This document shows positions 1 to 64,000 of a DNA stretch of 64,000 nucleotides, in pieces. The stretch lies in sequence record OR670491; one strand, given 5' to 3'. Positions within the stretch are counted from its first letter, which is position 1; each line of letters begins with the position of its first letter. Under the pieces are notes generated by a model. It was not told the origin of the DNA. It was given only the letters and a program-made list of their open reading frames with translations, and did no database searches. The DNA is from Escherichia phage vB_EcoM_JNE01. The position numbers and the translations under genes are program-made.

Positions 1-20
1 AACATGGTAGTGTTGAGAAT

Positions 21-398
21 TTGGCTACAAAGATCATTGAAAGCCTTAAATTTGATGAATACCATAAGAGACTTGCACACAATGTTATTGGTGTTTCAAA
101 AAGAGCCACCATTCTATATTTTCCTCGTTTACAAGAATATAACTTAGAATCAAACACAGATGGAACATTCTTTCAGGTGTACCGAAAAGAAGGTGAAGAC
201 CGTGTAAGAATGTCATTACAACTTCCCGCCTCTTACACATACAGAGTTAATGATATTGAAGAGTCATGCAAGACTGAAGAAGAATTCTTTCAGGTTAGTT
301 TGTTTCATGACTTGATCTTTTCTTATGAGTTCTTTAAAGAAGTCGAGTACTTGTTTAACTTGGCTGCCGAAAAACTGAAAAAAGATATGGAAAATTGA
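21..398 (+). CDS. hypothetical protein (5' end uncertain)
   Basis: 125-aa track ORF starting at TTG; the frame stays open back to position 3, so the gene may begin upstream of the window. Confidence 0.35.
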   Translation: MATKIIESLKFDEYHKRLAHNVIGVSKRATILYFPRLQEYNLESNTDGTFFQVYRKEGEDRVRMSLQLPASYTYRVNDIEESCKTEEEFFQVSLFHDLIFSYEFFKEVEYLFNLAAEKLKKDMEN

Positions 399-399
399 G

Positions 400-807
400 A
401 TGTTTTGTCTAACTGATGATATAATTAAAGAAGTTGTAGATATACTGAATAACCCTGGTACATTCACTAAATCCACTGAGTTGATTACTGAATTTCGTGA
501 TGGGTGCTCTTATTACACAAACAATAACAGTACATGCGTGAGTCTTAACCTATCGGATGGGACTGGGGCGTTAATGCACCGTTACAGTACTCCGTTAGAT
601 GGTGTACAATTTTCTTTTTCATTGATTGATAAAGAGTACAGTCTATTCTGTGATGATTATGAGAGTCTCAATGACCTGTATCTTGATTCTAAAATGTACT
701 TCTCCGAAGAAGAACACTTCATGGATAGTACAGTTGAAAATCTAACAATTCCTTACACTATTATGGAAGAATTCAATACATTTTGCAGGAACTACGCAAA
801 TGCATGA
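400..807 (+). CDS. hypothetical protein
   Basis: 135-aa ORF; ATG overlaps the upstream stop (TGAGATG), suggesting translational coupling. Confidence 0.45.
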   Translation: MFCLTDDIIKEVVDILNNPGTFTKSTELITEFRDGCSYYTNNNSTCVSLNLSDGTGALMHRYSTPLDGVQFSFSLIDKEYSLFCDDYESLNDLYLDSKMYFSEEEHFMDSTVENLTIPYTIMEEFNTFCRNYANA

Positions 808-1267
808 CTTATATGAAGATATTAATGATGTTATTGATGTAGCATTATGGACTGTTTTCGAATACAGAACAGAAAACAAACACTGGTCTAATTGGTATAC
901 TAATGATAACCAAAAACTACTGCTAGGTCATGGTAATACCGTTGAGTGTCTTGCATTCACTCGTCATGGGGCAAGTGATGATATAAGGGATTGTTTTAAT
1001 ATACAAATATCACTACTTGGACAAGGTGTGTTGTATAAGATTGATGTTTATCATGATCGTTTATTTGTAGTGTCTGGTAGTGCTACCCGCATTGTATTAG
1101 GTTATGACATGAACCCAAGTGAAGCGGATTTGTTTATTGGTGATTTCGATAAAGACATTGATTGTGCAAGATACTTTCAATTAAGTACTTTGTATAGTTT
1201 ATGTAATATTAGTCATCGTGGATTAAAGAAGTTACAAAGTATTGCACGAAATTTAAATTCTGAATAA
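800..1267 (+). CDS. hypothetical protein
   Basis: 155-aa ORF, start overlaps the upstream gene end. Confidence 0.45.
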   Translation: MHDLYEDINDVIDVALWTVFEYRTENKHWSNWYTNDNQKLLLGHGNTVECLAFTRHGASDDIRDCFNIQISLLGQGVLYKIDVYHDRLFVVSGSATRIVLGYDMNPSEADLFIGDFDKDIDCARYFQLSTLYSLCNISHRGLKKLQSIARNLNSE

Positions 1268-1279
1268 CAGGAGAATATT

Positions 1280-1726
1280 ATGAGTTTTAATGGTAACATT
1301 GCAAAAGTACTTATTGTGTTTGAAAACTGTGAGTCCTTTTATGTTGAACAAAAAGACATTCTATGGATGCACATTGGTGATATTAAAACTAAAGTGTTTC
1401 GCTATTCTAATGTACTTAGTATCGAAAATGTAGCTGGACAGTTTGGAATTGCACTACGCAAAGAAATTGAAACCGAATTTTGGGGAAATCAAACATTACT
1501 TAATCGTTTGGATATGCGTGATGTTACGAACATTACTCTATATGACGTTAACAATGAGAGCGTCTCTTATGTTGTTGAGTGGGCTGATTATAGCGATCAA
1601 CAAACGTCAATCAATCAACGTACTTTCGTGACACCCGATGGCAATGTTGTATTCGTCAGTACTACATCTGCTTTAGTGGATGTTGATGTTGAACGTATTG
1701 ATTTCAACGCTCAGTACATGTCTTGA
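1280..1726 (+). CDS. hypothetical protein
   Basis: 148-aa ORF with AGGAG about 7 nt upstream of ATG. Confidence 0.5.
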   Translation: MSFNGNIAKVLIVFENCESFYVEQKDILWMHIGDIKTKVFRYSNVLSIENVAGQFGIALRKEIETEFWGNQTLLNRLDMRDVTNITLYDVNNESVSYVVEWADYSDQQTSINQRTFVTPDGNVVFVSTTSALVDVDVERIDFNAQYMS

Positions 1727-1759
1727 CAACAGTATGTGCACGCTGTATAATGTGCACAT
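1723..1759 (+). promoter_or_regulatory. sigma70-type promoter with a palindrome bracketing the -10
   Basis: TTGACA (1723-1728), 17-nt spacer, TATAAT (1746-1751); perfect inverted repeat ATGTGCAC (1734-1741) / GTGCACAT (1752-1759) flanks the -10. Confidence 0.5.
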
Positions 1760-1782
1760 ATTAACTTAATGGGTATTTAAAA

Positions 1783-2211
1783 ATGAGTACAGTAAAAATC
1801 AATGTACACTTTCTTGATTCATGGAAAGATGTTTGTACTGGTGTTAGTGAAGTAGAATACAGTACTGAAACTATCCACGCGGAAGATAAATGGCAAGCTG
1901 AATCACAGTTAGAAAAACTAAAAGAAACAGTAGGAACATCAGTTTCTGCTGGAACTGAGCATACACGTAAAATCATTGGTATTGATGAAATTGCACAGGT
2001 TCAGGTATTCTTGACGAACGAACAAATGATGAAGTTCATTCTTGACAACAATGTGGAACTTGCATTGGATGGTTCAGTATGGCAGAAAACTGACGGTACA
2101 AAAGTACGAGTGAAGTACCGTGTTACCATCAATGGAACTGCTATGTGTGGCATGGATTTGGAAGATGCAATCAATTACTACGTAAACAACATAAGAGGAA
2201 AAAAATGCTAA
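1783..2211 (+). CDS. hypothetical protein
   Basis: 142-aa ORF about 30 nt downstream of the promoter -10. Confidence 0.5.
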   Translation: MSTVKINVHFLDSWKDVCTGVSEVEYSTETIHAEDKWQAESQLEKLKETVGTSVSAGTEHTRKIIGIDEIAQVQVFLTNEQMMKFILDNNVELALDGSVWQKTDGTKVRVKYRVTINGTAMCGMDLEDAINYYVNNIRGKKC

Positions 2212-2567
2212 CAGTTATATTGTGTACCTTGATGTGTTGTGTTACAATTATCATATGCCGATTGATCAATAACGCCTCTTTGGAAAAAGCATTTGAGCAT
2301 GAGAGAAATCTTAAAGAGTTGGAGAACCCATCACCAATTAAGAAACAAAAGTCTCCATATTCATTACGTAGGGTGTTGCATTCCAAATCAAAAAAATGGG
2401 GATATTGTCTTTTGGAGGGTGGTGGCATCTACACATCAGTTGATGGATACTACGAAGTGAATTATGATATCAAAGAAGCAATTGAGCTTTTGTGGACTAT
2501 GGAGGATTTAGGTAATTATGAGCGTACTAAGTTTGAATTCTTACAAGATGATCCAGGAACTTCATGA
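2205..2567 (+). CDS. hypothetical membrane-anchored protein
   Basis: Internal ATG of track ORF 2145 (frame +60) preceded by AGAGGA; hydrophobic N-terminus MLTVILCTLMCCVTIIIC. Confidence 0.45.
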   Translation: MLTVILCTLMCCVTIIICRLINNASLEKAFEHERNLKELENPSPIKKQKSPYSLRRVLHSKSKKWGYCLLEGGGIYTSVDGYYEVNYDIKEAIELLWTMEDLGNYERTKFEFLQDDPGTS

Positions 2568-2718
2568 AAAACATGCTATAATTGTAGATGTAGAAAAGCA
2601 GGAAGTTGTGATGAAGAAGAAAGCCTATCAGATTCTGGATAACTTCCGCTCTAAAGCATTCATCATGAAGTTGTGTGCTGACGAGCATTTAGTAGGAAGA
2701 TTTTTATACAAGGAGTAA
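2548..2718 (+). CDS. hypothetical small protein
   Basis: Internal ATG of track ORF 2518; start choice uncertain. Confidence 0.3.
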   Translation: MIQELHEKHAIIVDVEKQEVVMKKKAYQILDNFRSKAFIMKLCADEHLVGRFLYKE

Positions 2719-2724
2719 CACAAC

Positions 2725-3066
2725 ATGAACATGAGTAAAACTATTCAGTACTTGAGTTCAAATTTCAGCAAAATTATCACCAGAGGTGGAATGATTGTCC
2801 ACCCTGAAACTGATGAAATGTATATTGTCCGTTTCGATGCAAGTTCTTATGATCAAGTACTTGTGGTTTCTAAGATGGTAGGGTATAATGAAGTTATTCA
2901 ATTCTGTTGTACAGAATTTGGAATCTACATTAAAGATTCGGATACTAACACAATTTCACATTATTTTTATCACACGTTGATGGGTACTAAAGACTTTGGT
3001 CTTAAATTCGATGATTTAGTACAATGTCACTATATGTTCAAAACCTACCCAGCATCTGGGAACTAA
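2725..3066 (+). CDS. hypothetical protein
   Basis: 113-aa ORF with AGGAG upstream. Confidence 0.5.
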   Translation: MNMSKTIQYLSSNFSKIITRGGMIVHPETDEMYIVRFDASSYDQVLVVSKMVGYNEVIQFCCTEFGIYIKDSDTNTISHYFYHTLMGTKDFGLKFDDLVQCHYMFKTYPASGN

Positions 3067-3078
3067 GGAGTTACAAAT

Positions 3079-3927
3079 ATGTCTAACATTTTCTTCAAAT
3101 CCGTTTCTTTCAATAAAGCTGCTTACTCTTACTCTTATGTAGAAGGACGAGTACTGAACATTGTTGTTGATGGTGTACCACTATCTGTCCATTTTCAATC
3201 AAACGCTGAAGCCATTGACGGACTAAAAGAACTTACTGACCTTTTGAATGGCGAACGTGCGACCAATCAAGACACAGTGAAAACAAATCCACTTGACGAC
3301 CTCGTTAACAAAATGAAAAGTGGTAAAGTACTGAATATCTTGAACGAATGTAATGAAAAACTAAGCGGTGTTCTGGAACGTACAAAAGACACTGTAAGTG
3401 ATAAAGTAAGTGACGCAGCTTACCGTCACATTACCAGTGCAATTGAAGAACGTGCACGTCAACTATTCACTGACGTTGAAGACCGTCTTAAAGATTTAAA
3501 AGATAATCTACCTGATATTGAAGACGTTCTTAACCAGGCATTTAGCACTGAAGAACAACCAAAACAAGAACAAGAACAACCTAAACCAAAACCAACTGTT
3601 AAGACTAAACGTAGCTTCGGTACAGTTGAAGATGTATTTGGTTTTGAAGTAACTTCAACTAAAGAAGTTAAGAAAGAAGCAGTGGATACTTCTGAAGTTC
3701 TAATTGGTGATATGCGTCCATCTGAACTACGTGCAGCAATCGATGTATTTGTAAATGATATTACCAGTACTGAACGTGCACAATCCATGTTCAATAGTAT
3801 CATTTCTAACTTCGATAAAGAAACTGCCGATGAAGCGATGCAAGCATTCAAAGAACTAATCTACAATGTTGCAATCCAACATGAAGATAAAACACTAGAA
3901 CAAGTTCTACGTGAAAACTTCCAATAA
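3079..3927 (+). CDS. hypothetical acidic protein
   Basis: 282-aa ORF with AGGAG upstream, followed by a terminator. Confidence 0.5.
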   Translation: MSNIFFKSVSFNKAAYSYSYVEGRVLNIVVDGVPLSVHFQSNAEAIDGLKELTDLLNGERATNQDTVKTNPLDDLVNKMKSGKVLNILNECNEKLSGVLERTKDTVSDKVSDAAYRHITSAIEERARQLFTDVEDRLKDLKDNLPDIEDVLNQAFSTEEQPKQEQEQPKPKPTVKTKRSFGTVEDVFGFEVTSTKEVKKEAVDTSEVLIGDMRPSELRAAIDVFVNDITSTERAQSMFNSIISNFDKETADEAMQAFKELIYNVAIQHEDKTLEQVLRENFQ

Positions 3928-3935
3928 TTGAAAAA

Positions 3936-3964
3936 GAAAAAGCCTCCATATGGAGGCTTTTTTA
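3936..3964. terminator. bidirectional rho-independent terminator
   Basis: Perfect palindrome AGCCTCCATATGGAGGCT (3941-3958) flanked by an A-run and a T-run, between convergent genes. Confidence 0.65.
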
Positions 3965-5122
3965 TTATGCAGTATAACCAACAATGACGATGGATGAATC
4001 AAACGGCTCTACAGATCGTACTGTAACGTTGTCATCAGCATCTAGTTCAATCTCACATAGTACTGTATGATTCATATCATCATATACTTGTACTTGTGGA
4101 TATAACTTACCATGTGTTGCTTTAGGTATACTTAGTGTATACATCATTTCAGAATCAACTACCCAATCACTTGAAAGTATTTCATCGAAGTAAGGTGTAG
4201 TCTGGATTGTTTTACCAATTACGCTCAAAGAGATTGGTTCATTATCACTTTGATATACAGTGATATTACCACTTGCATCTACATTGATATCAACACCAAT
4301 GAGAAAATCATTTGCGTTGTAAGCTTGTAGTACTAGATGATCGCCACGGTCATGCACGACTTCAGGTAGGACCGCTTTATATAGCCCATCACTTACGAAA
4401 TCAAACTGTGCCAGTGCGATGTTCGTCACAAATCCAATATCCTCACCTGATTCCAACACGTCAAACTCAACTGTTTTAGTATTGTATATATCGGAAGTAA
4501 GTATTACAGTTCCCTTACCTTGTTGTGTAATAGCATCAACAGGAATGCTAAACACGTCATCGATAATTTCAGTAGTAAAGTATTCAGTACCGTCAGGTAG
4601 GATTACTGTGATTTTCATACCAGTAGTATCAATCACTTCACCTGCGTTAAACAAGCGACCACCAACCAAATCGTCACCAACAAACACTGGGAACATAATG
4701 ATGTTATCAATGTCATGGTCTACAATCCCACATTCAGGGACGTACATATCATATAGAGTGGTTGAGCTACCTAGAATTGTTTTATGTAAGAGGAACTTAT
4801 AAACGAACCCGTTTGGATCAGTACTAAGATTTTGTTCAGTATGGCCTCGAATGAAGAAAGAGTTTTTCTTAATTTCACTGAGTAGTTGATCATTGGTTTT
4901 ATTGTAGTTAAGCTGATACCCATTCGTATCAGTTGTTGTTAGTTGTACTTTGCGATAGATAACGTTAGTTTTTGGATCTAGAATATCGTATAGTCTGTGG
5001 CTTCGTTGACGATAGATTCTCATGTTCTTGAGCTTCGTACCATCTTGTAAATACACACCATCAACAATATACCCACATTCACCAAACTTATAACGTCCAG
5101 CAGCAGCAATTGACCTTGACAT
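3965..5122 (-). CDS. hypothetical protein
   Basis: Long minus-strand ORF; start placed at the Met preceded by GGAGGGAG (residue 21 of track ORF 3965..5182). Confidence 0.5.
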   Translation of the reverse strand: MSRSIAAAGRYKFGECGYIVDGVYLQDGTKLKNMRIYRQRSHRLYDILDPKTNVIYRKVQLTTTDTNGYQLNYNKTNDQLLSEIKKNSFFIRGHTEQNLSTDPNGFVYKFLLHKTILGSSTTLYDMYVPECGIVDHDIDNIIMFPVFVGDDLVGGRLFNAGEVIDTTGMKITVILPDGTEYFTTEIIDDVFSIPVDAITQQGKGTVILTSDIYNTKTVEFDVLESGEDIGFVTNIALAQFDFVSDGLYKAVLPEVVHDRGDHLVLQAYNANDFLIGVDINVDASGNITVYQSDNEPISLSVIGKTIQTTPYFDEILSSDWVVDSEMMYTLSIPKATHGKLYPQVQVYDDMNHTVLCEIELDADDNVTVRSVEPFDSSIVIVGYTA

Positions 5123-5238
5123 TACTCCCTCCATTGGTATAATAATTATAACGTATTTATTCCAGTTCATAAAAAATAGCACTTGACCACTAGTGATATT
5201 TGTTGTATTATTACGTGGAATATTGATAAGGGGATACC

Positions 5239-5823
5239 ATGAGTGTTTTAGAAAAACGTCTAGTAATCAGAGACAACAAAATGATTGTTAAGCTAAACAA
5301 AGATGAGGCTGATTCTTTTCTGGCTAAGGCCATTGAGAAATCAGAGAGATACAAAGTACTAGCACCGGATAACAAATCTCCATATGGTTTTAACCACATA
5401 CATGGTCACTTTGTTGGTATGGTATGTGAGCACGCGTCATTCGTTCTTTTTAATGAAATCGAAAATTCAACGGGTATTAAACTCAACATTGACCCTGCAT
5501 TCCAAAGTGATGGTCGTGATGGTGAATGTGATATTCTTGTTAACAACCTACGTATTGAAGTAAAAGGTATTAAGTACAAATCATGGAAAGACTTCGGTCC
5601 ATGTGTTAGTACTCGACAATTGAAAAATATTCAGAAAAAAGCTGACGTGGTTCTATGGGTATTGTATAATGAGAAAAAGCAGGAGTTCTCATTTGAAGGA
5701 TTCAACTACGTCAAGGACATTAGTTCAGTACCAGTAGTATTGACAGGTGTACCAGGCCGTGTTATGATTGAGAACCATCCAGTACTAAGTATCATTAAAC
5801 CATTACAGGAGCTACCACTATGA
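5239..5823 (+). CDS. hypothetical protein
   Basis: 194-aa ORF with purine-rich RBS. Confidence 0.5.
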   Translation: MSVLEKRLVIRDNKMIVKLNKDEADSFLAKAIEKSERYKVLAPDNKSPYGFNHIHGHFVGMVCEHASFVLFNEIENSTGIKLNIDPAFQSDGRDGECDILVNNLRIEVKGIKYKSWKDFGPCVSTRQLKNIQKKADVVLWVLYNEKKQEFSFEGFNYVKDISSVPVVLTGVPGRVMIENHPVLSIIKPLQELPL

Positions 5824-6050
5824 TTTGTGCAAACGTTTTTCAGGATACTGGTGACGAGTACAATACTAAACTTGGGTTTTTATCTTTCCCTGTTCTACCA
5901 CCCATCGGTGCAACATTAAATCTCACGATTAACGGACATGAAACTTATTTTAAAGTCATTGATATTGAGTACTGTGCTAAGTTGTACGAACGTATTCACG
6001 AATTGGCAATTCCAGTAGATATTGATATCATCGTTAAAGAGGATATTTAA
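5820..6050 (+). CDS. hypothetical protein
   Basis: 76-aa ORF, ATGA overlap with the upstream stop. Confidence 0.4.
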   Translation: MICANVFQDTGDEYNTKLGFLSFPVLPPIGATLNLTINGHETYFKVIDIEYCAKLYERIHELAIPVDIDIIVKEDI

Positions 6051-6560
6051 ATGTTTAAAAACTTTCTAGCTATTGCAGCAGTTGTTTTTCTGGTGAGTGC
6101 AGTTAGCAATCCTGTTTATGCTTCAGTTACTGAAGACACTACACCTACGCAGAAGATTAAAACTATCGGCACTGGAAAACAGCCACCTAAACGCAGTGCT
6201 GACGAGTATATCCCTGAGATGAGGGAGAACGCCAGACAGACTCGTGCTTTGCGTCAGAGCCGTGAAGATGCGTTATTCAGCCCTGAACAGCAACGTCTTC
6301 GTAAAAGCAAAGGTCATAAGTGGGATGTAGTGAAATCCCCATCATTCTGTGCTGGATATGCAAAAGTGAAGATGGAACAACACAACAACCAGTACTACCA
6401 GGATATGATTACATTCTATGATGCACGTATCTCGGATACAGATATGATGTCGGGAACTGTAGATCGTGAAAAGTTCCTTGCTGGCTATGACATGATTGAT
6501 GATAACAAAATCATGGAATGTGTTGAAGTATATGAGAAGTACAGAGGATTTGACGAATGA
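6051..6560 (+). CDS. hypothetical secreted protein
   Basis: N-terminal signal-peptide-like segment MFKNFLAIAAVVFLVSAVSNPVYA. Confidence 0.5.
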   Translation: MFKNFLAIAAVVFLVSAVSNPVYASVTEDTTPTQKIKTIGTGKQPPKRSADEYIPEMRENARQTRALRQSREDALFSPEQQRLRKSKGHKWDVVKSPSFCAGYAKVKMEQHNNQYYQDMITFYDARISDTDMMSGTVDREKFLAGYDMIDDNKIMECVEVYEKYRGFDE

Positions 6561-7021
6561 TTTATCTCGTATTACTTTTTTCACCTTTAATATTCTTTGT
6601 TGTGTACAATATTATTATTGACACACGAAACTTCAAGTACACAGTAATTATCTGTAAGAACGAGGGATGGTCTAACTTCCTTAGAGTTCTCTGGGAATCT
6701 TACTTCATTGATAAAAGATTCGTGAGGTGTCCTGAATTTGATAAGTGGGAGTATAGTAACGCTAAACTATCATCTATTGAGTACATACTTAGACATTACT
6801 TGAGTTCAACTAAAGGTGTTACATTCGAGAAAGCATACCCTTATGATAGGTCGTATGTAAAATATCGTTTGGAATATCAAGATAAACTTGTTAAACTAGA
6901 GATGTACCACAAGGGTGTGTTTTGCTATGTATTTGACTATCTGGTGATCCCACCTTACCATGCACGATTGATTGAAGCAGCAATTAAAAAGAATGATAAA
7001 AATATTCTTGACATACTTTAA
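6557..7021 (+). CDS. hypothetical protein
   Basis: 154-aa ORF, ATGA overlap. Confidence 0.45.
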   Translation: MIYLVLLFSPLIFFVVYNIIIDTRNFKYTVIICKNEGWSNFLRVLWESYFIDKRFVRCPEFDKWEYSNAKLSSIEYILRHYLSSTKGVTFEKAYPYDRSYVKYRLEYQDKLVKLEMYHKGVFCYVFDYLVIPPYHARLIEAAIKKNDKNILDIL

Positions 7022-7069
7022 ATAACCCAGTATACTAATCTCATAACGTAATCACTAGAGGATATAAAG

Positions 7070-7558
7070 ATGGACGTATTAGCTACCCAATTCAAACGTA
7101 ATGCAGAACTTCGTGAAGGTTACATGAGTATTAGTGAAGTTGTTGAGAACAATTTTAAACAATACATCTTTAACTCGGCTATCAAGATTAAGCCTACTAA
7201 AGAATCACCAGACCGTAGCTTTACCAAATGGATCGCTTACTGGGAAGAATCCCCGATTGCAATCGAGATGACTGTAATTACTACAGTACTGGAAACTGGT
7301 TACGTTAAGGCAACCATCGTTGATAAGAAAGTGCGTACCTTAGAAGAAGTGGGTGAGTATCCTGCACGTAACTCTAAAGTATTTGGCTATCTGGTTGATT
7401 CTAAGTTTAAACTAGAAAAAGATGTCCGTGCATATGTGATGGATAAAGTACAGCAACTTTCTGACACACAACAACAATCACCTGCACCTGTTTCAAAAAG
7501 CGAAGCTGTGGACCAAGCAGCGATTGAACAAATCAAAAAGGCATGGGGTCTGAAATAA
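7070..7558 (+). CDS. hypothetical protein
   Basis: 162-aa ORF, AGAGGA upstream. Confidence 0.5.
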   Translation: MDVLATQFKRNAELREGYMSISEVVENNFKQYIFNSAIKIKPTKESPDRSFTKWIAYWEESPIAIEMTVITTVLETGYVKATIVDKKVRTLEEVGEYPARNSKVFGYLVDSKFKLEKDVRAYVMDKVQQLSDTQQQSPAPVSKSEAVDQAAIEQIKKAWGLK

Positions 7559-7968
7559 TGTTCAGTTCACAAAACATTAAGTACATCTTCTTGTTTGGTA
7601 TTCTGTCATGGGTTATTCTTCCAGTACTAGATGTACTGGGAGTACCATCCGATAATAAAATTAATGAAATTTTCGGTTTATCATCTGCGTTTTTTGCTTT
7701 CGGTGTATTAGGTCTTGGTATATATATGGTTTTTGAGGGTTATGGTGATAAAGATGACCGACGCAGATTTTTCATGTTCATGTTTGGTAAGATGCATTAT
7801 AATTTCATCTTTACATTTAGTCTGATTCCGTGTATCATATATGCAGTGTGTTATGAATACTACGACTACGCAGGTTGGGGTCTTGAAGTGTTCTTGATTT
7901 TAGAATACATCAGGACTAAACAAAATGAATATGCATATTTGTATGCTATGATGAAAGTGAAGGAATGA
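7558..7968 (+). CDS. hypothetical membrane protein
   Basis: ATG overlapping the upstream stop; several hydrophobic segments. Confidence 0.45.
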   Translation: MFSSQNIKYIFLFGILSWVILPVLDVLGVPSDNKINEIFGLSSAFFAFGVLGLGIYMVFEGYGDKDDRRRFFMFMFGKMHYNFIFTFSLIPCIIYAVCYEYYDYAGWGLEVFLILEYIRTKQNEYAYLYAMMKVKE

Positions 7969-7972
7969 TAAA

Positions 7973-8416
7973 ATGTATTCAAAAAATAAAACATTGTTTA
8001 TTGTTTATATTATTATTATCATTGATGCAATTAGTAATTACCTCACACTCAATAACATTGAAACATTTATCAATCCGATATGGTTCTGTATAAATCTTGG
8101 AGCACTTGCAGTATTCTCAGCGATTGCATTACTGGGATTGATTGCAGTGTATCTGATTGGTTTGAACGAAAATGACAGAGTTGATTTTGTTAAGGAATAC
8201 GGAACGAAATCATTATCAAAATTCGTTTGGGTTCTTCCATTATGTTTGCTTATAGTGTATGATGTTCAAATGCATTTATATGAATCAGCCGTAATTTTAA
8301 CACCTATCATGCTTATATATAACGCTTTCGTTAATGAGCACAGGTTAGCCATTAAAGAACACTTCATACGAATGGCTAAGATGGGAACCACTCAATTGAA
8401 TGAACAAGAGGATTGA
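7973..8416 (+). CDS. hypothetical membrane protein
   Basis: 147-aa ORF with hydrophobic segments, AAGGAA upstream. Confidence 0.45.
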   Translation: MYSKNKTLFIVYIIIIIDAISNYLTLNNIETFINPIWFCINLGALAVFSAIALLGLIAVYLIGLNENDRVDFVKEYGTKSLSKFVWVLPLCLLIVYDVQMHLYESAVILTPIMLIYNAFVNEHRLAIKEHFIRMAKMGTTQLNEQED

Positions 8417-8420
8417 ACTA

Positions 8421-8672
8421 ATGAACGTTGAACGTGTCCAAGAATTAGCAGCAGCATTACAGGCGAACGAAAACCAATGTCAAGAACTGCGTGATACTAT
8501 TAAAGTCGAGTACGCACGCTTACAGGGTCTTCTCCAGGAATCTAACTGGGTAGTAACCAAAGGTATCGAAGCAATCTATAAAGATATTGAATCCCTTTTC
8601 AACAAGAAGTCTAAGTTTGAATCCGATTCTTACAACAAACGTAAAGAACTAAATTCAGTACTGGGTGTCTAA
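8421..8672 (+). CDS. hypothetical protein
   Basis: Internal ATG (frame +21) of track ORF 8400. Confidence 0.4.
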   Translation: MNVERVQELAAALQANENQCQELRDTIKVEYARLQGLLQESNWVVTKGIEAIYKDIESLFNKKSKFESDSYNKRKELNSVLGV

Positions 8673-8750
8673 AAAAAAAAGTACTTGACCAATTGAATAT
8701 CATGGAGTACATTGTGCTCCTACTTTAATGAAAAGCCAAAAGGAAATAAA

Positions 8751-9011
8751 ATGAAATCTATTCTCGTTGCAGTTAACCTGGTTGCTTCCCCATCTTTCAA
8801 CTTCAAAAAAGTTGTTGCTGACAATCTGAAGAACATCTGCCCTAATGCTGAATTGACTTTCTGTGTATTCGATTCCGAGAAACTAACAACTGTTGATCTA
8901 AACTATCTCTTGAACGATGTACAAAGTATTTCTGGTGAAAGTAACTTCAATGTAGTTCAGGAAGTTGCAGACGAGTATGATGATACTTTGGTTATTTCGG
9001 AGAATTTCTAA
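8751..9011 (+). CDS. hypothetical protein
   Basis: Internal ATG (frame +39) of track ORF 8712, AAAGGA upstream. Confidence 0.45.
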   Translation: MKSILVAVNLVASPSFNFKKVVADNLKNICPNAELTFCVFDSEKLTTVDLNYLLNDVQSISGESNFNVVQEVADEYDDTLVISENF

Positions 9012-9016
9012 ATCCA

Positions 9017-9436
9017 ATGCGAAGAATCATACAGTACTTAATCAGGAAATTATTTCGTTATGAAACGATAGAATATAAAGCTAATCTTGCATACCAAATT
9101 TACATAGCATTGTGTACTGGTGATTACGCTGTGTTGAATAAGTACTGTGCTTCTAAAGCAACTATTGATATAATGGCACTTCGTCTGTACGAGTGCCAGT
9201 TCTTTAGATACAATCATTATCAGTACAGATATGATGAAAAAGATTTCAATAGCATTGATATGCTAACGAAATTATGTAATAATAAAAAGAATATTCACAT
9301 ATCAGAATTCACCGCATTGTATTTTTATCTCAAGAGTTCATTATATATTAACTCTATGAAGAGATTCGATACTCGTGTTAATGCATTTGAAGGTAAAGAA
9401 TATGAGATATATGATAAATTTTTAGATAAGGTGTAA
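9017..9436 (+). CDS. hypothetical protein
   Basis: 139-aa ORF. Confidence 0.4.
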   Translation: MRRIIQYLIRKLFRYETIEYKANLAYQIYIALCTGDYAVLNKYCASKATIDIMALRLYECQFFRYNHYQYRYDEKDFNSIDMLTKLCNNKKNIHISEFTALYFYLKSSLYINSMKRFDTRVNAFEGKEYEIYDKFLDKV

Positions 9437-9437
9437 T

Positions 9438-9935
9438 ATGACTACTGTTTATATTGATAAGCGTTTAGGCGTATTAATGACTGATTCAAGGGTGACAAGT
9501 ACTCGCCCACGAATTTTTTTGGGTATCTTCCCATTAAAAGAAAAAAACCACTACGGTGTTGTTTCACAGAAAACCTTGTATGTTCATGACCGTCTCTTCA
9601 GTGCAGCAGGATCAGTTTCTGAAATTGACAAAGTACTGAATTATTTAATTACTGGTGAAAAGGTAATTCCTTCCAAAAAGCTATCGTGCCATTGTGTGTT
9701 GTTATCTAAGGACTATTGTATTCATTTTGTCCTAGTAGACGGTAAGTTCGTTAAGAAGTTAGTTTTTCTACACAAGGACTACACGTTTTTTATGGGTAGT
9801 GGTGGTGAATATATGATTGACGCAGCTTGTCATGAGGACTATAGTACTCTCCAAGCTAAAGTACTGGATACTTTTATGAAAGTAAAAAATCATGATTGTT
9901 TCAGTGATGATAATATTAATGTATATCGTTTTTGA
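9438..9935 (+). CDS. hypothetical protein
   Basis: 165-aa ORF. Confidence 0.45.
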   Translation: MTTVYIDKRLGVLMTDSRVTSTRPRIFLGIFPLKEKNHYGVVSQKTLYVHDRLFSAAGSVSEIDKVLNYLITGEKVIPSKKLSCHCVLLSKDYCIHFVLVDGKFVKKLVFLHKDYTFFMGSGGEYMIDAACHEDYSTLQAKVLDTFMKVKNHDCFSDDNINVYRF

Positions 9936-9957
9936 TTTTTTTCATTAGGAGCCGTAA

Positions 9958-10920
9958 TTGAAAAAGCTAGATCTAAATGCAATTGCTGATGAAGTACTGG
10001 ATGAATGTTTTGCTAGTGAAGAAGTCAACGTATTAGAGGCAATTGATGCCGTTGAAGAAGAACATGATGACCACAAGTTCGAGAAGCCTAACACTGGTAT
10101 CAGTTTGACTCGTCCTAAAGGTGTAACGAATGAAATGCTCATCCAGGAAGTACGTGATGGCATTAACGTTGAAAAGAACATTGATCTTCTGGTACGTTAC
10201 AACTACCCAATGATTGTTAGTACTGCTCGTAAATGTACATGTTTCATCCCATTTGAAGATAAGATTTCATATGGTGTTGAAGGTTTAATGCGAGCGATTC
10301 ATACATTCGATCCTACCAAGAACGTTAAGTTCATTACCTATGCAACAACAACAGTGTATATGACAATCTATAACGAAAGTGCAGACGCTAACTACCTAGT
10401 GCACTTCCCACGTTATATGAGTGTTAACAACATTTATGTGAAACGTTGTGTAGAAGCGTACCAAAAGAAATATGGTAGGTTCCCAACTCCAGAGATGGTC
10501 GCTGAAGAGACTGGTATTGAGATTCAACACGTTAAGAATTGTCTAACCTACACCAATACTTATATGGCATTGGATATGAAATTGAGTACTGATTCAGAAA
10601 GTACCTTGTCTGACATTGTTACTACAGTTGATCCTGATTACAACTTAGGTGCAGAAACTATCAGTATCCCACTGGTACAAAGTATTGCAGATATGATGCA
10701 TAATCTATCTGAAAAAGACCGTGAGTTGATTGAACGTGTACATGGTATTGGTTCAGCACAAGAACCAGAAACGCTACGAGAAATCATTGAGAGCGGTTTT
10801 GAAGATGAGAAGGGTAAAGTCATTACTGCTCGTTCTTCCTTGCACCGTAAGTACTCTGACGCAATGGAACGCCTACGTAAGATGGTGAAGTCCAGAGGTT
10901 ATGAGTTCGAAGATTTTTAA
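9958..10920 (+). CDS. phage-encoded sigma-70 family RNA polymerase sigma factor
   Basis: Region-2-like segment GVEGLMRAIHTFDPTKNVKFITYATTTVYMTI...HFPRYM and a C-terminal region-4-like helix-turn-helix (SEKDRELIERVHGIG...TARSSLHRKYSDAMERLRK); putative TTG start 6 nt after AGGAG, alternative ATG at 10135. Confidence 0.7.
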   Translation: MKKLDLNAIADEVLDECFASEEVNVLEAIDAVEEEHDDHKFEKPNTGISLTRPKGVTNEMLIQEVRDGINVEKNIDLLVRYNYPMIVSTARKCTCFIPFEDKISYGVEGLMRAIHTFDPTKNVKFITYATTTVYMTIYNESADANYLVHFPRYMSVNNIYVKRCVEAYQKKYGRFPTPEMVAEETGIEIQHVKNCLTYTNTYMALDMKLSTDSESTLSDIVTTVDPDYNLGAETISIPLVQSIADMMHNLSEKDRELIERVHGIGSAQEPETLREIIESGFEDEKGKVITARSSLHRKYSDAMERLRKMVKSRGYEFEDF

Positions 10921-10927
10921 GATTAAA

Positions 10928-10956
10928 GGGTTGACTTCGGTCAACCCTTTTTTTAT
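10928..10956 (+). terminator. rho-independent terminator with UUCG loop
   Basis: GGGTTGAC-TTCG-GTCAACCC followed by T7. Confidence 0.7.
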
Positions 10957-11582
10957 GGGACAAATTCGTAAATGGTGATACAATGATCTATGCACAACCA
11001 CAATGACAGTACTTGTACTGATAATCTTCCCTAATTCACTTGAAAACGTAAAGGATAGATGAGCTTTTCATTGTAGCGAACAGCAAAAGAAACCCGTTAG
11101 ATGTGGGCATAGTTTGAACCCCTCACGGCAATGCGGCTGTATAAAGAACCACGTTAGGATGGCTGGTGGTTCCTCGATAGACATATAAGGATAACACCTT
11201 ACGAATTATCTAAGGGAGAGTTATCAGATTTTGTACAATATAGTTGCGTCCAAAATTTGAGTACTCACATTAAGTATTTGATTGCATAGATACTTAATGA
11301 AGATACACTATGTTTAAAAGTGTAGACCGTCATATGAAACTGAAGTAGAGAGAAACAGGATGATCCGCTTTCGTGCTCTTTAAGAGTAATCTTCAATGCA
11401 ATAGCTCTGATACCATCAGCGTCAAATTCCCCTCTGTGTGGGGGGGGAAGAAAAATCCCTTTCTCAAATCCCGTCAATATTATAAAGTCCTTGACAGTTA
11501 TTATACATTCGCGTAAGATACGTAGTATCAGAAGCGAACAGACATCTCGAAGAGATGGATGATTAACATTAAGGAACATCTA

Positions 11583-11792
11583 ATGAATTCAACAATCTTC
11601 TTAGTAGCAGCTCTTTCAATGCAAAGCGGTGTACAAATCACTCCAATGAATTCCATGAATCAATGTATTTCTGTTCGTGATAGTACCTACGAACAGGTCA
11701 ATAAAAATATCTGGATGTCTATTGACAAAGAACAGATGTGGTGTTATAACAGTAATACAAAAGTTAAACTGTTTGTTGGTGAGAAAGAATAA
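11583..11792 (+). CDS. hypothetical small protein
   Basis: ATG 7 nt after AAGGA; internal start of track ORF 11559. Confidence 0.35.
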   Translation: MNSTIFLVAALSMQSGVQITPMNSMNQCISVRDSTYEQVNKNIWMSIDKEQMWCYNSNTKVKLFVGEKE

Positions 11793-11874
11793 TAGTTGAC
11801 ACGTAAGAAGTTCTAGAGTATAATTTCTACATTGAGTACTGAACTAAATCATTAATTAATCAAGAGGGTTTATC

Positions 11875-12060
11875 ATGCAAGTTATCGTTCTTATCGTTGG
11901 TATCGTACTGGGTGTTTATGGTCATTCCTGGATGCAGGAGAAGTTTCCTAATACTCGTCCAGACTTCTGTAGCACTACGGTGAGTTCTGAACTATCTAAA
12001 GATAGCAAAGATAGCATTGGTACTAAACTGGATAAAGTACTGAACGTAATTAACGAGTGA
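11875..12060 (+). CDS. hypothetical small membrane protein
   Basis: 61-aa ORF with hydrophobic N-terminus. Confidence 0.4.
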   Translation: MQVIVLIVGIVLGVYGHSWMQEKFPNTRPDFCSTTVSSELSKDSKDSIGTKLDKVLNVINE

Positions 12061-12071
12061 GGTAAGTTGTA

Positions 12072-12359
12072 ATGTTTATTCCTAATAATTCTAAAATTGG
12101 AACACAAGTACAACTTCTAGAAGATGTAAGTACTTGCAGTGGTACTTTCACTAAAGGTCACATCTTAACTATCACAGGTGAAACCGAGCGTGGTTATGAT
12201 TTGGAAGATGCTGATGGTAATCGTATCTTAGAAGCAGGGTTTAGTCGTTTTGTTGAAGTGGATAGTACTGACCAGAAAGAAACAGAAGGTCATTGTTTTG
12301 ATTACCAAGAAGTCAACTCAAAATGTATCTGTGGTGAAATTTATAGTAAATGGGATTGA
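12072..12359 (+). CDS. hypothetical protein
   Basis: 95-aa ORF. Confidence 0.45.
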   Translation: MFIPNNSKIGTQVQLLEDVSTCSGTFTKGHILTITGETERGYDLEDADGNRILEAGFSRFVEVDSTDQKETEGHCFDYQEVNSKCICGEIYSKWD

Positions 12360-12383
12360 CATAGTATAGAAATACTATATAAT
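12356..12383 (+). promoter_or_regulatory. sigma70-type promoter
   Basis: TTGACA, 16-nt spacer, TATAAT, 74 nt upstream of the 12430 ATG. Confidence 0.55.
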
Positions 12384-12429
12384 GTTTATATCAAATGAAA
12401 TTCACTTTAACCAACGATAGGAAAATATT

Positions 12430-12708
12430 ATGTCTTTAACCAAAGAAGAACGTGACCTTATTGAAAAAGCAATCTGGTTTTATGCAAATGAAAGCCAGTG
12501 CAGTGATGAAGAAGCACGTGAACTGTGCAACCACCTTAGACAGAAACAAGAACTGAAAGTGTATCGTATACGTGCTGTGGATGATGGGGATCGTATTGTT
12601 CTAGCGGAAACAAAAGAAGAAGCAGAACAAATCTTCACTGATAATAACGAAAATCCACATTACATGGAAGAAGTCTGTGAAGTGAAAAAAGGTACTTATA
12701 TCGATTGA
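12430..12708 (+). CDS. hypothetical protein
   Basis: 92-aa ORF downstream of promoter. Confidence 0.45.
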   Translation: MSLTKEERDLIEKAIWFYANESQCSDEEARELCNHLRQKQELKVYRIRAVDDGDRIVLAETKEEAEQIFTDNNENPHYMEEVCEVKKGTYID

Positions 12709-12733
12709 CAGTACTGAATAATAGCAGTATAAT
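12705..12733 (+). promoter_or_regulatory. sigma70-type promoter
   Basis: TTGACA, 17-nt spacer (gtactgaataatagcag), TATAAT; about 90-nt leader containing an inverted repeat. Confidence 0.55.
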
Positions 12734-12826
12734 GTTTATATCAAAGGGAATGCAGTGAAAGGAAAGACAGCATAATCGTACTCGTCACTGCGTTTCCACC
12801 CTTTTAAATTAAATGAGGAATTAATT

Positions 12827-13135
12827 ATGTTTCAAACTAACACTCAAGGTTTTGTAATCATCGATCTGAATAAAAACAGCGGTCATTGGATGAAACCTAC
12901 TGACGCATGTATGCAGTTTGATTTCTTAGGTTATAAAATCAGTGTAAGCACTGGTGGTTCAGTACTGCGTGGTGGTTGTATCGTTGAACATCTCGTCACT
13001 GATCCTGAAGGCCGCGAATACGAAATCGCAGGTTCAGTACAAGATGCTATCATGTTCGTGTGTCAGCGTGAAATGAATGGCAGTAACAGCAACGCACTGA
13101 CAAACGCATTATCACAAGAAGTGGAGGTTCGTTAA
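12827..13135 (+). CDS. hypothetical protein
   Basis: 102-aa ORF. Confidence 0.45.
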   Translation: MFQTNTQGFVIIDLNKNSGHWMKPTDACMQFDFLGYKISVSTGGSVLRGGCIVEHLVTDPEGREYEIAGSVQDAIMFVCQREMNGSNSNALTNALSQEVEVR

Positions 13136-13380
13136 TGAAATATATTGTTTTAGTAGTAATGGCGTTTTTACTGAGTGCTTGTGATGCAAGTACGAAAGAC
13201 CGAACCAGTGAATTCCTTCTCCCTACTGAGTTAAAGGATGCTGGGTGTAAGATTTACCGTATGCGTCAGGAAGGTGATGGTGCAACTTTGTACACAGTTT
13301 ACTGCCCTAATGCTAATACCAGTACATCTTTCCGTACAGGAAAGACAACCGTACATGCATCTGTCATCAATGGTGAATAA
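13135..13380 (+). CDS. putative lipoprotein
   Basis: N-terminus MKYIVLVVMAFLLSAC has a lipobox-like L-S-A-C. Confidence 0.45.
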   Translation: MKYIVLVVMAFLLSACDASTKDRTSEFLLPTELKDAGCKIYRMRQEGDGATLYTVYCPNANTSTSFRTGKTTVHASVINGE

Positions 13381-13381
13381 C

Positions 13382-13747
13382 ATGGGATTGGACACAACTA
13401 AAGCCCAAGAACTACATAAGCGAGCAATGGATGAAGAGTTTTTAGCAAACATTCGCTATAAGATGGAGAAGCTATATCGTAGTGCTGAAATCTTAGAAGA
13501 CAAAAAACCTTCCATGACTACAAAATATTTCAATATCACTAACGACATTTGTTATAGTCCAGGTGAAATTTGGATTGAGTGGGAGTCTTGGACAGGGGAT
13601 ATTCTTCGTGTGCAAGGTTATTGTGTTCAATACGCTTTCGACGGTAATTCTAAATCACTGAAGGTACTATGTACTAATACGAATGATGTAGTGGATGTCA
13701 ACTTACATTGTATTAAATGGGTTGACTTTGGAGATGTAGATGAATAA
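13382..13747 (+). CDS. hypothetical protein
   Basis: Internal ATG (frame +144) of track ORF 13238; start uncertain. Confidence 0.35.
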   Translation: MGLDTTKAQELHKRAMDEEFLANIRYKMEKLYRSAEILEDKKPSMTTKYFNITNDICYSPGEIWIEWESWTGDILRVQGYCVQYAFDGNSKSLKVLCTNTNDVVDVNLHCIKWVDFGDVDE

Positions 13748-14000
13748 AATTAAATTCATTGTACTTATGGTTCTCATGTGTGTTTCACTCACTGGGTGTG
13801 ATGAAGACCTTTCAGCTAAAACATTAGCTCGCTGGAACTGTAAGATGACTGGTGAGAAGTTCAAAACAGTCGAAAGTGTTTGTGTTGGTGAAGGTAGAAG
13901 CCGCTGCGACAAAATGGTTGACCATGAAGTGGAATTGTTTGTATATGATTGTCCAACAAAGGGTCGAGTACTGAGTAAAAGTGAGTTAATTTATAATTGA
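13740..14000 (+). CDS. putative lipoprotein
   Basis: N-terminus MNKIKFIVLMVLMCVSLTGC has a lipobox-like L-T-G-C. Confidence 0.45.
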   Translation: MNKIKFIVLMVLMCVSLTGCDEDLSAKTLARWNCKMTGEKFKTVESVCVGEGRSRCDKMVDHEVELFVYDCPTKGRVLSKSELIYN

Positions 14001-14032
14001 CAGTACACCACAAAAGGGATACAATGTATCCC
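13997..14032 (+). promoter_or_regulatory. sigma70-type promoter with palindrome over the -10
   Basis: TTGACA, 17-nt spacer, TACAAT (14020-14025); inverted repeat GGGATAC (14016-14022) / GTATCCC (14026-14032). Confidence 0.5.
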
Positions 14033-14056
14033 TACTTTAATCGAAGAGGCTAACAA

Positions 14057-14266
14057 ATGACTACTAATGAAATGCTGAAAGCAATCTGGGATAAAGGTTA
14101 TGAACTGAAAGTAACCAGTACTGAGATTCGCGTATTCAAGACTGAGTACTGTGAATATCTGGATTTAGATACTTATAACAGTATTGTCGTTGAGCAACAC
14201 AAAGGCAATGTTACTGAAAGTATTGATTCAGTACTTAAACGTTCTTTAGCTATCGTTGGTGCTTAA
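14057..14266 (+). CDS. hypothetical protein
   Basis: 69-aa ORF, AGAGG upstream. Confidence 0.45.
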   Translation: MTTNEMLKAIWDKGYELKVTSTEIRVFKTEYCEYLDLDTYNSIVVEQHKGNVTESIDSVLKRSLAIVGA

Positions 14267-14373
14267 AATGAATTCAGATTTACAGAAGATGATTGGATTT
14301 GGTATTTCTGTGTTTTTTGTTATGATTTCTTTTGCAATTTTCATCCCTAAACTATTTCATTAAGAGGTGTATT

Positions 14374-14568
14374 ATGATTTCTTTATATGTTGCTGTTATG
14401 CTCACTCATGGACAAATCGACCGCACCGTAGGTAAAGGTGTTTACACTACAGCAGATGAATGTTACACTGCTACTGCTTGGCCTCAAGATGAAGGTTCAA
14501 GTAATGAATTCAAATGTCTCAAAGTTAAAGGTGACTTTGTTAATCTTAAGGTTGTTGAGGCCAAATAA
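14374..14568 (+). CDS. hypothetical small protein
   Basis: Internal ATG (frame +42) of track ORF 14332, AGAGG upstream. Confidence 0.35.
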   Translation: MISLYVAVMLTHGQIDRTVGKGVYTTADECYTATAWPQDEGSSNEFKCLKVKGDFVNLKVVEAK

Positions 14569-15068
14569 TGGATATAAACGATTTACTATCGATAGTTTCA
14601 AGACCATGTAAACACTCTTTTGATAGTCATTCCTTTAATTACACAGACAAGATTCAAGTAGTCACCGAGGAATGTTATGGAGTAACAACTATACAGATTT
14701 TGGATAACTATAGTAATAGTTTATGTTATATATACTTGACAAACCGCAGTGATGAACTTAAAAAAACCGAAATTGTATTATTTGGCAAACAGTGTTCAGA
14801 CACGCGTGATATTGAGATACTTTATTATCCTGGAAAATCTACACGCGAAATTGTTTATGACATGTACGCACTAGATGATAACTTTGTTATTGATTACAGT
14901 ACTGAAGAAAAGGTTTTTCAACAAAGTTTAGTACACAACTTTGTGTTGGGTGATCCTGGTATTCCAAAGATTTTTAAAATTCTCGATTCAATTACAGTGG
15001 ATTTTGAATTTCATATGTGCATACGTTCTGAATACTTGGATGATTTTGTGGAGATTTTCGGTTTATGA
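14568..15068 (+). CDS. hypothetical protein
   Basis: 166-aa ORF. Confidence 0.45.
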   Translation: MDINDLLSIVSRPCKHSFDSHSFNYTDKIQVVTEECYGVTTIQILDNYSNSLCYIYLTNRSDELKKTEIVLFGKQCSDTRDIEILYYPGKSTREIVYDMYALDDNFVIDYSTEEKVFQQSLVHNFVLGDPGIPKIFKILDSITVDFEFHMCIRSEYLDDFVEIFGL

Positions 15069-15286
15069 AACGATTTTACATCAACTATCTGTGTGTATCC
15101 GAATTCAATAACGTAAGAGGTCACACAATCGAAAAGCAATCTATGGATGTATATGTTCGTGCTGAAAGTCCTACACATGCATTGTTTAAACTTATCAGTG
15201 AAGTCACCAAGTACAATACTCCCAAAACCCAACGCTACATTGGTGCTTTGTATGATATCAATGAAGTTCCAGGGTGTGATATATAA
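15065..15286 (+). CDS. hypothetical protein
   Basis: 73-aa ORF, ATGA overlap. Confidence 0.4.
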   Translation: MKRFYINYLCVSEFNNVRGHTIEKQSMDVYVRAESPTHALFKLISEVTKYNTPKTQRYIGALYDINEVPGCDI

Positions 15287-15293
15287 AAAGTAC

Positions 15294-15322
15294 TTGACTT
15301 GGATTAGAAATCTATATATAAT
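15294..15322 (+). promoter_or_regulatory. sigma70-type promoter
   Basis: TTGACT, 17-nt spacer, TATAAT. Confidence 0.55.
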
Positions 15323-15354
15323 ATATACATATTAATCGAAATGGAAAATAAATC

Positions 15355-16029
15355 ATGTTGGCTAATCTTCAGTACTTTGTAACTTCTCCGTGGGATGAAC
15401 GTGGTGTTGAACTGAACCACAAAGAAACAAGTTTTGATGACATTGGTGTAGGTACATACATCTCTGCAAATTACGACCGTAACCATCCATTTTGGGAAAA
15501 GTTTAAAGATAATGAAAGTAATCGTGTTATGTCATTATTTCAACTTAAACAACCAGGGATTGTAGCTGGTTATAATGAAGAAGACATGATCAATGTATTC
15601 ACTAACTATAAGGTAGTTGAAGAATTCCCGTGGATTAATAAACACAACGGCAATGCTTATAGTTCAGATGATTATCGTGAAATGGTCACAAATGATGATG
15701 CAATTACGTTACCAAGTGGACGTCCAGTTCCATCATCAACAAATTGTATGTCTTCTTATGGTACGGCTGATAATCTTCAGCAAATCCTGAAGAAGTATAA
15801 GCGTGTTCTGGATTCAGAAGACGAGTTAGTACTGTGTATTCATCCTGTGTACAAATCCGAACAACCAGAAAGTGGTGGCTGGCGTTGGCATAAGAATGGT
15901 ACATATATTGGTAACAAAAGAAGTAAACGTGGATATGAATACCTGGCTGATGAACCTGATATTGAAGTAGTAATCGGCTTTAAATTTCTTAAAGTACAGA
16001 GGAAAGACAATGCTTTATCTAATTCTTAG
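15355..16029 (+). CDS. hypothetical protein
   Basis: 224-aa ORF downstream of promoter. Confidence 0.5.
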   Translation: MLANLQYFVTSPWDERGVELNHKETSFDDIGVGTYISANYDRNHPFWEKFKDNESNRVMSLFQLKQPGIVAGYNEEDMINVFTNYKVVEEFPWINKHNGNAYSSDDYREMVTNDDAITLPSGRPVPSSTNCMSSYGTADNLQQILKKYKRVLDSEDELVLCIHPVYKSEQPESGGWRWHKNGTYIGNKRSKRGYEYLADEPDIEVVIGFKFLKVQRKDNALSNS

Positions 16030-16252
16030 TTTTGTGGTTGCAATCGTTTTTATGTTTTACCCAACCTTCGTAGCACTGGTTGTACAGAAAAGCTACCGTA
16101 CTATTGGCATCATCATGGTACTGAATATTGCACTTGCTCTAGTGTCTATGCTTGTAGTAGTATCATCGCTGGCGTGGGTTGATATCATTACATTTTGGTT
16201 ATTTGTGTTTTCTTATTTGATGATTGTTGAAGTCAAACCTATTGACTTATAA
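16010..16252 (+). CDS. hypothetical membrane protein
   Basis: 80-aa ORF with two hydrophobic segments. Confidence 0.4.
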   Translation: MLYLILSFVVAIVFMFYPTFVALVVQKSYRTIGIIMVLNIALALVSMLVVVSSLAWVDIITFWLFVFSYLMIVEVKPIDL

Positions 16253-16300
16253 GTTACTTCTGATATAATAACTTTACATTAACTGATATGAGGTATTAAA

Positions 16301-16633
16301 ATGTTAGCACTTATTTCTTCTATTCCGGCTATGGTACTCGTTTGGATTATTGTTTTTTATATGTTTTCATCTGCTAAAACGAAAGAAAAGATGGAAGACT
16401 TGTTCTTGTTGGATACAACTGTAGTTGAAGTATTCTTCTGGGTAGTAGTCATCGGAACTGTTGTAATGATTCTGAACTTTGTATTACCACTTGGAATCGC
16501 TCACAACATTCTGTCCCTTGTTGAATATTTTATTGCAATCATTTGGTTCATGCAATGTCTGTTTGCTGGTAAGGTTGGAATCTGGTTTACGTTGGTGAAA
16601 GAAAAGATTAGTACGCTTACTAAAACTAAGTAA
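16301..16633 (+). CDS. hypothetical membrane protein
   Basis: 110-aa ORF with hydrophobic segments. Confidence 0.4.
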   Translation: MLALISSIPAMVLVWIIVFYMFSSAKTKEKMEDLFLLDTTVVEVFFWVVVIGTVVMILNFVLPLGIAHNILSLVEYFIAIIWFMQCLFAGKVGIWFTLVKEKISTLTKTK

Positions 16634-16705
16634 TATTCTCAAAAATGTTAAATACTTCTGTACAAAGTAATGTTCAGAAGTATTTTTACTTTTATTGAGG
16701 GTATC

Positions 16706-17068
16706 ATGAAATATGTAATAATAACTATAACTTTTTTAATTGGATTGATTTCTAGTTCAGCCAATGCAGTAGTTGGTGAAGAACTAGATTGTATGGGGAA
16801 TGATGGGATATGGCATGTACTTACAAATGACCCACAAAATGGAACTAATATTGTAGTTGACGGTGATGTTTATAGGTTCAGAAACGAAAGTACAATAGGT
16901 AACAAAAAAGTCTCGACATATAAAAATGATGCTGATATAATAGCTAACGTAATCTTGATTGTAGATCCAAAGACAAGGGATGGAGATATCTATATTGTAA
17001 TATATAGAGATTCTTCGAATAAACGCGATGAGGATATAGATAAGCTTAATCTACATTGCGAATTTTAA
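16706..17068 (+). CDS. hypothetical secreted protein
   Basis: Internal ATG (frame +36) of track ORF 16670; signal-peptide-like MKYVIITITFLIGLISSSANA. Confidence 0.45.
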   Translation: MKYVIITITFLIGLISSSANAVVGEELDCMGNDGIWHVLTNDPQNGTNIVVDGDVYRFRNESTIGNKKVSTYKNDADIIANVILIVDPKTRDGDIYIVIYRDSSNKRDEDIDKLNLHCEF

Positions 17069-17079
17069 ACGAGGTTCTT

Positions 17080-17448
17080 ATGTTAAACACGGTTCTTCAG
17101 TACATCTTAAGCATTCCATTTATTCTTAGCAGTCTTGTATCTGTAGCATCAATACTTTTTAGTATCTTTTCAGTAATGTACTGTGTATATACTAAAAAAT
17201 ATACATTCATCAATAAGGTAAACTCCTTATTTGAAACTGATAGTGTACCGTATTGTGTGTGGTCTTTTAGTGCAGCGGGAATTTTTGCAACATTCCTTCT
17301 TTACTGCCTGGATATTATTGACAGAAGTTATGTTCTAATTAGCATTGGGGTAGGATTATATTCATCGTGTTGGTACTTGATTTATGTTGTAGACTCGTGG
17401 TATACTGCATATCAGCAGTACACGATTAATAAACAATATTCCAAGTGA
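17080..17448 (+). CDS. hypothetical membrane protein
   Basis: Internal ATG (frame +24) of track ORF 17056; hydrophobic segments. Confidence 0.4.
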   Translation: MLNTVLQYILSIPFILSSLVSVASILFSIFSVMYCVYTKKYTFINKVNSLFETDSVPYCVWSFSAAGIFATFLLYCLDIIDRSYVLISIGVGLYSSCWYLIYVVDSWYTAYQQYTINKQYSK

Positions 17449-17458
17449 GGATATGACC

Positions 17459-17812
17459 ATGAAAGTATTTTTATTCTTTATCTGTATGATTTTTTGTGCT
17501 GTACAAGCTCATGCGGAACCACTGGCAAAGATGTTTTGTTCAGAGGGTGAAGTACAGCACATCTATCAAGGTGATTCTGATGACCACGATATCATTTACA
17601 TTGATGGATCGATTTATAACTTTGTAAAAGAACATACAGTTGGTGATGTAAGTTTTACCGAGTACGCATCGAATGTAGATAAGAATGAGTTAGCGTTTAT
17701 CCAGGTTAACTTAGAAGAAGATGCTGATGAAGTACAAGATGTTAAATTGGTTCTAATGCGTAAAGGTGCAGGTACTACAGAGTTTGGTGGCTCCTGTGTG
17801 TTTGATGCATAG
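17459..17812 (+). CDS. hypothetical secreted protein
   Basis: Signal-peptide-like MKVFLFFICMIFCAVQAHA. Confidence 0.45.
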   Translation: MKVFLFFICMIFCAVQAHAEPLAKMFCSEGEVQHIYQGDSDDHDIIYIDGSIYNFVKEHTVGDVSFTEYASNVDKNELAFIQVNLEEDADEVQDVKLVLMRKGAGTTEFGGSCVFDA

Positions 17813-17826
17813 TCGGGAGATAAAAT

Positions 17827-18018
17827 ATGTTGATTTATCAAGGTGATGGTATTCGTGTATTGCAGCATCCATTCCTTCAAGTCTTCGATGTACAGAAGTT
17901 TCAAGAAGGTGATGATCCAAGAACATATGGACGTAAACATGATTACTTCACAGTAAAGCAATGTACAAGTATTGAAGAAGTTCGTTCATTAGTGAAAGAA
18001 CTAGAAAATAATGGTTGA
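17827..18018 (+). CDS. hypothetical small protein
   Basis: 63-aa ORF; its stop lies inside the terminator hairpin. Confidence 0.35.
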   Translation: MLIYQGDGIRVLQHPFLQVFDVQKFQEGDDPRTYGRKHDYFTVKQCTSIEEVRSLVKELENNG

Positions 18019-18043
18019 CTTCGGTCAACCTTTTTTGTATACT
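18013..18043 (+). terminator. composite terminator-promoter element
   Basis: GGTTGAC-TTCG-GTCAACC-T6; the -35 TTGACT (18015-18020) sits in the hairpin, 17-nt spacer, TATACT (18038-18043). Confidence 0.6.
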
Positions 18044-18073
18044 TAATTCATATTAATTGATGAGGGTATTGCG

Positions 18074-18520
18074 ATGCTGGTATATCGTTTTGAATTAGGC
18101 TTTAGTTATGTAGAAGAAAACTTATATCCAGTGAGATCAATTGGACCGTTCGCACGTTACTATTCACAATACAGTACTGACAACGGGTTTGACCGTTTGC
18201 GTTTAGGAACACCACACGAATTGCAACCTGAACCAGAAAAGGATGGCATTCATTGCATCAAGCACGGTTGGGCTTTTGGCTGTGCATCAATTAAAGACCT
18301 TATTCGTTTCTTCGCTAATGACTTAGGTCGTTTGCATCGTTCCGGCTTTCAGGTTTTTGTATATGAAGTTCCTGATAATCATGTTGATGTTGGTGGTCAC
18401 CAGGTTCAGTACTACGTAGGTAGTGCTAATTTAGTACGCATCATGGGTGTACGTGAAATGAAGCAAGAATACCGCCAGATGAAAGAGGTTGAAGATGCAA
18501 AAAACGCTGTACACGTTTAA
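18074..18520 (+). CDS. hypothetical protein
   Basis: 148-aa ORF. Confidence 0.45.
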   Translation: MLVYRFELGFSYVEENLYPVRSIGPFARYYSQYSTDNGFDRLRLGTPHELQPEPEKDGIHCIKHGWAFGCASIKDLIRFFANDLGRLHRSGFQVFVYEVPDNHVDVGGHQVQYYVGSANLVRIMGVREMKQEYRQMKEVEDAKNAVHV

Positions 18521-18854
18521 GAAGTGGTACACATTCACTTTACCTGGTGACAAATACTTTGACCAACAGGATGATGAATATTACAAAAAAGAAACTCTCA
18601 AATTACTGAAGATGGCTAAACAAGCCCTTTCTGTATACAACAGTTCTTTAAACGTAGCCTATGAGCATTACCGAATCACGGCAAAGATTGATGAAGAAGA
18701 TGGTGAACTTTCATTCTTTGAATACGATATTGTATACTTTGGTTACACCGATGATGAAGACCCAATCAACGTTGATAAGATACGACTTGACCTCACCGCT
18801 ATATCTGTTATACTTAAACAACTGGCTGAGATGTGTGGCTTAATTGAAACATAA
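18495..18854 (+). CDS. hypothetical protein
   Basis: ATG 6 nt after AGAGG; internal start of track ORF 18489. Confidence 0.45.
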   Translation: MQKTLYTFKKWYTFTLPGDKYFDQQDDEYYKKETLKLLKMAKQALSVYNSSLNVAYEHYRITAKIDEEDGELSFFEYDIVYFGYTDDEDPINVDKIRLDLTAISVILKQLAEMCGLIET

Positions 18855-18866
18855 TAGAGGAACACT

Positions 18867-19133
18867 ATGAAACTTAAAATTGAATACAGTGGTTTCTGTA
18901 TGCGTAAAAATACTGAATTTGTAAACCGCACTAAAGGTTCAGAACTCTTTTTTAAAGAGATGCAAATTCCTTATGTAATTGAGACAGTTGGAGATCGTGA
19001 AGTACTGTCCTATGAAGAATACACTAAAGTAGATGTACCGTGGTATTCTGAGCACATGTATATGGACATGGCAGAACGTTACAATTGCGAATTTATTATT
19101 AAACCAAAAACTATCACAATCAAATTTAACTAA
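18867..19133 (+). CDS. hypothetical protein
   Basis: 88-aa ORF. Confidence 0.4.
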   Translation: MKLKIEYSGFCMRKNTEFVNRTKGSELFFKEMQIPYVIETVGDREVLSYEEYTKVDVPWYSEHMYMDMAERYNCEFIIKPKTITIKFN

Positions 19134-19144
19134 GGTAAAATAAA

Positions 19145-19438
19145 ATGATCAGTGCTTCAGTGAATGCCAATATTGTTTCAGATGTAAATTTAATTAAAGA
19201 ATGCACAGATAATGATACTCGTGATCTTTATATTAACAACGTCATTGAGCAATATGGAAACATGGGTGTTATGGAGTTCGTCCGCTTAAACGGTGAACTA
19301 ATCAAGAATAAGATTCGTCTTAAACTTGCGGTTCATCCAAAGGCGTGGGCATTCACAATGAAGTACGCAGAAGATATGTTAGAGCTACGCCGCAGTACTG
19401 TTTACGAACGTTTACATAATGGCACATTAGAGGGTTAA
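19145..19438 (+). CDS. hypothetical protein
   Basis: 97-aa ORF. Confidence 0.4.
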   Translation: MISASVNANIVSDVNLIKECTDNDTRDLYINNVIEQYGNMGVMEFVRLNGELIKNKIRLKLAVHPKAWAFTMKYAEDMLELRRSTVYERLHNGTLEG

Positions 19439-19439
19439 T

Positions 19440-19685
19440 ATGAAAAAGATTGCATTGGGATTGGCTTTTCTTGCATTGAGTGCTTCTTCGTTTGCAGGGC
19501 AAGCAGAATATGATCAACCACGTTCTGTGAAGTGTGTAGATTTGCGTGGGGGAATTATATCTTATGATGAACATGAAGTACGACGTGCTAAAATTGATAG
19601 TGATGGAACAACGGTAATACTGAAGGATGGAAAATTCATTCAATTCAGTCCAGCAGTTCAATGTATCACGGTTTTGCAAGAATAA
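19440..19685 (+). CDS. hypothetical secreted protein
   Basis: Signal-peptide-like MKKIALGLAFLALSASSFAGQ. Confidence 0.45.
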   Translation: MKKIALGLAFLALSASSFAGQAEYDQPRSVKCVDLRGGIISYDEHEVRRAKIDSDGTTVILKDGKFIQFSPAVQCITVLQE

Positions 19686-19764
19686 AAGCTTTATTGATCT
19701 ATATCAATTTTCATTACCAAAATGTAAATATTAATGAGTAAAATATATTTTCATGGAGGTTTAT

Positions 19765-20001
19765 ATGGAAGTTGTTATTATAATATGTGCATTTATTTCT
19801 TTGATAGTAATGTTATCTCCAACTTTTATTGCACACAAATTGAAGAACAATAATGCTGAAGCAATAACATACGTTAACATTTGTTGTGTAATGACATATG
19901 GAATACTGTTGTTCTTTACTGAATTTACTTTTATTCCTATAGTTGTATGTTCATCAATGTTCATATGGTTATTCTTACTGTATGAATCTATTAAAAAATA
20001 A
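19765..20001 (+). CDS. hypothetical membrane protein
   Basis: Internal ATG of track ORF 19753 after GGAGG; hydrophobic. Confidence 0.35.
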   Translation: MEVVIIICAFISLIVMLSPTFIAHKLKNNNAEAITYVNICCVMTYGILLFFTEFTFIPIVVCSSMFIWLFLLYESIKK

Positions 20002-20010
20002 TCAATAACT

Positions 20011-20043
20011 GGGTTGACCGAAGTCAACCCTTTGTTGTATAGT
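20011..20043 (+). terminator. composite terminator-promoter element
   Basis: GGGTTGAC-CGAA-GTCAACCC, T-rich tail, TATAGT. Confidence 0.55.
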
Positions 20044-20052
20044 GAGGTTCTT

Positions 20053-20625
20053 ATGAATCGTAAAGGCCGCTTCAAAGTATCAAAGAAAAATAAGAGTTCC
20101 AAATTTAAGCCCATTGTTATATCCGTGAAAAGTAAGCCTGAATTAACTGCTCTTAGTCATAAGATTGTTTCACCTAAGATTAAAGTATCTTACATTAATT
20201 CGTTAAAATTCCAAAAGGTAAAACCACAAGACCAACTCATTTCACTTATATTTGAACGTAATGATTTTGAGATATCAGTCGATGATTATAGAGGCTATAA
20301 TGCTGGCTTCATTAATGTAACTTGTAATAAAGAACTAACTGCGTTAGAAAATTTGACATGTATAATAAATCTTGATAAAGGGGTGGTGACGTACCAATTT
20401 GTACATTTAACCAATATCAATAATGGTATGGGTGTGCAATCCAGAATAATAGTACCTACATGTGATGAGACTAGTTTAGCGAAGCTCAATGAAGAAGAAT
20501 ATTTTCAAGAAAGTATTGTAACTGAGCATTTGGATGTTATAATAGAAACCTACAAAGAATGCGTATGGGTTTTGAACGCAATCAAACCTAAATTATGTTT
20601 AATGAATATAGTTCGTGATTTGTAA
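20053..20625 (+). CDS. hypothetical protein
   Basis: Internal ATG (frame +39) of track ORF 20014, GAGG upstream. Confidence 0.45.
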   Translation: MNRKGRFKVSKKNKSSKFKPIVISVKSKPELTALSHKIVSPKIKVSYINSLKFQKVKPQDQLISLIFERNDFEISVDDYRGYNAGFINVTCNKELTALENLTCIINLDKGVVTYQFVHLTNINNGMGVQSRIIVPTCDETSLAKLNEEEYFQESIVTEHLDVIIETYKECVWVLNAIKPKLCLMNIVRDL

Positions 20626-20637
20626 ATTGGAGAGAAA

Positions 20638-21081
20638 ATGAGTTGGATACATGTTAATCATTCAGTACTGAACGAAATTGATATCTTTGCTTTCGTCAAC
20701 CTTAAGGATGATACTGTCCTTCGTGGACGTTTGTTCACTACACACGAAGGAGTTAAAGGTATTGCACTGATGGATACAAATGGTGCAGTATATGCTTCAC
20801 AGGAGCTACCTGCGTGGACGTATAGCAGTACTGAAGAGAATGTATTCGCAGAAGTAATGAAAGGCTTAGAGGCTCTGCCTGGTGGCGATATCCAGAACAT
20901 CGTATTCAATATTGAACGCGGTAATTACTCACCAGAACATCTAAGTGCATTAGCTATGAGAGCATTGAAGTCAGCTATAGTCACACCTAAGTGTGTGATT
21001 CTGAAGTATGTTCCTGACTTATCGTTAAGTGCACAAGATATGGAATCATTCATTTTTACATCTGAACTGAAACAATATTGA
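20638..21081 (+). CDS. hypothetical protein
   Basis: 147-aa ORF. Confidence 0.45.
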   Translation: MSWIHVNHSVLNEIDIFAFVNLKDDTVLRGRLFTTHEGVKGIALMDTNGAVYASQELPAWTYSSTEENVFAEVMKGLEALPGGDIQNIVFNIERGNYSPEHLSALAMRALKSAIVTPKCVILKYVPDLSLSAQDMESFIFTSELKQY

Positions 21082-21180
21082 ACAAATTTCAGTTAAGTGA
21101 TATAATTACAATGAGTTAATAAGAACAGAACTCATTTGTTATAAATACAAATGTAATTTATCTCTTTAAGGAGTATTGAA

Positions 21181-21564
21181 ATGGTTGATAAATGGAACAA
21201 GAAAGATCCATCACACGATGTGGATATTTCAGGTCTTGACAATGAGCACAAGCATAAGTATCTAGATTCACTAGGTCTACTAAAGCCTGACCAAAGTCTA
21301 TCTCATGACCGCCCTTCACGTGAAAAGGCATTCAGCCTTGAATCCTTGGGTCATGAATTGAATCGTGTATTTGAAGATCACCCAATCTATGTTCGTGATA
21401 TTATTGAAAAGCTTAAAGTAACTCCTAAAGAGCACTTTAAAGCAACAGTACATGCGGCGTTCCGCTCTTTGCACGAAGCACTAAAGAAAACTCATAACCT
21501 ACGTAAGATTCATGATGATATCGTGAAAGCTATCGAAGGTGAGAAACATAAGTTCAAGAAATAA
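21181..21564 (+). CDS. hypothetical charged protein
   Basis: 127-aa ORF; shares a YLDSLGLLKPDQ-type motif with the 22128 ORF. Confidence 0.45.
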   Translation: MVDKWNKKDPSHDVDISGLDNEHKHKYLDSLGLLKPDQSLSHDRPSREKAFSLESLGHELNRVFEDHPIYVRDIIEKLKVTPKEHFKATVHAAFRSLHEALKKTHNLRKIHDDIVKAIEGEKHKFKK

Positions 21565-21571
21565 ACACTAA

Positions 21572-21636
21572 GGTTGACTTCGGTCAGCATTTTTTATTGA
21601 TTTAGTATTGACACTATTAAAAGAAATGAATATAAT
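21572..21636 (+). terminator. terminator hairpin followed by a sigma70-type promoter
   Basis: GGTTGAC-TTCG-GTCAGC-T6 (21572-21595); TTGACA (21608-21613), 17-nt spacer, TATAAT (21631-21636). Confidence 0.55.
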
Positions 21637-21678
21637 ATCAATCAAGACGTAGATAAACCTAACTTAATGAGGATGTGT

Positions 21679-21972
21679 ATGAAAATTATTATTGCGTTGT
21701 TAGTATGTATATCATTTCAAGTATTATCTGCCCCACAATTAGTATGTACAATTACCCGAACTGATGGACAGACTATGACATTCAATACGAATGAATTGTT
21801 TGGAAGATCAAGTACTGAAACGGAAACCACATATCAATATCACCGACTTGATGTTGGTAATAATGTATCTACGCAAACAGACATGACCATCGATAAAATC
21901 ACACTTAAGGGTCGAATTATTGCTGAGAGAAGTGGTGTTCCAGCTTTATCGGCAACAGTAGACTGCAACTAA
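21679..21972 (+). CDS. hypothetical secreted protein
   Basis: Internal ATG (frame +12) of track ORF 21667; signal-peptide-like MKIIIALLVCISFQVLSAPQ. Confidence 0.45.
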   Translation: MKIIIALLVCISFQVLSAPQLVCTITRTDGQTMTFNTNELFGRSSTETETTYQYHRLDVGNNVSTQTDMTIDKITLKGRIIAERSGVPALSATVDCN

Positions 21973-21981
21973 GGAACAGGT

Positions 21982-22068
21982 ATGTATTTATATATCGCAA
22001 TTTCAAGTATTGTCTTTGTTGTTATCGTTACTGGATGGTTTGGGTATCTAATGTTAAGTACAAAATAG
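21982..22068 (+). CDS. possible 28-aa hydrophobic micro-protein
   Basis: MYLYIAISSIVFVVIVTGWFGYLMLSTK preceded by AAGGAACAGG; not in track (under 60 aa). Confidence 0.25.
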   Translation: MYLYIAISSIVFVVIVTGWFGYLMLSTK

Positions 22069-22098
22069 GTTGACTTCGGTCAGCCTTTTCTTTATACT
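22068..22098 (+). terminator. composite terminator-promoter element
   Basis: GGTTGAC-TTCG-GTCAGCC-TTTTCTTT; -35 TTGACT, 17-nt spacer, TATACT. Confidence 0.55.
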
Positions 22099-22127
22099 AT
22101 AAATATAGTCATAGAGAATAAACCAAT

Positions 22128-23972
22128 ATGAAATCTATGGAGAGAAATCAAATGCCAGGTCAATTTACTGATAAAAATGGTGGTAATATGGCTGGTCACT
22201 CTGACCGTTGGAGTGATGCTAACCGCCGTAAGAATAGTTATCAAGCAGGACAAGGTTCACGTGGTTCACGTAATCAAGGGACAGGTTTAGCTGGTAAGGC
22301 AAACGCAGAAGCAGGTGAAGTTAAGAGTACTGAGAACATGACTGAGCTAGAAAAGCTACGTTATGTTAACTCATTAGGTCTTCTTAACGCAACACAGAAA
22401 CAACGCCTTGCTGATATGGAACGTGCTGAGAAAGAACAAGCAGTTCCTAAAGAAGAACCAAAACCAGAAGCTCCTAAAGCAGCTAACCCTGTTAAAGAGT
22501 TATCTGATAACTTAGGTAAGATCTTTGCTAACAAACCACAGTTGATTCAGGGTATTGTCAAAGCACTACAGGCAGTTCCTAAAGAAGAACTCAAAGGTAA
22601 AGCACAAGCTGTACTTGATGCAATGAAAGGTAATAAGAGCACTGAACCTACTGAAGTATTCAGTACTATCATGCGTGCACTGGAAGGTAAACAGAAATCC
22701 TTACCACAAAAGACCGATCAAAAACCAAGCAAACCTAGTGGAAGAATGTCTGAAGACGAATTCCGTGAAGTAAATGATTACTTAGGTGCTAAGTTTGTGA
22801 ACGATATTATCAATCAAGCTAAACAATATACAGACTTAGAGAAAGCACTGTACATTATTGATATGGCAATTGAAAATGTAGATGATGTAAATGATTCTCG
22901 TGCAGTTCGTATGTCAATGTCAAGTGCTGCTGATGACCTCACATCAATGGGATTAACGCTCAAGGATGAAGACGAAAATAATGATATTGAGTTTGATGAA
23001 CACTCACACGATGATGTTAATCTGGAAAGTATTCTTAAAACTTTTGATAGTATTGGCAAAGCAGACCGTGCTAATGCACAGCAAGTCAAGAATGTACTAG
23101 CTAAACTTGAAAACCGTTTAGAAGGTAAAGACGATAAGATTCAATTAGTACATGATGCTATCAAATCAGCATTAGATTCTTATGCACCTGGTGAGAAGTC
23201 TCGATTCATCACTGCTATGAATGCTGCATTCAATACTATGAAAAAGTATGAAGCTGAACATGGTGAGAAAGTATCAAAAGATGGTTACTTAGTTCGTGAT
23301 GATGAAGAAGGGGCAGTTGACCAGAAAGATGCTGAAACATCTCATGATGATTTACCTGATACTGTTGATATGGATGGTTACATTCATCGTCCTGAAATGG
23401 GAGAGTTTGGTTCTGACAAAGAAGGATTTGAACATGCAATGGCAGTGTACAAAGCTCTCGTGAACAATCCAGATTATGCCAACCGATTTGTAGATGAGTT
23501 TGATAGTGCATGGAACAACTACAAAGACAAAGGTTATGACTTCCCTGCTGAGGCAGCATTCTTTGAACTTGGTAAACTTTTAGCTAAACATGGAATTGAT
23601 GTAGGTTCTAAAGATGGTACTGATACTGATGGCATGGAAGCAGAATTGGCTAAAGATCGTGAAATGAACGACAACTCCATTCATGAACTCCAGAAGCTAA
23701 TGATGTGGATATCCGATATTGGTAAAAAAGCTGGTGCTGATAATAAGAGTATCAACAAAAACATTAGTTGGATTAAAAGTAATGTTGGTAAAAATGCTCG
23801 TAAACTACAAAAAGCATGGACTGATTTAGTAAATGGTGCTGATGATGTTGACATTGAATCACCAGAAGCATACGAATATGCATTAACTACTCTTGATAAT
23901 TCCTTTAAAGATTACGATAACGGTAACGTAACTCATTGGGAAAAGGATATCATGAACAAATACGGTAAATGA
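22128..23972 (+). CDS. large charged (Lys/Glu/Asp-rich) hypothetical protein
   Basis: 614-aa ORF; low-complexity charged N-terminus, no recognisable catalytic motif. Confidence 0.5.
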   Translation: MKSMERNQMPGQFTDKNGGNMAGHSDRWSDANRRKNSYQAGQGSRGSRNQGTGLAGKANAEAGEVKSTENMTELEKLRYVNSLGLLNATQKQRLADMERAEKEQAVPKEEPKPEAPKAANPVKELSDNLGKIFANKPQLIQGIVKALQAVPKEELKGKAQAVLDAMKGNKSTEPTEVFSTIMRALEGKQKSLPQKTDQKPSKPSGRMSEDEFREVNDYLGAKFVNDIINQAKQYTDLEKALYIIDMAIENVDDVNDSRAVRMSMSSAADDLTSMGLTLKDEDENNDIEFDEHSHDDVNLESILKTFDSIGKADRANAQQVKNVLAKLENRLEGKDDKIQLVHDAIKSALDSYAPGEKSRFITAMNAAFNTMKKYEAEHGEKVSKDGYLVRDDEEGAVDQKDAETSHDDLPDTVDMDGYIHRPEMGEFGSDKEGFEHAMAVYKALVNNPDYANRFVDEFDSAWNNYKDKGYDFPAEAAFFELGKLLAKHGIDVGSKDGTDTDGMEAELAKDREMNDNSIHELQKLMMWISDIGKKAGADNKSINKNISWIKSNVGKNARKLQKAWTDLVNGADDVDIESPEAYEYALTTLDNSFKDYDNGNVTHWEKDIMNKYGK

Positions 23973-23981
23973 TAAAGAAAA

Positions 23982-24014
23982 GGGTTGACTTCGGTCAGCC
24001 CTTTTTGCTATAAT
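23982..24014 (+). terminator. composite terminator-promoter element
   Basis: GGGTTGAC-TTCG-GTCAGCCC-T5-gc-TATAAT (24009-24014). Confidence 0.65.
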
Positions 24015-24042
24015 CATTTCATCAACTCAAGAGGAAACAAAA

Positions 24043-24450
24043 ATGAAAAAGACTATTTTAAGCGTAATCGGTGCAGTACTGTTCATGGTAACTTCAGTTG
24101 CTTCTGCTGCAACAGTAGAAGAGATCTTTAATAACAACCTACCTACTCAAGAAGAGATGGGTATTAAGAAGTGTGACCTTTCCCGTTACATCATTTTGGG
24201 ATCACAACTGGTTCCTGATGGTAAGGTTAAAAATCGTGTTAATCTGGTTGAAGATGGTAACACCTTCAGTTTTGAATATGGCGTAGCACCAACCTCCGGT
24301 TCTATGGATAACGTTGATGAAAACACTGGTTCCACCTGGAGTACTAACAAAGGTGATGTGTTCCATCGTATGCGTGAAGGTGGTAAACTGAAATATGTTT
24401 ACGAAAGCCCATTCATCAAACGCGTGTATATTATGACCAACTGCCATTGA
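24043..24450 (+). CDS. hypothetical secreted protein
   Basis: Signal-peptide-like MKKTILSVIGAVLFMVTSVASA; AGAGGAAA upstream. Confidence 0.5.
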   Translation: MKKTILSVIGAVLFMVTSVASAATVEEIFNNNLPTQEEMGIKKCDLSRYIILGSQLVPDGKVKNRVNLVEDGNTFSFEYGVAPTSGSMDNVDENTGSTWSTNKGDVFHRMREGGKLKYVYESPFIKRVYIMTNCH

Positions 24451-24475
24451 CAGATACATTTCAGTACTGTATAAT
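24447..24475 (+). promoter_or_regulatory. sigma70-type promoter
   Basis: TTGACA, 17-nt spacer ending cagtactg, TATAAT. Confidence 0.55.
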
Positions 24476-24501
24476 ACCTACATCAACCAGAGGATATGAC
24501 A

Positions 24502-24786
24502 ATGAATGTATTAGCCAATCTTGTAGGACAGATGCGTTATAACGAAATCATCACTGATGTTTCTGAACTCACTGAATCAAAAAGCTACATCCACTTAGAT
24601 GAACTAATCATCAAGTACGGAGAGATTGGTGTCAATGAGCTTATTGTTTTTATGATTGAAACTCACAAGTTGAAGTACTTTAAGCTGAACTCTGAACCGT
24701 ATGCAGAACCTAATCTTTATTACAGTTATTACTTGAAGTACAAAGATGAATTCAATAGTATTTTTAGTAAACTATTACTTGCATAG
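24502..24786 (+). CDS. hypothetical protein
   Basis: ATG 7 nt after AGAGGA. Confidence 0.4.
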   Translation: MNVLANLVGQMRYNEIITDVSELTESKSYIHLDELIIKYGEIGVNELIVFMIETHKLKYFKLNSEPYAEPNLYYSYYLKYKDEFNSIFSKLLLA

Positions 24787-24795
24787 GATAACAAT

Positions 24796-25128
24796 ATGAA
24801 TTTTGAATTGATTAATAAAATATCATTCTGTTTCATGTGTTTAATACAATTGTATTTGACACTTGGATATATACTTAGATTTTTTAAGTACAAAAGTATA
24901 TATAAACGCTTTTATGATGATGCACCTATCTTCGATTTACTGTTCATCGGTAATGCGTTTTCTATAGGAGAAATTCTGGTTGATGGCATTGACCCTGCTC
25001 AACCACAGTTAGTTAGTATCTTACTTGGACTAATTGTATCATGTGTTGGTATATTCCCATTGGTGTGGTCATTCTTTCACTTCGTTGGGTGGCTTGATAA
25101 AATACGTAATAATTTACCGGAGCGATAA
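24796..25128 (+). CDS. small membrane protein, family A
   Basis: About 110 aa, 2-3 hydrophobic segments, basic C-terminal tail ...KIRNNLPER. Confidence 0.45.
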   Translation: MNFELINKISFCFMCLIQLYLTLGYILRFFKYKSIYKRFYDDAPIFDLLFIGNAFSIGEILVDGIDPAQPQLVSILLGLIVSCVGIFPLVWSFFHFVGWLDKIRNNLPER

Positions 25129-25463
25129 TGCAAACAGTAAACACATTAAGTTTTATCATTTGTACTGTGTCTGTATTTTATATGGTACTGTGTTATGTTT
25201 TGTGGTTTTTCAAATTTGAAAGCATTTTAGAACGTGTTTATAGGCTGGACTTAGAAGATGAGATTGGTATAACAGTACTCACTGTTCTAGGTTTTGTCTG
25301 TGGTGCGTCTATCCTGTTGGATATGTACATGAAACTACCCATTGATGCCCCACATCCTCCAGTAATCACCAGTTCAATTGTAATTGGTATTGTAGGTTTC
25401 CAGGGATTGATTAGTCTGTTTTCCTCAATAGCTACATATAGAGATAAGCTACCAAAGAGGTAA
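25128..25463 (+). CDS. small membrane protein, family A
   Basis: Paralog; C-terminus ...YRDKLPKR; start overlaps upstream stop. Confidence 0.45.
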   Translation: MQTVNTLSFIICTVSVFYMVLCYVLWFFKFESILERVYRLDLEDEIGITVLTVLGFVCGASILLDMYMKLPIDAPHPPVITSSIVIGIVGFQGLISLFSSIATYRDKLPKR

Positions 25464-25465
25464 AA

Positions 25466-25819
25466 ATGTCGGATAAGTACTACTTTACGGGTAAGAAATG
25501 TGAACCATACGTTTTGGATTACAAGGAGCAGGAACAACCTAAACCGAAAAAGAAAGCGAAGAAGGAAGTAGTGAAGAAACAAAAACCACTGGTTAAAGGA
25601 TTGAAACTTAAACCTTTCCAAAAACTGGACTTTGACACTTACAGAAAGATTTATTTGGATTTGACGTGTAACATTAGCTTTGATGTTAATGCGATGAACA
25701 GGAAGTATAACCTGAAGGGTAGTTTCAATTTTTATTATGACTTAAAGAATGATGATCTTGAATCTTACCATGAGTGGTATAACGTTATGAATAACCACGT
25801 CGATGACAATAACCCATAG
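25466..25819 (+). CDS. hypothetical lysine-rich protein
   Basis: 117-aa ORF. Confidence 0.4.
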   Translation: MSDKYYFTGKKCEPYVLDYKEQEQPKPKKKAKKEVVKKQKPLVKGLKLKPFQKLDFDTYRKIYLDLTCNISFDVNAMNRKYNLKGSFNFYYDLKNDDLESYHEWYNVMNNHVDDNNP

Positions 25820-25827
25820 GTGAATAT

Positions 25828-26178
25828 ATGATTGAAATTATCGGAACGATCAGTTTTGTGTCATGTGTATTGTTCTGCACTTACATGATAATTGGACACA
25901 TTTTGTATTTCTTCAATTACATTACTGTGTTTAAAAAATTCTACTTCGAAAAGAGTGGATTTTTGTTTTACATTTGTGATTTTTTCACATGGGTGTCAAT
26001 GGGTGCAGTTATAATGGATATTATGTTTAGTGAAGATGTTTCTAAGGTAGGGTTCGGAATGACGCTTCTACCATTTGCACTATTCGTTACCCTTGTAGCT
26101 TTGTTCTTGATAGTGTTATCAAGTAATTTTATATCAGAGAAATTAAACAAGGCTAGAGAAAACTTCCCAATGCGATAA
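25828..26178 (+). CDS. small membrane protein, family A
   Basis: Paralog; C-terminus ...KARENFPMR. Confidence 0.45.
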   Translation: MIEIIGTISFVSCVLFCTYMIIGHILYFFNYITVFKKFYFEKSGFLFYICDFFTWVSMGAVIMDIMFSEDVSKVGFGMTLLPFALFVTLVALFLIVLSSNFISEKLNKARENFPMR

Positions 26179-26189
26179 AGGAGTATACT

Positions 26190-26468
26190 ATGTTCGCACT
26201 ACGTAATAAAAAGACTCACCAAATCGTGGATTATGAATGGGTTTGCTATTACAATACTGGCAGCACTGATATGATTCTGTGCCATGATGGTGAAGAACCA
26301 TTTGTAACCAAACGTCGTGAAACACTCGAAGAGATCATCGAAGAATACAATACCAATGTAAATGCTGAAAATGGTCCTTATGGCGATGGCCTACGTGTAG
26401 AGTTACCAGATGCGTATGAAACTGGTAACATGGATTCTTACGAGATTGTAGAACTGGTGGTTAAGTAA
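26190..26468 (+). CDS. hypothetical protein
   Basis: 92-aa ORF; C-terminus YEIVELVVK resembles that of the 28327 ORF. Confidence 0.4.
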   Translation: MFALRNKKTHQIVDYEWVCYYNTGSTDMILCHDGEEPFVTKRRETLEEIIEEYNTNVNAENGPYGDGLRVELPDAYETGNMDSYEIVELVVK

Positions 26469-26845
26469 TGCGTGTAATGTATAAAGTAACTGAGCTAAAC
26501 AAGCGTCTGCTTAAGATTTCTATGTTTGAGGATAAAGAATCTCTCTATAACTTTAAACGTGCTGTAGAGGCTGCTACGCATCTACAGAAGCTTAAGGATA
26601 AAGGATGTATCATTCTTGAAAACAATTCAGTACTGGAAGGTAACTTCAGTGTAGCCTTTGATGAAGCAGAAGATGGAACACTTTCTATGCCACGTTTGGG
26701 TACTGGTGACATGACAGTGTGGATTGGCTTTACTATGGGAAACAAGAAAGGAACTGTATACGTTGATGAAGAAGAGTTGAAAGATAGCTTCAAAAACTTA
26801 TCGTACATCGAACCACAATACTCTCATAAACTAAGTTTATTTTGA
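26468..26845 (+). CDS. hypothetical protein
   Basis: 125-aa ORF. Confidence 0.4.
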   Translation: MRVMYKVTELNKRLLKISMFEDKESLYNFKRAVEAATHLQKLKDKGCIILENNSVLEGNFSVAFDEAEDGTLSMPRLGTGDMTVWIGFTMGNKKGTVYVDEEELKDSFKNLSYIEPQYSHKLSLF

Positions 26846-26846
26846 G

Positions 26847-26904
26847 TTGACAATAAAGTTCAGTACTGTATAATGTTTATCAAGGGGATGAACTTCTCAT
26901 CCCC
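26847..26904 (+). promoter_or_regulatory. promoter plus 5' stem-loop cassette
   Basis: TTGACA, 16-nt spacer, TATAAT (26869-26874), then hairpin GGGGATGA...TCATCCCC (26884-26904) ahead of RBS and ATG at 26922. Confidence 0.55.
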
Positions 26905-26921
26905 ACAATCGAGGAATTGTC

Positions 26922-27476
26922 ATGATTACTTTTAAGAAAACTGCTAACCACATCCATGAGATCTACATTAACGGTCACAAAGCTGGCCTTCTTCGTTTAC
27001 TCGCCCATCATCCGAATATTACCGTATCTGATAATGAACCTAAAGATTGGCGTGTATTTTTCTTTGGAAAGTACAGTGATTTTCAAGTATCAAACCTGAA
27101 GAACATTCGTTCAGTATGCACGTTAACTGAAATTAAAGAAAAGTTAACCAAAGCATTGAAAACTAATCCAGATAGTGTTCTTCCACCTGATAACTTTGTA
27201 GAGAAAGGATATGCCTTAGCTCATTTCAAAGATGGTACTATTCAATCTATCAGTACTGAATATGAATATCAATGGACTGAGTACTTCACTTATGGATCGC
27301 GTAATACATTGATGGCTTCACGTAGTAAATTGGAAGAAGTACTGACTCGTATGAATGAACGCGAGCGTCAATTTTATGACAAACCAGAAATGTGGAGTTC
27401 AACTTACATTGACCGTATTGACTATGTTATTATGACTCCAATATTTGACACTGCTTACTATGATTCTTTGAAATAA
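26922..27476 (+). CDS. hypothetical protein
   Basis: 184-aa ORF. Confidence 0.45.
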   Translation: MITFKKTANHIHEIYINGHKAGLLRLLAHHPNITVSDNEPKDWRVFFFGKYSDFQVSNLKNIRSVCTLTEIKEKLTKALKTNPDSVLPPDNFVEKGYALAHFKDGTIQSISTEYEYQWTEYFTYGSRNTLMASRSKLEEVLTRMNERERQFYDKPEMWSSTYIDRIDYVIMTPIFDTAYYDSLK

Positions 27477-27487
27477 GGATAACTTAT

Positions 27488-27664
27488 ATGAAACTACGTA
27501 CTCGTAATCGACTGATGGATGCACTGTACCATGAACAGCTTTCACTGAATGAAGTGAAGCGTCAGTTAATGTACACATATCTGTTACCCGCTCGCATTGC
27601 AAAACAACGTGCTAAAGAATTGCTGAAAGAAGCAATCGAGTACTGGGAATCTGATTCGTACTAA
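27488..27664 (+). CDS. hypothetical small basic protein
   Basis: 58-aa ORF MKLRTRNRLMDALYHEQ...; not in track. Confidence 0.3.
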   Translation: MKLRTRNRLMDALYHEQLSLNEVKRQLMYTYLLPARIAKQRAKELLKEAIEYWESDSY

Positions 27665-27692
27665 TTGTCACGTTAATTAAGTGAGGCGATAA

Positions 27693-27944
27693 ATGAAAAT
27701 TTTATTAGTTCTAATACTACTAATTGTTTTACCATTTACGTTAGTATCCCCTGAACTTGCATGGAATGTGTTTGTGTACTTACTATGTACTATTGTAGTA
27801 AATGGTATCTTGTTCTTAGTTCTATTCATAAATGGAATAGGACACGGTGGAGGATGGACCAGAACTGCTGATATTGTACATAAAACCACTATGTCTTTAT
27901 TTGTAGTGTGGAATTTATTCTGGACTTGGTTTGTGTTCTTCTAA
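27693..27944 (+). CDS. hypothetical membrane protein
   Basis: 83-aa hydrophobic ORF. Confidence 0.4.
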   Translation: MKILLVLILLIVLPFTLVSPELAWNVFVYLLCTIVVNGILFLVLFINGIGHGGGWTRTADIVHKTTMSLFVVWNLFWTWFVFF

Positions 27945-27953
27945 TTAAAAAAT

Positions 27954-28325
27954 ATGAATATAGATTTGAAAGGTGCAACCCGAACTGTCATACTCATTGG
28001 GGAATATGCTATCAAGATTCCAACCTTTAAAAGTTGGAAGCTATTCTTAACAGGGATGATAGCTAACCTCAATGAACGTTCTTGGATGCAGTACTCCAAA
28101 CGTAGTGACAGTGGTATATGTCCTACTTTGTGGTCATCTATGACTGGTCTGATAACAGTACAGAAGCGATGTAAACCAGTACATCACCGAGGATTGTTTT
28201 GGGTGGAGTTGTGTGCGTTAGCATCGAAATCAGAGTTGAGTACTGACTTCTTTTATTCAGATGCGAAGCCAGAAAACTTTGGGTATCTGAATGGTAAGTT
28301 AGTTAAACTTGATTACGGAGATTAA
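27954..28325 (+). CDS. hypothetical protein
   Basis: 123-aa ORF. Confidence 0.4.
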   Translation: MNIDLKGATRTVILIGEYAIKIPTFKSWKLFLTGMIANLNERSWMQYSKRSDSGICPTLWSSMTGLITVQKRCKPVHHRGLFWVELCALASKSELSTDFFYSDAKPENFGYLNGKLVKLDYGD

Positions 28326-28326
28326 T

Positions 28327-28596
28327 ATGTACGCATTATATAATAAAGAAAAGAAACGATTCGCTAAGGTTGAAATTTTTATTGATACATTTGATATGTT
28401 AGAGTATTGTATCATCACTGATACTTATGAAGCATTGTATTACGTTCTTGATGACGTATCAGTACTGCAACGATTACTTGAGCGTTCAAAAAGTACATGC
28501 CAGGGTATCCATGATGGTTCATCTTATGAAACACCTGATTGTCCACACGGTCAACTCGATGGGTATGAGATTGTTAAGTTGGGAATTATTGAGTAA
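28327..28596 (+). CDS. hypothetical protein
   Basis: Internal ATG of track ORF 28309; C-terminal similarity to the 26190 ORF. Confidence 0.4.
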   Translation: MYALYNKEKKRFAKVEIFIDTFDMLEYCIITDTYEALYYVLDDVSVLQRLLERSKSTCQGIHDGSSYETPDCPHGQLDGYEIVKLGIIE

Positions 28597-28602
28597 AAGG
28601 TA

Positions 28603-28631
28603 TTGACACAGTTCCCATTTAACAGTATTAT
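28603..28631 (+). promoter_or_regulatory. sigma70-type promoter
   Basis: TTGACA, 17-nt spacer, TATTAT. Confidence 0.45.
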
Positions 28632-28661
28632 GTATGTACACCAACTAATGAGGAATCTGAA

Positions 28662-29021
28662 ATGGCATCTTTAACTGAAATCACTGAACTTAATCCACTG
28701 GCAATTAGTACTGTTCAACGCACCAAGACGTTTTACTTCCGTCCAGCAGAAGGTTGGAAGCGTGGCGTGAATGGTGATTATCGTGAACTGGAAGATAATC
28801 TCGTGGGACGTGTTAATTCAGAACTTAATGTTTATGAAGGTGTTAAGGTTGTACGTTCACATTCTCGTTATTTTGAATACTACATTGAGTCTTCATCAGT
28901 GAATGAAAACAGTTCATTTTCTGTTGACAATACTGATACACTGCGTAATGCAGTATCTATTCTATGTAACATTGCAGAAGAGATGGGATTAACTATCGTA
29001 ACGATTGGTGAGTTAGCATGA
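28662..29021 (+). CDS. hypothetical protein
   Basis: 119-aa ORF, GAGGAA upstream. Confidence 0.45.
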   Translation: MASLTEITELNPLAISTVQRTKTFYFRPAEGWKRGVNGDYRELEDNLVGRVNSELNVYEGVKVVRSHSRYFEYYIESSSVNENSSFSVDNTDTLRNAVSILCNIAEEMGLTIVTIGELA

Positions 29022-29098
29022 TTAAAACTTTTATTCTTACAATGGTATTTGGTTCTTATGGTGCTGGTGTGCACCAGTAACTAAGAAATAAAAAAAGG

Positions 29099-29127
29099 TT
29101 GACAGTAGTCATCCCTTTCTATATAAT
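29099..29127 (+). promoter_or_regulatory. sigma70-type promoter
   Basis: TTGACA, 17-nt spacer, TATAAT; preceded by an A-run. Confidence 0.5.
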
Positions 29128-29158
29128 TAATACATCTTAAGCGAACGAGGATTTACAA

Positions 29159-29575
29159 ATGAATGCAACTCTGAATGGTAAAAATATCAACGTAGCTACT
29201 ATTGCTGCAATTCTGCTAAACAATCGTGAAGTAACTATTGACTTACCACTTACAACTAAAACTGGTATTCTCATTACACGAAATGAATCACACTTCGTTG
29301 GTTACAAAAAGCAAGATGTTATTTCCGTTTGTTTTTATGAATCAGACGGCATCGACGACGAAGTAACTAGTACTGAATACTTCAATACCGACATGATTGA
29401 ATCAGCATCTAAAGCTGCACTTGAGCGTCATGCAAGTGAAGATCCAACTGAAGCATCCAACTTCAGTGTTTCATTTGAAAACACTTTCATCAAAATTGAT
29501 GAAAATGTTATTGATTTTGAAATGGCTGATATCAGTCCGATGGATCTCAATGGCCTTCCAACTGTTAAAGGATAA
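29159..29575 (+). CDS. hypothetical protein
   Basis: 138-aa ORF. Confidence 0.45.
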   Translation: MNATLNGKNINVATIAAILLNNREVTIDLPLTTKTGILITRNESHFVGYKKQDVISVCFYESDGIDDEVTSTEYFNTDMIESASKAALERHASEDPTEASNFSVSFENTFIKIDENVIDFEMADISPMDLNGLPTVKG

Positions 29576-29580
29576 TACAA

Positions 29581-30000
29581 ATGAAATGTCCAATCTGTGA
29601 AAAACAATTGAATGTTGGATCAATTCCTTTCCTTTGGATGGATCGCTACGGTGATAAATGCGTTGCCAGGACTGAATGCTGTGGTCATGCAGTAACAATG
29701 CGTAAGGTTTCAACCTATACAGCAGACCCGTATGTTGGTGAGCGAAGCGAAGATGATTGGGGTACAGAGTTTACTCCTTTGAAGTCTAAAATCCAAGCAC
29801 AAGTAAACGATGAACTTTATGATTCAGTACTGATGCACTTGAAGAACAACGAACTGAGAGAAGCACTTGATGTTATTCGTTCTATTAAGAACCCTTTAAC
29901 AGCAGCTTGGGTGACTCATCAAGTACTGGAATATTTGGATACACCTAGCCAAAAACAAACGCGTAACTGGCTCATTAACGCATTGTATAGTGGAGTATAA
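29581..30000 (+). CDS. hypothetical protein with Cys-rich N-terminus
   Basis: CPIC...C...CC-H arrangement in the first 45 residues. Confidence 0.45.
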   Translation: MKCPICEKQLNVGSIPFLWMDRYGDKCVARTECCGHAVTMRKVSTYTADPYVGERSEDDWGTEFTPLKSKIQAQVNDELYDSVLMHLKNNELREALDVIRSIKNPLTAAWVTHQVLEYLDTPSQKQTRNWLINALYSGV

Positions 30001-30046
30001 GAGTAGTTGTAATCGAAGCTGTAATTTATATGTTGAGGTAGTTCAA

Positions 30047-30139
30047 ATGAAAGTTATGTTTGTATACAACGAATTTGAAGAATGCAAAGGTTGTGGTTTG
30101 CCGAACTATCTTTGTTCCTGTCATGGTGAGTATTTCTGA
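30047..30139 (+). CDS. possible 30-aa Cys-rich micro-protein
   Basis: MKVMFVYNEFEECKGCGLPNYLCSCHGEYF after GAGG; not in track. Confidence 0.25.
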   Translation: MKVMFVYNEFEECKGCGLPNYLCSCHGEYF

Positions 30140-30145
30140 AATAAA

Positions 30146-30177
30146 GGGTTGACTTCGGTCAGCCCTTTTTGCTATAA
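30146..30177 (+). terminator. composite terminator-promoter element
   Basis: GGGTTGAC-TTCG-GTCAGCCC-T5-gc-TATAAT (30172-30177); 30 nt upstream of the denV ATG. Confidence 0.65.
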
Positions 30178-30206
30178 TACTTTCATCAAGACGAGAGGAT
30201 GAAAAC

Positions 30207-30722
30207 ATGACACGCATTAACTTAGTACACGTTAAAGAACTTGCTGACCAACATCTGATGGCTGAATACCGTGAACTCCCACGCGTGTTTGGTGCTGTAC
30301 AAAAACATGTTCAAGCACGTAAACGTGTCCGTGATTTCAAAATTAACAGTACTTACCTGTTAGGTTCAGGTCATGTAACATTCTTCTACGACAAGTTACT
30401 TTACTTACAGAAGCGACATATTGATATTGTCAACGAATGTTTGCGTCGTGGTATGAAGATTCAAAACACTGAAGTAAACGATATCAGTGGGTTCCCTGCT
30501 GAGTTTTGTAATGATTACGTACCATCGGAGTCAGAGATTAAAACATCGCGTGAGCGTTTGATTGAGAAGCTCCAGATGAAGCCTAAGTGGTATAAATTTA
30601 CTGATGTTGAATGTCCACAGTACGTTAAAGATATGCAGAACGTAAGTAGTAAGATCGAATCTAGTACTGATATGTTCGACGAAATTGAAGAACAAATCAA
30701 AGATGAAATGAATAATTATTAA
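30207..30722 (+). CDS. denV: pyrimidine-dimer DNA glycosylase / AP lyase (T4 endonuclease V homologue)
   Basis: N-terminal ~100 aa closely match my recollection of T4 endonuclease V ([45 protein letters not shown]); catalytic Thr2 and Glu23 are present; acidic C-terminal extension. Confidence 0.85.
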
Positions 30723-30760
30723 AGGAAAGGATTGACTTCGGTCACACAAAGGAACATAAC

Positions 30761-30955
30761 ATGTTATTACTATATTCAAAGCGTTTCTGGATTTCTTTCA
30801 TTGTACTTTCGCTAATCGGCTTCGGTGTGAGTATAATCTTTTCGTGGGATGAATTGGGTACATGGTATTATGAAGTTCCGTGGTACATGAAGATAGCTCC
30901 TTGTTACGCGGCATTGTTCGTGTCCTTCCTTATTGTTGTCTTCAGTGAGGATTAG
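30761..30955 (+). CDS. hypothetical small membrane protein
   Basis: 64-aa hydrophobic ORF. Confidence 0.4.
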   Translation: MLLLYSKRFWISFIVLSLIGFGVSIIFSWDELGTWYYEVPWYMKIAPCYAALFVSFLIVVFSED

Positions 30956-31036
30956 TTGATGTAGTGGCTGATAAATCACATGAATTACTAAGGGTACGTT
31001 GGCCTCATCTTAATGAGAAGAAATAAACATTTTAAA

Positions 31037-31068
31037 GGGTTGACTTCTGTCAGCCCTTTTTGCTATAA
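31037..31068 (+). terminator. composite terminator-promoter element
   Basis: GGGTTGAC-TTCT-GTCAGCCC-T5-gc-TATAAT. Confidence 0.6.
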
Positions 31069-31095
31069 TTATTTCATTAACTAAAGAGGTAATAC

Positions 31096-31329
31096 ATGAA
31101 ACTATCTTTTATACGTTTAGCAGAATTCTTCGGTACTGATATCATTACTTTACAACAAATTGCAGACAATACTTCATTAAGTACACAAGAAGTACTTGAC
31201 TTGGATGTAATTAAGTGCGATAATACTTCCATCGATTACAAAGAAGGTCTTGTCGAAAAAGATAAGATTCAGGCTAAGATTAATGGTGCTGGACGGGTTC
31301 AGTACTGGAAAGGAGTTTTAAGTAAATGA
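31096..31329 (+). CDS. hypothetical protein
   Basis: 77-aa ORF, AGAGG upstream. Confidence 0.4.
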   Translation: MKLSFIRLAEFFGTDIITLQQIADNTSLSTQEVLDLDVIKCDNTSIDYKEGLVEKDKIQAKINGAGRVQYWKGVLSK

Positions 31330-32750
31330 AAATTTATATTGATAAATTTGGAACGACTTATGAATATTATGATTATACACATTATAATTCATATATACAA
31401 AAAAATCATAACCAAATGTCACCTTATTTGCATTATGAAGATTTAATGGAACTATTCTCTAAAAATGTAAATTCTATTAAATTTATTGGTTTTAAAGATG
31501 CAACATGGAAAAGTTCACATACGCATGTGTATTTTGAATATGATAATATGGTATATGAACATTCAATATCAAATATCAAAACAAAATTCGCTGATCATAG
31601 ACATAAACCAGGTAGAATATGTAGAACCTTGGAACAAATTATAAATGAGTCCATTTATATATTTAAAAAATATGATAAATTTAATTTTCATAGCAGTGCA
31701 TCATTTAATGGAGCACGAACTATAATCAATTATACAATTGAAGGACGTGAAAGAATATTTTCTATATCATTCAATTCATTAATAAAAGATTTTAAAGGGG
31801 GAAGCCCATGTTATTCATATGAAGAAGTAGAAAATATATCTATAAAAAAATTAAATGAACATAATTTGAGATTTATCTCAATTAGTAAATTTAATGGTGT
31901 GTTTAGTTGTATTGAATATGAACAACCAACACAGAAAGGAAAAAAATATGTTGATTTTAATATATTAATCTATAATGAATGGAAAGGTAATCTACCGAAT
32001 ATAACTAATGAAGAGGTGAATAATCGAATTTCAGAAAAAATGAAAAAACTAAATATCAATGAATATGAAATTGTAGAATATAACAGTACTAGGAGCATGG
32101 TTGAATATACAGTTGATGATATTTCATATACAACTAGTTACGATAAGATTATGCATCCAACTTGGAAAGGTAATCCAAGATATACAAAAGAAAGAATAAT
32201 AAAATTGTCGAAAAAATATTGCAAGGGTAAAAAATTTCAATTTAATAAAATAATTGGTAATGTTAAAGGAATTAATACTATCATTGAATTAGAACTTGAA
32301 AATGGTATGTTTATATATCCAAAATTTATACAATTAAAAGGAGGTTCTGACTTTAATACATCCACTGATGGTAAGATTTTAACAGAAATAATTTATCCTT
32401 TGTTCGACAATTATATCACACAAAAACGTTTTGAAAATTGTAGAAATCCTGAAACTGGATACTTGTTGCCATATGATTTGTATGTTCCAGAATTTAATTT
32501 ATTATTAGAAAAAGATGGAGTGCAACATTACAATCCAACAGCATATTTTAATAAAACATATGAATCATATTTGAAATTGAGAGAGAGAGATGAATTTAAA
32601 AACAAATATGCCATATCAAATGGTTATAATTTCATGCGAATAGCAGATTATGAAGATCATGAAAAAATATTGAAATCTTTCCTTAAACTCATTGAAGAGA
32701 ATCCAGGAAAGCAAATCGTGCAGATCTATGGTGAAGTACAAATTATCTAA
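31326..32750 (+). CDS. AT-rich ORF with C-terminal Vsr/DUF559-like PD-(D/E)xK nuclease motif; candidate homing-type endonuclease
   Basis: 474 aa, rich in Asn/Lys/Ile/Tyr, visibly lower G+C than its neighbours; C-terminal ...PETGYLLPYDLYVPEFNLLLEKDGVQHY fits the D...(I/L)E-x-DG-xx-H pattern of Vsr-like nucleases. Confidence 0.45.
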   Translation: MKIYIDKFGTTYEYYDYTHYNSYIQKNHNQMSPYLHYEDLMELFSKNVNSIKFIGFKDATWKSSHTHVYFEYDNMVYEHSISNIKTKFADHRHKPGRICRTLEQIINESIYIFKKYDKFNFHSSASFNGARTIINYTIEGRERIFSISFNSLIKDFKGGSPCYSYEEVENISIKKLNEHNLRFISISKFNGVFSCIEYEQPTQKGKKYVDFNILIYNEWKGNLPNITNEEVNNRISEKMKKLNINEYEIVEYNSTRSMVEYTVDDISYTTSYDKIMHPTWKGNPRYTKERIIKLSKKYCKGKKFQFNKIIGNVKGINTIIELELENGMFIYPKFIQLKGGSDFNTSTDGKILTEIIYPLFDNYITQKRFENCRNPETGYLLPYDLYVPEFNLLLEKDGVQHYNPTAYFNKTYESYLKLRERDEFKNKYAISNGYNFMRIADYEDHEKILKSFLKLIEENPGKQIVQIYGEVQII

Positions 32751-32757
32751 AACAAAA

Positions 32758-32789
32758 GGGTTGACACTAGTCAGCCCTTTTTGCTATAA
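32758..32789 (+). terminator. composite terminator-promoter element
   Basis: GGGTTGAC-ACTA-GTCAGCCC-T5-gc-TATAAT. Confidence 0.6.
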
Positions 32790-32818
32790 TCATTTCATCA
32801 ACTCAAGAGGATAAAGAC

Positions 32819-33592
32819 ATGACCCGTACAGAGAAAGCAATCCAAATCGAAAAGAACTTCAACAGCATGATGGCAGCTTTGGAATGTTTACTTGATACCC
32901 AAGCTAATTCAATCAATTCCCTGATTGTATCTGGTAAAGGTGGTGTTGGTAAAACTTACAACGTTGACCAGCGTTTACAGAAAGCTGATGATAACTTTGA
33001 AATCGACTACAAAAAGATCAGCGGTAAAGTAACCACTATGGGTTTGTACGAAGCACTGTATCGTTCACGTCATGCCGCTTCAGTACTGTTACTTGATGAC
33101 GTTGATATCTTCAGTGATGAAACTAACATTGACTTGCTCAAAGCAGTGTTGGACACGTCGGAGAAGCGGGTTGTATCTTATGCAACTTCTGGTAAGTACC
33201 TGGAGCAGCAGGGTATTCCTAAGCAGTTTGAATTCCGTGGGAAGGTAATCTTCCTGACGAACAAAAACCTGTCACAGATTGCTAAAGGTAAAAGCAGTTT
33301 AGCACCACACATTGATGCACTGATTACTCGTAGTATCTTTGTTGACCTACAACTGTTCACCAACGAAGAAGTCATGATTCACATTGAGAACATCATGAAC
33401 AAGACTAACATTCTTGAGAACAATGGTGTTAATAAAAATGGTTGTAAAGCAATCCTGAACTGGATGCTGAACAACGAAGAAAACCTGCGTTCACCTTCAC
33501 TGCGTATGCCGTGCCTGATTGCTGGTTTGTACAACAAATTCCCGTATGATTGGGAATCAATGGCAGAAAACATGTTCCTGGAAAAGAACTAA
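32819..33592 (+). CDS. P-loop NTPase
   Basis: Walker A SGKGGVGKT and Walker B-like VLLLDDVD. Confidence 0.55.
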   Translation: MTRTEKAIQIEKNFNSMMAALECLLDTQANSINSLIVSGKGGVGKTYNVDQRLQKADDNFEIDYKKISGKVTTMGLYEALYRSRHAASVLLLDDVDIFSDETNIDLLKAVLDTSEKRVVSYATSGKYLEQQGIPKQFEFRGKVIFLTNKNLSQIAKGKSSLAPHIDALITRSIFVDLQLFTNEEVMIHIENIMNKTNILENNGVNKNGCKAILNWMLNNEENLRSPSLRMPCLIAGLYNKFPYDWESMAENMFLEKN

Positions 33593-33595
33593 TAC

Positions 33596-33624
33596 TTGAC
33601 AGTACTACCAATGTACAGTACAAT
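33596..33624 (+). promoter_or_regulatory. sigma70-type promoter
   Basis: TTGACA, 17-nt spacer, TACAAT. Confidence 0.5.
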
Positions 33625-33651
33625 ACCTGTATTGAAAAGCGAGGAAACGAT

Positions 33652-33981
33652 ATGCAAGAATTTATAACACAAGATTGGGTACGAAGTTTGACATTCTTCT
33701 ATATGTTGGGGTTCGTATATTATCATGTACTGGTTGGTATACTATGGTACTTTAAGAAGCGAGCGTGTTTAACTCTGTATCCAGAATGGATGATTTTATT
33801 TTCTGTCGTACAAGGCGTTGGTGTGTTATTTGGGGCAATAACACATTGGGTGTATGTGACTGACCCTAGATTAATTTATATTGCACCTTACTTTGTATTT
33901 GGATTTGGTATCATATTTTTGTGCATGAGTGCAATATATGGTTTGGTAGTTTATCGTAGAAAAATTGTTGGCGATTTATAA
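33652..33981 (+). CDS. small membrane protein, family B
   Basis: Internal ATG (frame +102) of track ORF 33550; hydrophobic. Confidence 0.45.
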   Translation: MQEFITQDWVRSLTFFYMLGFVYYHVLVGILWYFKKRACLTLYPEWMILFSVVQGVGVLFGAITHWVYVTDPRLIYIAPYFVFGFGIIFLCMSAIYGLVVYRRKIVGDL

Positions 33982-33993
33982 GGGGATACAAAG

Positions 33994-34344
33994 ATGGGTT
34001 CTGATTACATTGAGTTTATTTTGAATAGCGGCATTGTACAAACTATTTCTATGTGTATCTTTTATCTTTATATTTTTGTTTGTGCATTTTTCTTTATTGG
34101 ATGGTACTTTAAACGTCCTTACTACGAAGTATATGCATACAGTGAAGAACTAAGTATTGCTAATAATATCTTAGCGTACTGTAGTGTAGGAGCATTAATT
34201 ATTGCAGTTGCAAGTGATAAAGGCTTAAATGTTGCATTTGCATTCTCTTATGGTGTCTGTGCATTGCCAGCATTCATTTTCTTTGGTATTATATTAGTAC
34301 TGAAATACCTTAACAAACTACGTAACCACATTCCAGAGGCATAA
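33994..34344 (+). CDS. small membrane protein, family B
   Basis: Hydrophobic; C-terminus ...LKYLNKLRNHIPEA. Confidence 0.45.
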   Translation: MGSDYIEFILNSGIVQTISMCIFYLYIFVCAFFFIGWYFKRPYYEVYAYSEELSIANNILAYCSVGALIIAVASDKGLNVAFAFSYGVCALPAFIFFGIILVLKYLNKLRNHIPEA

Positions 34345-34345
34345 T

Positions 34346-34684
34346 ATGGAGTACTTTCTGAGTTTATTACCAATGCACATTCTAATCGCTACAGGTTATT
34401 ATGTATTCTTTGCAGTATTCTTTTTCCTGATGTGGTTCTTCAAACGACCCATTTCAGTCGTGATTGACCGTAACTACTGGCCTCCTATGTTACACGTTTG
34501 GTACTGGTTTTCGTGCTTTATGTCTATTATTCACTACGCTTTGATTAGTACTGGTCAACGTTCAAATGGGGAAGGTATTTGTACTGTGTTTTTTATATTA
34601 GGAACAGCGGTATATATATTTCTTCTAGTAACACCACTGATTCAGAAGTTACGTTCTAAGATTCCTGACGTGAGAGGTCACTAA
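34346..34684 (+). CDS. small membrane protein, family B
   Basis: Hydrophobic; C-terminus ...QKLRSKIPDVRGH. Confidence 0.45.
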   Translation: MEYFLSLLPMHILIATGYYVFFAVFFFLMWFFKRPISVVIDRNYWPPMLHVWYWFSCFMSIIHYALISTGQRSNGEGICTVFFILGTAVYIFLLVTPLIQKLRSKIPDVRGH

Positions 34685-34686
34685 CA

Positions 34687-34995
34687 ATGTTTGAATTTGT
34701 AATGTTTACAGTAATTTCATTTTACTTTTGTATTTGCTGGGTTGGATTTCTCTTTGCACTGAAATCTTTTATCTTCTTTGAGAAGCAAGCAAAAGAGTTT
34801 TGGTTCCCAATCGCAGTAGTGACAGTAACATCACTGATTTGGGTATGGAAATTGTCATATGGTACATATGATGACATTCAGGTAGCACAATTTCTTCTTG
34901 GCCCTTGTGTAGTTGTATTTGTAGTAAGTTCAATTCCACCATTGTGTCGTGCAGTGAAGTCGTTTCATATGAAACAAAAAGCTAAACGCAGATAA
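34687..34995 (+). CDS. small membrane protein, family B
   Basis: Hydrophobic, basic C-terminus. Confidence 0.45.
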   Translation: MFEFVMFTVISFYFCICWVGFLFALKSFIFFEKQAKEFWFPIAVVTVTSLIWVWKLSYGTYDDIQVAQFLLGPCVVVFVVSSIPPLCRAVKSFHMKQKAKRR

Positions 34996-35006
34996 AGGAT
35001 AATAAC

Positions 35007-35324
35007 ATGCAAATTGAATTGATTCTATTCATCATCTGTGCTGTGTACATGTTATCGTGTTGGGTTGGATACCTGTTCGCAATCCCTGTATTTGACTTTT
35101 TTGAGAAACAATGCAAGAATGGTTTTATATGGGCGTGGGGTGCAACATTCAACAGTGTAATATGGACAGTACTACTTATATTCCATCCTCCTGAAGATAT
35201 GTACGGTGTGAGGATAGTACTGGTTATGACGCTTATATTAGTTGGATTATCAGCCTGTGAAGCACTATACAAAGTATTCACTTCCGTTCGTTTGAAGTAC
35301 TTGAATAAGAGGAAAGATGTATGA
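35007..35324 (+). CDS. small membrane protein, family B
   Basis: Hydrophobic; C-terminus ...LKYLNKRKDV. Confidence 0.45.
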   Translation: MQIELILFIICAVYMLSCWVGYLFAIPVFDFFEKQCKNGFIWAWGATFNSVIWTVLLIFHPPEDMYGVRIVLVMTLILVGLSACEALYKVFTSVRLKYLNKRKDV

Positions 35325-35698
35325 TTACATTTACATTAAATGCATTGACAGTAATTCTATGCTATAGTACACTAGTCTACATTGGTAAATTCTTTTGTGT
35401 AAGATTCTTTGAAGCACAATACGATGCAGCGGCTGAAGACGATATTGATAATGTTGCTATCAGTGCTATGTGTTATTGTTTTGGTTTATTCTTCACTGTA
35501 TGTGCATGGTTAACGTACTATTATGATTTTGGATACCTAGAGGGTGACAGATTCTTACTAGTGTTGTTATTGGTATTCGGTTCATTTTGTGTCGTGATAC
35601 ACTTTTTTATTCTTGTGTGTACTAGTGTAGTATATAAGTTAGTTCCGTTCTTTAAAGATTTGCACAGTAAAATCCGTGCTAAGAAGAGAGGTGAGTGA
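35321..35698 (+). CDS. small membrane protein, family B
   Basis: Hydrophobic; overlaps upstream stop; C-terminus ...SKIRAKKRGE. Confidence 0.45.
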   Translation: MITFTLNALTVILCYSTLVYIGKFFCVRFFEAQYDAAAEDDIDNVAISAMCYCFGLFFTVCAWLTYYYDFGYLEGDRFLLVLLLVFGSFCVVIHFFILVCTSVVYKLVPFFKDLHSKIRAKKRGE

Positions 35699-36051
35699 TG
35701 TTATCATTTGCGGGTCAGATTATCGTCATGGGTATTACATTATTATTCACGGTGAATAGTATTATTTTACTCGGTAAGTACTTTAATATTCGTCCAATGA
35801 ATAAGTTGTACGATAAATTAAAAGAAGATAATCCATTCTATGTATTTTTATCTGTAGCAATTGGCATAGGTTTCGTTTTAGAAGTTATTGGTTTAATTGC
35901 ATCTGCACCAGTTGTGATTGTTTTTGGAATCTTTTCTGCTACATGTGGGTTATTATTATTTTCTTTAGGTTTAATACTCGACCTATCGATTAACATTGGT
36001 ATTAAACTTAAGAAGTTTCATGAAAAGCAACTTCAGAGGGACGTAAAATGA
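35695..36051 (+). CDS. small membrane protein, family B
   Basis: Hydrophobic; overlapping start. Confidence 0.45.
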   Translation: MMLSFAGQIIVMGITLLFTVNSIILLGKYFNIRPMNKLYDKLKEDNPFYVFLSVAIGIGFVLEVIGLIASAPVVIVFGIFSATCGLLLFSLGLILDLSINIGIKLKKFHEKQLQRDVK

Positions 36052-36419
36052 CATACCGTGAGTACTTCCTAATTGTTCATATCTTATTTTTTACCGTATT
36101 TTCTGTTGTAGGGTTGATGTATTATTTTTGTATTCAACCAGTGTACAATTACTTCCAGAAGACTACTGACACAAAGGTTGTTGGTACAATTGCTGCAATC
36201 CTATTATATATGTTGAGTATCCTTCTTATAATTGGTGAAGTATTTTTTGATGGTATGCCAAATTCAGACGGTTTGCTTATTCATGAGTTTATAACTGGTT
36301 TATATTGTTTAGTTGGGTTTATTGCATTTGTGATTTTTACAGTGTACAGGATCTATAAATTTTTCATGTATCTTGGTGGACTACACGATTCTATTCGTCA
36401 GAAACGTATGGGGGAATAA
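36048..36419 (+). CDS. small membrane protein, family B
   Basis: Hydrophobic; C-terminus ...HDSIRQKRMGE. Confidence 0.45.
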   Translation: MTYREYFLIVHILFFTVFSVVGLMYYFCIQPVYNYFQKTTDTKVVGTIAAILLYMLSILLIIGEVFFDGMPNSDGLLIHEFITGLYCLVGFIAFVIFTVYRIYKFFMYLGGLHDSIRQKRMGE

Positions 36420-36465
36420 AAAAATACCCAGTACTGAAATATTGTACTGGGTATTTTAATATATT

Positions 36466-36819
36466 ATGAGATTCATTAAAGCGAGCTTGCAATCACAAAA
36501 GAAATGTCAAATTATAATTGAACACGATGGTTTGAAGATATCAGCATTTGATTTTGGAAGTACTAAACATTCTATTTGCTTTAATGATCCTGACAACGCA
36601 GTGTATTGTCTTATGATTAAAGTAAACTACTTACATAAACTTATAACAGAACCTGAATATTTTGTTCGTTTCAAAAACTTTAGTACAGAGAAACTACATG
36701 AGATATATAGAATTTCAATGATTGCATATACATTTTTGGGAATACCTGATGATGAACTTGATGTGACATTCCCTGGTGAAGCTAAAATACCTAAAGAATC
36801 ATTTTGGAAGGATTTATGA
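36466..36819 (+). CDS. hypothetical protein
   Basis: 117-aa ORF. Confidence 0.4.
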   Translation: MRFIKASLQSQKKCQIIIEHDGLKISAFDFGSTKHSICFNDPDNAVYCLMIKVNYLHKLITEPEYFVRFKNFSTEKLHEIYRISMIAYTFLGIPDDELDVTFPGEAKIPKESFWKDL

Positions 36820-37457
36820 AACACAGACTTAATAAGTTTTACACTGACTATTTCAAAGATGTAAATGCATTCTTTAAAAAATACAAGATGCATACTAAAA
36901 ATGCACAGAACAGACGAAACCCAGCATTTGCCAGACCAAGTAGAAATATTACTTCATGTACACCTACGTGCTCAACGAAAAAGATGTTAAGTGCCAAAGG
37001 TATAAAGATAGCTTATATTGAAGCATATAAAGATAATGCACGTTTGAATAGTACTGATGATATTAAATTCAGTTCTGTTAAAATGAAAATTGGTGATATT
37101 CAGTGTGAAATGGCTGTTGATTTGGAATACAATCTGGAAATCAGAATGTATGTAGCTCACGATAGTTCACGAAAAGTGGAATTAATGGGAATAACATCTT
37201 ATATTTGTAAAGATACAGATGGATTTGCATTGAAAACTTCAACGTTCAACGTTGATTCGGTAGATGATCTCGATGGTGCATTAAATCATCTGATGAGTTC
37301 TGAATGTACAGACGAACTAATGTTCCAGTACTCACTGTTGTATAAAGATATTGACCAGTACATTGAAATGTGCAAAGTACTACAACGTGTATATGATATG
37401 TACATGAAGACTGGAAAACTAACTGCATTTATTTTATATAACGCAGTAGAGGTATGA
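36816..37457 (+). CDS. hypothetical protein
   Basis: Internal ATG of track ORF 36804 after GGAAGGA; ATGA overlap. Confidence 0.45.
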   Translation: MKHRLNKFYTDYFKDVNAFFKKYKMHTKNAQNRRNPAFARPSRNITSCTPTCSTKKMLSAKGIKIAYIEAYKDNARLNSTDDIKFSSVKMKIGDIQCEMAVDLEYNLEIRMYVAHDSSRKVELMGITSYICKDTDGFALKTSTFNVDSVDDLDGALNHLMSSECTDELMFQYSLLYKDIDQYIEMCKVLQRVYDMYMKTGKLTAFILYNAVEV

Positions 37458-37458
37458 T

Positions 37459-37668
37459 ATGGAAAAGTTTTATAGTTCACTACTTCTATCTACTGAACTT
37501 GTATCATTTATGGTGTGCAAGACTAAGAAAGATTATTACATTAATAATCCAAATCCTTTAAATGATATAGAGCTATCACTTAAATTTGTAAATTGTACTG
37601 AAAATATATTAAAGTACAACAATAAAGTTTATTTTAATGTATTGAAATTGATATTTGTATATAACTAA
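37459..37668 (+). CDS. hypothetical small protein
   Basis: 69-aa ORF. Confidence 0.35.
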   Translation: MEKFYSSLLLSTELVSFMVCKTKKDYYINNPNPLNDIELSLKFVNCTENILKYNNKVYFNVLKLIFVYN

Positions 37669-37696
37669 AAAGCCAGTACAAAGTACTGGCTTTATT
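37669..37696. terminator. bidirectional rho-independent terminator
   Basis: GCCAGTAC-AAA-GTACTGGC flanked by an A-run and a T-run, between convergent genes. Confidence 0.65.
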
Positions 37697-38902
37697 TTAT
37701 ATACCACGACTGGGTATTTGATATAATTGGAATTTAGTGTAGTAATCAGAAACTGTTGTCCCGGCTGCTTGTGGGATATAGCCACTCAAATACACATCCC
37801 CTTGATTATCCATATACACTGTTGTACATTCACTTGAACAGAATAACTCGGTGTTAGATACTTTAGGAGCATCAACTGGTGTTACAAATGTAGTACTTGA
37901 TGTTGTATTACCGCGACCGAGCTTACCATACGTGTTTATACCACACATATAAAGTGAATCGGCAGTTTTAACCGTAAGCCCACCATATGTTAATGAATTT
38001 GATTTCATTTCCATATCATCTGATATTGGTAGAGTGGAGATAGTGGATAATACTGTCCAAGAATTAGCGGATGAACCATTACCCAAGTTACCATCGGACT
38101 GAATCCCACTTGCACGAACTGTATATGTATTATTCGTGTTGTGTTTATATACAACCCATGATGCACTCCCACCGAGTTCATAATGTATAACAGTATTGTT
38201 GGCGAATGCACCCATTTGTGTCCATACTCTAATGTTAGTTGCATTATTACTTATACCAAGCGAACCCCATGTGTTTTGACCAGTGACCCAAAGTGTTTTA
38301 TCAATTTTCTGCACAATCACTGCACTTGAACCTGTTTTAACACTATCAACATTCGTATTAATTGACGTAAAAGTTGATAATCTAGTGGTTGTGTTATTAC
38401 CAAAATATCCCTGTGTATTCGTCCCCATTCCATATAGCGTACCATTTTCAAGTAAAACAAAAATACCCTCACCTACAAGTTGAATGTCCTTAATTTGGGA
38501 CAATTGTGTAGCATTGAATACTGATGTAAAATATGAAGTACAATCAGTATAAGTACTGGCAGTACTTAAACCTGCACCAATAGCTTTACCAACCCCACTG
38601 TAATAAAATTTATTATCTTCAGTTTGGATTAAATTAAAAGTACCTTGGGCTGTTCTGAAACGTTTTACATTTTGGTATATTAAAGTCCATTCTTTTACTT
38701 TCGCATTATGTACACCATTCCCGAATCCATAGTTTTGTGAAGTAGTTCCACCTATACCCATTAAGTCTCCATTTTTATATAATAGTAAGAGTGCTGTTGC
38801 TGGAATTACTGACGCACTATAACCATTGTACATAAAGATTTCTTTCACTTCAGGAACTTTCATTTTATTAGCGTATTTAACCATTCTTGCAAAAGGTAAC
38901 AT
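37697..38902 (-). CDS. RCC1-like beta-propeller repeat protein, paralog 1
   Basis: 401 aa; N-terminus MLPFARMVKYANK; Gly/Asn/Thr/Ser-rich repeats typical of RCC1-like blades. Confidence 0.6.
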   Translation of the reverse strand: MLPFARMVKYANKMKVPEVKEIFMYNGYSASVIPATALLLLYKNGDLMGIGGTTSQNYGFGNGVHNAKVKEWTLIYQNVKRFRTAQGTFNLIQTEDNKFYYSGVGKAIGAGLSTASTYTDCTSYFTSVFNATQLSQIKDIQLVGEGIFVLLENGTLYGMGTNTQGYFGNNTTTRLSTFTSINTNVDSVKTGSSAVIVQKIDKTLWVTGQNTWGSLGISNNATNIRVWTQMGAFANNTVIHYELGGSASWVVYKHNTNNTYTVRASGIQSDGNLGNGSSANSWTVLSTISTLPISDDMEMKSNSLTYGGLTVKTADSLYMCGINTYGKLGRGNTTSSTTFVTPVDAPKVSNTELFCSSECTTVYMDNQGDVYLSGYIPQAAGTTVSDYYTKFQLYQIPSRGI

Positions 38903-49312: not shown

Positions 49313-49518
49313 CTCAAGAACAAATTATGCAGTACTACCTATGTGCTATATCAAAAGAACATCTGAATAGCATAGGGCATCAACAAATTATACTTGCAAA
49401 TGCGAAACGTTCGGCACTTCTGCTTAACTCCATCAGAAATAACCTCATAAGGAATTTTCTGGAAGGTAACGAATCTATGCAGTACTATTTCATCTTAACA
49501 CTACTAATCGAGTACTAA
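49309..49518 (+). CDS. small-ORF array member 2
   Basis: 69 aa; N-terminal ...QYY, C-terminal ...YYFILTLLIEY. Confidence 0.45.
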   Translation: MTQEQIMQYYLCAISKEHLNSIGHQQIILANAKRSALLLNSIRNNLIRNFLEGNESMQYYFILTLLIEY

Positions 49519-49722
49519 ATGAATAAAGAACAATTATTTCAGTACTATAAAAGTACTCTGTCCAAAGGTCTACAGGAAAGTATAGCAGTTGAGTCTGCAA
49601 TACTACAGAACCTTAATGCAGTAGAATTCACAAACAGAATCACCAGGCACGCACAAAATGCTTTACAAGGACATGAAACCTTGAGATACTATCACATCAT
49701 CGTGCTTTGTATGGAGGTATAA
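49519..49722 (+). CDS. small-ORF array member 3
   Basis: 67 aa; ...FQYYKSTLSK ... YYHIIVLCMEV. Confidence 0.45.
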   Translation: MNKEQLFQYYKSTLSKGLQESIAVESAILQNLNAVEFTNRITRHAQNALQGHETLRYYHIIVLCMEV

Positions 49723-49730
49723 CAGAACAA

Positions 49731-49922
49731 ATGAATCCAGAACATCTAGAGTACTACAAGACATTCATGAACCACAAGGATCAGTACAGTTACAATACTG
49801 CTATGGGGCATTTTCGATACCATACCAAAAAAATGCAAAAGCACACACTAACACTATGGACTGTACAAGCACAACGAGACGAACTAAGATTGTGTGCTAT
49901 AATTAAAATCCTGAACATCTAA
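49731..49922 (+). CDS. small-ORF array member 4
   Basis: Internal ATG of track ORF 49707; MNPEHLEYYKT... Confidence 0.4.
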   Translation: MNPEHLEYYKTFMNHKDQYSYNTAMGHFRYHTKKMQKHTLTLWTVQAQRDELRLCAIIKILNI

Positions 49923-49930
49923 GGAATACT

Positions 49931-50122
49931 ATGTACGAGCACAAAGAACAGTACTTAAACACTCTACCTAAAGATATACAAAGAGCATTCCCTTGTGCTC
50001 CGTGGGATTTAAACAGTAAATGGGGTTTTATTGAGTTCTATAACGATGTATGTATTGTACTGGAAAGTAAGTCCCTCTCAATGCAGTACTGTTCAATCTT
50101 GAACCTAATTTTTAAGTACTAA
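49931..50122 (+). CDS. small-ORF array member 5
   Basis: MYEHKEQYLNTLP ... LNLIFKY. Confidence 0.45.
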   Translation: MYEHKEQYLNTLPKDIQRAFPCAPWDLNSKWGFIEFYNDVCIVLESKSLSMQYCSILNLIFKY

Positions 50123-50126
50123 AACT

Positions 50127-50306
50127 ATGCAAACATTCTATACAGATAGACTAAGCCTTAGAGATACTTTTATGTACGAAACCTTTGTTAAGTACTATAA
50201 CTTAGGTACTCCAATTACAAAGAATATTAATCTACAGCACTGCACACACTCAGCAGTACATGACCACGATCCGTACAGATACATCTTAGCCCTTTTAAGT
50301 ATATAA
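50127..50306 (+). CDS. small-ORF array member 6
   Basis: 59 aa (not in track): MQTFYTDRLS ... YRYILALLSI. Confidence 0.35.
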   Translation: MQTFYTDRLSLRDTFMYETFVKYYNLGTPITKNINLQHCTHSAVHDHDPYRYILALLSI

Positions 50307-50315
50307 GGAACACTA

Positions 50316-50990
50316 ATGAAACTCAATAATTACAGTAAACAATACCTAAAGCATTTTAAGTACCTCAAAAGCATTAAGGCTGAATCTATCACCAGCAGCT
50401 ACGTTTACAGCCCTAATGTACTAAAACAATTAAAGTACAAGAAAGAAAAAGTATCAAAGAACCTCAAAAAGTTTCTTAAGCACAAAGACGCAAAGATTCA
50501 GTACTTGAACATTAAAAACGATCATCCAGTACTAAGCCTCAATACAAGTCTAAAGAATCTGGATAACTCTTCATTTATGCTTGAGTTCAATATAAATGAA
50601 AATACTCCAGCGGTTTTTACAATTGCGTATAATAAAGCACAAATCTTTTTAGGTGCAAAAACCGCACTTAAACTCAGTAAAGCACAATTCTGTTTAGGTG
50701 ACCAGTACTACGTAGGTAGTGTACATATTGAACTCGAAAAAGATATGTACTTCGGTAGTACCCACGATAATCCAGAACATAAAGATACTATTGACTTCTT
50801 CAGGAATCTCCCTAAAGAGTATTCAGAAGATGAAATGTTCCAGTGGAGTACTATTATTAAAGACCCACATCTTTGCTACGAAGTGTATAAGAAAGTACAA
50901 GGGATTAAACAAATGATTAAAGAAAATAAAAAAATGTACCAACTCTTGCAGTTCTTAACCGGAGAAAATCTAATTGTTCAAAGACCATAA
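50316..50990 (+). CDS. hypothetical protein inserted in the small-ORF array
   Basis: 224-aa ORF with repeated KxxYLK-like segments. Confidence 0.45.
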   Translation: MKLNNYSKQYLKHFKYLKSIKAESITSSYVYSPNVLKQLKYKKEKVSKNLKKFLKHKDAKIQYLNIKNDHPVLSLNTSLKNLDNSSFMLEFNINENTPAVFTIAYNKAQIFLGAKTALKLSKAQFCLGDQYYVGSVHIELEKDMYFGSTHDNPEHKDTIDFFRNLPKEYSEDEMFQWSTIIKDPHLCYEVYKKVQGIKQMIKENKKMYQLLQFLTGENLIVQRP

Positions 50991-51168
50991 AGAGTACTAC
51001 AGAAATCAACTCCCAAAGGAATGGCAAATAACATTAGAAACTAACCTAGCACAGATATATACCCAGAAGTTTCTTGCTATGACATGGGAGCACTGCATTG
51101 AGTCAGTACTGAATTCTTCAAATGAATCACAATATCTCAATACTCTTTTACTTGTATATAAATTCTAA
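50974..51168 (+). CDS. small-ORF array member 7
   Basis: (M)FKDHKEYYRNQLP ... LLLVYKF; apparent TTG start overlapping the upstream gene. Confidence 0.35.
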   Translation: MFKDHKEYYRNQLPKEWQITLETNLAQIYTQKFLAMTWEHCIESVLNSSNESQYLNTLLLVYKF

Positions 51169-51181
51169 AAAGGAATAACAA

Positions 51182-51388
51182 ATGCAATTCCATGAACATA
51201 TGGAGTACTACAGAAAACAACTACCAGAACCTTTATCGATGATAATCGGTTCCAGAAGTTTAATAAGTAATCCCAATTTTCATATGCGTAGTCACTATAA
51301 ATGTACTGCTTCAATTTGTAATGGAACTGCTCACAATGAACCGCACCAGCATCTATACCAAATCCTTAAACTAATATATCAGTACTAA
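51182..51388 (+). CDS. small-ORF array member 8
   Basis: MQFHEHMEYYRKQLP ... LKLIYQY. Confidence 0.45.
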   Translation: MQFHEHMEYYRKQLPEPLSMIIGSRSLISNPNFHMRSHYKCTASICNGTAHNEPHQHLYQILKLIYQY

Positions 51389-51391
51389 ATT

Positions 51392-51583
51392 ATGCACGAA
51401 TATAAAGAGTACTACAAAGATAAAATCCCAAAGTTTCTACAATACCAAATACCAGATGCTGCACTAGGAATAAATGATGTGCACACCTGTACAAGATTCT
51501 ATCAATGCACTGAAAGTTTTCTGGTAGATGATTATGACCAATGCAAGGTGTACTATGTTATTTCACTAATATATAGGTACTAA
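51392..51583 (+). CDS. small-ORF array member 9
   Basis: MHEYKEYYKDKIP ... ISLIYRY. Confidence 0.45.
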   Translation: MHEYKEYYKDKIPKFLQYQIPDAALGINDVHTCTRFYQCTESFLVDDYDQCKVYYVISLIYRY

Positions 51584-51586
51584 ATC

Positions 51587-51766
51587 ATGCACAACGATTT
51601 CTATATACAAAAACTTATCGACGCTGGCCTGGAAAGCTTCCCGATAAATCCTGTACAAACAAAAGGATTGCACTGGTACTTCATCCCCTGTACTAAAGCA
51701 TGTATAAACCCCAGCAATTACAAGGATCTATACCACAATATATTAATACTCGCATTGAGGTACTAA
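51587..51766 (+). CDS. small-ORF array member 10
   Basis: 59 aa (not in track): MHNDFYIQKL ... ILILALRY. Confidence 0.35.
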   Translation: MHNDFYIQKLIDAGLESFPINPVQTKGLHWYFIPCTKACINPSNYKDLYHNILILALRY

Positions 51767-51769
51767 ATT

Positions 51770-51952
51770 ATGCAAGAACACTTGGAGTACTACAGAAGCC
51801 ATCTCCCAAAGAAGGCACAAAGAAACTTCGACCAACAATATATAAACCAAAAGAATCAGTTCTATAATGCATTCTATTCGTCTATGAAAACTATTGCTAT
51901 ACAAGGCAAAGACCCGTACTATAGCATCCTGAACATCATCTTCAAGTACTAA
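51770..51952 (+). CDS. small-ORF array member 11
   Basis: MQEHLEYYRSHLP ... LNIIFKY. Confidence 0.45.
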   Translation: MQEHLEYYRSHLPKKAQRNFDQQYINQKNQFYNAFYSSMKTIAIQGKDPYYSILNIIFKY

Positions 51953-51955
51953 AGC

Positions 51956-52141
51956 ATGTACAGAGACTTCTATATAAGTAAACTTAATCCTGTACTACAA
52001 ACTCGTATTCCTCCAGCGAAATTTATCCTCAAAACAAAAGCACAAAGGTATGAGTTCAAAAAGTGTACAAAAGAAATACTCAGTACTAAAAGTAATAAGA
52101 ACATATACTATCAAGTACTCGTCCTTATATTCAAGTACTAA
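51956..52141 (+). CDS. small-ORF array member 12
   Basis: MYRDFYISKLNP ... VLVLIFKY. Confidence 0.45.
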   Translation: MYRDFYISKLNPVLQTRIPPAKFILKTKAQRYEFKKCTKEILSTKSNKNIYYQVLVLIFKY

Positions 52142-52161
52142 AGTACTAAAGGAATAAACAT

Positions 52162-52356
52162 ATGCAACACCAGCACAAATTGTACTACACGCAATTTCTT
52201 AATCAGCAACTACAACAATTTATACCTAATGAACCATTACCATATGATCATCCCCTGGGTGCACGCGTTTTCAAAAGAACTATTAATGAACTATTGAGTA
52301 CTACCGACGACGATTCCCTGTACTACTGCTTAATTAAACTTATATATAGGCACTAA
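52162..52356 (+). CDS. small-ORF array member 13
   Basis: MQHQHKLYYTQFL ... LIKLIYRH. Confidence 0.45.
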   Translation: MQHQHKLYYTQFLNQQLQQFIPNEPLPYDHPLGARVFKRTINELLSTTDDDSLYYCLIKLIYRH

Positions 52357-52357
52357 T

Positions 52358-52552
52358 ATGCAACTCCTGCACAGAGAATACTACACACAATTCCTTAAAG
52401 AGAACTACAGAGATTCAGTCCCCGTAACTCCTTTTGACCCAAATAACCCAAGTTCAATCTTCCTCTTTAACGACGCAACACGTACTGCACTCTGTACTAC
52501 CAATAAACATTGGCACTACGCATTTGTACTTATACTTATATACAGACACTAA
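52358..52552 (+). CDS. small-ORF array member 14
   Basis: MQLLHREYYTQFL ... LILIYRH. Confidence 0.45.
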   Translation: MQLLHREYYTQFLKENYRDSVPVTPFDPNNPSSIFLFNDATRTALCTTNKHWHYAFVLILIYRH

Positions 52553-52561
52553 GGCACTAAC

Positions 52562-52747
52562 ATGAATGAGCACAGAGAGTACTACATAAAGAGACTTCAC
52601 CCCGACCTACGAGATACTATACCATTCGTTCCACATAATATACATGAACCCGTAGTGCAGTACTACTTTAATATAACAGTACAAGCCGCATTAAGTGAAT
52701 ATAGACTTGAGTACTTCACTGTACTAAAACTTATATATAAGTACTAA
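52562..52747 (+). CDS. small-ORF array member 15
   Basis: MNEHREYYIKRLHP ... LKLIYKY. Confidence 0.45.
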   Translation: MNEHREYYIKRLHPDLRDTIPFVPHNIHEPVVQYYFNITVQAALSEYRLEYFTVLKLIYKY

Positions 52748-52812
52748 CCCCTTGACATATACTCCAAGAATGATATACTACTTTCTATATAGAAACAATA
52801 CAGAGATAACAT

Positions 52813-53022
52813 ATGCACGAACATAAAGATTTCTATGTAAGCCAACTCCCCGTAATAGACCAATTCTGGTTAGCTGATGCAGCACCGTGTAATACAGATA
52901 CTAAGTACGGACAATTGTGCTTTGTTGAATCTATAAAGAAAGTACTACAACAAGATAAAACTAAGTACCGTAAAGAAAAAGACTTGTACTTTAATATAGT
53001 AGAACTTACCTTTATGTTCTAG
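52813..53022 (+). CDS. small-ORF array member 16
   Basis: MHEHKDFYVSQLP ... VELTFMF. Confidence 0.45.
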   Translation: MHEHKDFYVSQLPVIDQFWLADAAPCNTDTKYGQLCFVESIKKVLQQDKTKYRKEKDLYFNIVELTFMF

Positions 53023-53343
53023 TATAGAGAATAGTACAGGATACTAAGGTCTAGATGTGTTCCTAGGGAAGCATTATAACAGGCTTTAACATCTCGTAAA
53101 GATGTTAAAATTCAGCCTGCTCGACGTCTGAATTGTTAAAATTCAGCCTGGACAAATGCGATCACTAGGATTCTATCTAGGCTGAATCCCGTAATCACAA
53201 GTACGCATATGTAATCATATATAAACATTTCCGTGAGAAGTTTTGAGTACTGTATAGTATTAAGAATCACCGTAGGAGCACAGAATGATTAAGAATGCAC
53301 GGGAATGATTCAGAATGATTCAGTACTGATATGTCACTAAGTA

Positions 53344-53369
53344 GGCAGAGGAAGTCTGCCGTACTTTTT
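53344..53369 (+). terminator. rho-independent terminator (approximate coordinates)
   Basis: GGCAGA-ggaag-TCTGCC followed by GTACTTTTT. Confidence 0.45.
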
Positions 53370-53707
53370 AGTTTCCAAGCTCCTTTTCCATTTTTCAAAT
53401 TACATCAAATGCAATCAAAAGTAATCACGCAATGATTAGTACTGAATTATTACTTTCACCTTAATTTCAAATACCCGTTGACCCTTCGGGGTAAAATTCC
53501 ATTACCCCTTGAGGCTCCAGCAAAAAGTTGGTTAGTACTCCATCCTAAATCTCGATCCTAAAAATTTTGGAGTACCTATGAAATAAAAGTTGGATCTTCG
53601 AAAGTTGAAATTTACGTTGGGATGATTAGGATTTGTGAACTATAATGTAGTTCAAGTTGGAGTACAGAGTGAGAACAATCTAGAGTACTGAAAGATGAAA
53701 TAACATC

Positions 53708-53735
53708 TTGACAATACAATTCAGTACTGTATAAT
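53708..53735 (+). promoter_or_regulatory. orphan sigma70-type promoter in non-coding region
   Basis: TTGACA, 16-nt spacer ending cagtactg, TATAAT; no ORF within 1.3 kb downstream. Confidence 0.45.
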
Positions 53736-54202
53736 GTTGTACATAGGGTGAGGGAACGGCGGCAACTGTTCCTTAATCTCAGTATCATGTCGTGAGACAT
53801 TACGCAAGTTATATCCTCCTGTGCATAGTGCTGGTGGTTATCTCTTGAACCTCATTTTTTCTCGTGAACTAAACAGTACTGATATTAACAGAATGGTAGC
53901 AGTACTGATATTAATCTAATGCATTATGCCACCAGCTTGTGCTGGTGGATTCCCTCTAACAGTATTCAGTACTACATGATGGTCTTCATCCTCCTGGGGT
54001 AACATAGTGAAGGTTATGATGGCAGTACTGAATACTCCAAACTCAAGATGGATTAAGGGTGTAGTACTGACGGATTTTGGGTGTAGTTACCCTGGATGGA
54101 TTTTGGACGTAGATATGTCTAGCCCTCCAGAAGTCTGGAAGTAAAGATGGCTATCCATCTAGACGGCTAAACGGCTAGATTTCTGGATGGCTGGACGTTT
54201 GG

Positions 54203-54234
54203 ACGGCTAAACGGCTAAACGGCTAAACGGCTAA
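54203..54234. repeat. iteron-like tandem repeat (ACGGCTAA x4)
   Basis: Four perfect 8-bp units with degenerate copies and GGATGG/GGACG motifs on both sides. Confidence 0.6.
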
Positions 54235-54878
54235 ACGTCTGGATGTATGGATGGCTAAATCAAAATTTTATTTTGTTTTTTCCAATAGTTCCCCTACCGC
54301 GTGGGGATAGTTTCCCCGCAGTATCTGGTGTTAGATTTTTCTGAATCTGGAATCATTATCTTATAAACTGGGGGCAATGTCAACGGCCTGGACGGATATT
54401 TTTAAAAATTTTTTCAGTACTGAATTTTGGGCGTAACTATGCACCCGGTGGGCTTGAGTCTTTCTCGACTTGATGGAACTATTATACAGTACTGAAAAAA
54501 TAAAGCAATACCCTGGAAGCAAAAAAGTTTTAATTAATTTGCTTGCTATCCTGGGCCGGACTATGGTACTATATTTCAGTACTGAGAAAGTGCGTTTACC
54601 TGCTAGGGTGCGGGAGTGTATCCTTTTTTTATATCTTGAATTTTGGACGGATCTTCCCACCCCCTGGGGTATCCGCTTTCTCGCGTCTATGTAGTAATTA
54701 TACGCTTTTTCAGGATCAAGTCAATACCTAAAAACAAAATAATTGAAAATAATTTAACGCGTTTAAACGGCCCGTAACGCCCTGGAATGATTAGAATGGT
54801 GCAAATGTATAGCTTAGGTGTATTAATGCGTTAGAATGCGTCTGAGGCCGTTTTATGGGGTGTAGTAGTGATTTGGTT

Positions 54879-55046
54879 GATTCAGTACTGAATAATAGTA
54901 CTCCTATATAGAAAGATAGTTCCCCTGGATTGATTCAGTACTGAATGATAGTACTGAATAATAGTACTCCTATATAGAAAGATAGTTCCCCTGGATTGAT
55001 TCAGTACTGAATGATAGTACTGAATAATAGTTCCCCTATATAGAAA
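54879..55046. repeat. tandem direct repeats (unit 53-66 bp, about 2.5 copies)
   Basis: Unit GATTCAGTACTGAATGATAGTACTGAATAATAGTACTCCTATATAGAAAGATAGTTCCCCTGGATT, each copy carrying 2-3 AGTACT palindromes. Confidence 0.65.
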
Positions 55047-55079
55047 GAAAACTATTTTAAAAGTATTTGTAGAAAGTAC

Positions 55080-55139
55080 TTGCACAGTACTGATAAAAGC
55101 GTATAATGTTTTACATCGAGAGCGGGAACTCTTCCCGCT
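55080..55139 (+). promoter_or_regulatory. promoter / 5' stem-loop cassette
   Basis: TTGCAC, 16-nt spacer, TATAAT (55102-55107), gttttacatc, hairpin AGCGGGAA-ctc-TTCCCGCT (55121-55139). Confidence 0.6.
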
Positions 55140-55162
55140 ACACTTTAAGAGAGATTAATACG

Positions 55163-55525
55163 ATGGCGACTCAAATCACTAAAATCATTGCTAACCTGGT
55201 TAACTTCCGCGACGATATGAAAGATCTTCCGGCGGCAACGGTTAAAACTCACATTGACGCATACCGCGAACTGATTAAAATGCTGCCGCTTAAGCGTGAA
55301 CAATACGCCGCCACCGTGATGCTTGATGCGATGATCCATAAGATGATCGCCAGTGATTTAACGATGGCTTATCAGTATATGGGTGAATTGTTCGCGGTGT
55401 ATAGTAAACCAGTACCAGGAATGGAAAGTACAGAAGTATTACACGGTTTAAATTTAAAACAAGATGCATGGGATAATATGCCTCGTTTCCTGGTATGGGC
55501 TGACAGTGGCAAAATTTACGAATAA
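55163..55525 (+). CDS. hypothetical protein
   Basis: Internal ATG (frame +57) of track ORF 55106, downstream of the cassette hairpin. Confidence 0.5.
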   Translation: MATQITKIIANLVNFRDDMKDLPAATVKTHIDAYRELIKMLPLKREQYAATVMLDAMIHKMIASDLTMAYQYMGELFAVYSKPVPGMESTEVLHGLNLKQDAWDNMPRFLVWADSGKIYE

Positions 55526-55538
55526 GTTAAAAATTAGT

Positions 55539-55597
55539 TTGACAGTACTGAATAAAAGCGTATAATGTTTTACATCAGGTGGGGAATAGTTCCCCAC
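55539..55597 (+). promoter_or_regulatory. promoter / 5' stem-loop cassette
   Basis: TTGACA-N16-TATAAT; hairpin GTGGGGAA-tag-TTCCCCAC. Confidence 0.6.
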
Positions 55598-55617
55598 TAT
55601 ATAAGAGGATTAAAAAA

Positions 55618-55857
55618 ATGGCTAAATCAAAAATGTTCTTAGGTCACAAAAATAAAACTCATTGGAATGTAAGCCTTTGGATTAATAACGATGAGGGATT
55701 GTATCGGTTGGCCCAGGACTTTATTAACGATAGCACTAATCGCAATGATGCGGCCCGTCATATGATGTTATTTTTAGAACAGACTGGACAAGATAAAACA
55801 CCGGACGGATTCAAATATAGCACTACTGCGATCCGTGCGGCAATGGTAGGAATGTAA
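55618..55857 (+). CDS. hypothetical protein (paralog of 57659..57898)
   Basis: 79 aa; shared GHKNKTHWNVSLWINN ... TPDGFKYSTTAIRAAMVGM. Confidence 0.5.
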   Translation: MAKSKMFLGHKNKTHWNVSLWINNDEGLYRLAQDFINDSTNRNDAARHMMLFLEQTGQDKTPDGFKYSTTAIRAAMVGM

Positions 55858-55943
55858 TAGAATATATTTAAAGTACTATCATTTTTTTGCGATAGTACTT
55901 TATAATAGTGTTTTATTCATACACCAACGATAAGGGCAACAGC

Positions 55944-56210
55944 ATGAATATTAAGTATTTTGCGACGCGTGAACAAGCTCGGATCGCCGCTCGCCAGGAC
56001 GGGGCAACGTTTAAAGATATGGGCGTACAATCGGAACGTGGTAAACGTTGGGCCATTGTAAAGCGTAGTACCGCCAGATCATTACAGTACTGGTTAGCGG
56101 CCTTAAAAAGTCCCGATAGTGTATCGCGTCGAGTGGTAGAAATAAAGCTCGACCGAAAGGGCAACCGCGTGACCGTGTACCGTACTAAAAAGATAGCAGT
56201 ACTTGAATAA
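55944..56210 (+). CDS. hypothetical basic protein
   Basis: Internal ATG (frame +36) of track ORF 55908. Confidence 0.45.
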   Translation: MNIKYFATREQARIAARQDGATFKDMGVQSERGKRWAIVKRSTARSLQYWLAALKSPDSVSRRVVEIKLDRKGNRVTVYRTKKIAVLE

Positions 56211-56217
56211 AAAGTAC

Positions 56218-56276
56218 TTGCAAACTATGTTTAATGGCGTATAATGTTTTACATCGAGAGCGGGAACTCTTCCCGC
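56218..56276 (+). promoter_or_regulatory. promoter / 5' stem-loop cassette
   Basis: TTGCAA-N16-TATAAT; hairpin GCGGGAA-ctc-TTCCCGC. Confidence 0.6.
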
Positions 56277-56297
56277 CTATAACCTGGAGTAATAAAA

Positions 56298-56528
56298 ATG
56301 ACTAATATGTATATGACTGAAGTTAAAACCGTAAAAGATACTACCACGAATAAAACTACTTACTTACAGCGGATCTGCGGTGTATGGCAACGTATCAGCA
56401 AATCAAAGTACTTTAAATTAACATCATATGCAAATCGTTCGGATTCATTCAGTACTGAAATAAAAGGTAATAAAGTACACCAATACGGCACTTATTATTA
56501 TTACAGCCTGGACGCGATTGCAGTATAA
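56298..56528 (+). CDS. hypothetical protein
   Basis: 76-aa ORF with GGAG RBS. Confidence 0.45.
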   Translation: MTNMYMTEVKTVKDTTTNKTTYLQRICGVWQRISKSKYFKLTSYANRSDSFSTEIKGNKVHQYGTYYYYSLDAIAV

Positions 56529-56778
56529 GCAGTTTACAAATCTTTACAATTGCCGGTATTGACTTATTTTGTCAGTACTGGCATAATGTATTCATTGGCA
56601 GATAAGCCGTAGCCCATAGGGTGCGGGAGTGTATCTATAGAAAAATTAGTTTAGTATAGTTACAATTGTGCACCCGGTGGGTTAGCTGTTGTCATGGGGT
56701 ATATTATGCCAGTACTTGATAATTCTGTCAATACTTTTTTTTTACTATTCAGTACTGAAAACTATTTTTAAAAAGTAC

Positions 56779-56896
56779 TTGCAAACTATGTTTAAAGGCG
56801 TATAATGTTTTACATCAGGACGGGGAACGAAATAAGTAACTTCCCGTTAAGTAGCCCAGGAGTAAGGCACACGAAAAACTCCCCTGATAAAATAGT
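56779..56896 (+). promoter_or_regulatory. orphan promoter with ~90-nt structured leader (candidate small RNA)
   Basis: TTGCAA-N16-TATAAT (to 56806), then tacatcaggacggggaac...acgaaaaactcccctga with no ORF; a second promoter follows. Confidence 0.45.
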
Positions 56897-56924
56897 TTGA
56901 CAAATGTTTTTAAAAGCGTATAAT
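56897..56924 (+). promoter_or_regulatory. sigma70-type promoter
   Basis: TTGACA-N16-TATAAT, 32 nt upstream of the 56957 ATG. Confidence 0.55.
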
Positions 56925-56956
56925 ACTTACATCAACTACTGAATGAGGGTTACAAA

Positions 56957-57568
56957 ATGAAAACTATCACTACTACTACTTTCGTTATGGATTTTTCTGA
57001 ATTGAACGCAGAACAACAAACGTCAGCTATCGAACTGGTTCGGGATCGTGAGCGTTCATGTGAGGATAATTTCTTTGCTGAGGGCGTTATCGAGTACTAT
57101 AAAGAAACAGTACTACCAGAATACGGCATAGATGAAGCTGAATTGCAATACAGTGGTTTTTGGTCGCAAGGTGACGGTGCATCAATCAGTACTGACAGCG
57201 TGGACGCAGTGAAGTTTTTACGCAAGATTAAAGCGTTAACGAAATATCGTTCTATCCGTCACTTGTTGAATGAAGATGATTTGGCAATGAGTGTAGAACG
57301 TTCACACTCTCGCTACGCACACGAAAACACGGTAAGCGGGTACATTGAATCGGCTTACACTGATTTAACCGCAAAACAAGAAACGTTAGTTAATGAGCTT
57401 GAGGAACTACTCACTGATACTATTCGTGAATTGTCCCGCAAGTTGTACCGTGATTTAGAGAATGCATATGAGGATCAATTCACTACTGAAAACATTACGG
57501 CACTGATTGAGGGTAACGAATATCAATTCAATGTTATTGATGGCGTAGTGGAATCAATCGAATATTAA
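56957..57568 (+). CDS. hypothetical acidic protein
   Basis: 203-aa ORF with GAGGGT RBS. Confidence 0.5.
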   Translation: MKTITTTTFVMDFSELNAEQQTSAIELVRDRERSCEDNFFAEGVIEYYKETVLPEYGIDEAELQYSGFWSQGDGASISTDSVDAVKFLRKIKALTKYRSIRHLLNEDDLAMSVERSHSRYAHENTVSGYIESAYTDLTAKQETLVNELEELLTDTIRELSRKLYRDLENAYEDQFTTENITALIEGNEYQFNVIDGVVESIEY

Positions 57569-57580
57569 TTTAAAAAGTAC

Positions 57581-57640
57581 TTGCAAACTAAGTTTAAAAG
57601 CGTATAATACTTTATATCGAGGCGGGGAGTGGTTCCCCGC
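57581..57640 (+). promoter_or_regulatory. promoter / 5' stem-loop cassette
   Basis: TTGCAA-N16-TATAAT; hairpin GCGGGGA-gtggt-TCCCCGC. Confidence 0.6.
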
Positions 57641-57658
57641 TCAAACGAGGATTTAAAA

Positions 57659-57898
57659 ATGGCTAGTACTAAAACTTACAACGGACACAAAAACAAAACT
57701 CATTGGAATGTAAGCCTTTGGATTAATAACGGTGAGTCATTGTATCGGCTTGCTCAAAGTTGCATCGCACAAAGTAGAACTAAAGATATTGCTGCGGAAT
57801 GTATGTACCGCAGATTAAAAGCCAACGGTACTACTACAACGCCGGACGGCTTTAAGTATAGCACTACTGCGATCCGTGCTGCAATGGTTGGAATGTAA
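57659..57898 (+). CDS. hypothetical protein (paralog of 55618..55857)
   Basis: 79 aa sharing the GHKNKTHWNVSLWINN motif. Confidence 0.5.
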   Translation: MASTKTYNGHKNKTHWNVSLWINNGESLYRLAQSCIAQSRTKDIAAECMYRRLKANGTTTTPDGFKYSTTAIRAAMVGM

Positions 57899-57955
57899 TA
57901 TTCAGTACTGAGATAATGGCGGGTAATAGTTCCCGCCTTTACTGAGGGTTATCTA

Positions 57956-58216
57956 ATGAGTAAAGTAATTAGCTATACAGCACTAAGCAAGACATTATCT
58001 ATTAGCCAGTGCACCGATGGTTATTGGCTATTTGATGAAACGCGTGGCATGAATTTAGCGATGCGTGCAAAAACTGCTGAGGCGGCGTATATTCAAGCAC
58101 TGGAATACTACCAGGAACGTTTAAAGGAAGTAGAAGAAGATTATAAAAGCCTCAAAGCGAAAGTAGATCATTTCGTCGGTCAATTCAACGAGGAAGACGA
58201 CGACAAACAATATTGA
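57956..58216 (+). CDS. hypothetical protein
   Basis: 86-aa ORF preceded by hairpin GGCGGG...CCCGCC and GAGGGT. Confidence 0.45.
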   Translation: MSKVISYTALSKTLSISQCTDGYWLFDETRGMNLAMRAKTAEAAYIQALEYYQERLKEVEEDYKSLKAKVDHFVGQFNEEDDDKQY

Positions 58217-58224
58217 AAAAGTAC

Positions 58225-58283
58225 TTGCAATTAGTTTTCAGTACTGTATAATGGTTTACATCAAAGGGAGAAATGGTTCTCCC
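58225..58283 (+). promoter_or_regulatory. promoter / 5' stem-loop cassette
   Basis: TTGCAA-N16-TATAAT; hairpin GGGAGAA-atgg-TTCTCCC. Confidence 0.6.
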
Positions 58284-58302
58284 TGGTAATGAGGAAAATA
58301 AA

Positions 58303-58524
58303 ATGGCTAATATCACTACTCTTTCCCAACTGGAAGCACTGGTGAAATCTATGCGGGAACATGCCGACAAAATCGGCGTACAAGATCCAGCCGTTTGCTT
58401 CTGCGACGAATTGAATGATGATACCCTGGTAATAGCAGAAGTCCAGGACGTTTCTAACTATTCCTCGCGTTACACTGGCGGCGTAGCAAATAAAGGCGAC
58501 TTCTGTTTATACCTTACAAAATAA
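58303..58524 (+). CDS. hypothetical protein
   Basis: Internal ATG (frame +30) of track ORF 58273. Confidence 0.45.
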   Translation: MANITTLSQLEALVKSMREHADKIGVQDPAVCFCDELNDDTLVIAEVQDVSNYSSRYTGGVANKGDFCLYLTK

Positions 58525-58529
58525 CAACG

Positions 58530-58559
58530 CGGGGAGATAATAACTCCCCGTTACTTTTT
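58530..58559 (+). terminator. rho-independent terminator
   Basis: CGGGGAG-ataataa-CTCCCCG followed by TTACTTTTT. Confidence 0.6.
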
Positions 58560-58692
58560 CAGTACTGAATCATTTAATAGACGGATCTCGGCACCCGGTG
58601 GGTTAGTGACTGTTTCGTCTTGATGTAGTAATTATGCCAGTACTGGATGCACTTGTCAACAACTATTTTTCAAATACTTTTTATTAAAATAC

Positions 58693-58740
58693 TTGCAATT
58701 AGTTTTTAAACGCGTATAATGTTTTGCATAGGGGGAGCGG
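58693..58740 (+). promoter_or_regulatory. promoter / 5' stem-loop cassette
   Basis: TTGCAA-N16-TATAAT; short hairpin GGGGA-gcggt-TCCCC. Confidence 0.55.
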
Positions 58741-58767
58741 TTCCCCTGGTAACTAAGGAATAATAAA

Positions 58768-59004
58768 ATGCTTGAACAAATCAAATCAACGTCTGCGAAT
58801 GTAACGGGAACGGTATCACACTTTACTAGTGATGAATCGCGTGGTGTTCCTTATTGTGCTGTACATGTAAACACTGATGGCAACTACTGGTTTACGGTTT
58901 ACGGATCATATTCATTTGGACGGCCAGGGCATCAAAAAATTCTGGATAAAGTACAACCAACGGGTAAAAATATCACTGCCGAAATGTTTTATAAAAAATC
59001 ATAA
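58768..59004 (+). CDS. hypothetical protein
   Basis: 78-aa ORF. Confidence 0.45.
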   Translation: MLEQIKSTSANVTGTVSHFTSDESRGVPYCAVHVNTDGNYWFTVYGSYSFGRPGHQKILDKVQPTGKNITAEMFYKKS

Positions 59005-59009
59005 AGTAC

Positions 59010-59069
59010 TTGCAATTAGTTTTTAGTACTGTATAATATTTTACATCGCAAGGGGAAACGGTTTCCCCT
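59010..59069 (+). promoter_or_regulatory. promoter / 5' stem-loop cassette
   Basis: TTGCAA-N16-TATAAT; hairpin AGGGGAAA-cgg-TTTCCCCT. Confidence 0.6.
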
Positions 59070-59088
59070 GGTAACTAAGGATAATCAA

Positions 59089-59388
59089 ATGAAAGTTGCA
59101 ATCATCGCCCTGGCTTTATCTGTATCGTCTTTCGCTGTTAACGCTTCCGTTGATGTACCGCGTGAAAAATTCATTCAGTGCACTGTTGCAATGACTAACG
59201 AGGAAACGGCTGAGATTGTTACCAAATCCCTGGAACTGGCCCCTGCAATGTTTGCTAATGGCCCGTACCATGAAGAAGATGATCAGGGTAGCACGACCAT
59301 CTATTACGATGCAAAAAGTAAACGCGGTTCAGTTACTGTAATGGATACTGAGAAAGTTACATTCACGGGAGTAATTAATTGTTTTTAA
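59089..59388 (+). CDS. hypothetical secreted protein
   Basis: Signal-peptide-like MKVAIIALALSVSSFAVNA. Confidence 0.5.
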   Translation: MKVAIIALALSVSSFAVNASVDVPREKFIQCTVAMTNEETAEIVTKSLELAPAMFANGPYHEEDDQGSTTIYYDAKSKRGSVTVMDTEKVTFTGVINCF

Positions 59389-59405
59389 TGAAGTACTGAA
59401 TCATA

Positions 59406-59433
59406 AGCCCACTATAAGAAGTGGGCTTTTTTT
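59406..59433 (+). terminator. rho-independent terminator
   Basis: AGCCCAC-tataagaa-GTGGGCT + T7. Confidence 0.6.
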
Positions 59434-59475
59434 ATTGTAGTACTGAATACTTTAAAAATAGTTTTGAAATAGTAG

Positions 59476-59618
59476 TTGACATTACCAGGGAAAGGCGTAG
59501 AATGTATTACATCAGGACGGGGAACACTAAGTAGACCGCCAGTAAGTCGAACGAAAAACTGGACACGACCTGGAAACTTTGATAAACTAACTTACACTTT
59601 AATTGAGGAATTAAAAAA
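59476..59618 (+). promoter_or_regulatory. promoter with long structured leader (second copy of the 56807 leader motif)
   Basis: TTGACA-N16-TAGAAT, then tacatcaggacggggaac ... cgaacgaaaaactgg, 115-nt leader before ATG. Confidence 0.45.
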
Positions 59619-60098
59619 ATGGCAAATGTAAAATCATTCTTTAAAGCACTGGTATCTTCTGACGTATCTATCGCCGCTGAATTGCTGGCTGACCTGGATA
59701 ATGATACCATGAAAGCAGTACGCAATAATTTTAATATGGCGTACAGTGCAGCAAAAGAACTGCAAGCCAAAAAGGTAGCAGAACTGGAAGCGGCAAAGGC
59801 AGAACGTGAAGCAGAACTGCAAGCAACAATCGAAAGCATCCAGGCGGCGGTAAGTGGATTGGATATCGAGATCGTAACCGATATGGCACATAAAGCCCTA
59901 GCTGCAAAATACGGTGAAGTAAAAGCGGTTAAAGAAAAGAAATGGATTCAGGACCGCGTTAACGTAGTACTTGACAACGGGGAAGAATATCTTATTCCTG
60001 TACGCGGTAACTGCATTGCCGTAGTACTGGACGCGATTAACTCCAGTGGTATGACACGCGAGGAATGGATCGAAGCTCATCGCAAAGTTGAAGCATAA
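59619..60098 (+). CDS. hypothetical protein
   Basis: 159-aa ORF, Ala/Glu/Lys-rich central segment. Confidence 0.5.
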   Translation: MANVKSFFKALVSSDVSIAAELLADLDNDTMKAVRNNFNMAYSAAKELQAKKVAELEAAKAEREAELQATIESIQAAVSGLDIEIVTDMAHKALAAKYGEVKAVKEKKWIQDRVNVVLDNGEEYLIPVRGNCIAVVLDAINSSGMTREEWIEAHRKVEA

Positions 60099-60119
60099 CA
60101 ATAAAAGTACTGAATCACT

Positions 60120-60146
60120 AGCCCACCTTAAACGGTGGGCTTTTTT
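60120..60146 (+). terminator. rho-independent terminator
   Basis: AGCCCACC-ttaaac-GGTGGGCT + T6. Confidence 0.6.
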
Positions 60147-60300
60147 GTGTTTATCGTTTACCAGGCCACCAGCACCGCCTAGAAACGATTCTAACGCATT
60201 AAACTGATTATCTGATGCATTGCCCTAGCTGGTGGCGTTAAGGCTGTAAGAACGCGATTGAGAGCGTTTAAAGTATTTTGCAAAAAGTAATAAAAAGTAC

Positions 60301-60328
60301 TTGCACGATTAAGAGATTAGCGTATAAT
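60301..60328 (+). promoter_or_regulatory. sigma70-type promoter
   Basis: TTGCAC-N16-TATAAT with A-rich upstream tract. Confidence 0.5.
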
Positions 60329-60373
60329 TAATTACATCAAGGCAAGACACCTTAACTAACTGAGGATATAAAG

Positions 60374-60526
60374 ATGAATACTTATGACCTGGATTGTTTT
60401 ACTTTACAAGTAATGTCAGTATGCAGTAAGAAAGATTGGTCATCAAAGGAATTTAAAGCAGTTATCGCGTGTGCAAAACACGGCAAGACTATCAATGAAA
60501 CGGCATCAATCATTGATAAACTTTAA
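60374..60526 (+). CDS. hypothetical 50-aa protein
   Basis: MNTYDLDCFTLQVMSVCSKKDW... after GAGGA; not in track. Confidence 0.35.
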   Translation: MNTYDLDCFTLQVMSVCSKKDWSSKEFKAVIACAKHGKTINETASIIDKL

Positions 60527-60534
60527 AAAATAGT

Positions 60535-60563
60535 TTGACAATAGTTTTAAGTACTGGCATAAT
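60535..60563 (+). promoter_or_regulatory. sigma70-type promoter (class B, CATAAT -10)
   Basis: TTGACA, 17-nt spacer ending agtactgg, CATAAT. Confidence 0.5.
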
Positions 60564-60595
60564 ACATACATCAACTACTGAATAGGAATTAAAAA

Positions 60596-60823
60596 ATGGC
60601 TATTATCATTACTCGCGTATCTGGTACTACTGGCAACGAACAAGTAGTTGCAGTCATTACCAACAAGGAAGGTGCGGAATTGCAAAATGCAATGAATACC
60701 TGGGCCGTTAATGAGTTCGGTCAGTGGGCAAGTGTAGCATACATTGAAACCTATCAAGTGCCGTCGATTAGTTTAACTGATTTGGGCGTTGAGCGTATCC
60801 TTTGCCTGGATGAATTAAATTAA
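60596..60823 (+). CDS. hypothetical protein
   Basis: 75-aa ORF. Confidence 0.45.
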   Translation: MAIIITRVSGTTGNEQVVAVITNKEGAELQNAMNTWAVNEFGQWASVAYIETYQVPSISLTDLGVERILCLDELN

Positions 60824-60831
60824 AAAAGTAC

Positions 60832-60891
60832 TTGCAAAGTAAATCGAATAAAGTATAATACATTACATCAAGGGGAGAAATGGTTCTCCCC
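60832..60891 (+). promoter_or_regulatory. promoter / 5' stem-loop cassette
   Basis: TTGCAA-N16-TATAAT; hairpin GGGGAGAA-atgg-TTCTCCCC. Confidence 0.6.
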
Positions 60892-60908
60892 ACTACAAGG
60901 AAACTAAA

Positions 60909-61052
60909 ATGAAAACTTGTCAATGTGGTCATAAATCTATTACGGGTTTTAAGCGGGGCGTTGCTCTTTGCCAGTACCATTATAATTTACAAGTATGGGG
61001 TAAAGAATGGGCCGACCAGGTGGAAGCAGCAAAGAAAGCAAAAAGTAAGTAA
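60909..61052 (+). CDS. hypothetical 47-aa Cys-rich protein
   Basis: MKTCQCGHKSITGFKRGVALCQYHY...; not in track. Confidence 0.35.
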   Translation: MKTCQCGHKSITGFKRGVALCQYHYNLQVWGKEWADQVEAAKKAKSK

Positions 61053-61070
61053 AATATTATCACAGTACTA

Positions 61071-61099
61071 TTGACATAGTTTGATAGTACTGGCATAAT
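61071..61099 (+). promoter_or_regulatory. sigma70-type promoter (class B)
   Basis: TTGACA-N17-CATAAT. Confidence 0.5.
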
Positions 61100-61140
61100 A
61101 GATTTTATCAAGACAACATATTAATTTAAGGAATACAAAA

Positions 61141-61464
61141 ATGGCTAAAACTATCATTAACACCGTTTCCCTGGCTGCAATCCGTGCAATCAATGTTGAC
61201 GGTAAACGTTGGACTGATACATATGGCAATACTTATCATTCTTGTCATGTAAGCGTTGAACTGGATAACGGTTTGAATGATCTGGCGGTTGAATCATTTA
61301 CTTATGGCTATGAAGATGCATATCAACAAACGGCGTTAGATCTATTAAAGGAATCAGTAGACGGGCTTAATACTGATGAAACCTCCCTTACTCGTTTGTG
61401 CAATGATCTTAATATCCCGTTGCATTGTACTGTACAGAATGTTAAACGCAAAAAAGATCTTTAA
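61141..61464 (+). CDS. hypothetical protein
   Basis: 107-aa ORF, AAGGAA RBS. Confidence 0.5.
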   Translation: MAKTIINTVSLAAIRAINVDGKRWTDTYGNTYHSCHVSVELDNGLNDLAVESFTYGYEDAYQQTALDLLKESVDGLNTDETSLTRLCNDLNIPLHCTVQNVKRKKDL

Positions 61465-61544
61465 TTAGCTTTACTTTATGCAGATACTTTGATATAGTGT
61501 CTGCATAGGGGAAAGAAATTAAATTAACTTAAGAGGATCGTATA

Positions 61545-61814
61545 ATGAAAAATATCAGTACTTTAATCGATACAGGTACTCATGTTCGTCGGTCTATGGT
61601 TGCAACCAGTACTACAAAACAAGTACCAAGCGGTTATCTTGTATTTGTGCACGATGGTAAACTCCTGGAACGTTCAATCAATTTTGATGTTAAAAACAAT
61701 TGCCGTTTTATTATCTTTAAGCGTGAGCAATATAAAATTGATTTACCAGCAAAGCCCATAAGCGGGGCGTACAACGTGCAATCATTGTTTGAACGTCAAC
61801 CATACACCTATTAA
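61545..61814 (+). CDS. hypothetical protein
   Basis: 89-aa ORF, AGAGGA RBS; near-palindrome ATGCAGATACT...AGTGTCTGCAT upstream. Confidence 0.45.
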   Translation: MKNISTLIDTGTHVRRSMVATSTTKQVPSGYLVFVHDGKLLERSINFDVKNNCRFIIFKREQYKIDLPAKPISGAYNVQSLFERQPYTY

Positions 61815-61865
61815 TCAAAACATCGTTAGCGGTCGATTTAGGCCGCGTATATTGGGGATTATACC

Positions 61866-62138
61866 ATGAACGTTAATCAAGTACTGAATGAGATCGAAAG
61901 CATCATTAAACCAATGAAACGCATTGATGCTATGTTAACACCGGAAGAATGCCGCCTTTATGAGCGTTACAGCGTCGAACAAGTCCAGGCAATGGCTATG
62001 GCTACCCCAGCCGTTAAACCGCCTGAGAATGCGTTACAGGACGTTACAGGGGATTATATCATCAATCCAGTACTAGGGAAGATGGCTGCAATCACCGAAG
62101 ATCAACAAGATTACTTAAGTCAGTACTTAAAAGGTTAA
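61866..62138 (+). CDS. hypothetical protein
   Basis: 90-aa ORF. Confidence 0.45.
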   Translation: MNVNQVLNEIESIIKPMKRIDAMLTPEECRLYERYSVEQVQAMAMATPAVKPPENALQDVTGDYIINPVLGKMAAITEDQQDYLSQYLKG

Positions 62139-62143
62139 TTAAT

Positions 62144-62353
62144 ATGCTTACTGTACAGGATAAGATCGACATCTTAAAGGTTAATATGTATGTGATTGAT
62201 GCAGTACCTGGTAAAGTATTTGCATACGATGACAGTACTGTAAGCGATTTCTACTATAGCCAGGACGTGGGGGATCTTTCTGTACAGTCGGTTATTGAAA
62301 ACGTAGTTAATGCAGCGTATGAGCATTTACTTTCAAATAGTACTTGCAATTAG
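62144..62353 (+). CDS. hypothetical protein
   Basis: 69-aa ORF; its last codons and stop lie inside the downstream promoter -35 (AGTACTTGCAATTAG). Confidence 0.45.
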   Translation: MLTVQDKIDILKVNMYVIDAVPGKVFAYDDSTVSDFYYSQDVGDLSVQSVIENVVNAAYEHLLSNSTCN

Positions 62354-62403
62354 TTTTTAAACGCGTATAATGTTTTACATGAAGGGGAGAAATGATTCTC
62401 CCC
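62344..62403 (+). promoter_or_regulatory. promoter / 5' stem-loop cassette
   Basis: TTGCAA-N16-TATAAT; hairpin GGGGAGAA-atga-TTCTCCCC. Confidence 0.6.
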
Positions 62404-62422
62404 ACTAATTAAGGAATATGAA

Positions 62423-62569
62423 ATGAAAGCATCAAAAAAGAGTAATACTAAGAAAGCACGTTCAACCTTAGATGGGGTATTCCCTTTACGTTTCGTTGAT
62501 GAAGTGGTGTCCTACCCGCCGGGCCTTACTCCTGAGATGGTAGAAAGTTTGCGTAAATCTAAAAAATAG
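62423..62569 (+). CDS. hypothetical 48-aa basic protein
   Basis: MKASKKSNTKKARSTLDGVFPLRF...; not in track. Confidence 0.35.
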   Translation: MKASKKSNTKKARSTLDGVFPLRFVDEVVSYPPGLTPEMVESLRKSKK

Positions 62570-62572
62570 TAC

Positions 62573-62632
62573 TTGCAATTAGTTTTTAGTACTGTATAAT
62601 AGTTTACATGAAGGGGAGAAATGATTCTCCCC
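62573..62632 (+). promoter_or_regulatory. promoter / 5' stem-loop cassette
   Basis: TTGCAA-N16-TATAAT; hairpin GGGGAGAA-atga-TTCTCCCC. Confidence 0.6.
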
Positions 62633-62650
62633 AATAACAGGAGAATCAAA

Positions 62651-62803
62651 ATGAAACAATACAACGCTCGGTTTGATGTTACTATCGGTAACGGCAAAGG
62701 TCAATTCTCTTTCAGTACTCGCAAAAGTTATACAGAAAACTTCCTGCGTAATTGTGCACTGACCGCCGCTCAAATTAAACATTACTTTCAGGCTAAAAAA
62801 TGA
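62651..62803 (+). CDS. hypothetical 50-aa protein
   Basis: Internal ATG (frame +30) of track ORF 62621, after AGGAG. Confidence 0.4.
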   Translation: MKQYNARFDVTIGNGKGQFSFSTRKSYTENFLRNCALTAAQIKHYFQAKK

Positions 62804-62889
62804 AAACATTAGCTTACTATAGTTCGGCCCTGGTCGGTGCATTGATCGCGGCGTTGTTAGTAACCTATCTATTCTTTATGGTGATTTAA
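62800..62889 (+). CDS. possible 29-aa hydrophobic micro-protein
   Basis: MKTLAYYSSALVGALIAALLVTYLFFMVI; ATGA overlap with the upstream stop. Confidence 0.25.
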   Translation: MKTLAYYSSALVGALIAALLVTYLFFMVI

Positions 62890-63033
62890 ATGAATCCAAC
62901 AGGTTTAAACTATAAAAGTTGTTCGGCGTTTACGAAAGCAAATAAAGCGAATGCACGTAAAGCGAAAGTACAAGAATACATCAAGCAAGGCATGACGCGA
63001 AAGGCGGCGATTCTAAAAGCTAAAAATAAATGA
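62890..63033 (+). CDS. hypothetical 47-aa basic protein
   Basis: MNPTGLNYKSCSAFTKANKANARKAKVQEY...; start directly after the upstream stop. Confidence 0.3.
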   Translation: MNPTGLNYKSCSAFTKANKANARKAKVQEYIKQGMTRKAAILKAKNK

Positions 63034-63040
63034 AAAAAGT

Positions 63041-63071
63041 GGTTGACTCCGGTCAGCCATTTTGCTATTAT
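63041..63071 (+). terminator. composite terminator-promoter element
   Basis: GGTTGAC-TCCG-GTCAGCC-ATTTTGC-TATTAT. Confidence 0.5.
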
Positions 63072-63175
63072 ATATTCATTGAGAGATAGCTCACTAGCCC
63101 ACAGGGTGCATAAGTGTATCTATTATATGAGTATTGAGTACTGAAAACTATTTTAAAAGTATTTGTAGAAAGTAC

Positions 63176-63234
63176 TTGCAAACTATCTCAATAAGCGTAT
63201 AATGTTTTACATCGAAAGGGGAAACGGTTTCCCC
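63176..63234 (+). promoter_or_regulatory. promoter / 5' stem-loop cassette
   Basis: TTGCAA-N16-TATAAT (63198-63203); hairpin GGGGAAAC / GTTTCCCC (63218-63234). Confidence 0.6.
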
Positions 63235-63254
63235 TGATAATAAGGAAACAAATC

Positions 63255-63596
63255 ATGACTATCTCAATTGCTCAATCTAACTTTGAAAACGAAATCATCG
63301 CCCAGGCACTGCGTTTAAATGATGGTCGGGCCGAAATTAATTACGGTTTCAATTCAGGCGGTTGTGAAAAATATCAGTACTTTGTAACGGCTGATGGCGG
63401 TGTCCTGGGTATCAATACAGTTATTGTAAACATCCAAAAAATTAATTTCAATGATCCAGACGATAGCCAGTTTTACATCACTGGCGTAGACGTGAACTAT
63501 GAGGATGACTCACTAACTGATGATCACACTGGTGAGAAGTTAGAGAGTGCATACGGTGAAGATGATTATCAGTCAGTACCGGAAGATTTTGAATAA
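63255..63596 (+). CDS. hypothetical acidic protein
   Basis: 113-aa ORF, AAGGAAA RBS. Confidence 0.5.
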   Translation: MTISIAQSNFENEIIAQALRLNDGRAEINYGFNSGGCEKYQYFVTADGGVLGINTVIVNIQKINFNDPDDSQFYITGVDVNYEDDSLTDDHTGEKLESAYGEDDYQSVPEDFE

Positions 63597-63611
63597 TATT
63601 AAAAAAATAGT

Positions 63612-63671
63612 TTGACAATAGATTATAGTACTGTATAATAGTTTACATCAAGGGGAGAAAAACTTCTCCCC
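63612..63671 (+). promoter_or_regulatory. promoter / 5' stem-loop cassette
   Basis: TTGACA-N16-TATAAT; hairpin GGGGAGAA-aaac-TTCTCCCC. Confidence 0.6.
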
Positions 63672-63693
63672 ACTAACAGAGAGAGAAAACAAA

Positions 63694-63906
63694 ATGGCTA
63701 ATATCTGCACTGTACTGAAAAATGCAAAACAAGTTTTATTTTCTGATCACGATCATTTAAACAAGGATATTACTGGCGTTCGGAATATCAAAGATGTAAA
63801 AAGTGTTATGGGTATCTATTGCAATATGAAACGTGTTGGAACGTTCGGCGACAAAGTACTATACCAGGCAGGGGATTACAATTTTACACTGACTATCATT
63901 AACTAA
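63694..63906 (+). CDS. hypothetical protein
   Basis: 70-aa ORF. Confidence 0.45.
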   Translation: MANICTVLKNAKQVLFSDHDHLNKDITGVRNIKDVKSVMGIYCNMKRVGTFGDKVLYQAGDYNFTLTIIN

Positions 63907-63934
63907 AAATATATTACCAGTACTATTAAATCTA

Positions 63935-63963
63935 TTGACAACGTTTGATAGTACTGACATAAT
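63935..63963 (+). promoter_or_regulatory. sigma70-type promoter (class B); gene continues beyond window
   Basis: TTGACA-N17-CATAAT, then acatcaactacactactaaggaattaaaaaat at the window edge. Confidence 0.45.
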
Positions 63964-64000
63964 AACTTTTATCAACTACACTACTAAGGAATTAAAAAAT

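Follow-up and report, generated by a model that had tools for sequence, protein, structure and literature searches.

The 64-kb stretch of DNA analyzed here (the window) is Asteriusvirus DNA, from a 121Q/PBECO4-like, Rak2-like jumbo myophage of E. coli. Intrinsic terminators lie on the minus strand between tandem RCC1-like genes (37669 to 46644), and an array of small paralogous ORFs of about 60 amino acids (plus strand, 49067 to 53022) directly precedes the terminal repeat. Alignment with fEgEco12, whose genome termini were experimentally confirmed (PMC13070987), places position 1 of that phage at 53340, where a non-coding leader (plus strand, 53340 to 55100) forms the physical left genome end and the start of the direct terminal repeat. 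Gene calling in the leader gave only two marginal short ORFs (53821 to 53919 and 54019 to 54144), and a 66-bp tandem repeat of 2.5 copies occupies 54884 to 55048 on the plus strand (TRF score 316, 97% matches). About 20 immediate-early sigma70-type promoters containing the hexamer AGTACT lie on the plus strand of the terminal repeat (53684 to 63963). AGTACT itself forms an unstranded array of 243 copies across the window (1 to 64000), which was characterized by counts, by use of synonymous opportunities and by conservation against 121Q.

AGTACT ranked first among the over-represented hexamers of the window. In 100 dinucleotide-preserving shuffles of the window, 22.7 copies were expected (standard deviation 5.1, largest 33). 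The preliminary description had put the expectation at about 20 copies and the number present at well over 100; both figures were right, and the enrichment is larger than it stated. An order-3 Markov model predicted 94 copies, and a maximal-order model predicted 207; the latter figure carries no information, since most occurrences of the pentamers AGTAC and GTACT belong to AGTACT itself. The extended form CAGTACTG occurred 53 times where 1.1 copies were expected, and TTCAGTACTGAA occurred 8 times. Other 6-bp palindromes were depleted, 14 GC-rich ones being absent altogether, and AGTACT therefore stands out against strong palindrome avoidance. When sequence was assigned as coding or non-coding by our own heuristic gene calls, coding DNA contained 3.0 copies per kb and non-coding DNA 8.0 (ratio, 2.7). 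No published description of AGTACT enrichment was found in the literature.

Coding sequence held 160 of the 243 copies, which occupied all three frames (70, 53 and 37) and were spread evenly along genes. The excess persisted when protein sequence and codon usage were held fixed, as 300 synonymous-codon shuffles yielded 52.4 ± 6.2 coding copies (largest 70) and codon permutation yielded 27 ± 5, for a 3-fold and a 6-fold excess, respectively. An artifact of codon usage or amino acid choice was rejected on these grounds. Moreover, 45 to 49% of the S-T, x-Y-x and x-V-L opportunities were written as AGTACT, compared to 9 to 15% expected from codon usage. The preliminary description had reasoned that its proposal would fall if enrichment vanished once codon usage was accounted for; since about half of the synonymous opportunities are used, that objection fails. 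The amino acid sequence was also affected: the dipeptides S-T (142 versus 88) and V-L (148 versus 107) were enriched, and no enrichment was seen for the reversed dipeptides T-S and L-V. We conclude that the enrichment of AGTACT is independent of coding constraints.

Comparison with 121Q indicated that 107 of 151 AGTACT sites were intact (71%), versus 44% of local control hexamers, and that per-base identity was 0.86 to 0.92 within AGTACT and about 0.81 just outside. All but one class of one-mismatch neighbors were only 1.1- to 2.2-fold enriched, and the AATACT/AGTATT class stood at 1.41-fold. A repair bias of the very-short-patch type was rejected because these one-mismatch (deamination) neighbors were not depleted. 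Information outside the hexamer was at most 0.34 bit per position, and thus the sites are not copies of one repeat. A dispersed repeat or mobile mini-element was likewise rejected, as extended flanking sequence is shared only among copies in the promoter cassettes and in the 66-bp tandem repeat. In each of five genera, a set of five orthologous late genes (18.7 kb) contained 33 to 47 sites, yet 89 of the 137 site columns were unique to one genome and one was common to all five. Gaps between sites in core regions were more even than Poisson (coefficient of variation, 0.72 to 0.86), and an opportunity was used more often the farther it lay from the next AGTACT (0.40, rising to 0.65; P = 0.007). 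We conclude that purifying selection acts on exactly six bases and that it keeps the density of AGTACT rather than its position, such that sites turn over at a maintained density.

In the early promoters of the terminal repeat, AGTACT stood in fixed register with the −35 and −10 hexamers, as is the case for an element of a sigma70 promoter. The register AGTAC-TTGCAA, found 11 times in the window, places AGTACT at −5 from the start of the −35 element, TTGAC-AGTACT was found 3 to 4 times, and AGTACTg-TATAAT, found 12 times, places AGTACT at −7/−8 from the start of the −10 element. Both promoter contexts named at the outset were therefore present, with AGTACT adjoining the −10 element (AGTACTgTATAAT) and overlapping the −35 element (aaAGTACTTGCAA). 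Some promoters had two copies about two helical turns apart, for instance at 58220 and 58240 with the −10 element at 58247, and at 59005 and 59025 with the −10 element at 59032. Outside the terminal repeat, sequence indicated a promoter in which AGTACT directly adjoins the −10 element (cAGTACTgTATAAT; plus strand, 24463 to 24475) and a second such promoter at 26862 to 26874. A second promoter class in the window, with a hairpin-embedded −35 element, lacked AGTACT. The −35 register was common to GAP32, Yersinia phage fHe-Yen9-04 and 121Q, covering the genera Asteriusvirus, Mimasvirus and Eneladusvirus. The −10 register occurred in 121Q and GAP32 as well as in the window (Asteriusvirus and Mimasvirus) and was not found at a count of at least 2 in fHe-Yen9-04. 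Among 2.9 million IMG/VR contigs, the exact two-site pattern was present in Rak2-like contigs only, which speaks for a reader specific to this lineage and against a general host factor. Promoter-like sites accounted for only about 30 copies, and an element confined to promoters was rejected because most copies are coding, in all frames.

AGTACT also occurred in terminator hairpins, as had been described, where stems with gccAGTACTnnAGTACTggcTTTT had folding energies of −9 to −16 kcal/mol (z scores, −3.6 to −5.2). The terminators between the RCC1-like genes have stems of GCCAGTAC and GTACTGGC and lie in the intergenic stretches 37669 to 37696, 38903 to 38979, 40156 to 40229, 41574 to 41645, 42798 to 42868, 44060 to 44136, 45319 to 45394 and 46469 to 46644; their folds had energies of −9 to −16 kcal/mol and z scores of −3.6 to −6.4, and a U run followed each. 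A further hairpin (plus strand, 36420 to 36465) carries CCCAGTACTG in one arm (−20 kcal/mol; z score, −6.7). Altogether, about nine intergenic hairpins between 36420 and 46644 were GC rich, followed by a U run and located downstream of a gene, as in intrinsic terminators, and they held about 14 of the 243 copies.

The leader at the left genome end contained 21 copies in 1,761 bp (12 per kb), most of them in the form AGTACTGA(A/T), and the 66-bp tandem repeat, in which the hexamer had also been reported, contained 7. The highest coding density, 8.9 per kb, was found in the array of small ORFs. A location at small-ORF junctions was borne out by examples at 50115, 52134 and 52142, but not as a rule, as the last 9 nucleotides contained AGTACT in only 1 of 131 called genes. 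Ends of homology blocks relative to 121Q lay within 20 bp of AGTACT in 10 of 31 cases versus 17% for random positions (P of about 0.02), a comparison that is uncontrolled for intergenic location, where AGTACT is denser. Composite terminator/early-promoter modules, resembling the PeSL cassettes discussed below, were present in the window. Regulatory sites do use AGTACT, consistent with the preliminary view of a promoter, terminator and junction element, but two thirds of the copies are coding and positions turn over at a kept density. We conclude that the primary property of AGTACT is that of a genome-wide, density-selected word.

AGTACT was enriched 5.6- to 18-fold in every enterobacterial Rak2-like genus sampled, relatives being represented by stretches of 30 to 122 kb. 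Observed and expected counts were 76 and 12.7 in 121Q, 119 and 12 in RaK2, 253 and 13.8 in GAP32, 188 and 11.4 in fHe-Yen9-04, 52 and 9.3 in Munch, 68 and 10.8 in fEgEco12, 72 and 11.3 in CBB, 75 and 9.7 in BF, and 66 and 7.9 in Muenster. Relatives infecting Pseudomonas and Xanthomonas were not enriched and rather avoided the word (4 observed and 13.4 expected, and 0 and 9.9, in PA5oct; 0 and 6.0 in XacN1). AGTACT was also not enriched in E. coli K-12 (3 observed, 4.8 expected), the host comparison proposed in the preliminary description. We conclude that AGTACT enrichment is restricted to one clade, the enterobacterial Rak2-like phages.

The enrichment is real, goes far beyond codon usage and reflects DNA-level selection, and its natural reading is therefore a sequence-specific recognition site of some kind. 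The initial suggestion of a binding or recombination site is consistent with recognition, and recombination gained no specific support. Our preferred reading, plausible but tentative, is that enterobacterial Rak2-like jumbo phages have a sequence-specific, two-fold-symmetric protein that recognizes DNA at AGTACT and that the sites double as operators at early promoters. A dimer that reads double-stranded DNA would suit the palindrome, whereas a signal at the RNA level would not need one. The putative reader is most likely phage encoded, would bind AGTACT rather than modify it, and would presumably act as a repressor at early promoters. Selection would hold one AGTACT per 200 to 650 bp or so over the whole genome of about 350 kb, such that the protein could occupy phage DNA at roughly 40 to 200 times its density on host DNA. 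Immediate-early sigma70-type promoters have incorporated one site over the upstream edge of the −35 element and one abutting the −10 element, and with these two turns of the helix apart, bound protein would occlude RNA polymerase and shut off the early promoters once it accumulates. About 25 proteins of the window were scanned against Pfam and PHROG; the only hits were a sigma factor, EndoV and an HNH endonuclease, with no binding-protein candidate among them. Leads to a candidate reader come from the fEgEco12 supplement, in which winged-helix annotations are weakly supported by HHpred. The promoter class that lacks AGTACT weighs against this reading. Transcription factors usually tolerate degenerate and longer sites, whereas Type II methyltransferases and nucleases more typically read a strict 6-bp word whose flanks are weak. 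Moreover, repression alone would not call for about a thousand coding sites, and therefore a second, genome-wide role must be assumed.

The main rival, unlikely in our judgment, is that the clade carries a DNA methyltransferase or another base-modifying enzyme with AGTACT as its target. Densely spaced modified sites would then act as an epigenetic self-mark by which, for example, newly replicated DNA could be told from injected DNA at early promoters, or phage DNA from that of the host. The exactness of the 6-bp word, its sharp conservation edge and the scant enrichment of near-cognates are in the style of Type II recognition, and enzymes are at hand: a PF05869 Dam-family enzyme in GAP32, fHe-Yen9-04 and Asteriusvirus, two DNA methyltransferases in fEgEco12, and two in RaK2, for which methylation has been reported (PMC3622015). 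The RaK2 methylation was reported at CpG, however, and AGTACT contains none. Nor does the distribution of methyltransferases track AGTACT, as the Dam-family enzyme is also found in Xanthomonas phage XaC1 and the g080-type methyltransferase is absent from most of the clade. Ten enzymes, ScaI not among them, cut fEgEco12 DNA normally (PMC13070987), and methylation targets are not normally enriched. An improbable second rival is that AGTACT is a processing site at which a phage enzyme acts at regular intervals over the 350-kb genome, whether a nicking or cleaving endonuclease that generates ends for recombination-dependent replication, a primase that starts on both strands, or a topoisomerase. 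The word is exact, its spacing is density selected and slightly even at 200 to 650 bp, genes for T4-type recombination and replication and for a topoisomerase II are present in the clade, and the window encodes a 474-amino-acid HNH/homing-type endonuclease. On the other hand, known primases recognize trinucleotides, for which enrichment is unnecessary, and double-strand cuts at about 1,000 palindromes per genome would destroy unprotected DNA. No enzyme has been linked to AGTACT, and the fixed promoter registers would be left unexplained.

Both remaining alternatives are far less probable. The sites could be decoys or targets for a protein of the Enterobacterales host, the obvious candidate being SlmA, with a division block or titration as the outcome; we consider this very improbable. 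The SlmA consensus GTGAGTACTCAC is a 12-bp palindrome with AGTACT at its center (PMC3020112), and the enrichment is limited to phages of Enterobacterales. SlmA strongly requires G1, T2, A4 and G5 plus a purine at position 3 (PMC3020112), whereas the window flanks read T-n-C, GT is not enriched, G at position 1 (43 of 243) is at background, and the commonest base at position 3 is C (106 of 243). The full site GTRAGYRCTYAC was absent from the window and occurred 0 to 1 times in the 121Q, RaK2 and GAP32 loci, and identity with SlmA sites was rejected. Moreover, the two-site promoter pattern was found in no other IMG/VR phages, other coliphages included. Hardly credible at all is the proposal that AGTACT is a mere component of promoters, terminators and repeats, or has arisen neutrally from codon usage, from mutation or repair bias, or from repeat expansion. 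The word is indeed present in promoters, terminator stems and the tandem repeat and is denser in non-coding DNA, but the even spread of coding copies in all frames, the excess over both codon-level controls, the information-poor flanks, the undepleted one-mismatch neighbors and the purifying selection on the sites all speak against it.

A broader proposal, which we regard as rather improbable, is that enterobacterial Rak2-like phages tell their own DNA from that of the host by sequence words instead of modified bases. AGTACT would be a positive word read by a protecting or organizing phage protein, and GCGC a negative word targeted by a phage nuclease that shreds host DNA. AGTACT occurs at 2 to 12 per kb in phage DNA versus 0.06 per kb in E. 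coli, and GCGC is absent from about 480 kb of phage DNA versus 6.8 per kb in E. coli. The AGTACT excess and the GCGC absence co-occur in the clade, and both are missing in the Pseudomonas and Xanthomonas relatives.

AGTACT is recognized by ScaI and Eco255I, and phages avoid restriction sites; the word belongs to the same class of 6-bp palindromes, but the deviation has the opposite sign, a 6- to 18-fold enrichment. TF1 of phage SPO1 is an abundant DNA-binding protein that binds along the genome, has preferred sites overlapping early promoters and shuts off early transcription. The proposed AGTACT reader would share early shutoff and binding along the phage genome, whereas TF1 recognizes hydroxymethyluracil-containing DNA and bendable sites, not an exact palindrome. 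KorA and KorB of IncP plasmids act at identical palindromic operators that, at many promoters of one replicon, either flank the −35 element or cover the −10 element in a fixed register. The AGTACT promoter sites are like them in register, but the operators number about a dozen, are 12 to 13 bp long and never lie within genes, whereas AGTACT is a hexamer and mostly coding. In T4-type phages, conserved PeSL cassettes of early promoter plus stem-loop flank small variable ORFs in hyperplastic regions; they are about 50 bp long, exclusively intergenic and thought to act via homologous recombination (PMC2839356, PMC4122927). The window resembles those phages in having such modules, but PeSLs do not account for a hexamer enriched within conserved core genes.

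Nucleoid-occlusion sites, those of SlmA in E. coli and of Noc in B. subtilis, are, like AGTACT, scattered palindromes, and they have a dimeric reader such as is proposed here (PMC3020112). They number tens per chromosome, compared to about a thousand AGTACT sites in the phage. Chi (read by RecBCD), DNA uptake sequences (USS/DUS) and KOPS (read by FtsK) are over-represented words with a dedicated reader. They are asymmetric, orientation dependent and rarer (about one per 1 to 5 kb) and belong to cellular chromosomes, whereas AGTACT is a 6-bp palindrome of a virus, occurs once per 0.1 to 0.65 kb and has a putative reader. Like Chi, USS and KOPS, however, AGTACT is an exact short word, many-fold enriched in coding and non-coding DNA and lineage specific, is written through synonymous and even amino acid choices, and is under purifying selection that keeps its density while positions turn over. 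We conclude that in its enrichment, selection and turnover AGTACT behaves as a density-selected genome word of the Chi/USS/KOPS kind.

The palindrome AGTACT occurs 243 times in the window, compared with 22.7 ± 5.1 times in dinucleotide-preserving shuffles, and is the most over-represented hexamer there. The flanking bases carry little information, with a mere preference for C before, G after, and T or A three bases out, which rules out a dispersed repeat; CAGTACTG is present in 53 copies where about 1 is expected. No other 6-bp palindrome in the window exceeds expectation, and 14 GC-rich ones, including TGGCCA, GGTACC, GGATCC, GCATGC, CTGCAG, CCATGG, CAGCTG, and GTCGAC, have 0 copies each where 4 to 9 are expected. 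The zero-copy list is nearly the same in the related phages GAP32, 121Q, and Munch. Purging of short palindromes is a known phage habit, and the remark in the preliminary description that phages deplete palindromes was strongly borne out by this genome. So extreme a depletion of other palindromes makes the AGTACT exception more striking. Restriction avoidance in the clade is unusually thorough as judged from sequence, consistent with largely unmodified DNA.

Megablast placed the window in the genus Asteriusvirus, within the 121Q/PBECO4-like branch of the Rak2-like jumbo E. coli myophages, with phage Turkey5 as the closest record (~95% identity). Our own heuristic gene caller predicted 131 genes covering 84% of the window, with calls least secure at 49 to 55 kb. 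A long plus-strand block of small genes includes EndoV and a sigma factor of the sigma70 family (9958-10920), in which Pfam recognizes regions 2 and 3. The window homologue (26522-26845) of a phage CRJP21 gene annotated as a restriction enzyme had no Pfam match and a PHROG of unknown function, and the label looks unsupported. Nine tandem paralogous RCC1-like genes (357 to 447 aa) occupy 37697-48965 on the minus strand, each with its own TATAAT-type promoter and AGTACT-stem terminator; in related phages these genes are labeled "DNA condensation," which looks like a label inherited from the RCC1 name. About ten paralogous ~60-aa ORFs starting M-x-E/H-x-K-E/D-Y/F-Y lie at 49067-53022, immediately before the terminal repeat, and because many Asteriusvirus alignments start only at window position 53130, several relatives appear to carry unrelated sequence in their place.

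The direct terminal repeat of ~21 kb starts at ~53340, the position to which position 1 of fEgEco12 aligns, and the fEgEco12 termini have been experimentally confirmed (PMC13070987). The physical end of the genome falls 13 bp past the AGTACT at 53322 and is directly preceded by four tandem 10-bp units (CAGAATGATT). Terminase may recognize this region (window 53281-53345). Six copies of the E. coli Chi sequence GCTGGTGG are present in the window (0.64 expected; 0 of 100 shuffles reached 6), at 11162, 53830, 53929, 53941, 60166, and 60228. Five of these copies are in the early region of the terminal repeat, and those at 53929 (minus) and 53941 (plus) form an inverted pair ~600 bp in from the left physical terminus. 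Chi near the left end could protect the entering DNA end against RecBCD.

Heuristic gene calls place 160 AGTACT copies within genes, in all three frames (70, 53, and 37) and evenly along gene length. Shuffling of synonymous codons within each gene predicted 52 ± 6 coding copies, and codon permutation predicted 27 ± 5. When every site at which the protein sequence permits AGTACT was counted as an opportunity, the word filled 70 of the 142 Ser-Thr pairs, 36 of the 80 x-Tyr-x sites, and 53 of the 110 x-Val-Leu sites, or 45 to 49% per frame, compared with 9 to 15% predicted by the phage's own codon usage. Ser-Thr and Val-Leu dipeptides were themselves enriched but the reversed dipeptides were not. 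Thus, the enrichment clearly survives the control for codon usage that the preliminary description had proposed as a refuting test, and an artifact of codon usage or amino acid composition is ruled out. Mobile HNH/homing endonuclease genes carried AGTACT at about the usual coding density and hence gave no signal of amelioration.

Conservation was measured over 34 kb of the window aligned to 121Q at 83% identity. AGTACT was intact in 121Q at 107 of 151 sites, whereas only 44% of the control hexamers taken from within 60 bp were intact (z ~6.7), and per-base identity rose from ~0.81 outside the word to 0.86 to 0.92 across the exact six bases, dropping at the first flanking base. One-mismatch neighbors of AGTACT were 1.1- to 2.2-fold enriched in the window and none was depleted, which excludes conversion or repair bias of the very-short-patch type. 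We conclude that the exact hexamer is the recognized unit, as its neighbors are barely enriched and undepleted.

Outside genes, AGTACT reaches a density of 8 per kb. At the physical left end, a non-coding leader of 1.76 kb holds 21 copies, including those in a 66-bp tandem repeat, and also contains a tandem 8-bp unit (ACGGCTAA/ACGGCTGG; 54159-54259) with a period of 8, 16, or 48. The extended form AGTACTGA showed an orientation bias in the leader (15 versus 7) that alone is not significant. In the terminal repeat, about 20 strong sigma70-type promoters contain AGTACT in fixed registers: AGTAC/TTGCAA, in which it overlaps the first base of the −35 element; TTGAC/AGTACT; and AGTACTg/TATAAT, in which it adjoins the −10 element. 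Some of these early promoters have two copies 20 to 23 bp apart, for example the one at 58217-58272. The early regions are unalignable between genera, yet GAP32 and 121Q share both the −35 and the −10 register with the window, and fHe-Yen9-04 shares the −35 register. Moreover, when 2.9 million IMG/VR contigs were searched for exact matches to AGTACTTGCAA-N9-12-AGTACTNTATAAT, the hits were solely Rak2-like genomes or fragments. Terminator stems between the RCC1-like genes are built of GCCAGTAC/GTACTGGC. The spectrum of AGTACT pair distances showed no clear period indicative of helical phasing or regular spacing, apart from the 20- to 23-bp promoter pairs and 8-bp terminator pairs.

A second promoter class, with −10 elements at 20038, 22093, 24009, 30173, 31064, 32785, and 63066, lacks AGTACT and has its −35 hexamer embedded in a terminator hairpin (aaGGGTTGACTtcgGTCAGCCCtttttgcTATAAT). 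These promoters resemble the PeSL cassettes of T4-type phages, which are likewise composite terminator/promoters (PMC4122927). We note that early promoters (53740-63700) are followed by a conserved GC-rich 5′-untranslated-region hairpin at about +8, such as GGGGAGAAatggTTCTCCCC or GCGGGAActcTTCCCGC, and then by a ribosome-binding site; the hairpin is probably an mRNA-stabilizing or regulatory leader.

Relatives were compared as stretches of 30 to 122 kb, and AGTACT was enriched in every enterobacterial Rak2-like genus sampled (observed/expected): the 121Q core region (76/12.7), RaK2 (119/12), GAP32 (253/13.8), Yersinia phage fHe-Yen9-04 (188/11.4), Salmonella phage Munch (52/9.3), and the structural regions of fEgEco12, CBB, BF, and Muenster (66-75/8-11). 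The AGTACT-rich group spans Asterius-, Alcyoneus-, Mimas-, and Eneladusvirus and the Munch-like phages. The non-enterobacterial relatives avoid the word, as seen in two regions of Pseudomonas phage PA5oct (4/13.4 and 0/9.9) and in Xanthomonas phage XacN1 (0/6.0). The same count in the host, another check the preliminary description had called for, gave about the expected number in 50 kb of E. coli K-12 (3/4.8). The phylogenetic distribution coincided with that of a second bias, the absence of GCGC, the only 4-mer so purged. GCGC has 0 copies in the window, where 43.5 are expected, and 0 copies in a pool of ~480 kb taken from nine phages of the enterobacterial Rak2-like group, where ~280 are expected; PA5oct has a normal number (110/99), XacN1 has some copies (49/107), and E. 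coli is very rich in the tetranucleotide (342 per 50 kb). The total purging of GCGC in five genera suggests that it is a lethal target, perhaps of a GCGC-specific nuclease that the phage encodes to degrade host DNA. The AGTACT excess is not a by-product of GCGC removal by two transitions to GTAC, as ~43 GCGC are expected and the excess of GTAC is ~326. Full-text literature searches returned no account of AGTACT or GCGC bias in these phages; the genome papers on CBB and RaK2 report methyltransferases and RpoD-like promoters that have UP-like elements, and do not mention AGTACT.

For five genomes with ~65% nucleotide identity (fEgEco12, CBB, Serratia phage BF, Muenster, and Munch), we used protein sequences to guide codon alignments of five orthologous late genes: tail-sheath stabilizer, ClpA-like ATPase, baseplate wedge, and two structural genes of 1.5 and 10 kb (18.7 kb in total). 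These genes held 33 to 47 AGTACT copies per genome, and of 137 alignment columns with AGTACT, 89 were unique to one genome and 1 was common to all five. Gaps between copies in core regions were somewhat more even than Poisson (CV, 0.72 to 0.86), and use of synonymous opportunities rose from 0.40 at <60 bp from another site to 0.65 at 240 to 480 bp (P = 0.007). Because density is kept while positions turn over, gaps are even, and use depends on distance, we conclude that selection acts on coverage of the genome by AGTACT and not on particular positions.

The word is palindromic, exact, selected at the level of DNA and of density, confined to one clade, and apparently placed at immediate-early promoters so as to overlap RNA polymerase contacts. 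Together these properties lead us, tentatively, to read AGTACT as a site array for a two-fold-symmetric DNA-recognizing protein specified by the clade, with an additional role as an early-promoter operator. We infer that such a protein reads the word, that it binds rather than modifies it, and that it represses; Pfam, PHROG, and PDB scans of ~25 window proteins gave no DNA-binding candidate. Weak leads come from the fEgEco12 supplement, namely Gp185, Gp226, Gp307, and Gp390, together with the methyltransferases Gp162 and Gp455. The main rival is that a methyltransferase targets AGTACT and thereby places an epigenetic self-mark. The all-or-none hexamer favors that explanation, but the two methyltransferase families checked by Pfam and tblastn have distributions that do not track the enrichment, and we consider it unlikely. 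Processing of the DNA at AGTACT by a nuclease, primase, or topoisomerase seems more doubtful still. AGTACT was found at promoters, terminators, and repeats, as the preliminary description had placed it, but a purely regulatory element is rejected or nearly so, with 160 of the 243 copies in genes. Neutral explanations fare no better, and neither do SlmA decoys, for which the flanks misfit and the window has zero full sites. For recombination breakpoints, the association with AGTACT was weak and came from an uncontrolled comparison.

These phages are well studied and under development for therapy. About half of the places that proteins permit carry AGTACT, and the word is kept across at least five genera of ~350-kb phages, a pattern that implies a strong and previously unrecognized genome-wide DNA-protein interaction. 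AGTACT provides a simple signature by which to diagnose the clade and would have to be respected in recoded or synthetic genomes, and restriction of the ScaI or Eco255I type should devastate these phages. Discovery of the reader could reveal how immediate-early promoters are shut off, how these phages organize or protect so large an unmodified genome, or whether viruses have self words akin to bacterial Chi or uptake sequences. For an array of recognition sites with an operator role, the nearest analogues in mode of action are TF1 of phage SPO1 and the Chi and uptake sequences.

What the first reader, a model, noticed from the sequence alone, without database searches (positions are those of the whole stretch)
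9958..10920. Phage-encoded sigma-70 family factor with regions 2 and 4
The ORF carries a region-2-like block (GVEGLMRAIHTFDPTKNVKFITYATTTVYMTI...HFPRYM) and a C-terminal region-4-like helix-turn-helix. A full-length alternative sigma factor implies its own promoter class, possibly the poorly matched promoters upstream of the RCC1-like genes.
Basis: partly seen in the sequence, partly recalled or inferred. Interest (0 to 1): 0.55.

Follow-up and report, generated by a model that had tools for sequence, protein, structure and literature searches.

The report
Jumbo-phage sigma factor, already annotated

Summary
The ORF at 9958-10920 (+), 320 aa, is real. Its TTG start lies 6 nt after AGGAG and a strong terminator follows the stop. 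It is a sigma-70-family protein: Pfam regions 2 and 3 pass their thresholds and PHROG_351 scores 6e-47. Region 4 gives no sequence-profile hit. Structure models show a sigma-4 fold whose helix-turn-helix turn carries 7 extra residues.

The window comes from a Rak2/PBECO4-like jumbo coliphage (98.6% to phage Turkey5). The protein is 100% identical to a deposited one, and orthologues are annotated and published as sigma factors, so the finding is already known.

New detail:
- Core-binding and A-11-type residues are kept.
- The Trp dyad, the -12 readers, the extended -10 readers and most -35 readers are replaced, and the replacements are conserved across the clade.

Across the whole genome I find three promoter classes:
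- TTGACA/TATAAT, in the early arms, which include this gene.
- nATAAATA, before structural genes and the RCC1-like genes. The phage also has a gp55-like late sigma.
- (G/T)RRACR-N16-TGnTATAAT, before replication genes and the late-sigma gene.

The third class is the best candidate target, but this is inferred. The proposed link to the RCC1-like genes is not supported.

Aside: a conserved structured RNA of about 470 nt, absent from Rfam, lies just downstream.

The parts
9958..10920 (+). Sigma-70-family factor CDS (320 aa, TTG start, TAA stop)
   Evidence: ORF list. Pfam r2 and r3. PHROG_351 6e-47. PDB sigma factors down to 1e-17 for the single sequence and 6e-28 for the profile. 100% identical to a vB_EcoM_JNE01 protein. 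Annotated as a sigma factor in Turkey5.
9947..9951 (+). Shine-Dalgarno AGGAG, 6 nt before the TTG start
   Evidence: Sequence read directly.
9958..10122 (+). N-terminal acidic segment, aa 1-55. It is clade-conserved (MKKLDLNxIxDEVLDECF), has low model confidence and is not a recognisable region 1.1.
   Evidence: Alignment invariants. pLDDT 29-40. No Pfam hit.
10123..10188 (+). Region 1.2-like remnant, aa 56-77
   Evidence: Aligns with the end of RpoS region 1.2 in MAFFT. Helices H58-66 and H71-92.
10189..10377 (+). Region 2, aa 78-140. D101, F125, T127 and Y128 are kept. The Trp dyad is TT, and sigma70 T440 and R441 are Y138 and N139.
   Evidence: Pfam Sigma70_r2, 36.8 bits. Residue map.
10438..10626 (+). 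Region 3, aa 161-223. The region 3.0 residues H455 and E458 correspond to Y153 and V156, just upstream of this envelope.
   Evidence: Pfam Sigma70_r3, 45.6 bits. Residue map.
10651..10893 (+). Region 4 fold, aa 232-312: four helices H232-248, H252-262, H273-278 and H292-312
   Evidence: AF2 models. In Foldseek against the PDB, all 50 top hits of the domain model are sigma region 4. No Pfam r4 hit.
10792..10830 (+). Expanded HTH turn, aa 279-291 (ESGFEDEKGKVIT). It is 7 residues longer than in sigma70 and sigmaS, and 9 longer in the 37-40%-identity subclade. G280, D283 and G286 are invariant.
   Evidence: Alignments. Loop with a beta bridge in both models.
10925..10957 (+). Intrinsic terminator of the sigma operon: an 11-bp stem AAAGGGTTGAC/GTCAACCCTTT, a TTCG loop and a T run
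   Evidence: Terminator scan and sequence.
7008..7036 (+). Likely operon promoter, host sigma70 type (TTGACA-17-TATACT, 11/12), ahead of the tightly packed genes 7070-10920
   Evidence: Promoter scan and gene map. Assignment to the sigma gene is inferred.
9817..9845 (+). Possible internal sigma70-type promoter (TTGACG-17-TATAGT, 10/12), 113 nt before the start codon
   Evidence: Promoter scan. A consensus match only.
10957..10984 (+). Member of the candidate cognate promoter class: GGGACA-N16-TACAAT with GTGA abutting the -10, directly after the sigma terminator and in front of the non-coding RNA
   Evidence: The class is defined genome-wide.

Best explanation
The gene encodes a sigma-70-family factor with a region 1.2 remnant, region 2, region 3 with its linker, and region 4. 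The phage is a Rak2/PBECO4-like jumbo coliphage with no RNA polymerase gene annotated in its genome.

Shown:
- The protein has the sigma2, sigma3 and sigma4 folds and keeps core-binding and -10-flipping residues (D101, the YGxEG motif, F125, T127, Y128).
- It has clade-conserved replacements at nearly every sigma70 position that reads duplex promoter DNA.
- It is the last gene of a block of tightly packed genes that starts at a near-consensus host-type promoter and ends in a strong terminator. The block lies in a genome arm dense with TTGACA/TATAAT promoters.

Inferred:
- Host sigma70 holoenzyme transcribes the gene early.
- The protein then binds host core RNA polymerase and directs it to phage promoters of different specificity.

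The best candidate targets are the roughly 22-28 sites of the form (G/T)RRACR-N16-TGnTATAAT(g). They lie in front of replication and nucleotide-metabolism genes, the gp55-like late-sigma gene and four non-coding RNA copies. That would give a cascade of host sigma70, then this sigma, then the gp55-like sigma, similar to SPO1. The late sigma, not this one, would serve the RCC1-like genes.

How sure I am of each step:
- Sigma-family identity: about 0.95.
- Acts as a real sigma on host core: about 0.8.
- Reads this particular promoter class: about 0.35-0.4.
For: Identity:
- Pfam r2 and r3 pass their gathering cutoffs.
- PHROG_351 'RNA polymerase sigma factor' scores 6e-47.
- The best NCBIfam hits are RpoD_Cterm and RpoS.
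- The best PDB sequence hits are all sigma factors.
- The top 50 Foldseek hits are all sigma-A, sigma-70 or sigma-S chains or models, with E. coli sigmaS first.
- All 50 top hits of the C-terminal domain model are region 4 domains.

Conservation: 26 full-length homologues at 37-100% identity, with invariant R292, H296, R297 and Y299 on the putative recognition helix.

Residue map:
- Kept: D403, F427, T429, Y430, R584, L598, R599.
- Replaced: W433/W434 to T/S/A, T440 to Y, R441 to N, H455 to Y, E458 to V, E585 to S/T, R586 to S, R588 to H, Q589 to R.

Early context: 28 strict sigma70-type promoters in the window, nearly all 20-50 nt before start codons. Genome-wide they concentrate at 0-20 and 290-350 kb.

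No phage polymerase: the only CDS annotated 'RNA polymerase' in Turkey5 is the gp55-like late sigma. The literature places group 2 jumbo phages as lacking an RNAP but encoding sigmas (PMC7824862).

Candidate promoter class:
- It is separated from the TTGACA class by location (Fisher p = 8.7e-6) and by TT at -35 positions 1-2 (p = 8e-6).
- The spacer is fixed at 16 nt, with ACA present in 17/28 sites against 4/216 controls.
- The full motif has 19 intergenic and 9 coding hits, while intergenic DNA is 14.5% of the genome.
- The same architecture (TGAAACG...TGnTATAAT) recurs in distant relatives: contigs whose lengths match CBB, GAP32, Yersinia fHe-Yen9 and Serratia BF.
- It matches the 'divergent RpoD-like promoters' reported before DNA-synthesis genes and the gp55-like sigma gene in CBB (PMC5259590).

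From my own knowledge of sigma70 genetics: R584 reads the -31 C and R588 the -33 G. Keeping R584 while changing R588, Q589 and E585 fits a -35 element that keeps ...AC. and loses TTG.
Against: - There is no experimental evidence, here or in the papers I found, that this protein binds core or initiates transcription at any promoter.
- The candidate class has an almost perfect extended -10 (GTGATATAAT). Host sigma70 can use such promoters without a -35 element.
- The phage sigma lacks the sigma70 residues that read the TG motif (H455 and E458 are Y and V). That is awkward if it reads these sites.
- The Trp dyad used by group 1/2 sigmas to open the -10 element is absent.
- Region 4 is invisible to sequence profiles, and its HTH turn is expanded, so DNA binding by region 4 is not assured.
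- The coupling between a purine at -35 position 2 and the extended -10 is only moderate (OR 3.2, p = 0.011).
- The class shades into the TTGACA class: 3 of the 28 sites have a perfect TTGACA.
Confidence: 0.5

Rival explanations
1. Host sigma70 reads all TATAAT-type phage promoters, including the (G/T)RRACR-N16-TGnTATAAT class, through the extended -10. A phage activator may bind the purine-rich upstream box, as MotA does in T4 with AsiA. The phage sigma would then have another role, for example competing with host sigmas for core to shut off host transcription, or serving a few promoters that motif searches cannot see.
For: The class carries a near-perfect extended -10, and the host sigma has the TG-reading residues that the phage sigma lacks. 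PA5oct, a related phage, depends on host RNAP, and only TTGAC and TATAATA motifs were reported around its TSSs (PMC7318152). A dyad-enrichment search found no other -35/-10-type pair.
Against: No CDS in the Turkey5 record is annotated as MotA or AsiA (annotation-level evidence only). The putative recognition-helix residues of the phage sigma are invariant over 37-100% identity, which argues that they contact something specific. The upstream box is conserved across phages of at least five host genera that all carry this sigma.
Confidence: 0.25
2. The phage sigma is a functional replacement for sigma70 with essentially the same specificity (TTGACA/TATAAT). It would keep phage early-type promoters active after host sigma70 is inactivated or outcompeted, so there is no separate promoter class.
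For: About 70 near-consensus sigma70-type promoters are spread over the genome, including the mid-genome. The closest families by score are RpoD and RpoS.
Against: Most residues that give sigma70 its -35, -12 and extended -10 specificity are replaced. The scores are far below every RpoD and RpoS equivalog cutoff (92 against 354, and 85 against 379). No Pfam region 4 hit.
Confidence: 0.12
3. One reading: this sigma drives the promoters upstream of the RCC1-like gene array.
For: Those promoters lack a TTGACA -35 and carry a good TATAAT, so a sigma that needs no canonical -35 could in principle use them.
Against: Their conserved motif nTAAATA(T/A)A is shared with the tail-tube gene, two giant structural-module genes and the gene after the major capsid protein. 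It also resembles the nATAAATA class found 35-55 nt before structural genes, which is the T4-late type. The genome encodes a dedicated gp55-like late sigma (phrog_12791, 1e-150). None of the RCC1 cassettes has the RRAC box or the TGn extended -10.
Confidence: 0.07

Closest known systems
Orthologous sigma factors of Rak2-like / Asteriusvirus jumbo phages (Turkey5 XMR02002.1, phAPEC6, PBECO4, fEgEco12 Gp519, UE-S1, RaK2, CBB_513)
   Same: Same gene. Identity is 98.8% to Turkey5, 87% to fEgEco12 and Ecwhy_1, 57% to PBECO4 and phAPEC6, 39% to RaK2 and K64-1, and 32-34% to CBB and Serratia BF. The early-region context is the same as described for CBB_513 (PMC5259590). The gene is annotated as a sigma factor in many records and mentioned in at least five papers.
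   Different: Nothing essential. The 100%-identical JNE01 protein is named 'hypothetical protein' by its NCBI source. I found no experimental study of any of these proteins.
E. coli RpoS (sigmaS) and other group 2 sigma factors
   Same: Best structural match (5ipl_F, E = 6e-11). Similar length (320 against 330 aa). Same order of regions 1.2, 2, 3 and 4, with no region 1.1 and no non-conserved insert. The isolated C-terminus hits RpoS region 4 structures first.
   Different: The score of 84.8 bits is far below the RpoS equivalog cutoff of 378.7. The Trp dyad, T440, R441, H455, E458, E585, R586, R588 and Q589 equivalents are all replaced. There are 7 extra residues in the region 4.2 HTH turn. 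Turkey5's label 'RpoS' is a name by similarity and does not show membership.
Bacillus phage SPO1 gp28 (middle sigma) and the sigmaA, gp28, gp33/34 cascade
   Same: A phage-encoded sigma-70-family protein made early from host-sigma promoters that redirects host core to the next temporal class (my own knowledge; the SPO1 context is also in PMC13401047). The cascade logic is the same as the one proposed here.
   Different: No sequence comparison was made here. The host is Gram-positive. In the present phage the last step would use a T4 gp55-like minimal sigma, not a second sigma-70-like pair.
T4 gp55 late sigma (and its homologue in this phage, Turkey5 187400-188239)
   Same: Both are phage-encoded specificity factors for host core RNA polymerase.
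   Different: A different family. The gp55-like protein matches phrog_12791 and phrog_234, and weakly phrog_19643 (E = 5e-4), with no Pfam sigma-70 region hit at E <= 0.01. The present protein matches phrog_351 and has regions 2, 3 and 4. The two coexist in the same genome.
phiEco32 gp36 (ECF-like phage sigma)
   Same: A coliphage-encoded sigma-70-family protein that gives E. coli core a phage-specific promoter class (my own knowledge; cited as Pavlova et al. 2012 in PMC7318152).
   Different: gp36 is a two-domain (regions 2 and 4) ECF-type protein. The present protein has region 3 and is closest to groups 1 and 2. Not compared by sequence here.

Membership tests
Sigma-70 family | Region 2 (core binding and -10 recognition) matches the family profile above threshold | tested here: met
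   Pfam PF04542, aa 78-140, 36.8 bits against a gathering score of 24.
Sigma-70 family | Region 3 matches the family profile above threshold (present in groups 1-3) | tested here: met
   Pfam PF04539, aa 161-223, 45.6 bits against 25.3.
Sigma-70 family | Region 4 (-35-binding HTH) matches the family profile above threshold | tested here: not met
   No PF04545 hit at E<=1 on the whole protein or at E<=10 on the isolated C-terminus. After deleting the 8-residue insert it scores 13.2 bits against a cutoff of 24.1. None of the 26 homologues has a precomputed r4 hit.
Sigma-70 family | Region 4 fold (four helices with a C-terminal HTH) is present | tested here: met
   Tested on a predicted structure only. 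The domain model has pLDDT 82.6 and pTM 0.69. All 50 best PDB matches are sigma region 4, with target-normalised TM of 0.5-0.76 (mostly 0.6 or above) and rmsd 2.3-3.4 A against isolated sigma-4 domains. The HTH turn is 7 residues longer than the canonical one.
Sigma-70 family | Binds core RNA polymerase and confers promoter-specific initiation | not testable with these tools
   Needs biochemistry. Only conservation of the D403 equivalent and the YGxEG motif is seen.
Group 1/2 sigma factors (RpoD/RpoS type) | Scores above the curated RpoD or RpoS equivalog cutoffs | tested here: not met
   RpoD_Cterm 92.2 bits against 354, and rpoS_proteo 84.8 against 378.7.
Group 1/2 sigma factors (RpoD/RpoS type) | Conserved region 2.3-2.4 Trp dyad (W433/W434) and -12 readers (Q437, T440), plus region 3.0 TG readers (H455, E458) | tested here: not met
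   W433 to T/S, W434 to T/S/A, Q437 to M in this subclade, T440 to Y (invariant), H455 to Y (invariant), E458 to V (aligned against K-12 rpoD and rpoS).
Group 4 (ECF) sigma factors | Only regions 2 and 4, with no region 3 | tested here: not met
   Region 3 is present above threshold.
T4 gp55-like late sigma | Matches the late-sigma PHROG families | tested here: not met
   Only phrog_351 is hit. The late-sigma families phrog_12791 and phrog_234 are hit by a different protein of the same genome.

The most novel reading that the evidence does not exclude
This protein would define a jumbo-phage-specific subgroup of sigma-70 factors. Its region 4 has an HTH turn expanded by 7-9 residues and an invariant R-S-S-x-H-R-x-Y recognition helix, and it would read a purine-rich -35 box, (T)G-R-R-A-C-R, instead of TTGACA. 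It would control a middle regulon made of the replication genes, the gp55-like late-sigma gene and a four-copy family of large structured RNAs not in Rfam, one of which lies directly downstream of the sigma gene. That would be a three-sigma cascade in a phage of Gram-negative bacteria.
Probability: 0.3. Interest if true: 0.55.

Novelty: already known. Interest (0 to 1): 0.27.

Why it matters
As a gene call it adds nothing. The same protein is in GenBank, and its orthologues are annotated and mentioned in several genome papers.

What could matter is the transcription programme of Rak2/Asteriusvirus-type jumbo phages, for which I found no experimental study. These phages lack their own RNA polymerase and carry two sigma factors. 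The residue map and the three promoter classes described here turn 'it has a sigma factor' into a specific hypothesis that can be tested cheaply: which sigma reads which class, and in what order.

The neighbouring conserved RNA family is probably the more novel object in this stretch of the window.

Tried and rejected
- **Pfam Sigma70_r4** on the whole protein and on the isolated C-terminus: no hit. I therefore tested region 4 by structure instead.
- **RpoS identity** (the Turkey5 product name): rejected, because the score is far below the equivalog cutoff and key residues differ.
- **Literal search for the CBB motif** TGAAAC...TATA: 5 scattered hits in the window, 4 of them inside coding sequence, and no intergenic hits genome-wide. 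This first suggested the class was absent. Here the box is TG(G/A)(G/A)AC(A), and I found it only after anchoring on GTGnTAyAAT.
- **4-mer dyad enrichment** on unexplained intergenic regions: it recovered only AGTACT hairpins, although the positive control TGAC/TATA worked.
- **Information content upstream of -35-less TATAAT sites**: flat.
- **AGTACT as a promoter element**: rejected, because 855 of its 1001 copies are in coding sequence.
- **Rfam on the window**, at gathering thresholds and permissively on the gap and on seven loci that hold divergent copies: only terminator look-alikes and hits outside the element. tRNA scan of the window: none.
- **Homology of the RNA to the four PA5oct ncRNAs**: the blastn 'distant' search listed no Pseudomonas phage among the genera it reports. 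I did not test this further.
- **Not tried**: a search for MotA or AsiA homologues (I used only the Turkey5 annotation), the 1.84-billion-protein representative search, and a covariance-model search for the RNA.
Full report

The mechanical start is a TTG. It sits 6 nt downstream of AGGAG. Homologues begin with the same MKKLDL, and the nearly identical phage Turkey5 annotates the same start. An 11-bp GC-rich hairpin with a T run follows the stop codon directly (10925-10957).

It gives no Sigma70_r4. PHROG_351 'RNA polymerase sigma factor' matches at 6e-47. The best NCBIfam models are RpoD_Cterm (92 bits) and RpoS (85 bits), both far below their cutoffs of 354 and 379. All significant PDB sequence matches are sigma factors. 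So the sigma-family call and region 2 are confirmed, region 3 was overlooked, and region 4 fails at sequence level.

**2. Region 4**

The C-terminal 90 residues are well conserved across the clade. H262, G263, G280, D283, G286, R292, H296, R297 and Y299 are invariant. The clade profile aligns to sigma-A and RpoS through region 4.1 and the first helix of the HTH, then loses register. On its own, the C-terminal profile hits isolated RpoS region 4 structures first, but only at E = 0.014.

Removing eight residues (FEDEKGKV) in silico lets Pfam r4 align over its full length, at only 13.2 bits. AlphaFold models of the whole protein and of aa 225-320 alone (pLDDT 82.6, pTM 0.69) agree on four helices: 232-248, 252-262, 273-278 and 292-312. 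A 13-residue loop with a beta bridge sits where the HTH turn should be. Foldseek with the domain model returns only sigma region 4 domains among the 50 best PDB hits, including isolated sigma-4 crystal structures (target-normalised TM of 0.5-0.76, mostly 0.6 or above; rmsd 2.3-3.4 A). With the full-length model, the top 50 are all sigma-A, sigma-70 or sigma-S chains or models, with E. coli sigmaS first.

I conclude that region 4 is present as a fold. Its HTH turn is 7 residues longer than in sigma70 and sigmaS, and 9 longer in the subclade at 37-40% identity. This rests on predicted structures.

**3. What genome is this, and is the gene known?**

The window is 98.6% identical over the 3-kb stretch tested (window 9000-12000) to Escherichia phage Turkey5 (351 kb), where this CDS is annotated 'RNA polymerase sigma factor RpoS'. 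The protein is 100% identical to one in phage vB_EcoM_JNE01. Orthologues occur at several levels of identity:

| Identity | Phages |
|---|---|
| 87% | fEgEco12, Ecwhy_1 |
| 57% | PBECO4, phAPEC6, G17 |
| 39% | RaK2, K64-1 |
| 32-34% | CBB, Serratia BF, Yersinia fHe-Yen9 |

The gene is mentioned as a phage-encoded sigma factor for phAPEC6 (PMC7247149), fEgEco12 (PMC13070987), UE-S1 (PMC12805682) and CBB (PMC5259590, which lists regions 2, 3 and 4 from InterPro). A comparative study states that all 'group 2' jumbo phages lack an RNA polymerase but encode sigma factors of two kinds, a minimal one and an RpoD-like one (PMC7824862). I found no experimental work on this protein. As a discovery, the finding is therefore already known.

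**4. Residue-level anatomy**

I aligned the clade with authentic K-12 sigma70 and sigmaS. The functional roles given below come from my own knowledge of the sigma70 literature.

- **Kept:** D403 (D101) and the surrounding YGxEG; F427, T429 and Y430 (F125, T127, Y128; the -10 non-template strand contacts); R584 (R292); L598 and R599.
- **Replaced, and conserved in the replaced state:**
  - W433/W434 to T/S/A (the Trp dyad that wedges open the -12/-11 step).
  - Q437 to M in this subclade, T440 to Y, R441 to N (-12/-13 readers).
  - H455 to Y and E458 to V (readers of the extended -10 TG).
  - F563 to H.
  - E585 to S/T, R586 to S, R588 to H and Q589 to R (-35 readers).

The first 55 residues are acidic, clade-conserved and of low model confidence. 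They are not a recognisable region 1.1. A short region 1.2-like helix precedes region 2. The protein is thus closest to group 2 sigmas in architecture but fails several of their defining features. Its duplex-DNA-reading surface has been rebuilt.

**5. Context**

The gene is the last of a tightly packed + strand block (7070-10920). A TTGACA-17-TATACT site at 7008-7036 precedes the block and the terminator closes it. The window holds 28 strict sigma70-type promoters, almost all intergenic and 20-50 nt before a start codon. Genome-wide they concentrate at 0-20 kb and 290-350 kb of Turkey5. This matches the 'early region' described for CBB. Early expression by host sigma70 holoenzyme is an inference from this layout.

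**6. Promoter classes, genome-wide**

I assembled the Turkey5 genome from eight fetched stretches and surveyed the regions upstream of genes.

- **Class E:** TTGACA-N16/17-TATAAT, as described above.
- **Class L:** nATAAATA.
  - ATAAATA is the most enriched intergenic 7-mer (22 observed, 1.2 expected).
  - It lies 35-55 nt before the tail sheath, major capsid, baseplate and portal-region genes.
  - It resembles the T4 late promoter TATAAATA and the CBB 'late' motif.
  - The genome encodes a gp55-like late sigma at 187400-188239 (phrog_12791 1e-150, phrog_234 1e-16), next to gp46/47-like nuclease genes.
- **Class X:** (G/T)RRACR-N16-TAyAAT, with TGn (mostly GTGA) abutting the -10 and usually a G after it.
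  - I found it only after anchoring on GTGnTAyAAT.
  - Of 28 such intergenic sites, 25 lie in the mid-genome, against 17 of 46 class E sites (Fisher p = 8.7e-6).
  - TT at -35 positions 1-2 occurs in 10/28 sites, against 40/46 for class E (p = 8e-6).
  - ACA at a fixed 16-nt spacing occurs in 17/28 sites, against 4/216 other sites.
  - A purine at -35 position 2 is coupled to the extended -10 (OR 3.2, p = 0.011) and to mid-genome location (p = 0.008).
  - The full motif has 19 intergenic and 9 coding occurrences, while intergenic DNA is 14.5% of the genome.
  - Downstream genes include ClpP, the gene before DNA polymerase, the sliding clamp, SSB (three tandem sites), primase, topoisomerase, a cytosine methyltransferase, the gp55-like sigma gene and all four copies of a non-coding RNA.
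  - The same architecture, with the literal box TGAAAC(G/A), lies upstream of the RNA copies on contigs whose lengths match CBB, GAP32, Yersinia fHe-Yen9 and Serratia BF, and on metagenomic contigs.
  - It is evidently the 'divergent RpoD-like promoter' with -35 TGAAACG that the CBB paper reports before DNA-synthesis genes and before its gp55-like sigma gene.

**7. Which sigma reads what?**

Nothing here shows it directly.

*For assigning class X to this sigma:*
- The class is conserved across phages that all carry the sigma.
- It differs from the host consensus at the TTG positions of the -35 element, while keeping the AC. That pattern fits a recognition helix that keeps R584 and changes R588, Q589 and E585.
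- It sits before middle-type genes and the late-sigma gene, which would give a tidy cascade.

*Against:*
- The class has an excellent extended -10 that host sigma70 could use unaided.
- The phage sigma lacks the residues that read TG.
- The class shades into class E.

I put this assignment at about 0.35-0.4. The main rival is that host sigma70 reads these promoters, perhaps with a phage activator, at about 0.25.

**8. The RCC1 idea**

The RCC1-like genes are real. Pfam RCC1 and RCC1-like domain hits support them, nine paralogues lie at 37697-48965 on the minus strand, and eleven are known in phAPEC6. Seven of the nine carry a conserved upstream cassette: a hairpin GCCAGTACT...AGTACTGGC, a T run, nTAAATAnAnTATAAT, then the Shine-Dalgarno sequence.

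The motif nTAAATA(T/A)A also precedes the tail-tube gene, two giant structural-module genes and the gene after the major capsid protein. These promoters therefore belong with the late class, and the gp55-like sigma is their natural reader. They have neither the RRAC box nor the TGn.

**9. Verdict**

This is a real sigma-70-family factor that is already annotated and published in this phage clade, so interest and novelty are low for the finding as stated. The analysis adds three things:
- A correction: regions 2 and 3 are detected by sequence, and region 4 by fold only, with an expanded HTH turn.
- A residue map that predicts altered specificity.
- A concrete, testable three-class promoter scheme.

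**10. Things noticed next to the finding**

The 660-nt gene-free stretch after the sigma gene holds a conserved element of about 470 nt.
- It has four paralogues per genome.
- It is present in 61 jumbo-phage records at 1-5 copies each, typically 4.
- The sigma-adjacent copy is 93% identical to that of PBECO4, although the sigma proteins are only 57% identical.
- A 24-sequence alignment supports 57 base pairs in 13 helices, and 29 of the pairs have compensatory changes. 98.4% of cells are paired, against 81.2% in shuffles and 36-48% when partners are slid. There are 218 double-change cells against 59 in shuffles (0 of 500 shuffles reach the observed value).
- There is no Rfam match, and a strict two-block pattern finds no copy in 185,579 bacterial and archaeal species genomes.
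- Each Turkey5 copy has a class X promoter.

This looks like an undescribed large structured RNA family. Its transcription, its ends and its function are untested.

Separately, the palindrome AGTACT occurs 1001 times in the genome against about 119 expected from base composition.

Noticed in passing
window 11025-11490 (+), inside the gene-free gap 10921-11582: A conserved non-coding element of about 470 nt. It has four paralogous copies per genome (Turkey5 ~54.0, 108.8, 192.1 and 304.9 kb), each in its own gene-free gap and each behind a (G/T)RRACR-N16-TGnTAyAAT promoter. It occurs in 61 jumbo-phage records, and the sigma-adjacent copy is 93% identical to PBECO4's although the flanking sigma protein is only 57% identical. 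A 24-sequence alignment gives 57 pairs in 13 helices, 29 with compensatory changes; 98.4% of cells are paired against 81% in shuffles and 36-48% in slid controls. There is no Rfam match, and a strict pattern finds no copy in 185,579 bacterial and archaeal genomes. It is probably an undescribed large structured RNA family, and it deserves its own investigation.
   Followed up: yes
whole window (243 copies) and the whole Turkey5 genome: The palindrome AGTACT (often CAGTACTG) occurs 1001 times in 351 kb, against about 119 expected from base composition. 855 copies are inside coding sequence. It also appears in promoter spacers (TTGACAGTACTG, CAGTACTGTATAAT) and in the stems of the RCC1-gene terminators. 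The cause is unknown; candidates are a binding or modification site, or a packaging or compaction signal.
   Followed up: partly
window 18015, 22070, 23985, 30149, 31040, 32761 (+), and 10925-10957: Fused terminator-promoter cassettes: the hairpin GGGCTGAC-TTCG-GTCAGCCC plus a T run, followed by TATAAT, so that the TTGACT of the hairpin serves as the -35 of the next promoter. The sigma gene's own terminator is of the same type, but it is followed by a degenerate hexamer (TATGGG) and then by a class X promoter.
   Followed up: partly
window 37697-48965 (-): An array of nine RCC1-like paralogues. Seven carry a nearly identical upstream cassette of terminator hairpin, T run, nTAAATAnAnTATAAT and GAATAAAGGAGG. 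The motif groups with the late (structural-gene) promoter class.
   Followed up: partly
Turkey5 187400-188239 (outside the window; L008:37400-38239): A second sigma in the same genome, gp55-like and late (phrog_12791 1e-150, phrog_234 1e-16), annotated only as 'RNA polymerase'. It lies next to gp46/47-like nuclease genes as in T4 and has a class X promoter (GGAACA-N16-TATAAT with GTGC) just upstream.
   Followed up: partly
window 32819-33592 (+): The CDS that Turkey5 calls 'transcriptional regulator FleQ' matches only phrog_1250 (unknown function) and a sub-threshold AAA_16 stretch. The regulator name is not supported by these scans.
   Followed up: partly
window 49067-53022 (+): A run of about 17 very short ORFs (59-81 aa, apart from one of 224 aa) packed end to end. 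They may be a paralogous small-protein family. I did not examine them.
   Followed up: no

Follow-up and report, generated by a model that had tools for sequence, protein, structure and literature searches.

A Chi-rich direct terminal repeat in Asteriusvirus jumbo coliphages and its probable role in RecBCD-directed end protection and recombination

Results

The 64,000-nt stretch of phage DNA analysed here (hereafter, the window) contains six copies of the Escherichia coli Chi octamer, GCTGGTGG, five of which lie in its portion of a direct terminal repeat (DTR); from sequence comparison, we consider it likely that this cluster is a selected island for RecBCD-directed end protection and recombination. 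In the four genera with such an island (Asteriusvirus, the fENko-Kae01 group, Alcyoneusvirus and Mimasvirus), the octamer is enriched, confined to the repeat, both conserved and turned over, and sorted in orientation by position. An exact search confirmed the six copies listed in the earlier note, at 11162(+), 53830(+), 53929(-), 53941(+), 60166(-) and 60228(+). Fewer than one was anticipated by chance, and dinucleotide-preserving shuffling indeed gives 0.64 +/- 0.93 copies (maximum of 4; 0 of 100 shuffles reach 6). The description of all six sites as intergenic holds within the window, where no ORF of at least 40 aa on either strand covers any of them.

By homology, the window is from an Asteriusvirus jumbo coliphage of the PBECO4/121Q/fEgEco12 group and spans the junction of unique genomic sequence with a ~21-kb DTR; the Asteriusvirus genome is linear, ~350 kb long, with an identical repeat at each end. 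E. coli was the isolation host of all the nearest relatives, Turkey5 (98%), fEgEco12, vB_Ec-M-J and PBECO4, and by extension is the probable host of this phage as well. Position 53340 is the alignment point of base 1 in both vB_Ec-M-J and fEgEco12 and appears to be the DTR start, such that the left ~10.7 kb of the repeat would occupy 53340..64000 (+) and run beyond the window end. The DTR is annotated as 1..21525 in vB_Ec-M-J; in fEgEco12, it is 20,993 bp long, with termini confirmed experimentally by PhageTerm and restriction digests (PMC13070987). The extreme end of the repeat carries a hairpin (53341-53360) and belongs to an ORF-poor terminal region (53340..55105) that contains tandem repeats and many CAGTACTGA motifs, along with a sigma70 promoter of perfect consensus (TTGACA-16-TATAAT, 53708..53735, +) that reads rightward across three Chi sites. 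Numerous small ORFs of early type occupy the DTR in the window, and each has a sigma70-like promoter. A PHROGs search assigned no function to 19 ORFs of the repeat except for one weak secondary match, of the ORF 63255-63596 to a 'DNA ligase' family (E = 7e-9), and no RecBCD inhibitor like Gam, Abc2 or gp5.9 was recognised among them. Rfam (at the gathering threshold) and tRNA scans of the whole window returned zero hits.

Alignment of six 21-kb Asteriusvirus repeats (MAFFT, fast mode) revealed different histories of the individual sites. The minus-strand site at 53929..53936, 590 bp from the putative left terminus, is retained in all six Asteriusvirus genomes compared and in the Klebsiella phage fENko-Kae01, and is the first actively oriented site for RecBCD loading at the left end; the plus-strand site at 53941..53948 forms the second arm of the same 20-bp palindrome, CCACCAGC-N4-GCTGGTGG. 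Two further sites, 60166..60173 (-), ~6.8 kb into the DTR, and its inverted partner at 60228..60235 (+), 54 bp away, are each kept in six of the six genomes as well. The site at 53830..53837 (+) is specific to the phage studied here: Turkey5, the closest relative, reads ACTGGTGG, and the other relatives carry a deletion. The solitary intergenic site in the unique region, 11162..11169 (+), is found also in the phage ECO103 4-12-1; one site per 53 kb is the chance level, so this copy is compatible with chance and probably lies outside the island.

The distribution of the sites follows the repeat. The window contains 5 Chi in the 10.7 kb of repeat vs 1 in 53.3 kb of unique sequence (binomial p = 7e-4), and the complete genome of ECO103 contains 11 in the 21.3-kb DTR vs 17 in the other 330.7 kb (p = 3e-7). 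Chi density is 0.4-0.7 per kb in the DTR vs 0.05 per kb in the remaining ECO103 genome, and the sequences flanking the DTR in TH47, vB_Ec-M-J, fENko-Kae01, OU509535 and XbC2 hold 0-2 Chi in 12-42 kb. An island is present also in fENko-Kae01, Muenster and XbC2, representatives of three further genera, at non-homologous positions; the repeat boundaries adopted for XbC2 are putative. The earlier note had proposed that Chi is concentrated in non-coding DNA, and this stands in part: 22 of the 43 Chi in the DTRs of four genera are non-coding vs 13.3 expected (z = 2.9), and five sites lie in promoter spacers. About half of the Chi in the repeats of the relatives are nevertheless inside genes, and the 17 outside-repeat sites of ECO103 are nearly all in long ORFs, mostly as GCT-GGT-GG (Ala-Gly-Gly) codons, with the related words GGTGCTGG and GGTGGTGC matching Chi in frequency outside the repeat. 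Outside the repeat, then, Chi is no rarer in coding DNA, the outcome that the note had set as refuting its proposal, although this does not refute a Chi function of the repeat cluster. Judging from these counts, clustering is governed by membership of the terminal repeat rather than by non-coding status.

Both the excess and its specificity extend to all repeats that were compared. The DTRs of the relatives contain 10-12 Chi vs 0.2-0.6 expected, and under Markov models of order 0-4 fitted to the repeat itself, the DTR counts are 8-14 vs 0.1-1.5 expected. The exact octamer is over-represented 20- to 50-fold. Among 168 words of the same composition, Chi ranks first in each of the four DTRs ranked; in those of ECO103, fENko-Kae01 and Muenster, the Chi counts are 11, 14 and 8 vs 4, 4 and 2 for the next-best word. 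In ten of ten sets, Chi, at 8-14 copies, exceeds any other same-composition word (at most 6; 5 vs 3 in the partial repeat of the window), such words averaging 0.13-0.34 copies across the ten sets. The four DTRs contain 43 exact Chi and show no enrichment of single-mismatch variants, each of the 24 averaging 0.29 per DTR; neither the Pseudomonas nor the Lactococcus Chi motif occurs in these four DTRs, and no extended flank consensus surrounds the dispersed Chi copies. XbC2, labelled as a Xanthomonas phage, proved unusable as a negative control with a different-Chi host, having the same E. coli-type island.

The orientation of the sites depends on their position: the mean relative position in the repeat is 0.25 for minus and 0.61 for plus Chi (stratified permutation p = 0.003, a value that may be weakened by non-independence of sites shared across genera). 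Measured from the left end, the first correctly oriented Chi comes after 216-578 bp in three of four genera; measured from the right end, it comes after 375-1361 bp in all four. Muenster has no minus Chi near the left end, the first one being at 6.4 kb. Whichever end it enters, RecBCD would thus usually meet an active Chi within 0.2-1.4 kb, because minus Chi sit close to the left end and plus Chi lie toward the right one. The plus orientation, which accounts for 80-88% of Chi, was discarded as a sign of orientation selection because other G-rich words show a like strand bias (0.5-0.9) and the excess is therefore not independent evidence; the position-by-orientation comparison was used instead.

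The hairpin that the earlier note described at 53929-53948, CCACCAGC-ttgt-GCTGGTGG, is present. As single-stranded DNA, it is predicted to fold into a stem of 8 bp closed by a loop of 4 nt (dG -9.8 kcal/mol, z = -4.9). It does not qualify as an intrinsic terminator: a T run is absent on both strands, and a scan for such terminators omits it. In two genera, the arms of the palindrome are exactly the 8 bp of the octamer, and its distance from the terminus is fixed; the loop alternates between TTGT and ACAA among the relatives. The palindrome was considered as a family-specific element and rejected in this capacity, given that an IMG/VR scan for CCACCAGC-N4-GCTGGTGG yielded 46 loci, of which all but 121Q are unrelated and mostly correspond to contigs of high GC content or to terminator stems in other phages of enteric bacteria. 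The second inverted pair, likewise recovered, encloses 54 bp (60174-60227). With an intrinsic-terminator-like hairpin (60120..60141, +) directly upstream and a promoter (TTGCAC-16-TATAAT, 60301-60328) downstream, this pair occupies a terminator-to-promoter spacer; folding of the 91-nt segment that contains it does not differ significantly from that of shuffled sequences (z = -1.85), and we claim no structured element here.

Discussion

Correctly oriented GCTGGTGG attenuates degradation of a linear DNA end by RecBCD and stimulates RecA-dependent recombination. After injection, host RecBCD would load on either end of the linear genome, unwinding and degrading it inward. From the left end, the enzyme would meet a minus Chi ~0.6 kb in and a second one at ~7 kb; from the right end, it would meet the first of about ten plus Chi ~1.4 kb in. 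At Chi, its nuclease would be attenuated and RecA loaded onto the 3' tail. Whatever was degraded would survive in the second copy of the repeat, and the RecA filament would not extend beyond repeat sequence; strand invasion of that second copy could therefore circularise the genome or build concatemers ahead of the expression of the phage UvsX-type recombination genes. Access of RecBCD to the ends, protection and recombination are all deduced here from the arrangement of the sites. Sequence evidence, within its limits, backs the suggestion in the earlier note that these Chi act through the RecBCD of an enterobacterial host: the closest relatives are E. coli phages, the exact octamer is in 20- to 50-fold excess, and this enrichment recurs in four genera. 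The organising principle, the terminal repeat, had been missed.

The same RecBCD-Chi interaction could instead benefit the phage by evading RecBCD-fed immunity, via reduced CRISPR spacer acquisition from the degraded end or via titration or inactivation of RecBCD. Cas1-Cas2 adaptation draws on the fragments that RecBCD releases on its way from a DNA end to the first Chi, and Chi located 0.2-1.4 kb from both ends would suit such a role, as would the recombination genes of the phage itself, with which host-mediated recombination may be dispensable. Nevertheless, about ten Chi spread across the whole 20 kb are better matched to RecA loading within the repeat and cumulative capture than to a single barrier at the end, and we regard immune evasion as an unlikely primary benefit, although the data do not separate it from the benefit of protection and recombination. 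A different possibility is that the octamer, or at least the palindrome at ~0.6 kb, is a site bound by a phage protein, for instance one acting in packaging (terminase or pac factor), replication initiation or early regulation, and that its match to Chi is coincidental or secondary. The constant distance between the palindrome and the terminus in two genera, its location downstream of a perfect promoter and the TTGT/ACAA loop flip, as expected of a cruciform-prone element, are all compatible with such a site. However, the dispersed copies lack a flanking consensus and occur in coding DNA, non-coding DNA and promoter spacers alike, the palindrome arms end exactly at the 8 bases of Chi, the island persists in Muenster and XbC2 where the palindrome is absent, and, to our knowledge, RecBCD is the only known reader of this octamer, all of which makes this explanation quite improbable.

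It seems hardly credible that base composition, codon usage, chance or captured host DNA produced the cluster. Ala-Gly-Gly coding largely explains Chi outside the repeat, where GGTGCTGG and GGTGGTGC are equally frequent, and the G+C content of the repeat is slightly higher (38-40% vs 35%); yet repeat-fitted Markov models up to order 4 give only 0.1-1.5 sites, the same-composition and one-mismatch words show no enrichment, and the island recurs in four genera. A megablast of the repeat against 5,426 complete E. coli genomes gave no hit, so a host origin was rejected. Thus, the word-count, mismatch-variant and E. coli genome comparisons already contradict a by-product.

The concept of a terminal Chi island for end protection and recombination has already been proposed for the phages P1 and LLS; our literature search found no report of one for the Asteriusvirus jumbo-phage family, and it turned up no plating results on rec mutants for these phages. 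The density of Chi in E. coli is ~0.22 per kb. P1, like Asteriusvirus, exceeds this value, at ~0.5 per kb, and its sites too are concentrated where the packaged ends and terminal repeats lie. P1 has 50 Chi (0.53 per kb), concentrated near the terminal redundancy, and in P1, P7 and D6, the terminal redundancy downstream of pac and its surroundings are rich in Chi; the role proposed is likewise RecBCD/RecA recombination of the terminal repeats that circularises the injected linear DNA (Subramaniam & Smith, bioRxiv 10.1101/2021.07.08.451572). P1, however, is temperate and packages by headful, with ends spread over 20-40 kb and Chi on both strands over a broad zone, whereas Asteriusvirus is a virulent 350-kb myovirus with fixed, exact repeats of ~21 kb, an island confined to the repeat, orientation sorted by position and a UvsX-type recombinase of its own. 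In LLS, Chi are clustered at a genome terminus at a similar density, with 20 of 23 oriented for RecBCD from the nearby end, but this phage lacks a recombination module and grows better with RecBCD, and its ends are cohesive instead of being formed by long direct repeats. The annotation of fEgEco12 includes RecA/UvsX-like, UvsY-like (recombination/ssDNA-binding) and gp46/47-like (recombination endonuclease subunits) proteins; since Asteriusvirus encodes its own recombination proteins, the rule derived from lambdoid phages, 'no Rec module, therefore many Chi', is inapplicable. The Asteriusvirus island is thus predicted to work like those of the LLS/MD8 class while falling outside the class defined by the lack of a Rec module. 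T5 resembles Asteriusvirus in its long direct terminal repeat with pre-early genes (first-step-transfer DNA) and a non-coding, repeat-bearing terminal region, but its 10.2-kb repeat contains just 2 Chi, both plus; it was rejected as a closer parallel, and without a comparable island there, the cluster is not general to coliphage terminal repeats. Laboratory Chi mutants and constructs involve one or a few sites, whereas the Asteriusvirus island is natural, conserved and multi-site.

Recruitment of host Chi at phage DNA ends has so far been documented in the temperate P1 and in recombinase-less lambdoid phages, and the idea now extends to virulent jumbo phages that encode recombinases. The presence of Chi in such phages points to a benefit gained within minutes of injection, when the ends of a very large linear genome would be protected or the genome circularised. 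Chi would be superfluous if the virion carried an end-protecting protein like gp2 of T4; no DNA-end protector is annotated in fEgEco12, in which 487 of 670 genes are unannotated. The island is a sequence marker by which a terminal repeat collapsed in assemblies can be located. For fEgEco12, phAPEC6, UE-S1 and other therapy-candidate phages, efficiency should depend on the recBCD/recC genotype of the host.

Tentatively, and with some doubt, we extend this reading to the terminal repeats (~20 kb) across RaK2-like jumbo phages, which could be dedicated RecBCD-handling modules, these virulent 350-kb phages then depending on host RecBCD and RecA to rescue and join the ends before the phage makes its own recombinases. 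Were this the case, octamer enrichment in a terminal repeat could reveal the Chi of hosts that are unknown or mislabelled, such as that of XbC2, and the asymmetric layout, with a minus Chi or two at the left and about ten plus Chi across the remainder, would report the polarity of genome entry.

Chi sites in the window and the direct terminal repeat

An exact search for Chi, the RecBCD recognition octamer of E. coli (GCTGGTGG on the plus strand, CCACCAGC as its complement), recovered all six positions reported in the earlier note, 11162 (+), 53830 (+), 53929 (-), 53941 (+), 60166 (-) and 60228 (+), compared to an expectation of 0.64 +/- 0.93 per window; none of 100 dinucleotide-preserving shuffles reached six. 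The GC content of the window is 35%. The inverted arrangements described in that note are present as well, namely, the 20-bp palindrome CCACCAGC-ttgt-GCTGGTGG at 53929-53948 and a second pair at 60166-60235, with 54 bp between its two Chi sites, and so is the intergenic location, none of the six sites being covered by an ORF of at least 40 aa. As single-stranded DNA, the palindrome would fold into an 8-bp stem (dG -9.8 kcal/mol, z = -4.9); for the 91-nt segment around the second pair, folding is no better than in shuffled sequences.

The pattern behind the Chi sites of the window is the terminal repeat. By megablast, the window is DNA of an Asteriusvirus jumbo coliphage (PBECO4, 121Q, phAPEC6, fEgEco12), with phage Turkey5 as the nearest record (98% identity across window 1-24000). 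Direct terminal repeats (DTR) are annotated in the vB_Ec-M-J record (1..21525), and the 20,993-bp DTR of fEgEco12 was determined with PhageTerm and then confirmed by restriction digests (PMC13070987). Base 1 of both these linear records aligns to window 53340, so that unique sequence (the last 53.3 kb of it) makes up the window as far as this point and the initial 10.7 kb of the DTR makes up the rest, the other ~10 kb of the DTR lying beyond the window; judging from this homology (88-91% identity), the left physical terminus is likely to be at 53340. Five of the six Chi sites belong to the DTR, versus one in the 53.3 kb outside (p = 7e-4). The solitary site at 11162, which is also found in phage ECO103 4-12-1 (hereafter ECO103), has no neighbouring Chi and, at one site per 53 kb, is compatible with chance.

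The repeat of fEgEco12 carries 12 Chi sites (578-, 590+, 6619-, 6681+, 10868+, 11378+, 12328+, 13577+, 15925+, 17823+, 19402+ and 19625+), and those of Turkey5, vB_Ec-M-J, ECO103 and TH47 carry 12, 11, 11 and 10, respectively. A whole-genome count in the complete ECO103 genome (351,992 bp) gave 28 sites: the 21.3-kb repeat holds 11 and the remaining 330.7 kb holds 17 (p = 3e-7), a ten-fold difference in density. Almost all of the 17 sites beyond the repeat fall within long ORFs, mostly as GCT-GGT-GG (Ala-Gly-Gly); two related words, GGTGCTGG and GGTGGTGC, match Chi in frequency there.

The repeats contain 8-14 Chi sites, compared to 0.1-1.5 predicted by Markov models (order 0-4) that were fitted to the repeat in question. 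Chi ranks first among 168 words of the same composition in the four repeats ranked (11 vs 4 for the next-best word in ECO103, 14 vs 4 in fENko-Kae01 and 8 vs 2 in Muenster). In all ten sets, Chi outnumbers every other such word (8-14 vs at most 6 in full repeats, 5 vs 3 in the partial repeat of the window), the means for the other words being 0.13-0.34; in the repeat of ECO103, the words ranking just below Chi overlap it. Four repeats together contain 43 exact Chi sites, compared to a mean of 0.29 per repeat for the 24 single-mismatch variants, and neither the Pseudomonas Chi motif (GCTGGCGC) nor the Lactococcus one occurs in these four. Base preference in the flanks of the repeat Chi sites is limited to a weak signal for T at -1 and for A at +1, the remaining enriched 8-mers of the repeat are promoter words, and comparison of the repeat with 5,426 complete E. 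coli genomes revealed zero similarity.

Conservation and recurrence of the Chi island

In a six-genome alignment, the Chi octamers are intact wherever the region exists, with the sole exception of GCTGATGG in vB_Ec-M-J; the site at window 53830 is one recent gain, Turkey5 reading ACTGGTGG there. The same island is present in three further genera, mostly at positions that are not homologous. Klebsiella phage fENko-Kae01 has 14 Chi sites in its PhageTerm-defined DTR (1-19736) and two in the next 30 kb, with a palindrome, CCACCAGC-TTAA-GCTGGTGG, 484 bp from the end. Alcyoneusvirus Muenster has eight in its DTR (1-20030), and its relative OU509535 has nine in its own repeat, with 20.6 kb of flanking sequence free of Chi. 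Mimasvirus XbC2 (OP292654.1), the putative repeat of which was delineated from gene layout, has nine within its initial 16.4 kb and none over the following 13.6 kb.

By record annotation, 22 of the 43 repeat Chi sites are non-coding, versus 13.3 expected (z = 2.9), which indicates a mild preference for non-coding DNA. The proposed concentration of Chi in non-coding DNA thus holds for the repeats in this mild form, about half of their sites lying within genes. Five sites of the other genera are located within the spacers of sigma70-type promoters, where promoter sequence is under least constraint.

The loop of the window palindrome (53937-53940; 586-589 in fEgEco12) is TTGT in the window, fEgEco12 and ECO103, and its reverse complement, ACAA, at the homologous positions of Turkey5, vB_Ec-M-J and TH47. 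Because Turkey5 is the closest relative of the window, loop orientation does not track overall relatedness, which suggests that the hairpin loop has been inverted repeatedly, as could happen through template switching at the palindrome. A terminator-like hairpin with an identical 12-nt loop, TGGTTAACGCTG, is found at ~10850-10885 in fEgEco12 and ~19335-19370 in fENko-Kae01, that is, at different repeat positions in the two genera; it shows a compensatory stem change (AGCCCAC/GTGGGCT vs AGGCCAC/GTGGCCT), and its Chi consists of the 3' end of the loop plus stem. Double-Chi palindromes are also present in other enteric-type viral contigs from IMG/VR (L032, L043, L053, L057 and L059). In some contigs, the palindrome serves as stem in a bidirectional terminator (AAAAAAAGGCCCCACCAGC..GCTGGTGGGGCCTTTTTTTT). 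Some of the palindrome-bearing contigs, among them one of 92 kb, the size of P1, have 7-12 Chi sites in 8-13 kb. XbC2 (39% GC) is labelled a Xanthomonas phage (Xanthomonas vesicatoria) and contains nine E. coli-type Chi in its presumed repeat (1-17500), with none in the 12.5 kb beyond, which suggests that it evolved in a host with RecBCD of the enterobacterial type.

Orientation and possible role of the Chi sites

The plus orientation accounts for 80-88% of the repeat Chi sites, an excess that by itself proves nothing because other G-rich words share the strand bias; the position of the sites was therefore used as a test independent of strand composition. Minus sites have a mean relative position of 0.25 (leftward) and plus sites 0.61 (rightward), with p = 0.003 in a stratified permutation test, a value to be read with the possible homology of some sites between genera and the inferred XbC2 repeat in mind. 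Measured from the left end, the first Chi in the correct orientation comes at 216-578 bp in three of the four genera and at 6.4 kb in Muenster; measured from the right end, it comes at 375-1361 bp in every one of the four.

These arrangements can be interpreted in terms of RecBCD-Chi biochemistry, from which every functional step below is derived. Given that the virion DNA carries the same repeat at either end, active Chi is needed in both directions, and the inverted pairs together with the position-sorted orientations would supply it. RecBCD entering from either end would destroy at most ~0.2-1.4 kb before meeting an available Chi; from the right end, some ten plus sites would make capture nearly certain, and from the left end there would be one or two chances only. 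Sequence lost at one end would survive in the other repeat copy. The Chi-dependent, RecA-coated 3' tail would be wholly repeat sequence and so could invade the other repeat, yielding circles or concatemers.

The Asteriusvirus family encodes RecA/UvsX-, UvsY- and gp46/47-like proteins, so any benefit of Chi is probably restricted to the period preceding phage gene expression. Such a benefit could also consist in escape from defences that RecBCD feeds. The annotation lists neither a RecBCD inhibitor nor an end-protecting protein, although most of the genes have no known function. The closest parallels known are P1 and phages of the LLS/MD8 class. P1 has 50 Chi sites near its terminal redundancy, for which RecBCD/RecA joining of repeats has been proposed (bioRxiv 10.1101/2021.07.08.451572), and the same role has been proposed for the terminal Chi cluster of the lambdoid phage LLS. 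The LLS class is characterized by 'no Rec module', in contrast to Asteriusvirus with its recombination proteins, and the T5 terminal repeat has just two Chi sites. Full-text literature searches pairing Chi or its octamer with jumbo phages, Asteriusvirus and terminal repeats yielded no account of the island; the fEgEco12 paper discusses circularisation via the repeats and mentions neither Chi nor RecBCD (PMC13070987). The island is family-wide and open to direct testing.

Other features of the repeat and the adjacent unique region

The first 1.8 kb of the repeat (53340-55105) is ORF-poor, brings to mind the injection-stop region in the repeat of T5, which is non-coding, and is followed by small ORFs, all in PHROG families without known function, each preceded by a sigma70-like promoter. 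A hairpin (53341-53360) lies at the very terminus, a perfect sigma70 promoter (53708-53735) reads into ~1.3 kb without ORFs, and there are tandem repeats of ACGGCTAA (x4.4, 54203-54237) and of a 66-bp unit (x2.5, 54884-55048). A palindromic core, AGTACT (as CAGTACTGA or AAAGTACTTGCA), is extremely common throughout the window, with peak density at 53000-55100. In the repeated early promoters, this core comes directly before the -35 element; in the terminal non-coding region, it also stands alone. In ECO103, AGTACTGA has 68 copies in the 21-kb repeat and 290 elsewhere.

In the unique region, nine tandem paralogous ORFs (358-447 aa) occupy the minus strand at 37697-48965, where the GC skew switches to match; the last is annotated as 'E3 ubiquitin-protein ligase HERC1' in Turkey5, and the ECO103 homologues of this array include several coding Chi sites as Ala-Gly-Gly. 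Directly upstream of the repeat boundary, ~18 consecutive, packed small ORFs (59-81 aa, one of 224 aa) are found on the plus strand at 49067-53022; vB_Ec-M-J has comparable arrays of ~70-aa ORFs after the repeat.

Follow-up and report, generated by a model that had tools for sequence, protein, structure and literature searches.

Composite terminator-promoter hairpins in the early region of a RaK2/121Q-like jumbo coliphage: probable PeSL-type stop-restart cassettes

Near position 30,146 of the DNA analyzed here, a short hairpin sequence with a TTCG loop, a run of T and a TATAAT hexamer lie between the stop codon of one small gene and the start codon of the next. Does this sequence end the transcript of the upstream gene, start that of the downstream gene, or do both with the same bases? 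Throughout, the window means the whole stretch of 64,000 nucleotides that was analyzed. We consider it probable (roughly 80%) that the element is a composite stop-restart cassette of the promoter-early stem-loop (PeSL) type, from the early, hyperplastic part of the genome of a RaK2/121Q-like jumbo coliphage. At the level of sequence, the dual reading as a terminator and a sigma-70 promoter is supported.

Source of the DNA

Megablast searches with the 28-34 kb and 9.5-34.4 kb portions of the window against GenBank phages matched RaK2/121Q-like jumbo coliphages only. These relatives (Turkey5, SHEFM2K, 121Q, PBECO4, G17 and others) have genomes of 320-386 kb and align at 85-97% identity, with a patchy coverage of 24-73%. 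Judged by sequence similarity, the window is DNA of a RaK2/121Q-like (Asteriusvirus-like) jumbo coliphage, and the patchy coverage marks the region as a mosaic, hyperplastic part of such a genome. The early region is crowded with small ORFs on the + strand. Within the window, 11 of the 12 copies of the element lie among these ORFs, between 10.9 and 32.8 kb, a zone of which the relatives cover just 24-73%. An Rfam search at gathering thresholds and a tRNA search, both over the whole window, returned no matches. Two genes serve as landmarks:

9958-10920, + strand: gene for a phage sigma-70-family factor, from a domain search
30207-30722, + strand: denV (endonuclease V), with a Pyr_excise domain

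Behind the sigma-factor gene and the hairpin that follows it, about 600 nt (10950-11560) contain no convincing ORF; the gap is likewise unannotated in Turkey5, 121Q and vB_Ec-M-J.

Anatomy of the element at 30146

The focal sequence reads AAATAAA-GGGTTGAC-TTCG-GTCAGCCC-TTTTT-GC-TATAAT and contains the following features.

30137-30139, + strand: TGA stop codon of the upstream ORF 29990-30139
30139-30145, + strand: A-rich tract AAATAAA directly after the TGA, able to pair with the U-run
30146-30165, + strand: hairpin, from folding and the covariance model
30146-30153, + strand: 5' arm, GGGTTGAC
30149-30154, + strand: putative -35, TTGACT, within the 5' arm and the first base of the loop
30154-30157, + strand: loop, TTCG
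30158-30165, + strand: 3' arm, GTCAGCCC
30166-30170, + strand: T5 run
30166-30172, + strand: T5 and GC, the putative U-tract of the terminator and 3' part of the promoter spacer
30170-30172, + strand: TGn of a putative extended -10 (T30170, G30171, C30172)
30173-30178, + strand: putative -10, TATAAT
30185, + strand: predicted +1, an A preceded by C, 7 nt after the -10
30193-30199, + strand: Shine-Dalgarno sequence GAGAGGA in the leader
30207, + strand: ATG of denV, at the end of the leader segment 30185-30209

The earlier note on this DNA had closed the element at 30177, one base short of the end of the -10 hexamer. The hairpin scores 55.7 bits with the covariance model. Its stem includes a U·G wobble (T30149 with G30162), and the folding energy of the sense RNA is -16.6 kcal/mol (z -5.8). 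For the antisense RNA the value is only -11.9 kcal/mol because the U·G pair turns into a C·A mismatch. The tract after the hairpin is UUUUUGCU, with U in six of its eight positions. As a promoter, the same bases offer TTGACT, an 18-nt spacer and TATAAT, which amounts to 11 of 12 consensus matches with the TG present, and the leader that follows is 22 nt long (ATCAAGACGAGAGGATGAAAAC). The A-rich tract sits at about -45 to -39 relative to the predicted start, which is where a proximal UP-element subsite is expected, so that it may act as such a subsite as well.

Copies across the window

We searched the window with a covariance model built from the hairpin and T-run alone, without any -10, and with filters off. 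The model returned 10 strong copies on the + strand (10928, 18012, 21571, 22067, 23982, 29096, 30146, 31037, 32758 and 63040), the strand-ambiguous copy 20011 and the remnant 30729, with no further matches in the window. This gives 11 good copies and one remnant, all intergenic and all on the strand of the genes. A search with the 20-mer hairpin allowing up to three mismatches found nine matches, against 0.00 expected in shuffled sequence.

The earlier note had described a unit that recurs at least ten times, with a degenerate copy near 30731. A hairpin of the GGGTTGAC-TTCG-GTCAGCCC type is indeed present at every coordinate that it named, some of them off by 1, and the degenerate copy was found at 30729 in a decayed state. 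The count of ten holds for the hairpin and fails for the complete unit: the exact 33-mer GGGTTGACTTCGGTCAGCCCTTTTTGCTATAAT occurs just twice (23982 and 30146), and four times when the loop is left free, which adds 31037 (TTCT) and 32758 (ACTA). Its list, in which every position is real, had also missed the copy at 29096. The copies other than the focal one are as follows.

10928-10954, + strand: terminator-only copy, GGGTTGACTTCGGTCAACCC and T7, 8 nt after the sigma-factor gene
18012-18043, + strand: composite copy with a palindromic stem (GTCAACC), T6 and TATACT at 17 nt
20011-20043, + strand: flipped copy with a perfectly palindromic stem, then TTTGTTG and TATAGT
21571-21597, + strand: terminator-only copy with a weak stem (-7.5 kcal/mol) and T6
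22067-22098, + strand: composite copy, AGGTTGACTTCGGTCAGCCT then TTTCTT, TATACT at 17 nt, upstream of the 614-aa ORF 22128-23972
23982-24014, + strand: full copy identical to the focal 33-mer, between ORFs 22128-23972 and 24043-24450, fold -18.8 kcal/mol
29096-29127, + strand: composite copy, AGGTTGAC-AGTA-GTCATCCC then TTTC, one stem mismatch, upstream of ORF 29159-29575
30729-30746, + strand: degenerate remnant, GGATTGACTTCGGTCACA, between denV and ORF 30761-30955
31037-31069, + strand: full copy with loop TTCT, between ORFs 30761-30955 and 31096-31329
32758-32790, + strand: full copy with loop ACTA and -35 TTGACA, after the homing-endonuclease-like ORF 31326-32750 and before ORF 32819-33592
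63040-63071, + strand: composite copy, TGGTTGAC-TCCG-GTCAGCCA, TTTT and G-C-TATTAT, with a 17-nt spacer and TGn

Upstream stop codons lie 6-95 nt before the stem or within it; at copy 18012, for instance, the stop codon of ORF 17827-18018 falls inside TTGAC, and the next ORF begins at 18074. An A-tract precedes the GGG of the stem, and a conserved leader (CATTTCATCAACTCAAGAGGA) reaches the ATG. Eight window copies carry a sigma-70-like promoter, as TTGACT with an 18-nt spacer or TTGACN with a 17-nt spacer, and counting the doubtful copy 20011 there are nine. TGn precedes the -10 in the form TGCTATAAT at 23982, 30146, 31037 and 32758, and as TGCTATTAT at 63040. Copy 29096 (35.8 bits, fold -7.8 kcal/mol) has a putative promoter that matches the consensus at 12 of 12 positions (TTGACA-17-TATAAT). 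After copy 63040 there is no ORF directly downstream; instead, a TAGCCCACAGGGTGC motif and a second promoter follow.

The composite function is not universal, because two copies lack an adjacent -10 and a third has an implausibly short leader. Neither 10928 nor 21571 has a -10 at 17-18 nt. Both are followed, some 20-40 nt further on, by a separate promoter-like sequence: 10957-10984 in the first case and a perfect TTGACA-17-TATAAT (21608-21636) in the second. At 20011 the loop is CGAA on the + strand and TTCG on the - strand, and the covariance scores of the two strands are similar. Promoter use at this copy is doubtful since a mere 12 nt separate the TATAGT hexamer (18-nt spacer) from the ATG. 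To judge from its sequence, the flipped loop looks like the product of a palindrome-mediated inversion. The hairpin at 20011-20030 is identical in Turkey5. The remnant at 30729 (12.4 bits) has lost the T-run, the -10 and any stable fold (z 0.12).

The hairpin as a sense-strand RNA

Folding energies of the full copies range from -16.6 to -18.8 kcal/mol (z about -5). Eight window copies fold at -10.6 to -18.8 kcal/mol and are followed by a T-run, and copies 21571 and 29096 reach about -7.5 to -7.8 kcal/mol. When we aligned 122 distinct copies from the relatives of the window and from other phages, 99.6% of the stem cells were paired in the sense RNA. The base opposite the first T of TTGAC forms a U·G pair in 105 copies and a U-A pair in 15. 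In the same alignment, the outer stem pair switched from G-C to A-U 17 times, and the double change from A-U to G-C occurred three times. Nearly all of the stem variation, including the exchange of U·G and U-A opposite both T's of TTGAC, keeps the sense RNA paired, and changes of this kind would be C·A mismatches in an antisense RNA. Among 132 copies, 59 have a TTCG loop and 85 a loop of the UNCG or GNRA type.

These patterns bear on whether the palindrome matters as DNA. TTGAC-N4-GTCA(A) could be an operator for a dimeric phage or host regulator, with the RNA hairpin irrelevant; a near-perfect palindrome over the -35 occupies the classic position of a repressor site, three of the window copies are perfectly symmetric, and such a role could coexist with the stop-restart cassette. 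In the window and four relatives, however, a G replaces the symmetric A in about 74% of the copies, and orthologous copies switch between A and G. This asymmetric G preserves the RNA pairing and breaks the DNA symmetry, and for this reason we downgraded the operator reading. Moreover, stable RNA tetraloops are enriched, although they would be meaningless in a DNA spacer, a T-run always follows, and no candidate binding protein was identified. We consider an operator as the primary function highly improbable. The U·G wobble could itself be under selection, as it keeps the RNA hairpin while destroying both an antisense -35 and the perfect DNA palindrome.

A stable hairpin need not terminate transcription. 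C(UUCG)G hairpins stabilize RNA 3' ends in the intercistronic regions of T4, and an element that guards the 3' ends of processed long early transcripts, without termination, would fit the shortness of the U-tract here (U5 followed by GC). Other evidence points to termination. ARNold scores the hairpins as terminators, including the one in the GenBank record of G17 (-17.0), and supplementary Table S8 of the CBB paper independently lists such hairpins as terminators Torf39, 515, 518 and 520. In addition, the drop in lacZ expression caused by a PeSL stem-loop was close to that caused by rrnB T1. As stabilization is compatible with termination and does not exclude it, we regard a function in RNA stability or processing alone as extremely unlikely.

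The reading as an intrinsic terminator, which the earlier note had proposed, agrees with a stable hairpin that is specific to the sense strand and followed by a U-run. Intrinsic terminators have a U-rich tract of about 7-8 nt, whereas the tract here is short and may pair with the A-tract, so that termination may be partial. A simple terminator scan omitted the four full copies because it prolonged the stem into the flanking A/T tracts and left too few T; for this reason we did not count these misses against termination.

The same bases as a probable promoter

To assess the coupling between the hairpin and a -10, we used 132 copies from many phages, oriented by the wobble base. The -10 counts are independent of how the copies were found, since neither the covariance model nor the search patterns contained a -10. 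A -10-like hexamer stands exactly 17-18 nt after TTGACN in 125 of the 132 phage copies (95%), and 91 of these 125 have TGn. On the antisense strand, the hexamer appeared in 19 of 132 (14%) and TGn in none. As a second control we took identical hairpins from bacterial and archaeal genomes, with one genome for each of 185,579 species; among the 46 occurrences, seven had the hexamer (15%). Fisher tests gave very small p-values, which overstate the significance because common descent and gene conversion link the copies.

Of 122 copies, 103 have an A at the position 7 nt after the -10, and in 115 a pyrimidine precedes this position. By sequence this is a canonical start-site context. In seven window copies, an ATG lies 27-32 nt after the -10 with a Shine-Dalgarno sequence in between. 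Many perfect TTGACA-16/17-TATAAT promoters without a hairpin lie on the same strand of the window, which suggests that early promoters of the host sigma-70 type are the norm in the region.

One alternative is that the element is an ordinary intrinsic terminator, with TTGAC and TATAAT present by coincidence or belonging to unrelated promoters. It draws on the bacterial copies, where the same hairpin usually carries a long T-run and reads as a plain terminator, and on the published annotations, which give a terminator alone; copies 10928 and 21571 fit it as they stand. It does not account for the hexamer at 17-18 nt, mostly with TGn, in 95% of the phage copies against about 15% in both controls, nor for the pyrimidine/A start context 7 nt downstream of the -10. 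Furthermore, the stem is nearly invariant and spells out the -35 consensus, a uniformity not seen among the other CBB terminators, whose stems are diverse. A terminator without promoter function is accordingly very unlikely in our judgement. The proposal that TTGAC(T) in the stem is a -35 gains support from the same 125 copies, at the level of sequence. The further claim that the element couples a stop to a restart stands for the composite copies, for which the sequence-level predictions hold, and falls for 10928 and 21571.

How the cassette would work

We infer that the composite copies both terminate and initiate transcription, on the grounds described above: the layout of the element, its preference for the sense strand, the fixed distance between hairpin and -10, and the conservation across phages. 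A literature search for transcript 5' or 3' ends of this phage or of any Asteriusvirus returned nothing relevant.

In the RNA of the upstream gene, a hairpin of 8-11 bp would form, in most cases with the very stable C(UUCG)G as its cap and with U4-5 behind it. It would serve as intrinsic terminator or attenuator and would probably protect the 3' end as well. At the focal copy, an RNA polymerase arriving from upstream would transcribe the hairpin and the U-run and release its transcript at a predicted position of about 30170-30174. In the DNA, these bases would make up a promoter for the host sigma-70, with its -35 (TTGACt) in the 5' arm, a spacer of 17-18 bp that consists of loop, 3' arm and T-run, and an extended -10 (TGnTATAAT) that the last T of the run and the following G complete. 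Sigma-70 holoenzyme would then restart at the conserved A (about 30185), some 12-14 nt past the 3' ends of the upstream transcripts. The new transcript would lack the hairpin and would thus not terminate itself, and it would begin with a conserved leader of about 22 nt that includes the Shine-Dalgarno sequence.

Fusing the stop and the start in this way would make each small gene or gene pair an insulated unit. A cassette of about 35-60 nt that is repeated almost identically would also provide homology for the gain, loss and exchange of the genes that it flanks.

Recombination and mosaicism

Two indels have junctions within repeated promoter sequence. Compared to Turkey5, the window has an indel at about 12384-12733 that comprises a promoter and ORF 12430-12708; the Turkey5 sequence crosses over from the left to the right flank of the window inside the TATAATGTTTATATCAAA that the two promoters share. 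Compared to Turkey5, 121Q and SHEFM2K, the window has an insertion at 28598-30142 that carries four ORFs and element 29096. This insertion ends exactly at element 30146, and its flanks read AAAGG(G)TTGAC. The gene order around denV varies among the relatives, with elements at the borders of the cassettes. Copy 32758 has the same leader as its paralog 23982 and a different one from its orthologs, which suggests exchange between copies.

These individual examples are no more than suggestive of a role of the elements in recombination. In 20 pairwise comparisons of five phages, 22% of the 162 alignment-block ends fell in elements, against 3.4% under a uniform null and 27% under an intergenic-only null. 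As there is no enrichment over the intergenic null, we do not regard element-mediated recombination as statistically supported. Another possible source of the mosaicism is the homing endonuclease genes that these cassettes contain, which probably contribute to it.

Might the element then be primarily a recombination or mobility device, such as a selfish MITE- or REP-like repeat or a site-specific exchange site, with its regulatory motifs secondary? Near-identical copies at cassette borders, indels that end at copies, the paralog-like 5' UTR of copy 32758 and the mini-circles demonstrated for PeSLs would all suit such a device. Against it, the copies are all on the gene strand and hold a fixed place behind one gene's stop codon and ahead of the following ATG, they have no terminal repeats or target duplications, their enrichment at junctions does not exceed that of intergenic DNA in general, and what is conserved in them is precisely what defines a promoter and a terminator. 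We therefore give this explanation very little credence. We rejected its MITE- or REP-like variant for the fixed orientation and position of the copies, and no target duplications were seen at the indel junctions.

Two cassettes deserve description in their own right. The one-gene cassette at 12356-12733, which has two flanking promoters, is absent from Turkey5 (L006 10830-10940); the crossover lies in 18 nt of shared -10 and leader sequence, and the spacer of the left promoter contains an inverted repeat, ATAGTAT..ATACTAT. The cassette between elements 31037 and 32758 (31096-32750) consists of a small ORF and a large gene that differs in each relative: a 474-aa homing-endonuclease-like protein, other HNH or homing endonucleases, or a DUF4379 protein.

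Other repeats in the window

A second early-promoter cassette is present in 14 copies at 55066-63692 (for instance 58211-58305 and 63162-63256). It consists of AAAGTACTTGCAA-N17-(G)TATAAT-nnTTACATC, a G/C hairpin in the leader (GGGGAGAAATGGTTCTCCCC or GGGGAAACGGTTTCCCC), a Shine-Dalgarno sequence and an ATG, and it resembles the PeSL subclass whose stem-loop lies downstream of the -10.

A third family, of terminators on the minus strand at 37669-46638, has the form GCCAGTACT-N3-4-AGTACTGGC followed by a T-run. Its members stand behind most of nine tandem minus-strand genes of about 360-450 aa (37697-48965), and two of the three genes tested from this array contain RCC1 repeats. Many further regulatory repeats in the window contain AGTACT/CAGTACTG too.

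The motif TAGCCCAYAGGGTGC(G/A) occurs at 54597-54625, 56610-56638 and 63095-63123, about 25-30 nt after a promoter and with no ORF directly behind it. It has no Rfam match and could be the place where a small non-coding RNA begins. In RaK2 and in jumbo phages known from uncultured material, the same motif, CTAACCC-N3-4-GGGTGC, trails composite elements. Finally, a degenerate 8-nt tandem repeat (GGCTAAAC / GGATGGCT) fills 54130-54256, an ORF-poor stretch.

Comparison with known systems

PeSLs were described in the T4-type phages RB49/phi1 (Arbiol et al. 2010, PMC2839356) and also reported for T4/PST and KVP40/nt-1 (Comeau et al. 2014, PMC4122927). In lacZ fusions, those of RB49/phi1 had both terminator and promoter activity, and mini-circle formation between neighbouring copies was reported for these phages only (PMC2839356). 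One described subclass has a stem-loop that overlaps the -35 (PMC2839356). The window elements share with PeSLs the combination of a sigma-70 early promoter, here putative, with a predicted terminator stem-loop, the intergenic position in ORFan-rich hyperplastic regions, the A/T-rich upstream part with a stop codon, the Shine-Dalgarno sequence and ATG at the 3' end and the presence of many repeats; in individual examples they also adjoin cassette indels, as PeSLs do.

The likeness extends to sequence in Vibrio phage nt-1, whose PeSL-rich region at 51-56 kb has spacers such as AAAAGGGTTGC-TTCG-GCAGCCC-T6-G-T-TATTCT. Individual readings are AAAAGGGTTGC-TTCG-GCAGCCC-TTTTTTGT-TATTCT and AAAAGGGTTGCA-CTA-TGCAGCCC-TTTTTAG-TATTAT-ATCTACATCGAAACGAG. 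The -35 is in the 5' arm, the U·G wobble is at the same position and the leader is similar (ACATCGAAAC or ACATCAACT). This layout agrees with the published PeSL description, 'A3-4G3-loop-C3T3-4; TTGYVH-N17-TAWWAT' (Comeau et al., PMC4122927). There are also differences. The phage of the window is an Asteriusvirus-like jumbo phage of about 350 kb that the GenBank taxonomy lines do not assign to the Straboviridae. Its -35 is TTGAC, in contrast to TTGC(N) in nt-1 and the poly-G/C stems of RB49, and its -10 is the consensus extended TGnTATAAT. The reporter and mini-circle results belong to RB49/phi1, whereas the window copies are known from their sequence.

Similar copies are widespread among phages. 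KVP40 has at least six exact copies of GGGTTGAC-N4-GTCAGCCC, and a scan of IMG/VR for GGGTTGAC-N4-GTCAGCCCTTT found 100 distinct copies, in KVP40 (6), VH7D, the Aeromonas phages 65 and AS-zj and the Brochothrix phage A9 (2), as well as in RaK2, GAP32, CBB, 121Q, fHe-Yen9-04 and uncultured phages of about 350 kb. BLAST found related copies in 168 phage records. A common unit of about 60 nt (an A-tract, a GGGTTG(A)C hairpin with the -35, the U·G wobble, a T-run, TGnTATWAT and an AUC(G)AAAC leader) is present in both Straboviridae (KVP40/nt-1 and Aeromonas phage 65) and RaK2-like jumbo phages, the latter with hosts in at least six genera, and A9, a phage of a Gram-positive host, has two copies of it. 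It is possible, though in our view unlikely, that the cassette is one pan-myovirus plug-in module, exchanged horizontally together with the ORFans that it flanks, instead of many convergent inventions. The first 20 or so bases predicted to be transcribed after the -10 (ATCTACATCGAAACGA or CATTTCATCAACT) are nearly alike in the straboviral Vibrio phage nt-1 and the enterobacterial jumbo phages. The GAAACG core of the leader resembles the TGAAACG box, which has been reported as a divergent -35 in CBB and GAP32.

Two other kinds of system are comparable in part. The morons of lambdoid phages are, as here, autonomous gene cassettes with their own promoter and terminator. Their signals are separate, are not conserved repeats and are not thought to mediate exchange, in contrast to the fused and repeated signals of the window. 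According to a preprint (bioRxiv 10.64898/2026.02.12.705533), the class II terminators of T7 combine a terminator and a context-dependent E. coli promoter in one short sequence; as described there, they differ in that they terminate T7 RNA polymerase, are not intrinsic terminators of the hairpin type and do not form a repeated cassette.

Within the RaK2 group, the sources that we checked annotate identical hairpins (for instance GGGTTGACTTCGGTCAGCCCTTTTTGCTATAC) as terminators only, in the G17 record and in CBB Table S8, and the elements are missing from the CBB table of RpoD-like promoters. We did not find the sequence of the element printed in a relevant context in the main texts that we searched.

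If the stop-restart reading is right, PeSL-type cassettes are not confined to T4-type phages and would also organize the early regions of RaK2-like jumbo phages. This would improve the annotation of early transcription units in genomes of about 350 kb and would explain the tight modularity of ORFan regions, with one or two genes per unit. The cassette could also provide phage engineering with a compact natural insulator part, in which 33 bp would combine a terminator with a strong extended -10 promoter. The identity of stem and leader across families offers a handle on the movement or convergence of regulatory DNA in large virulent phages. By their sequence, the window elements are of the PeSL type and known in kind; what is new is the phage lineage, in which the sources that we checked had annotated them only as terminators.
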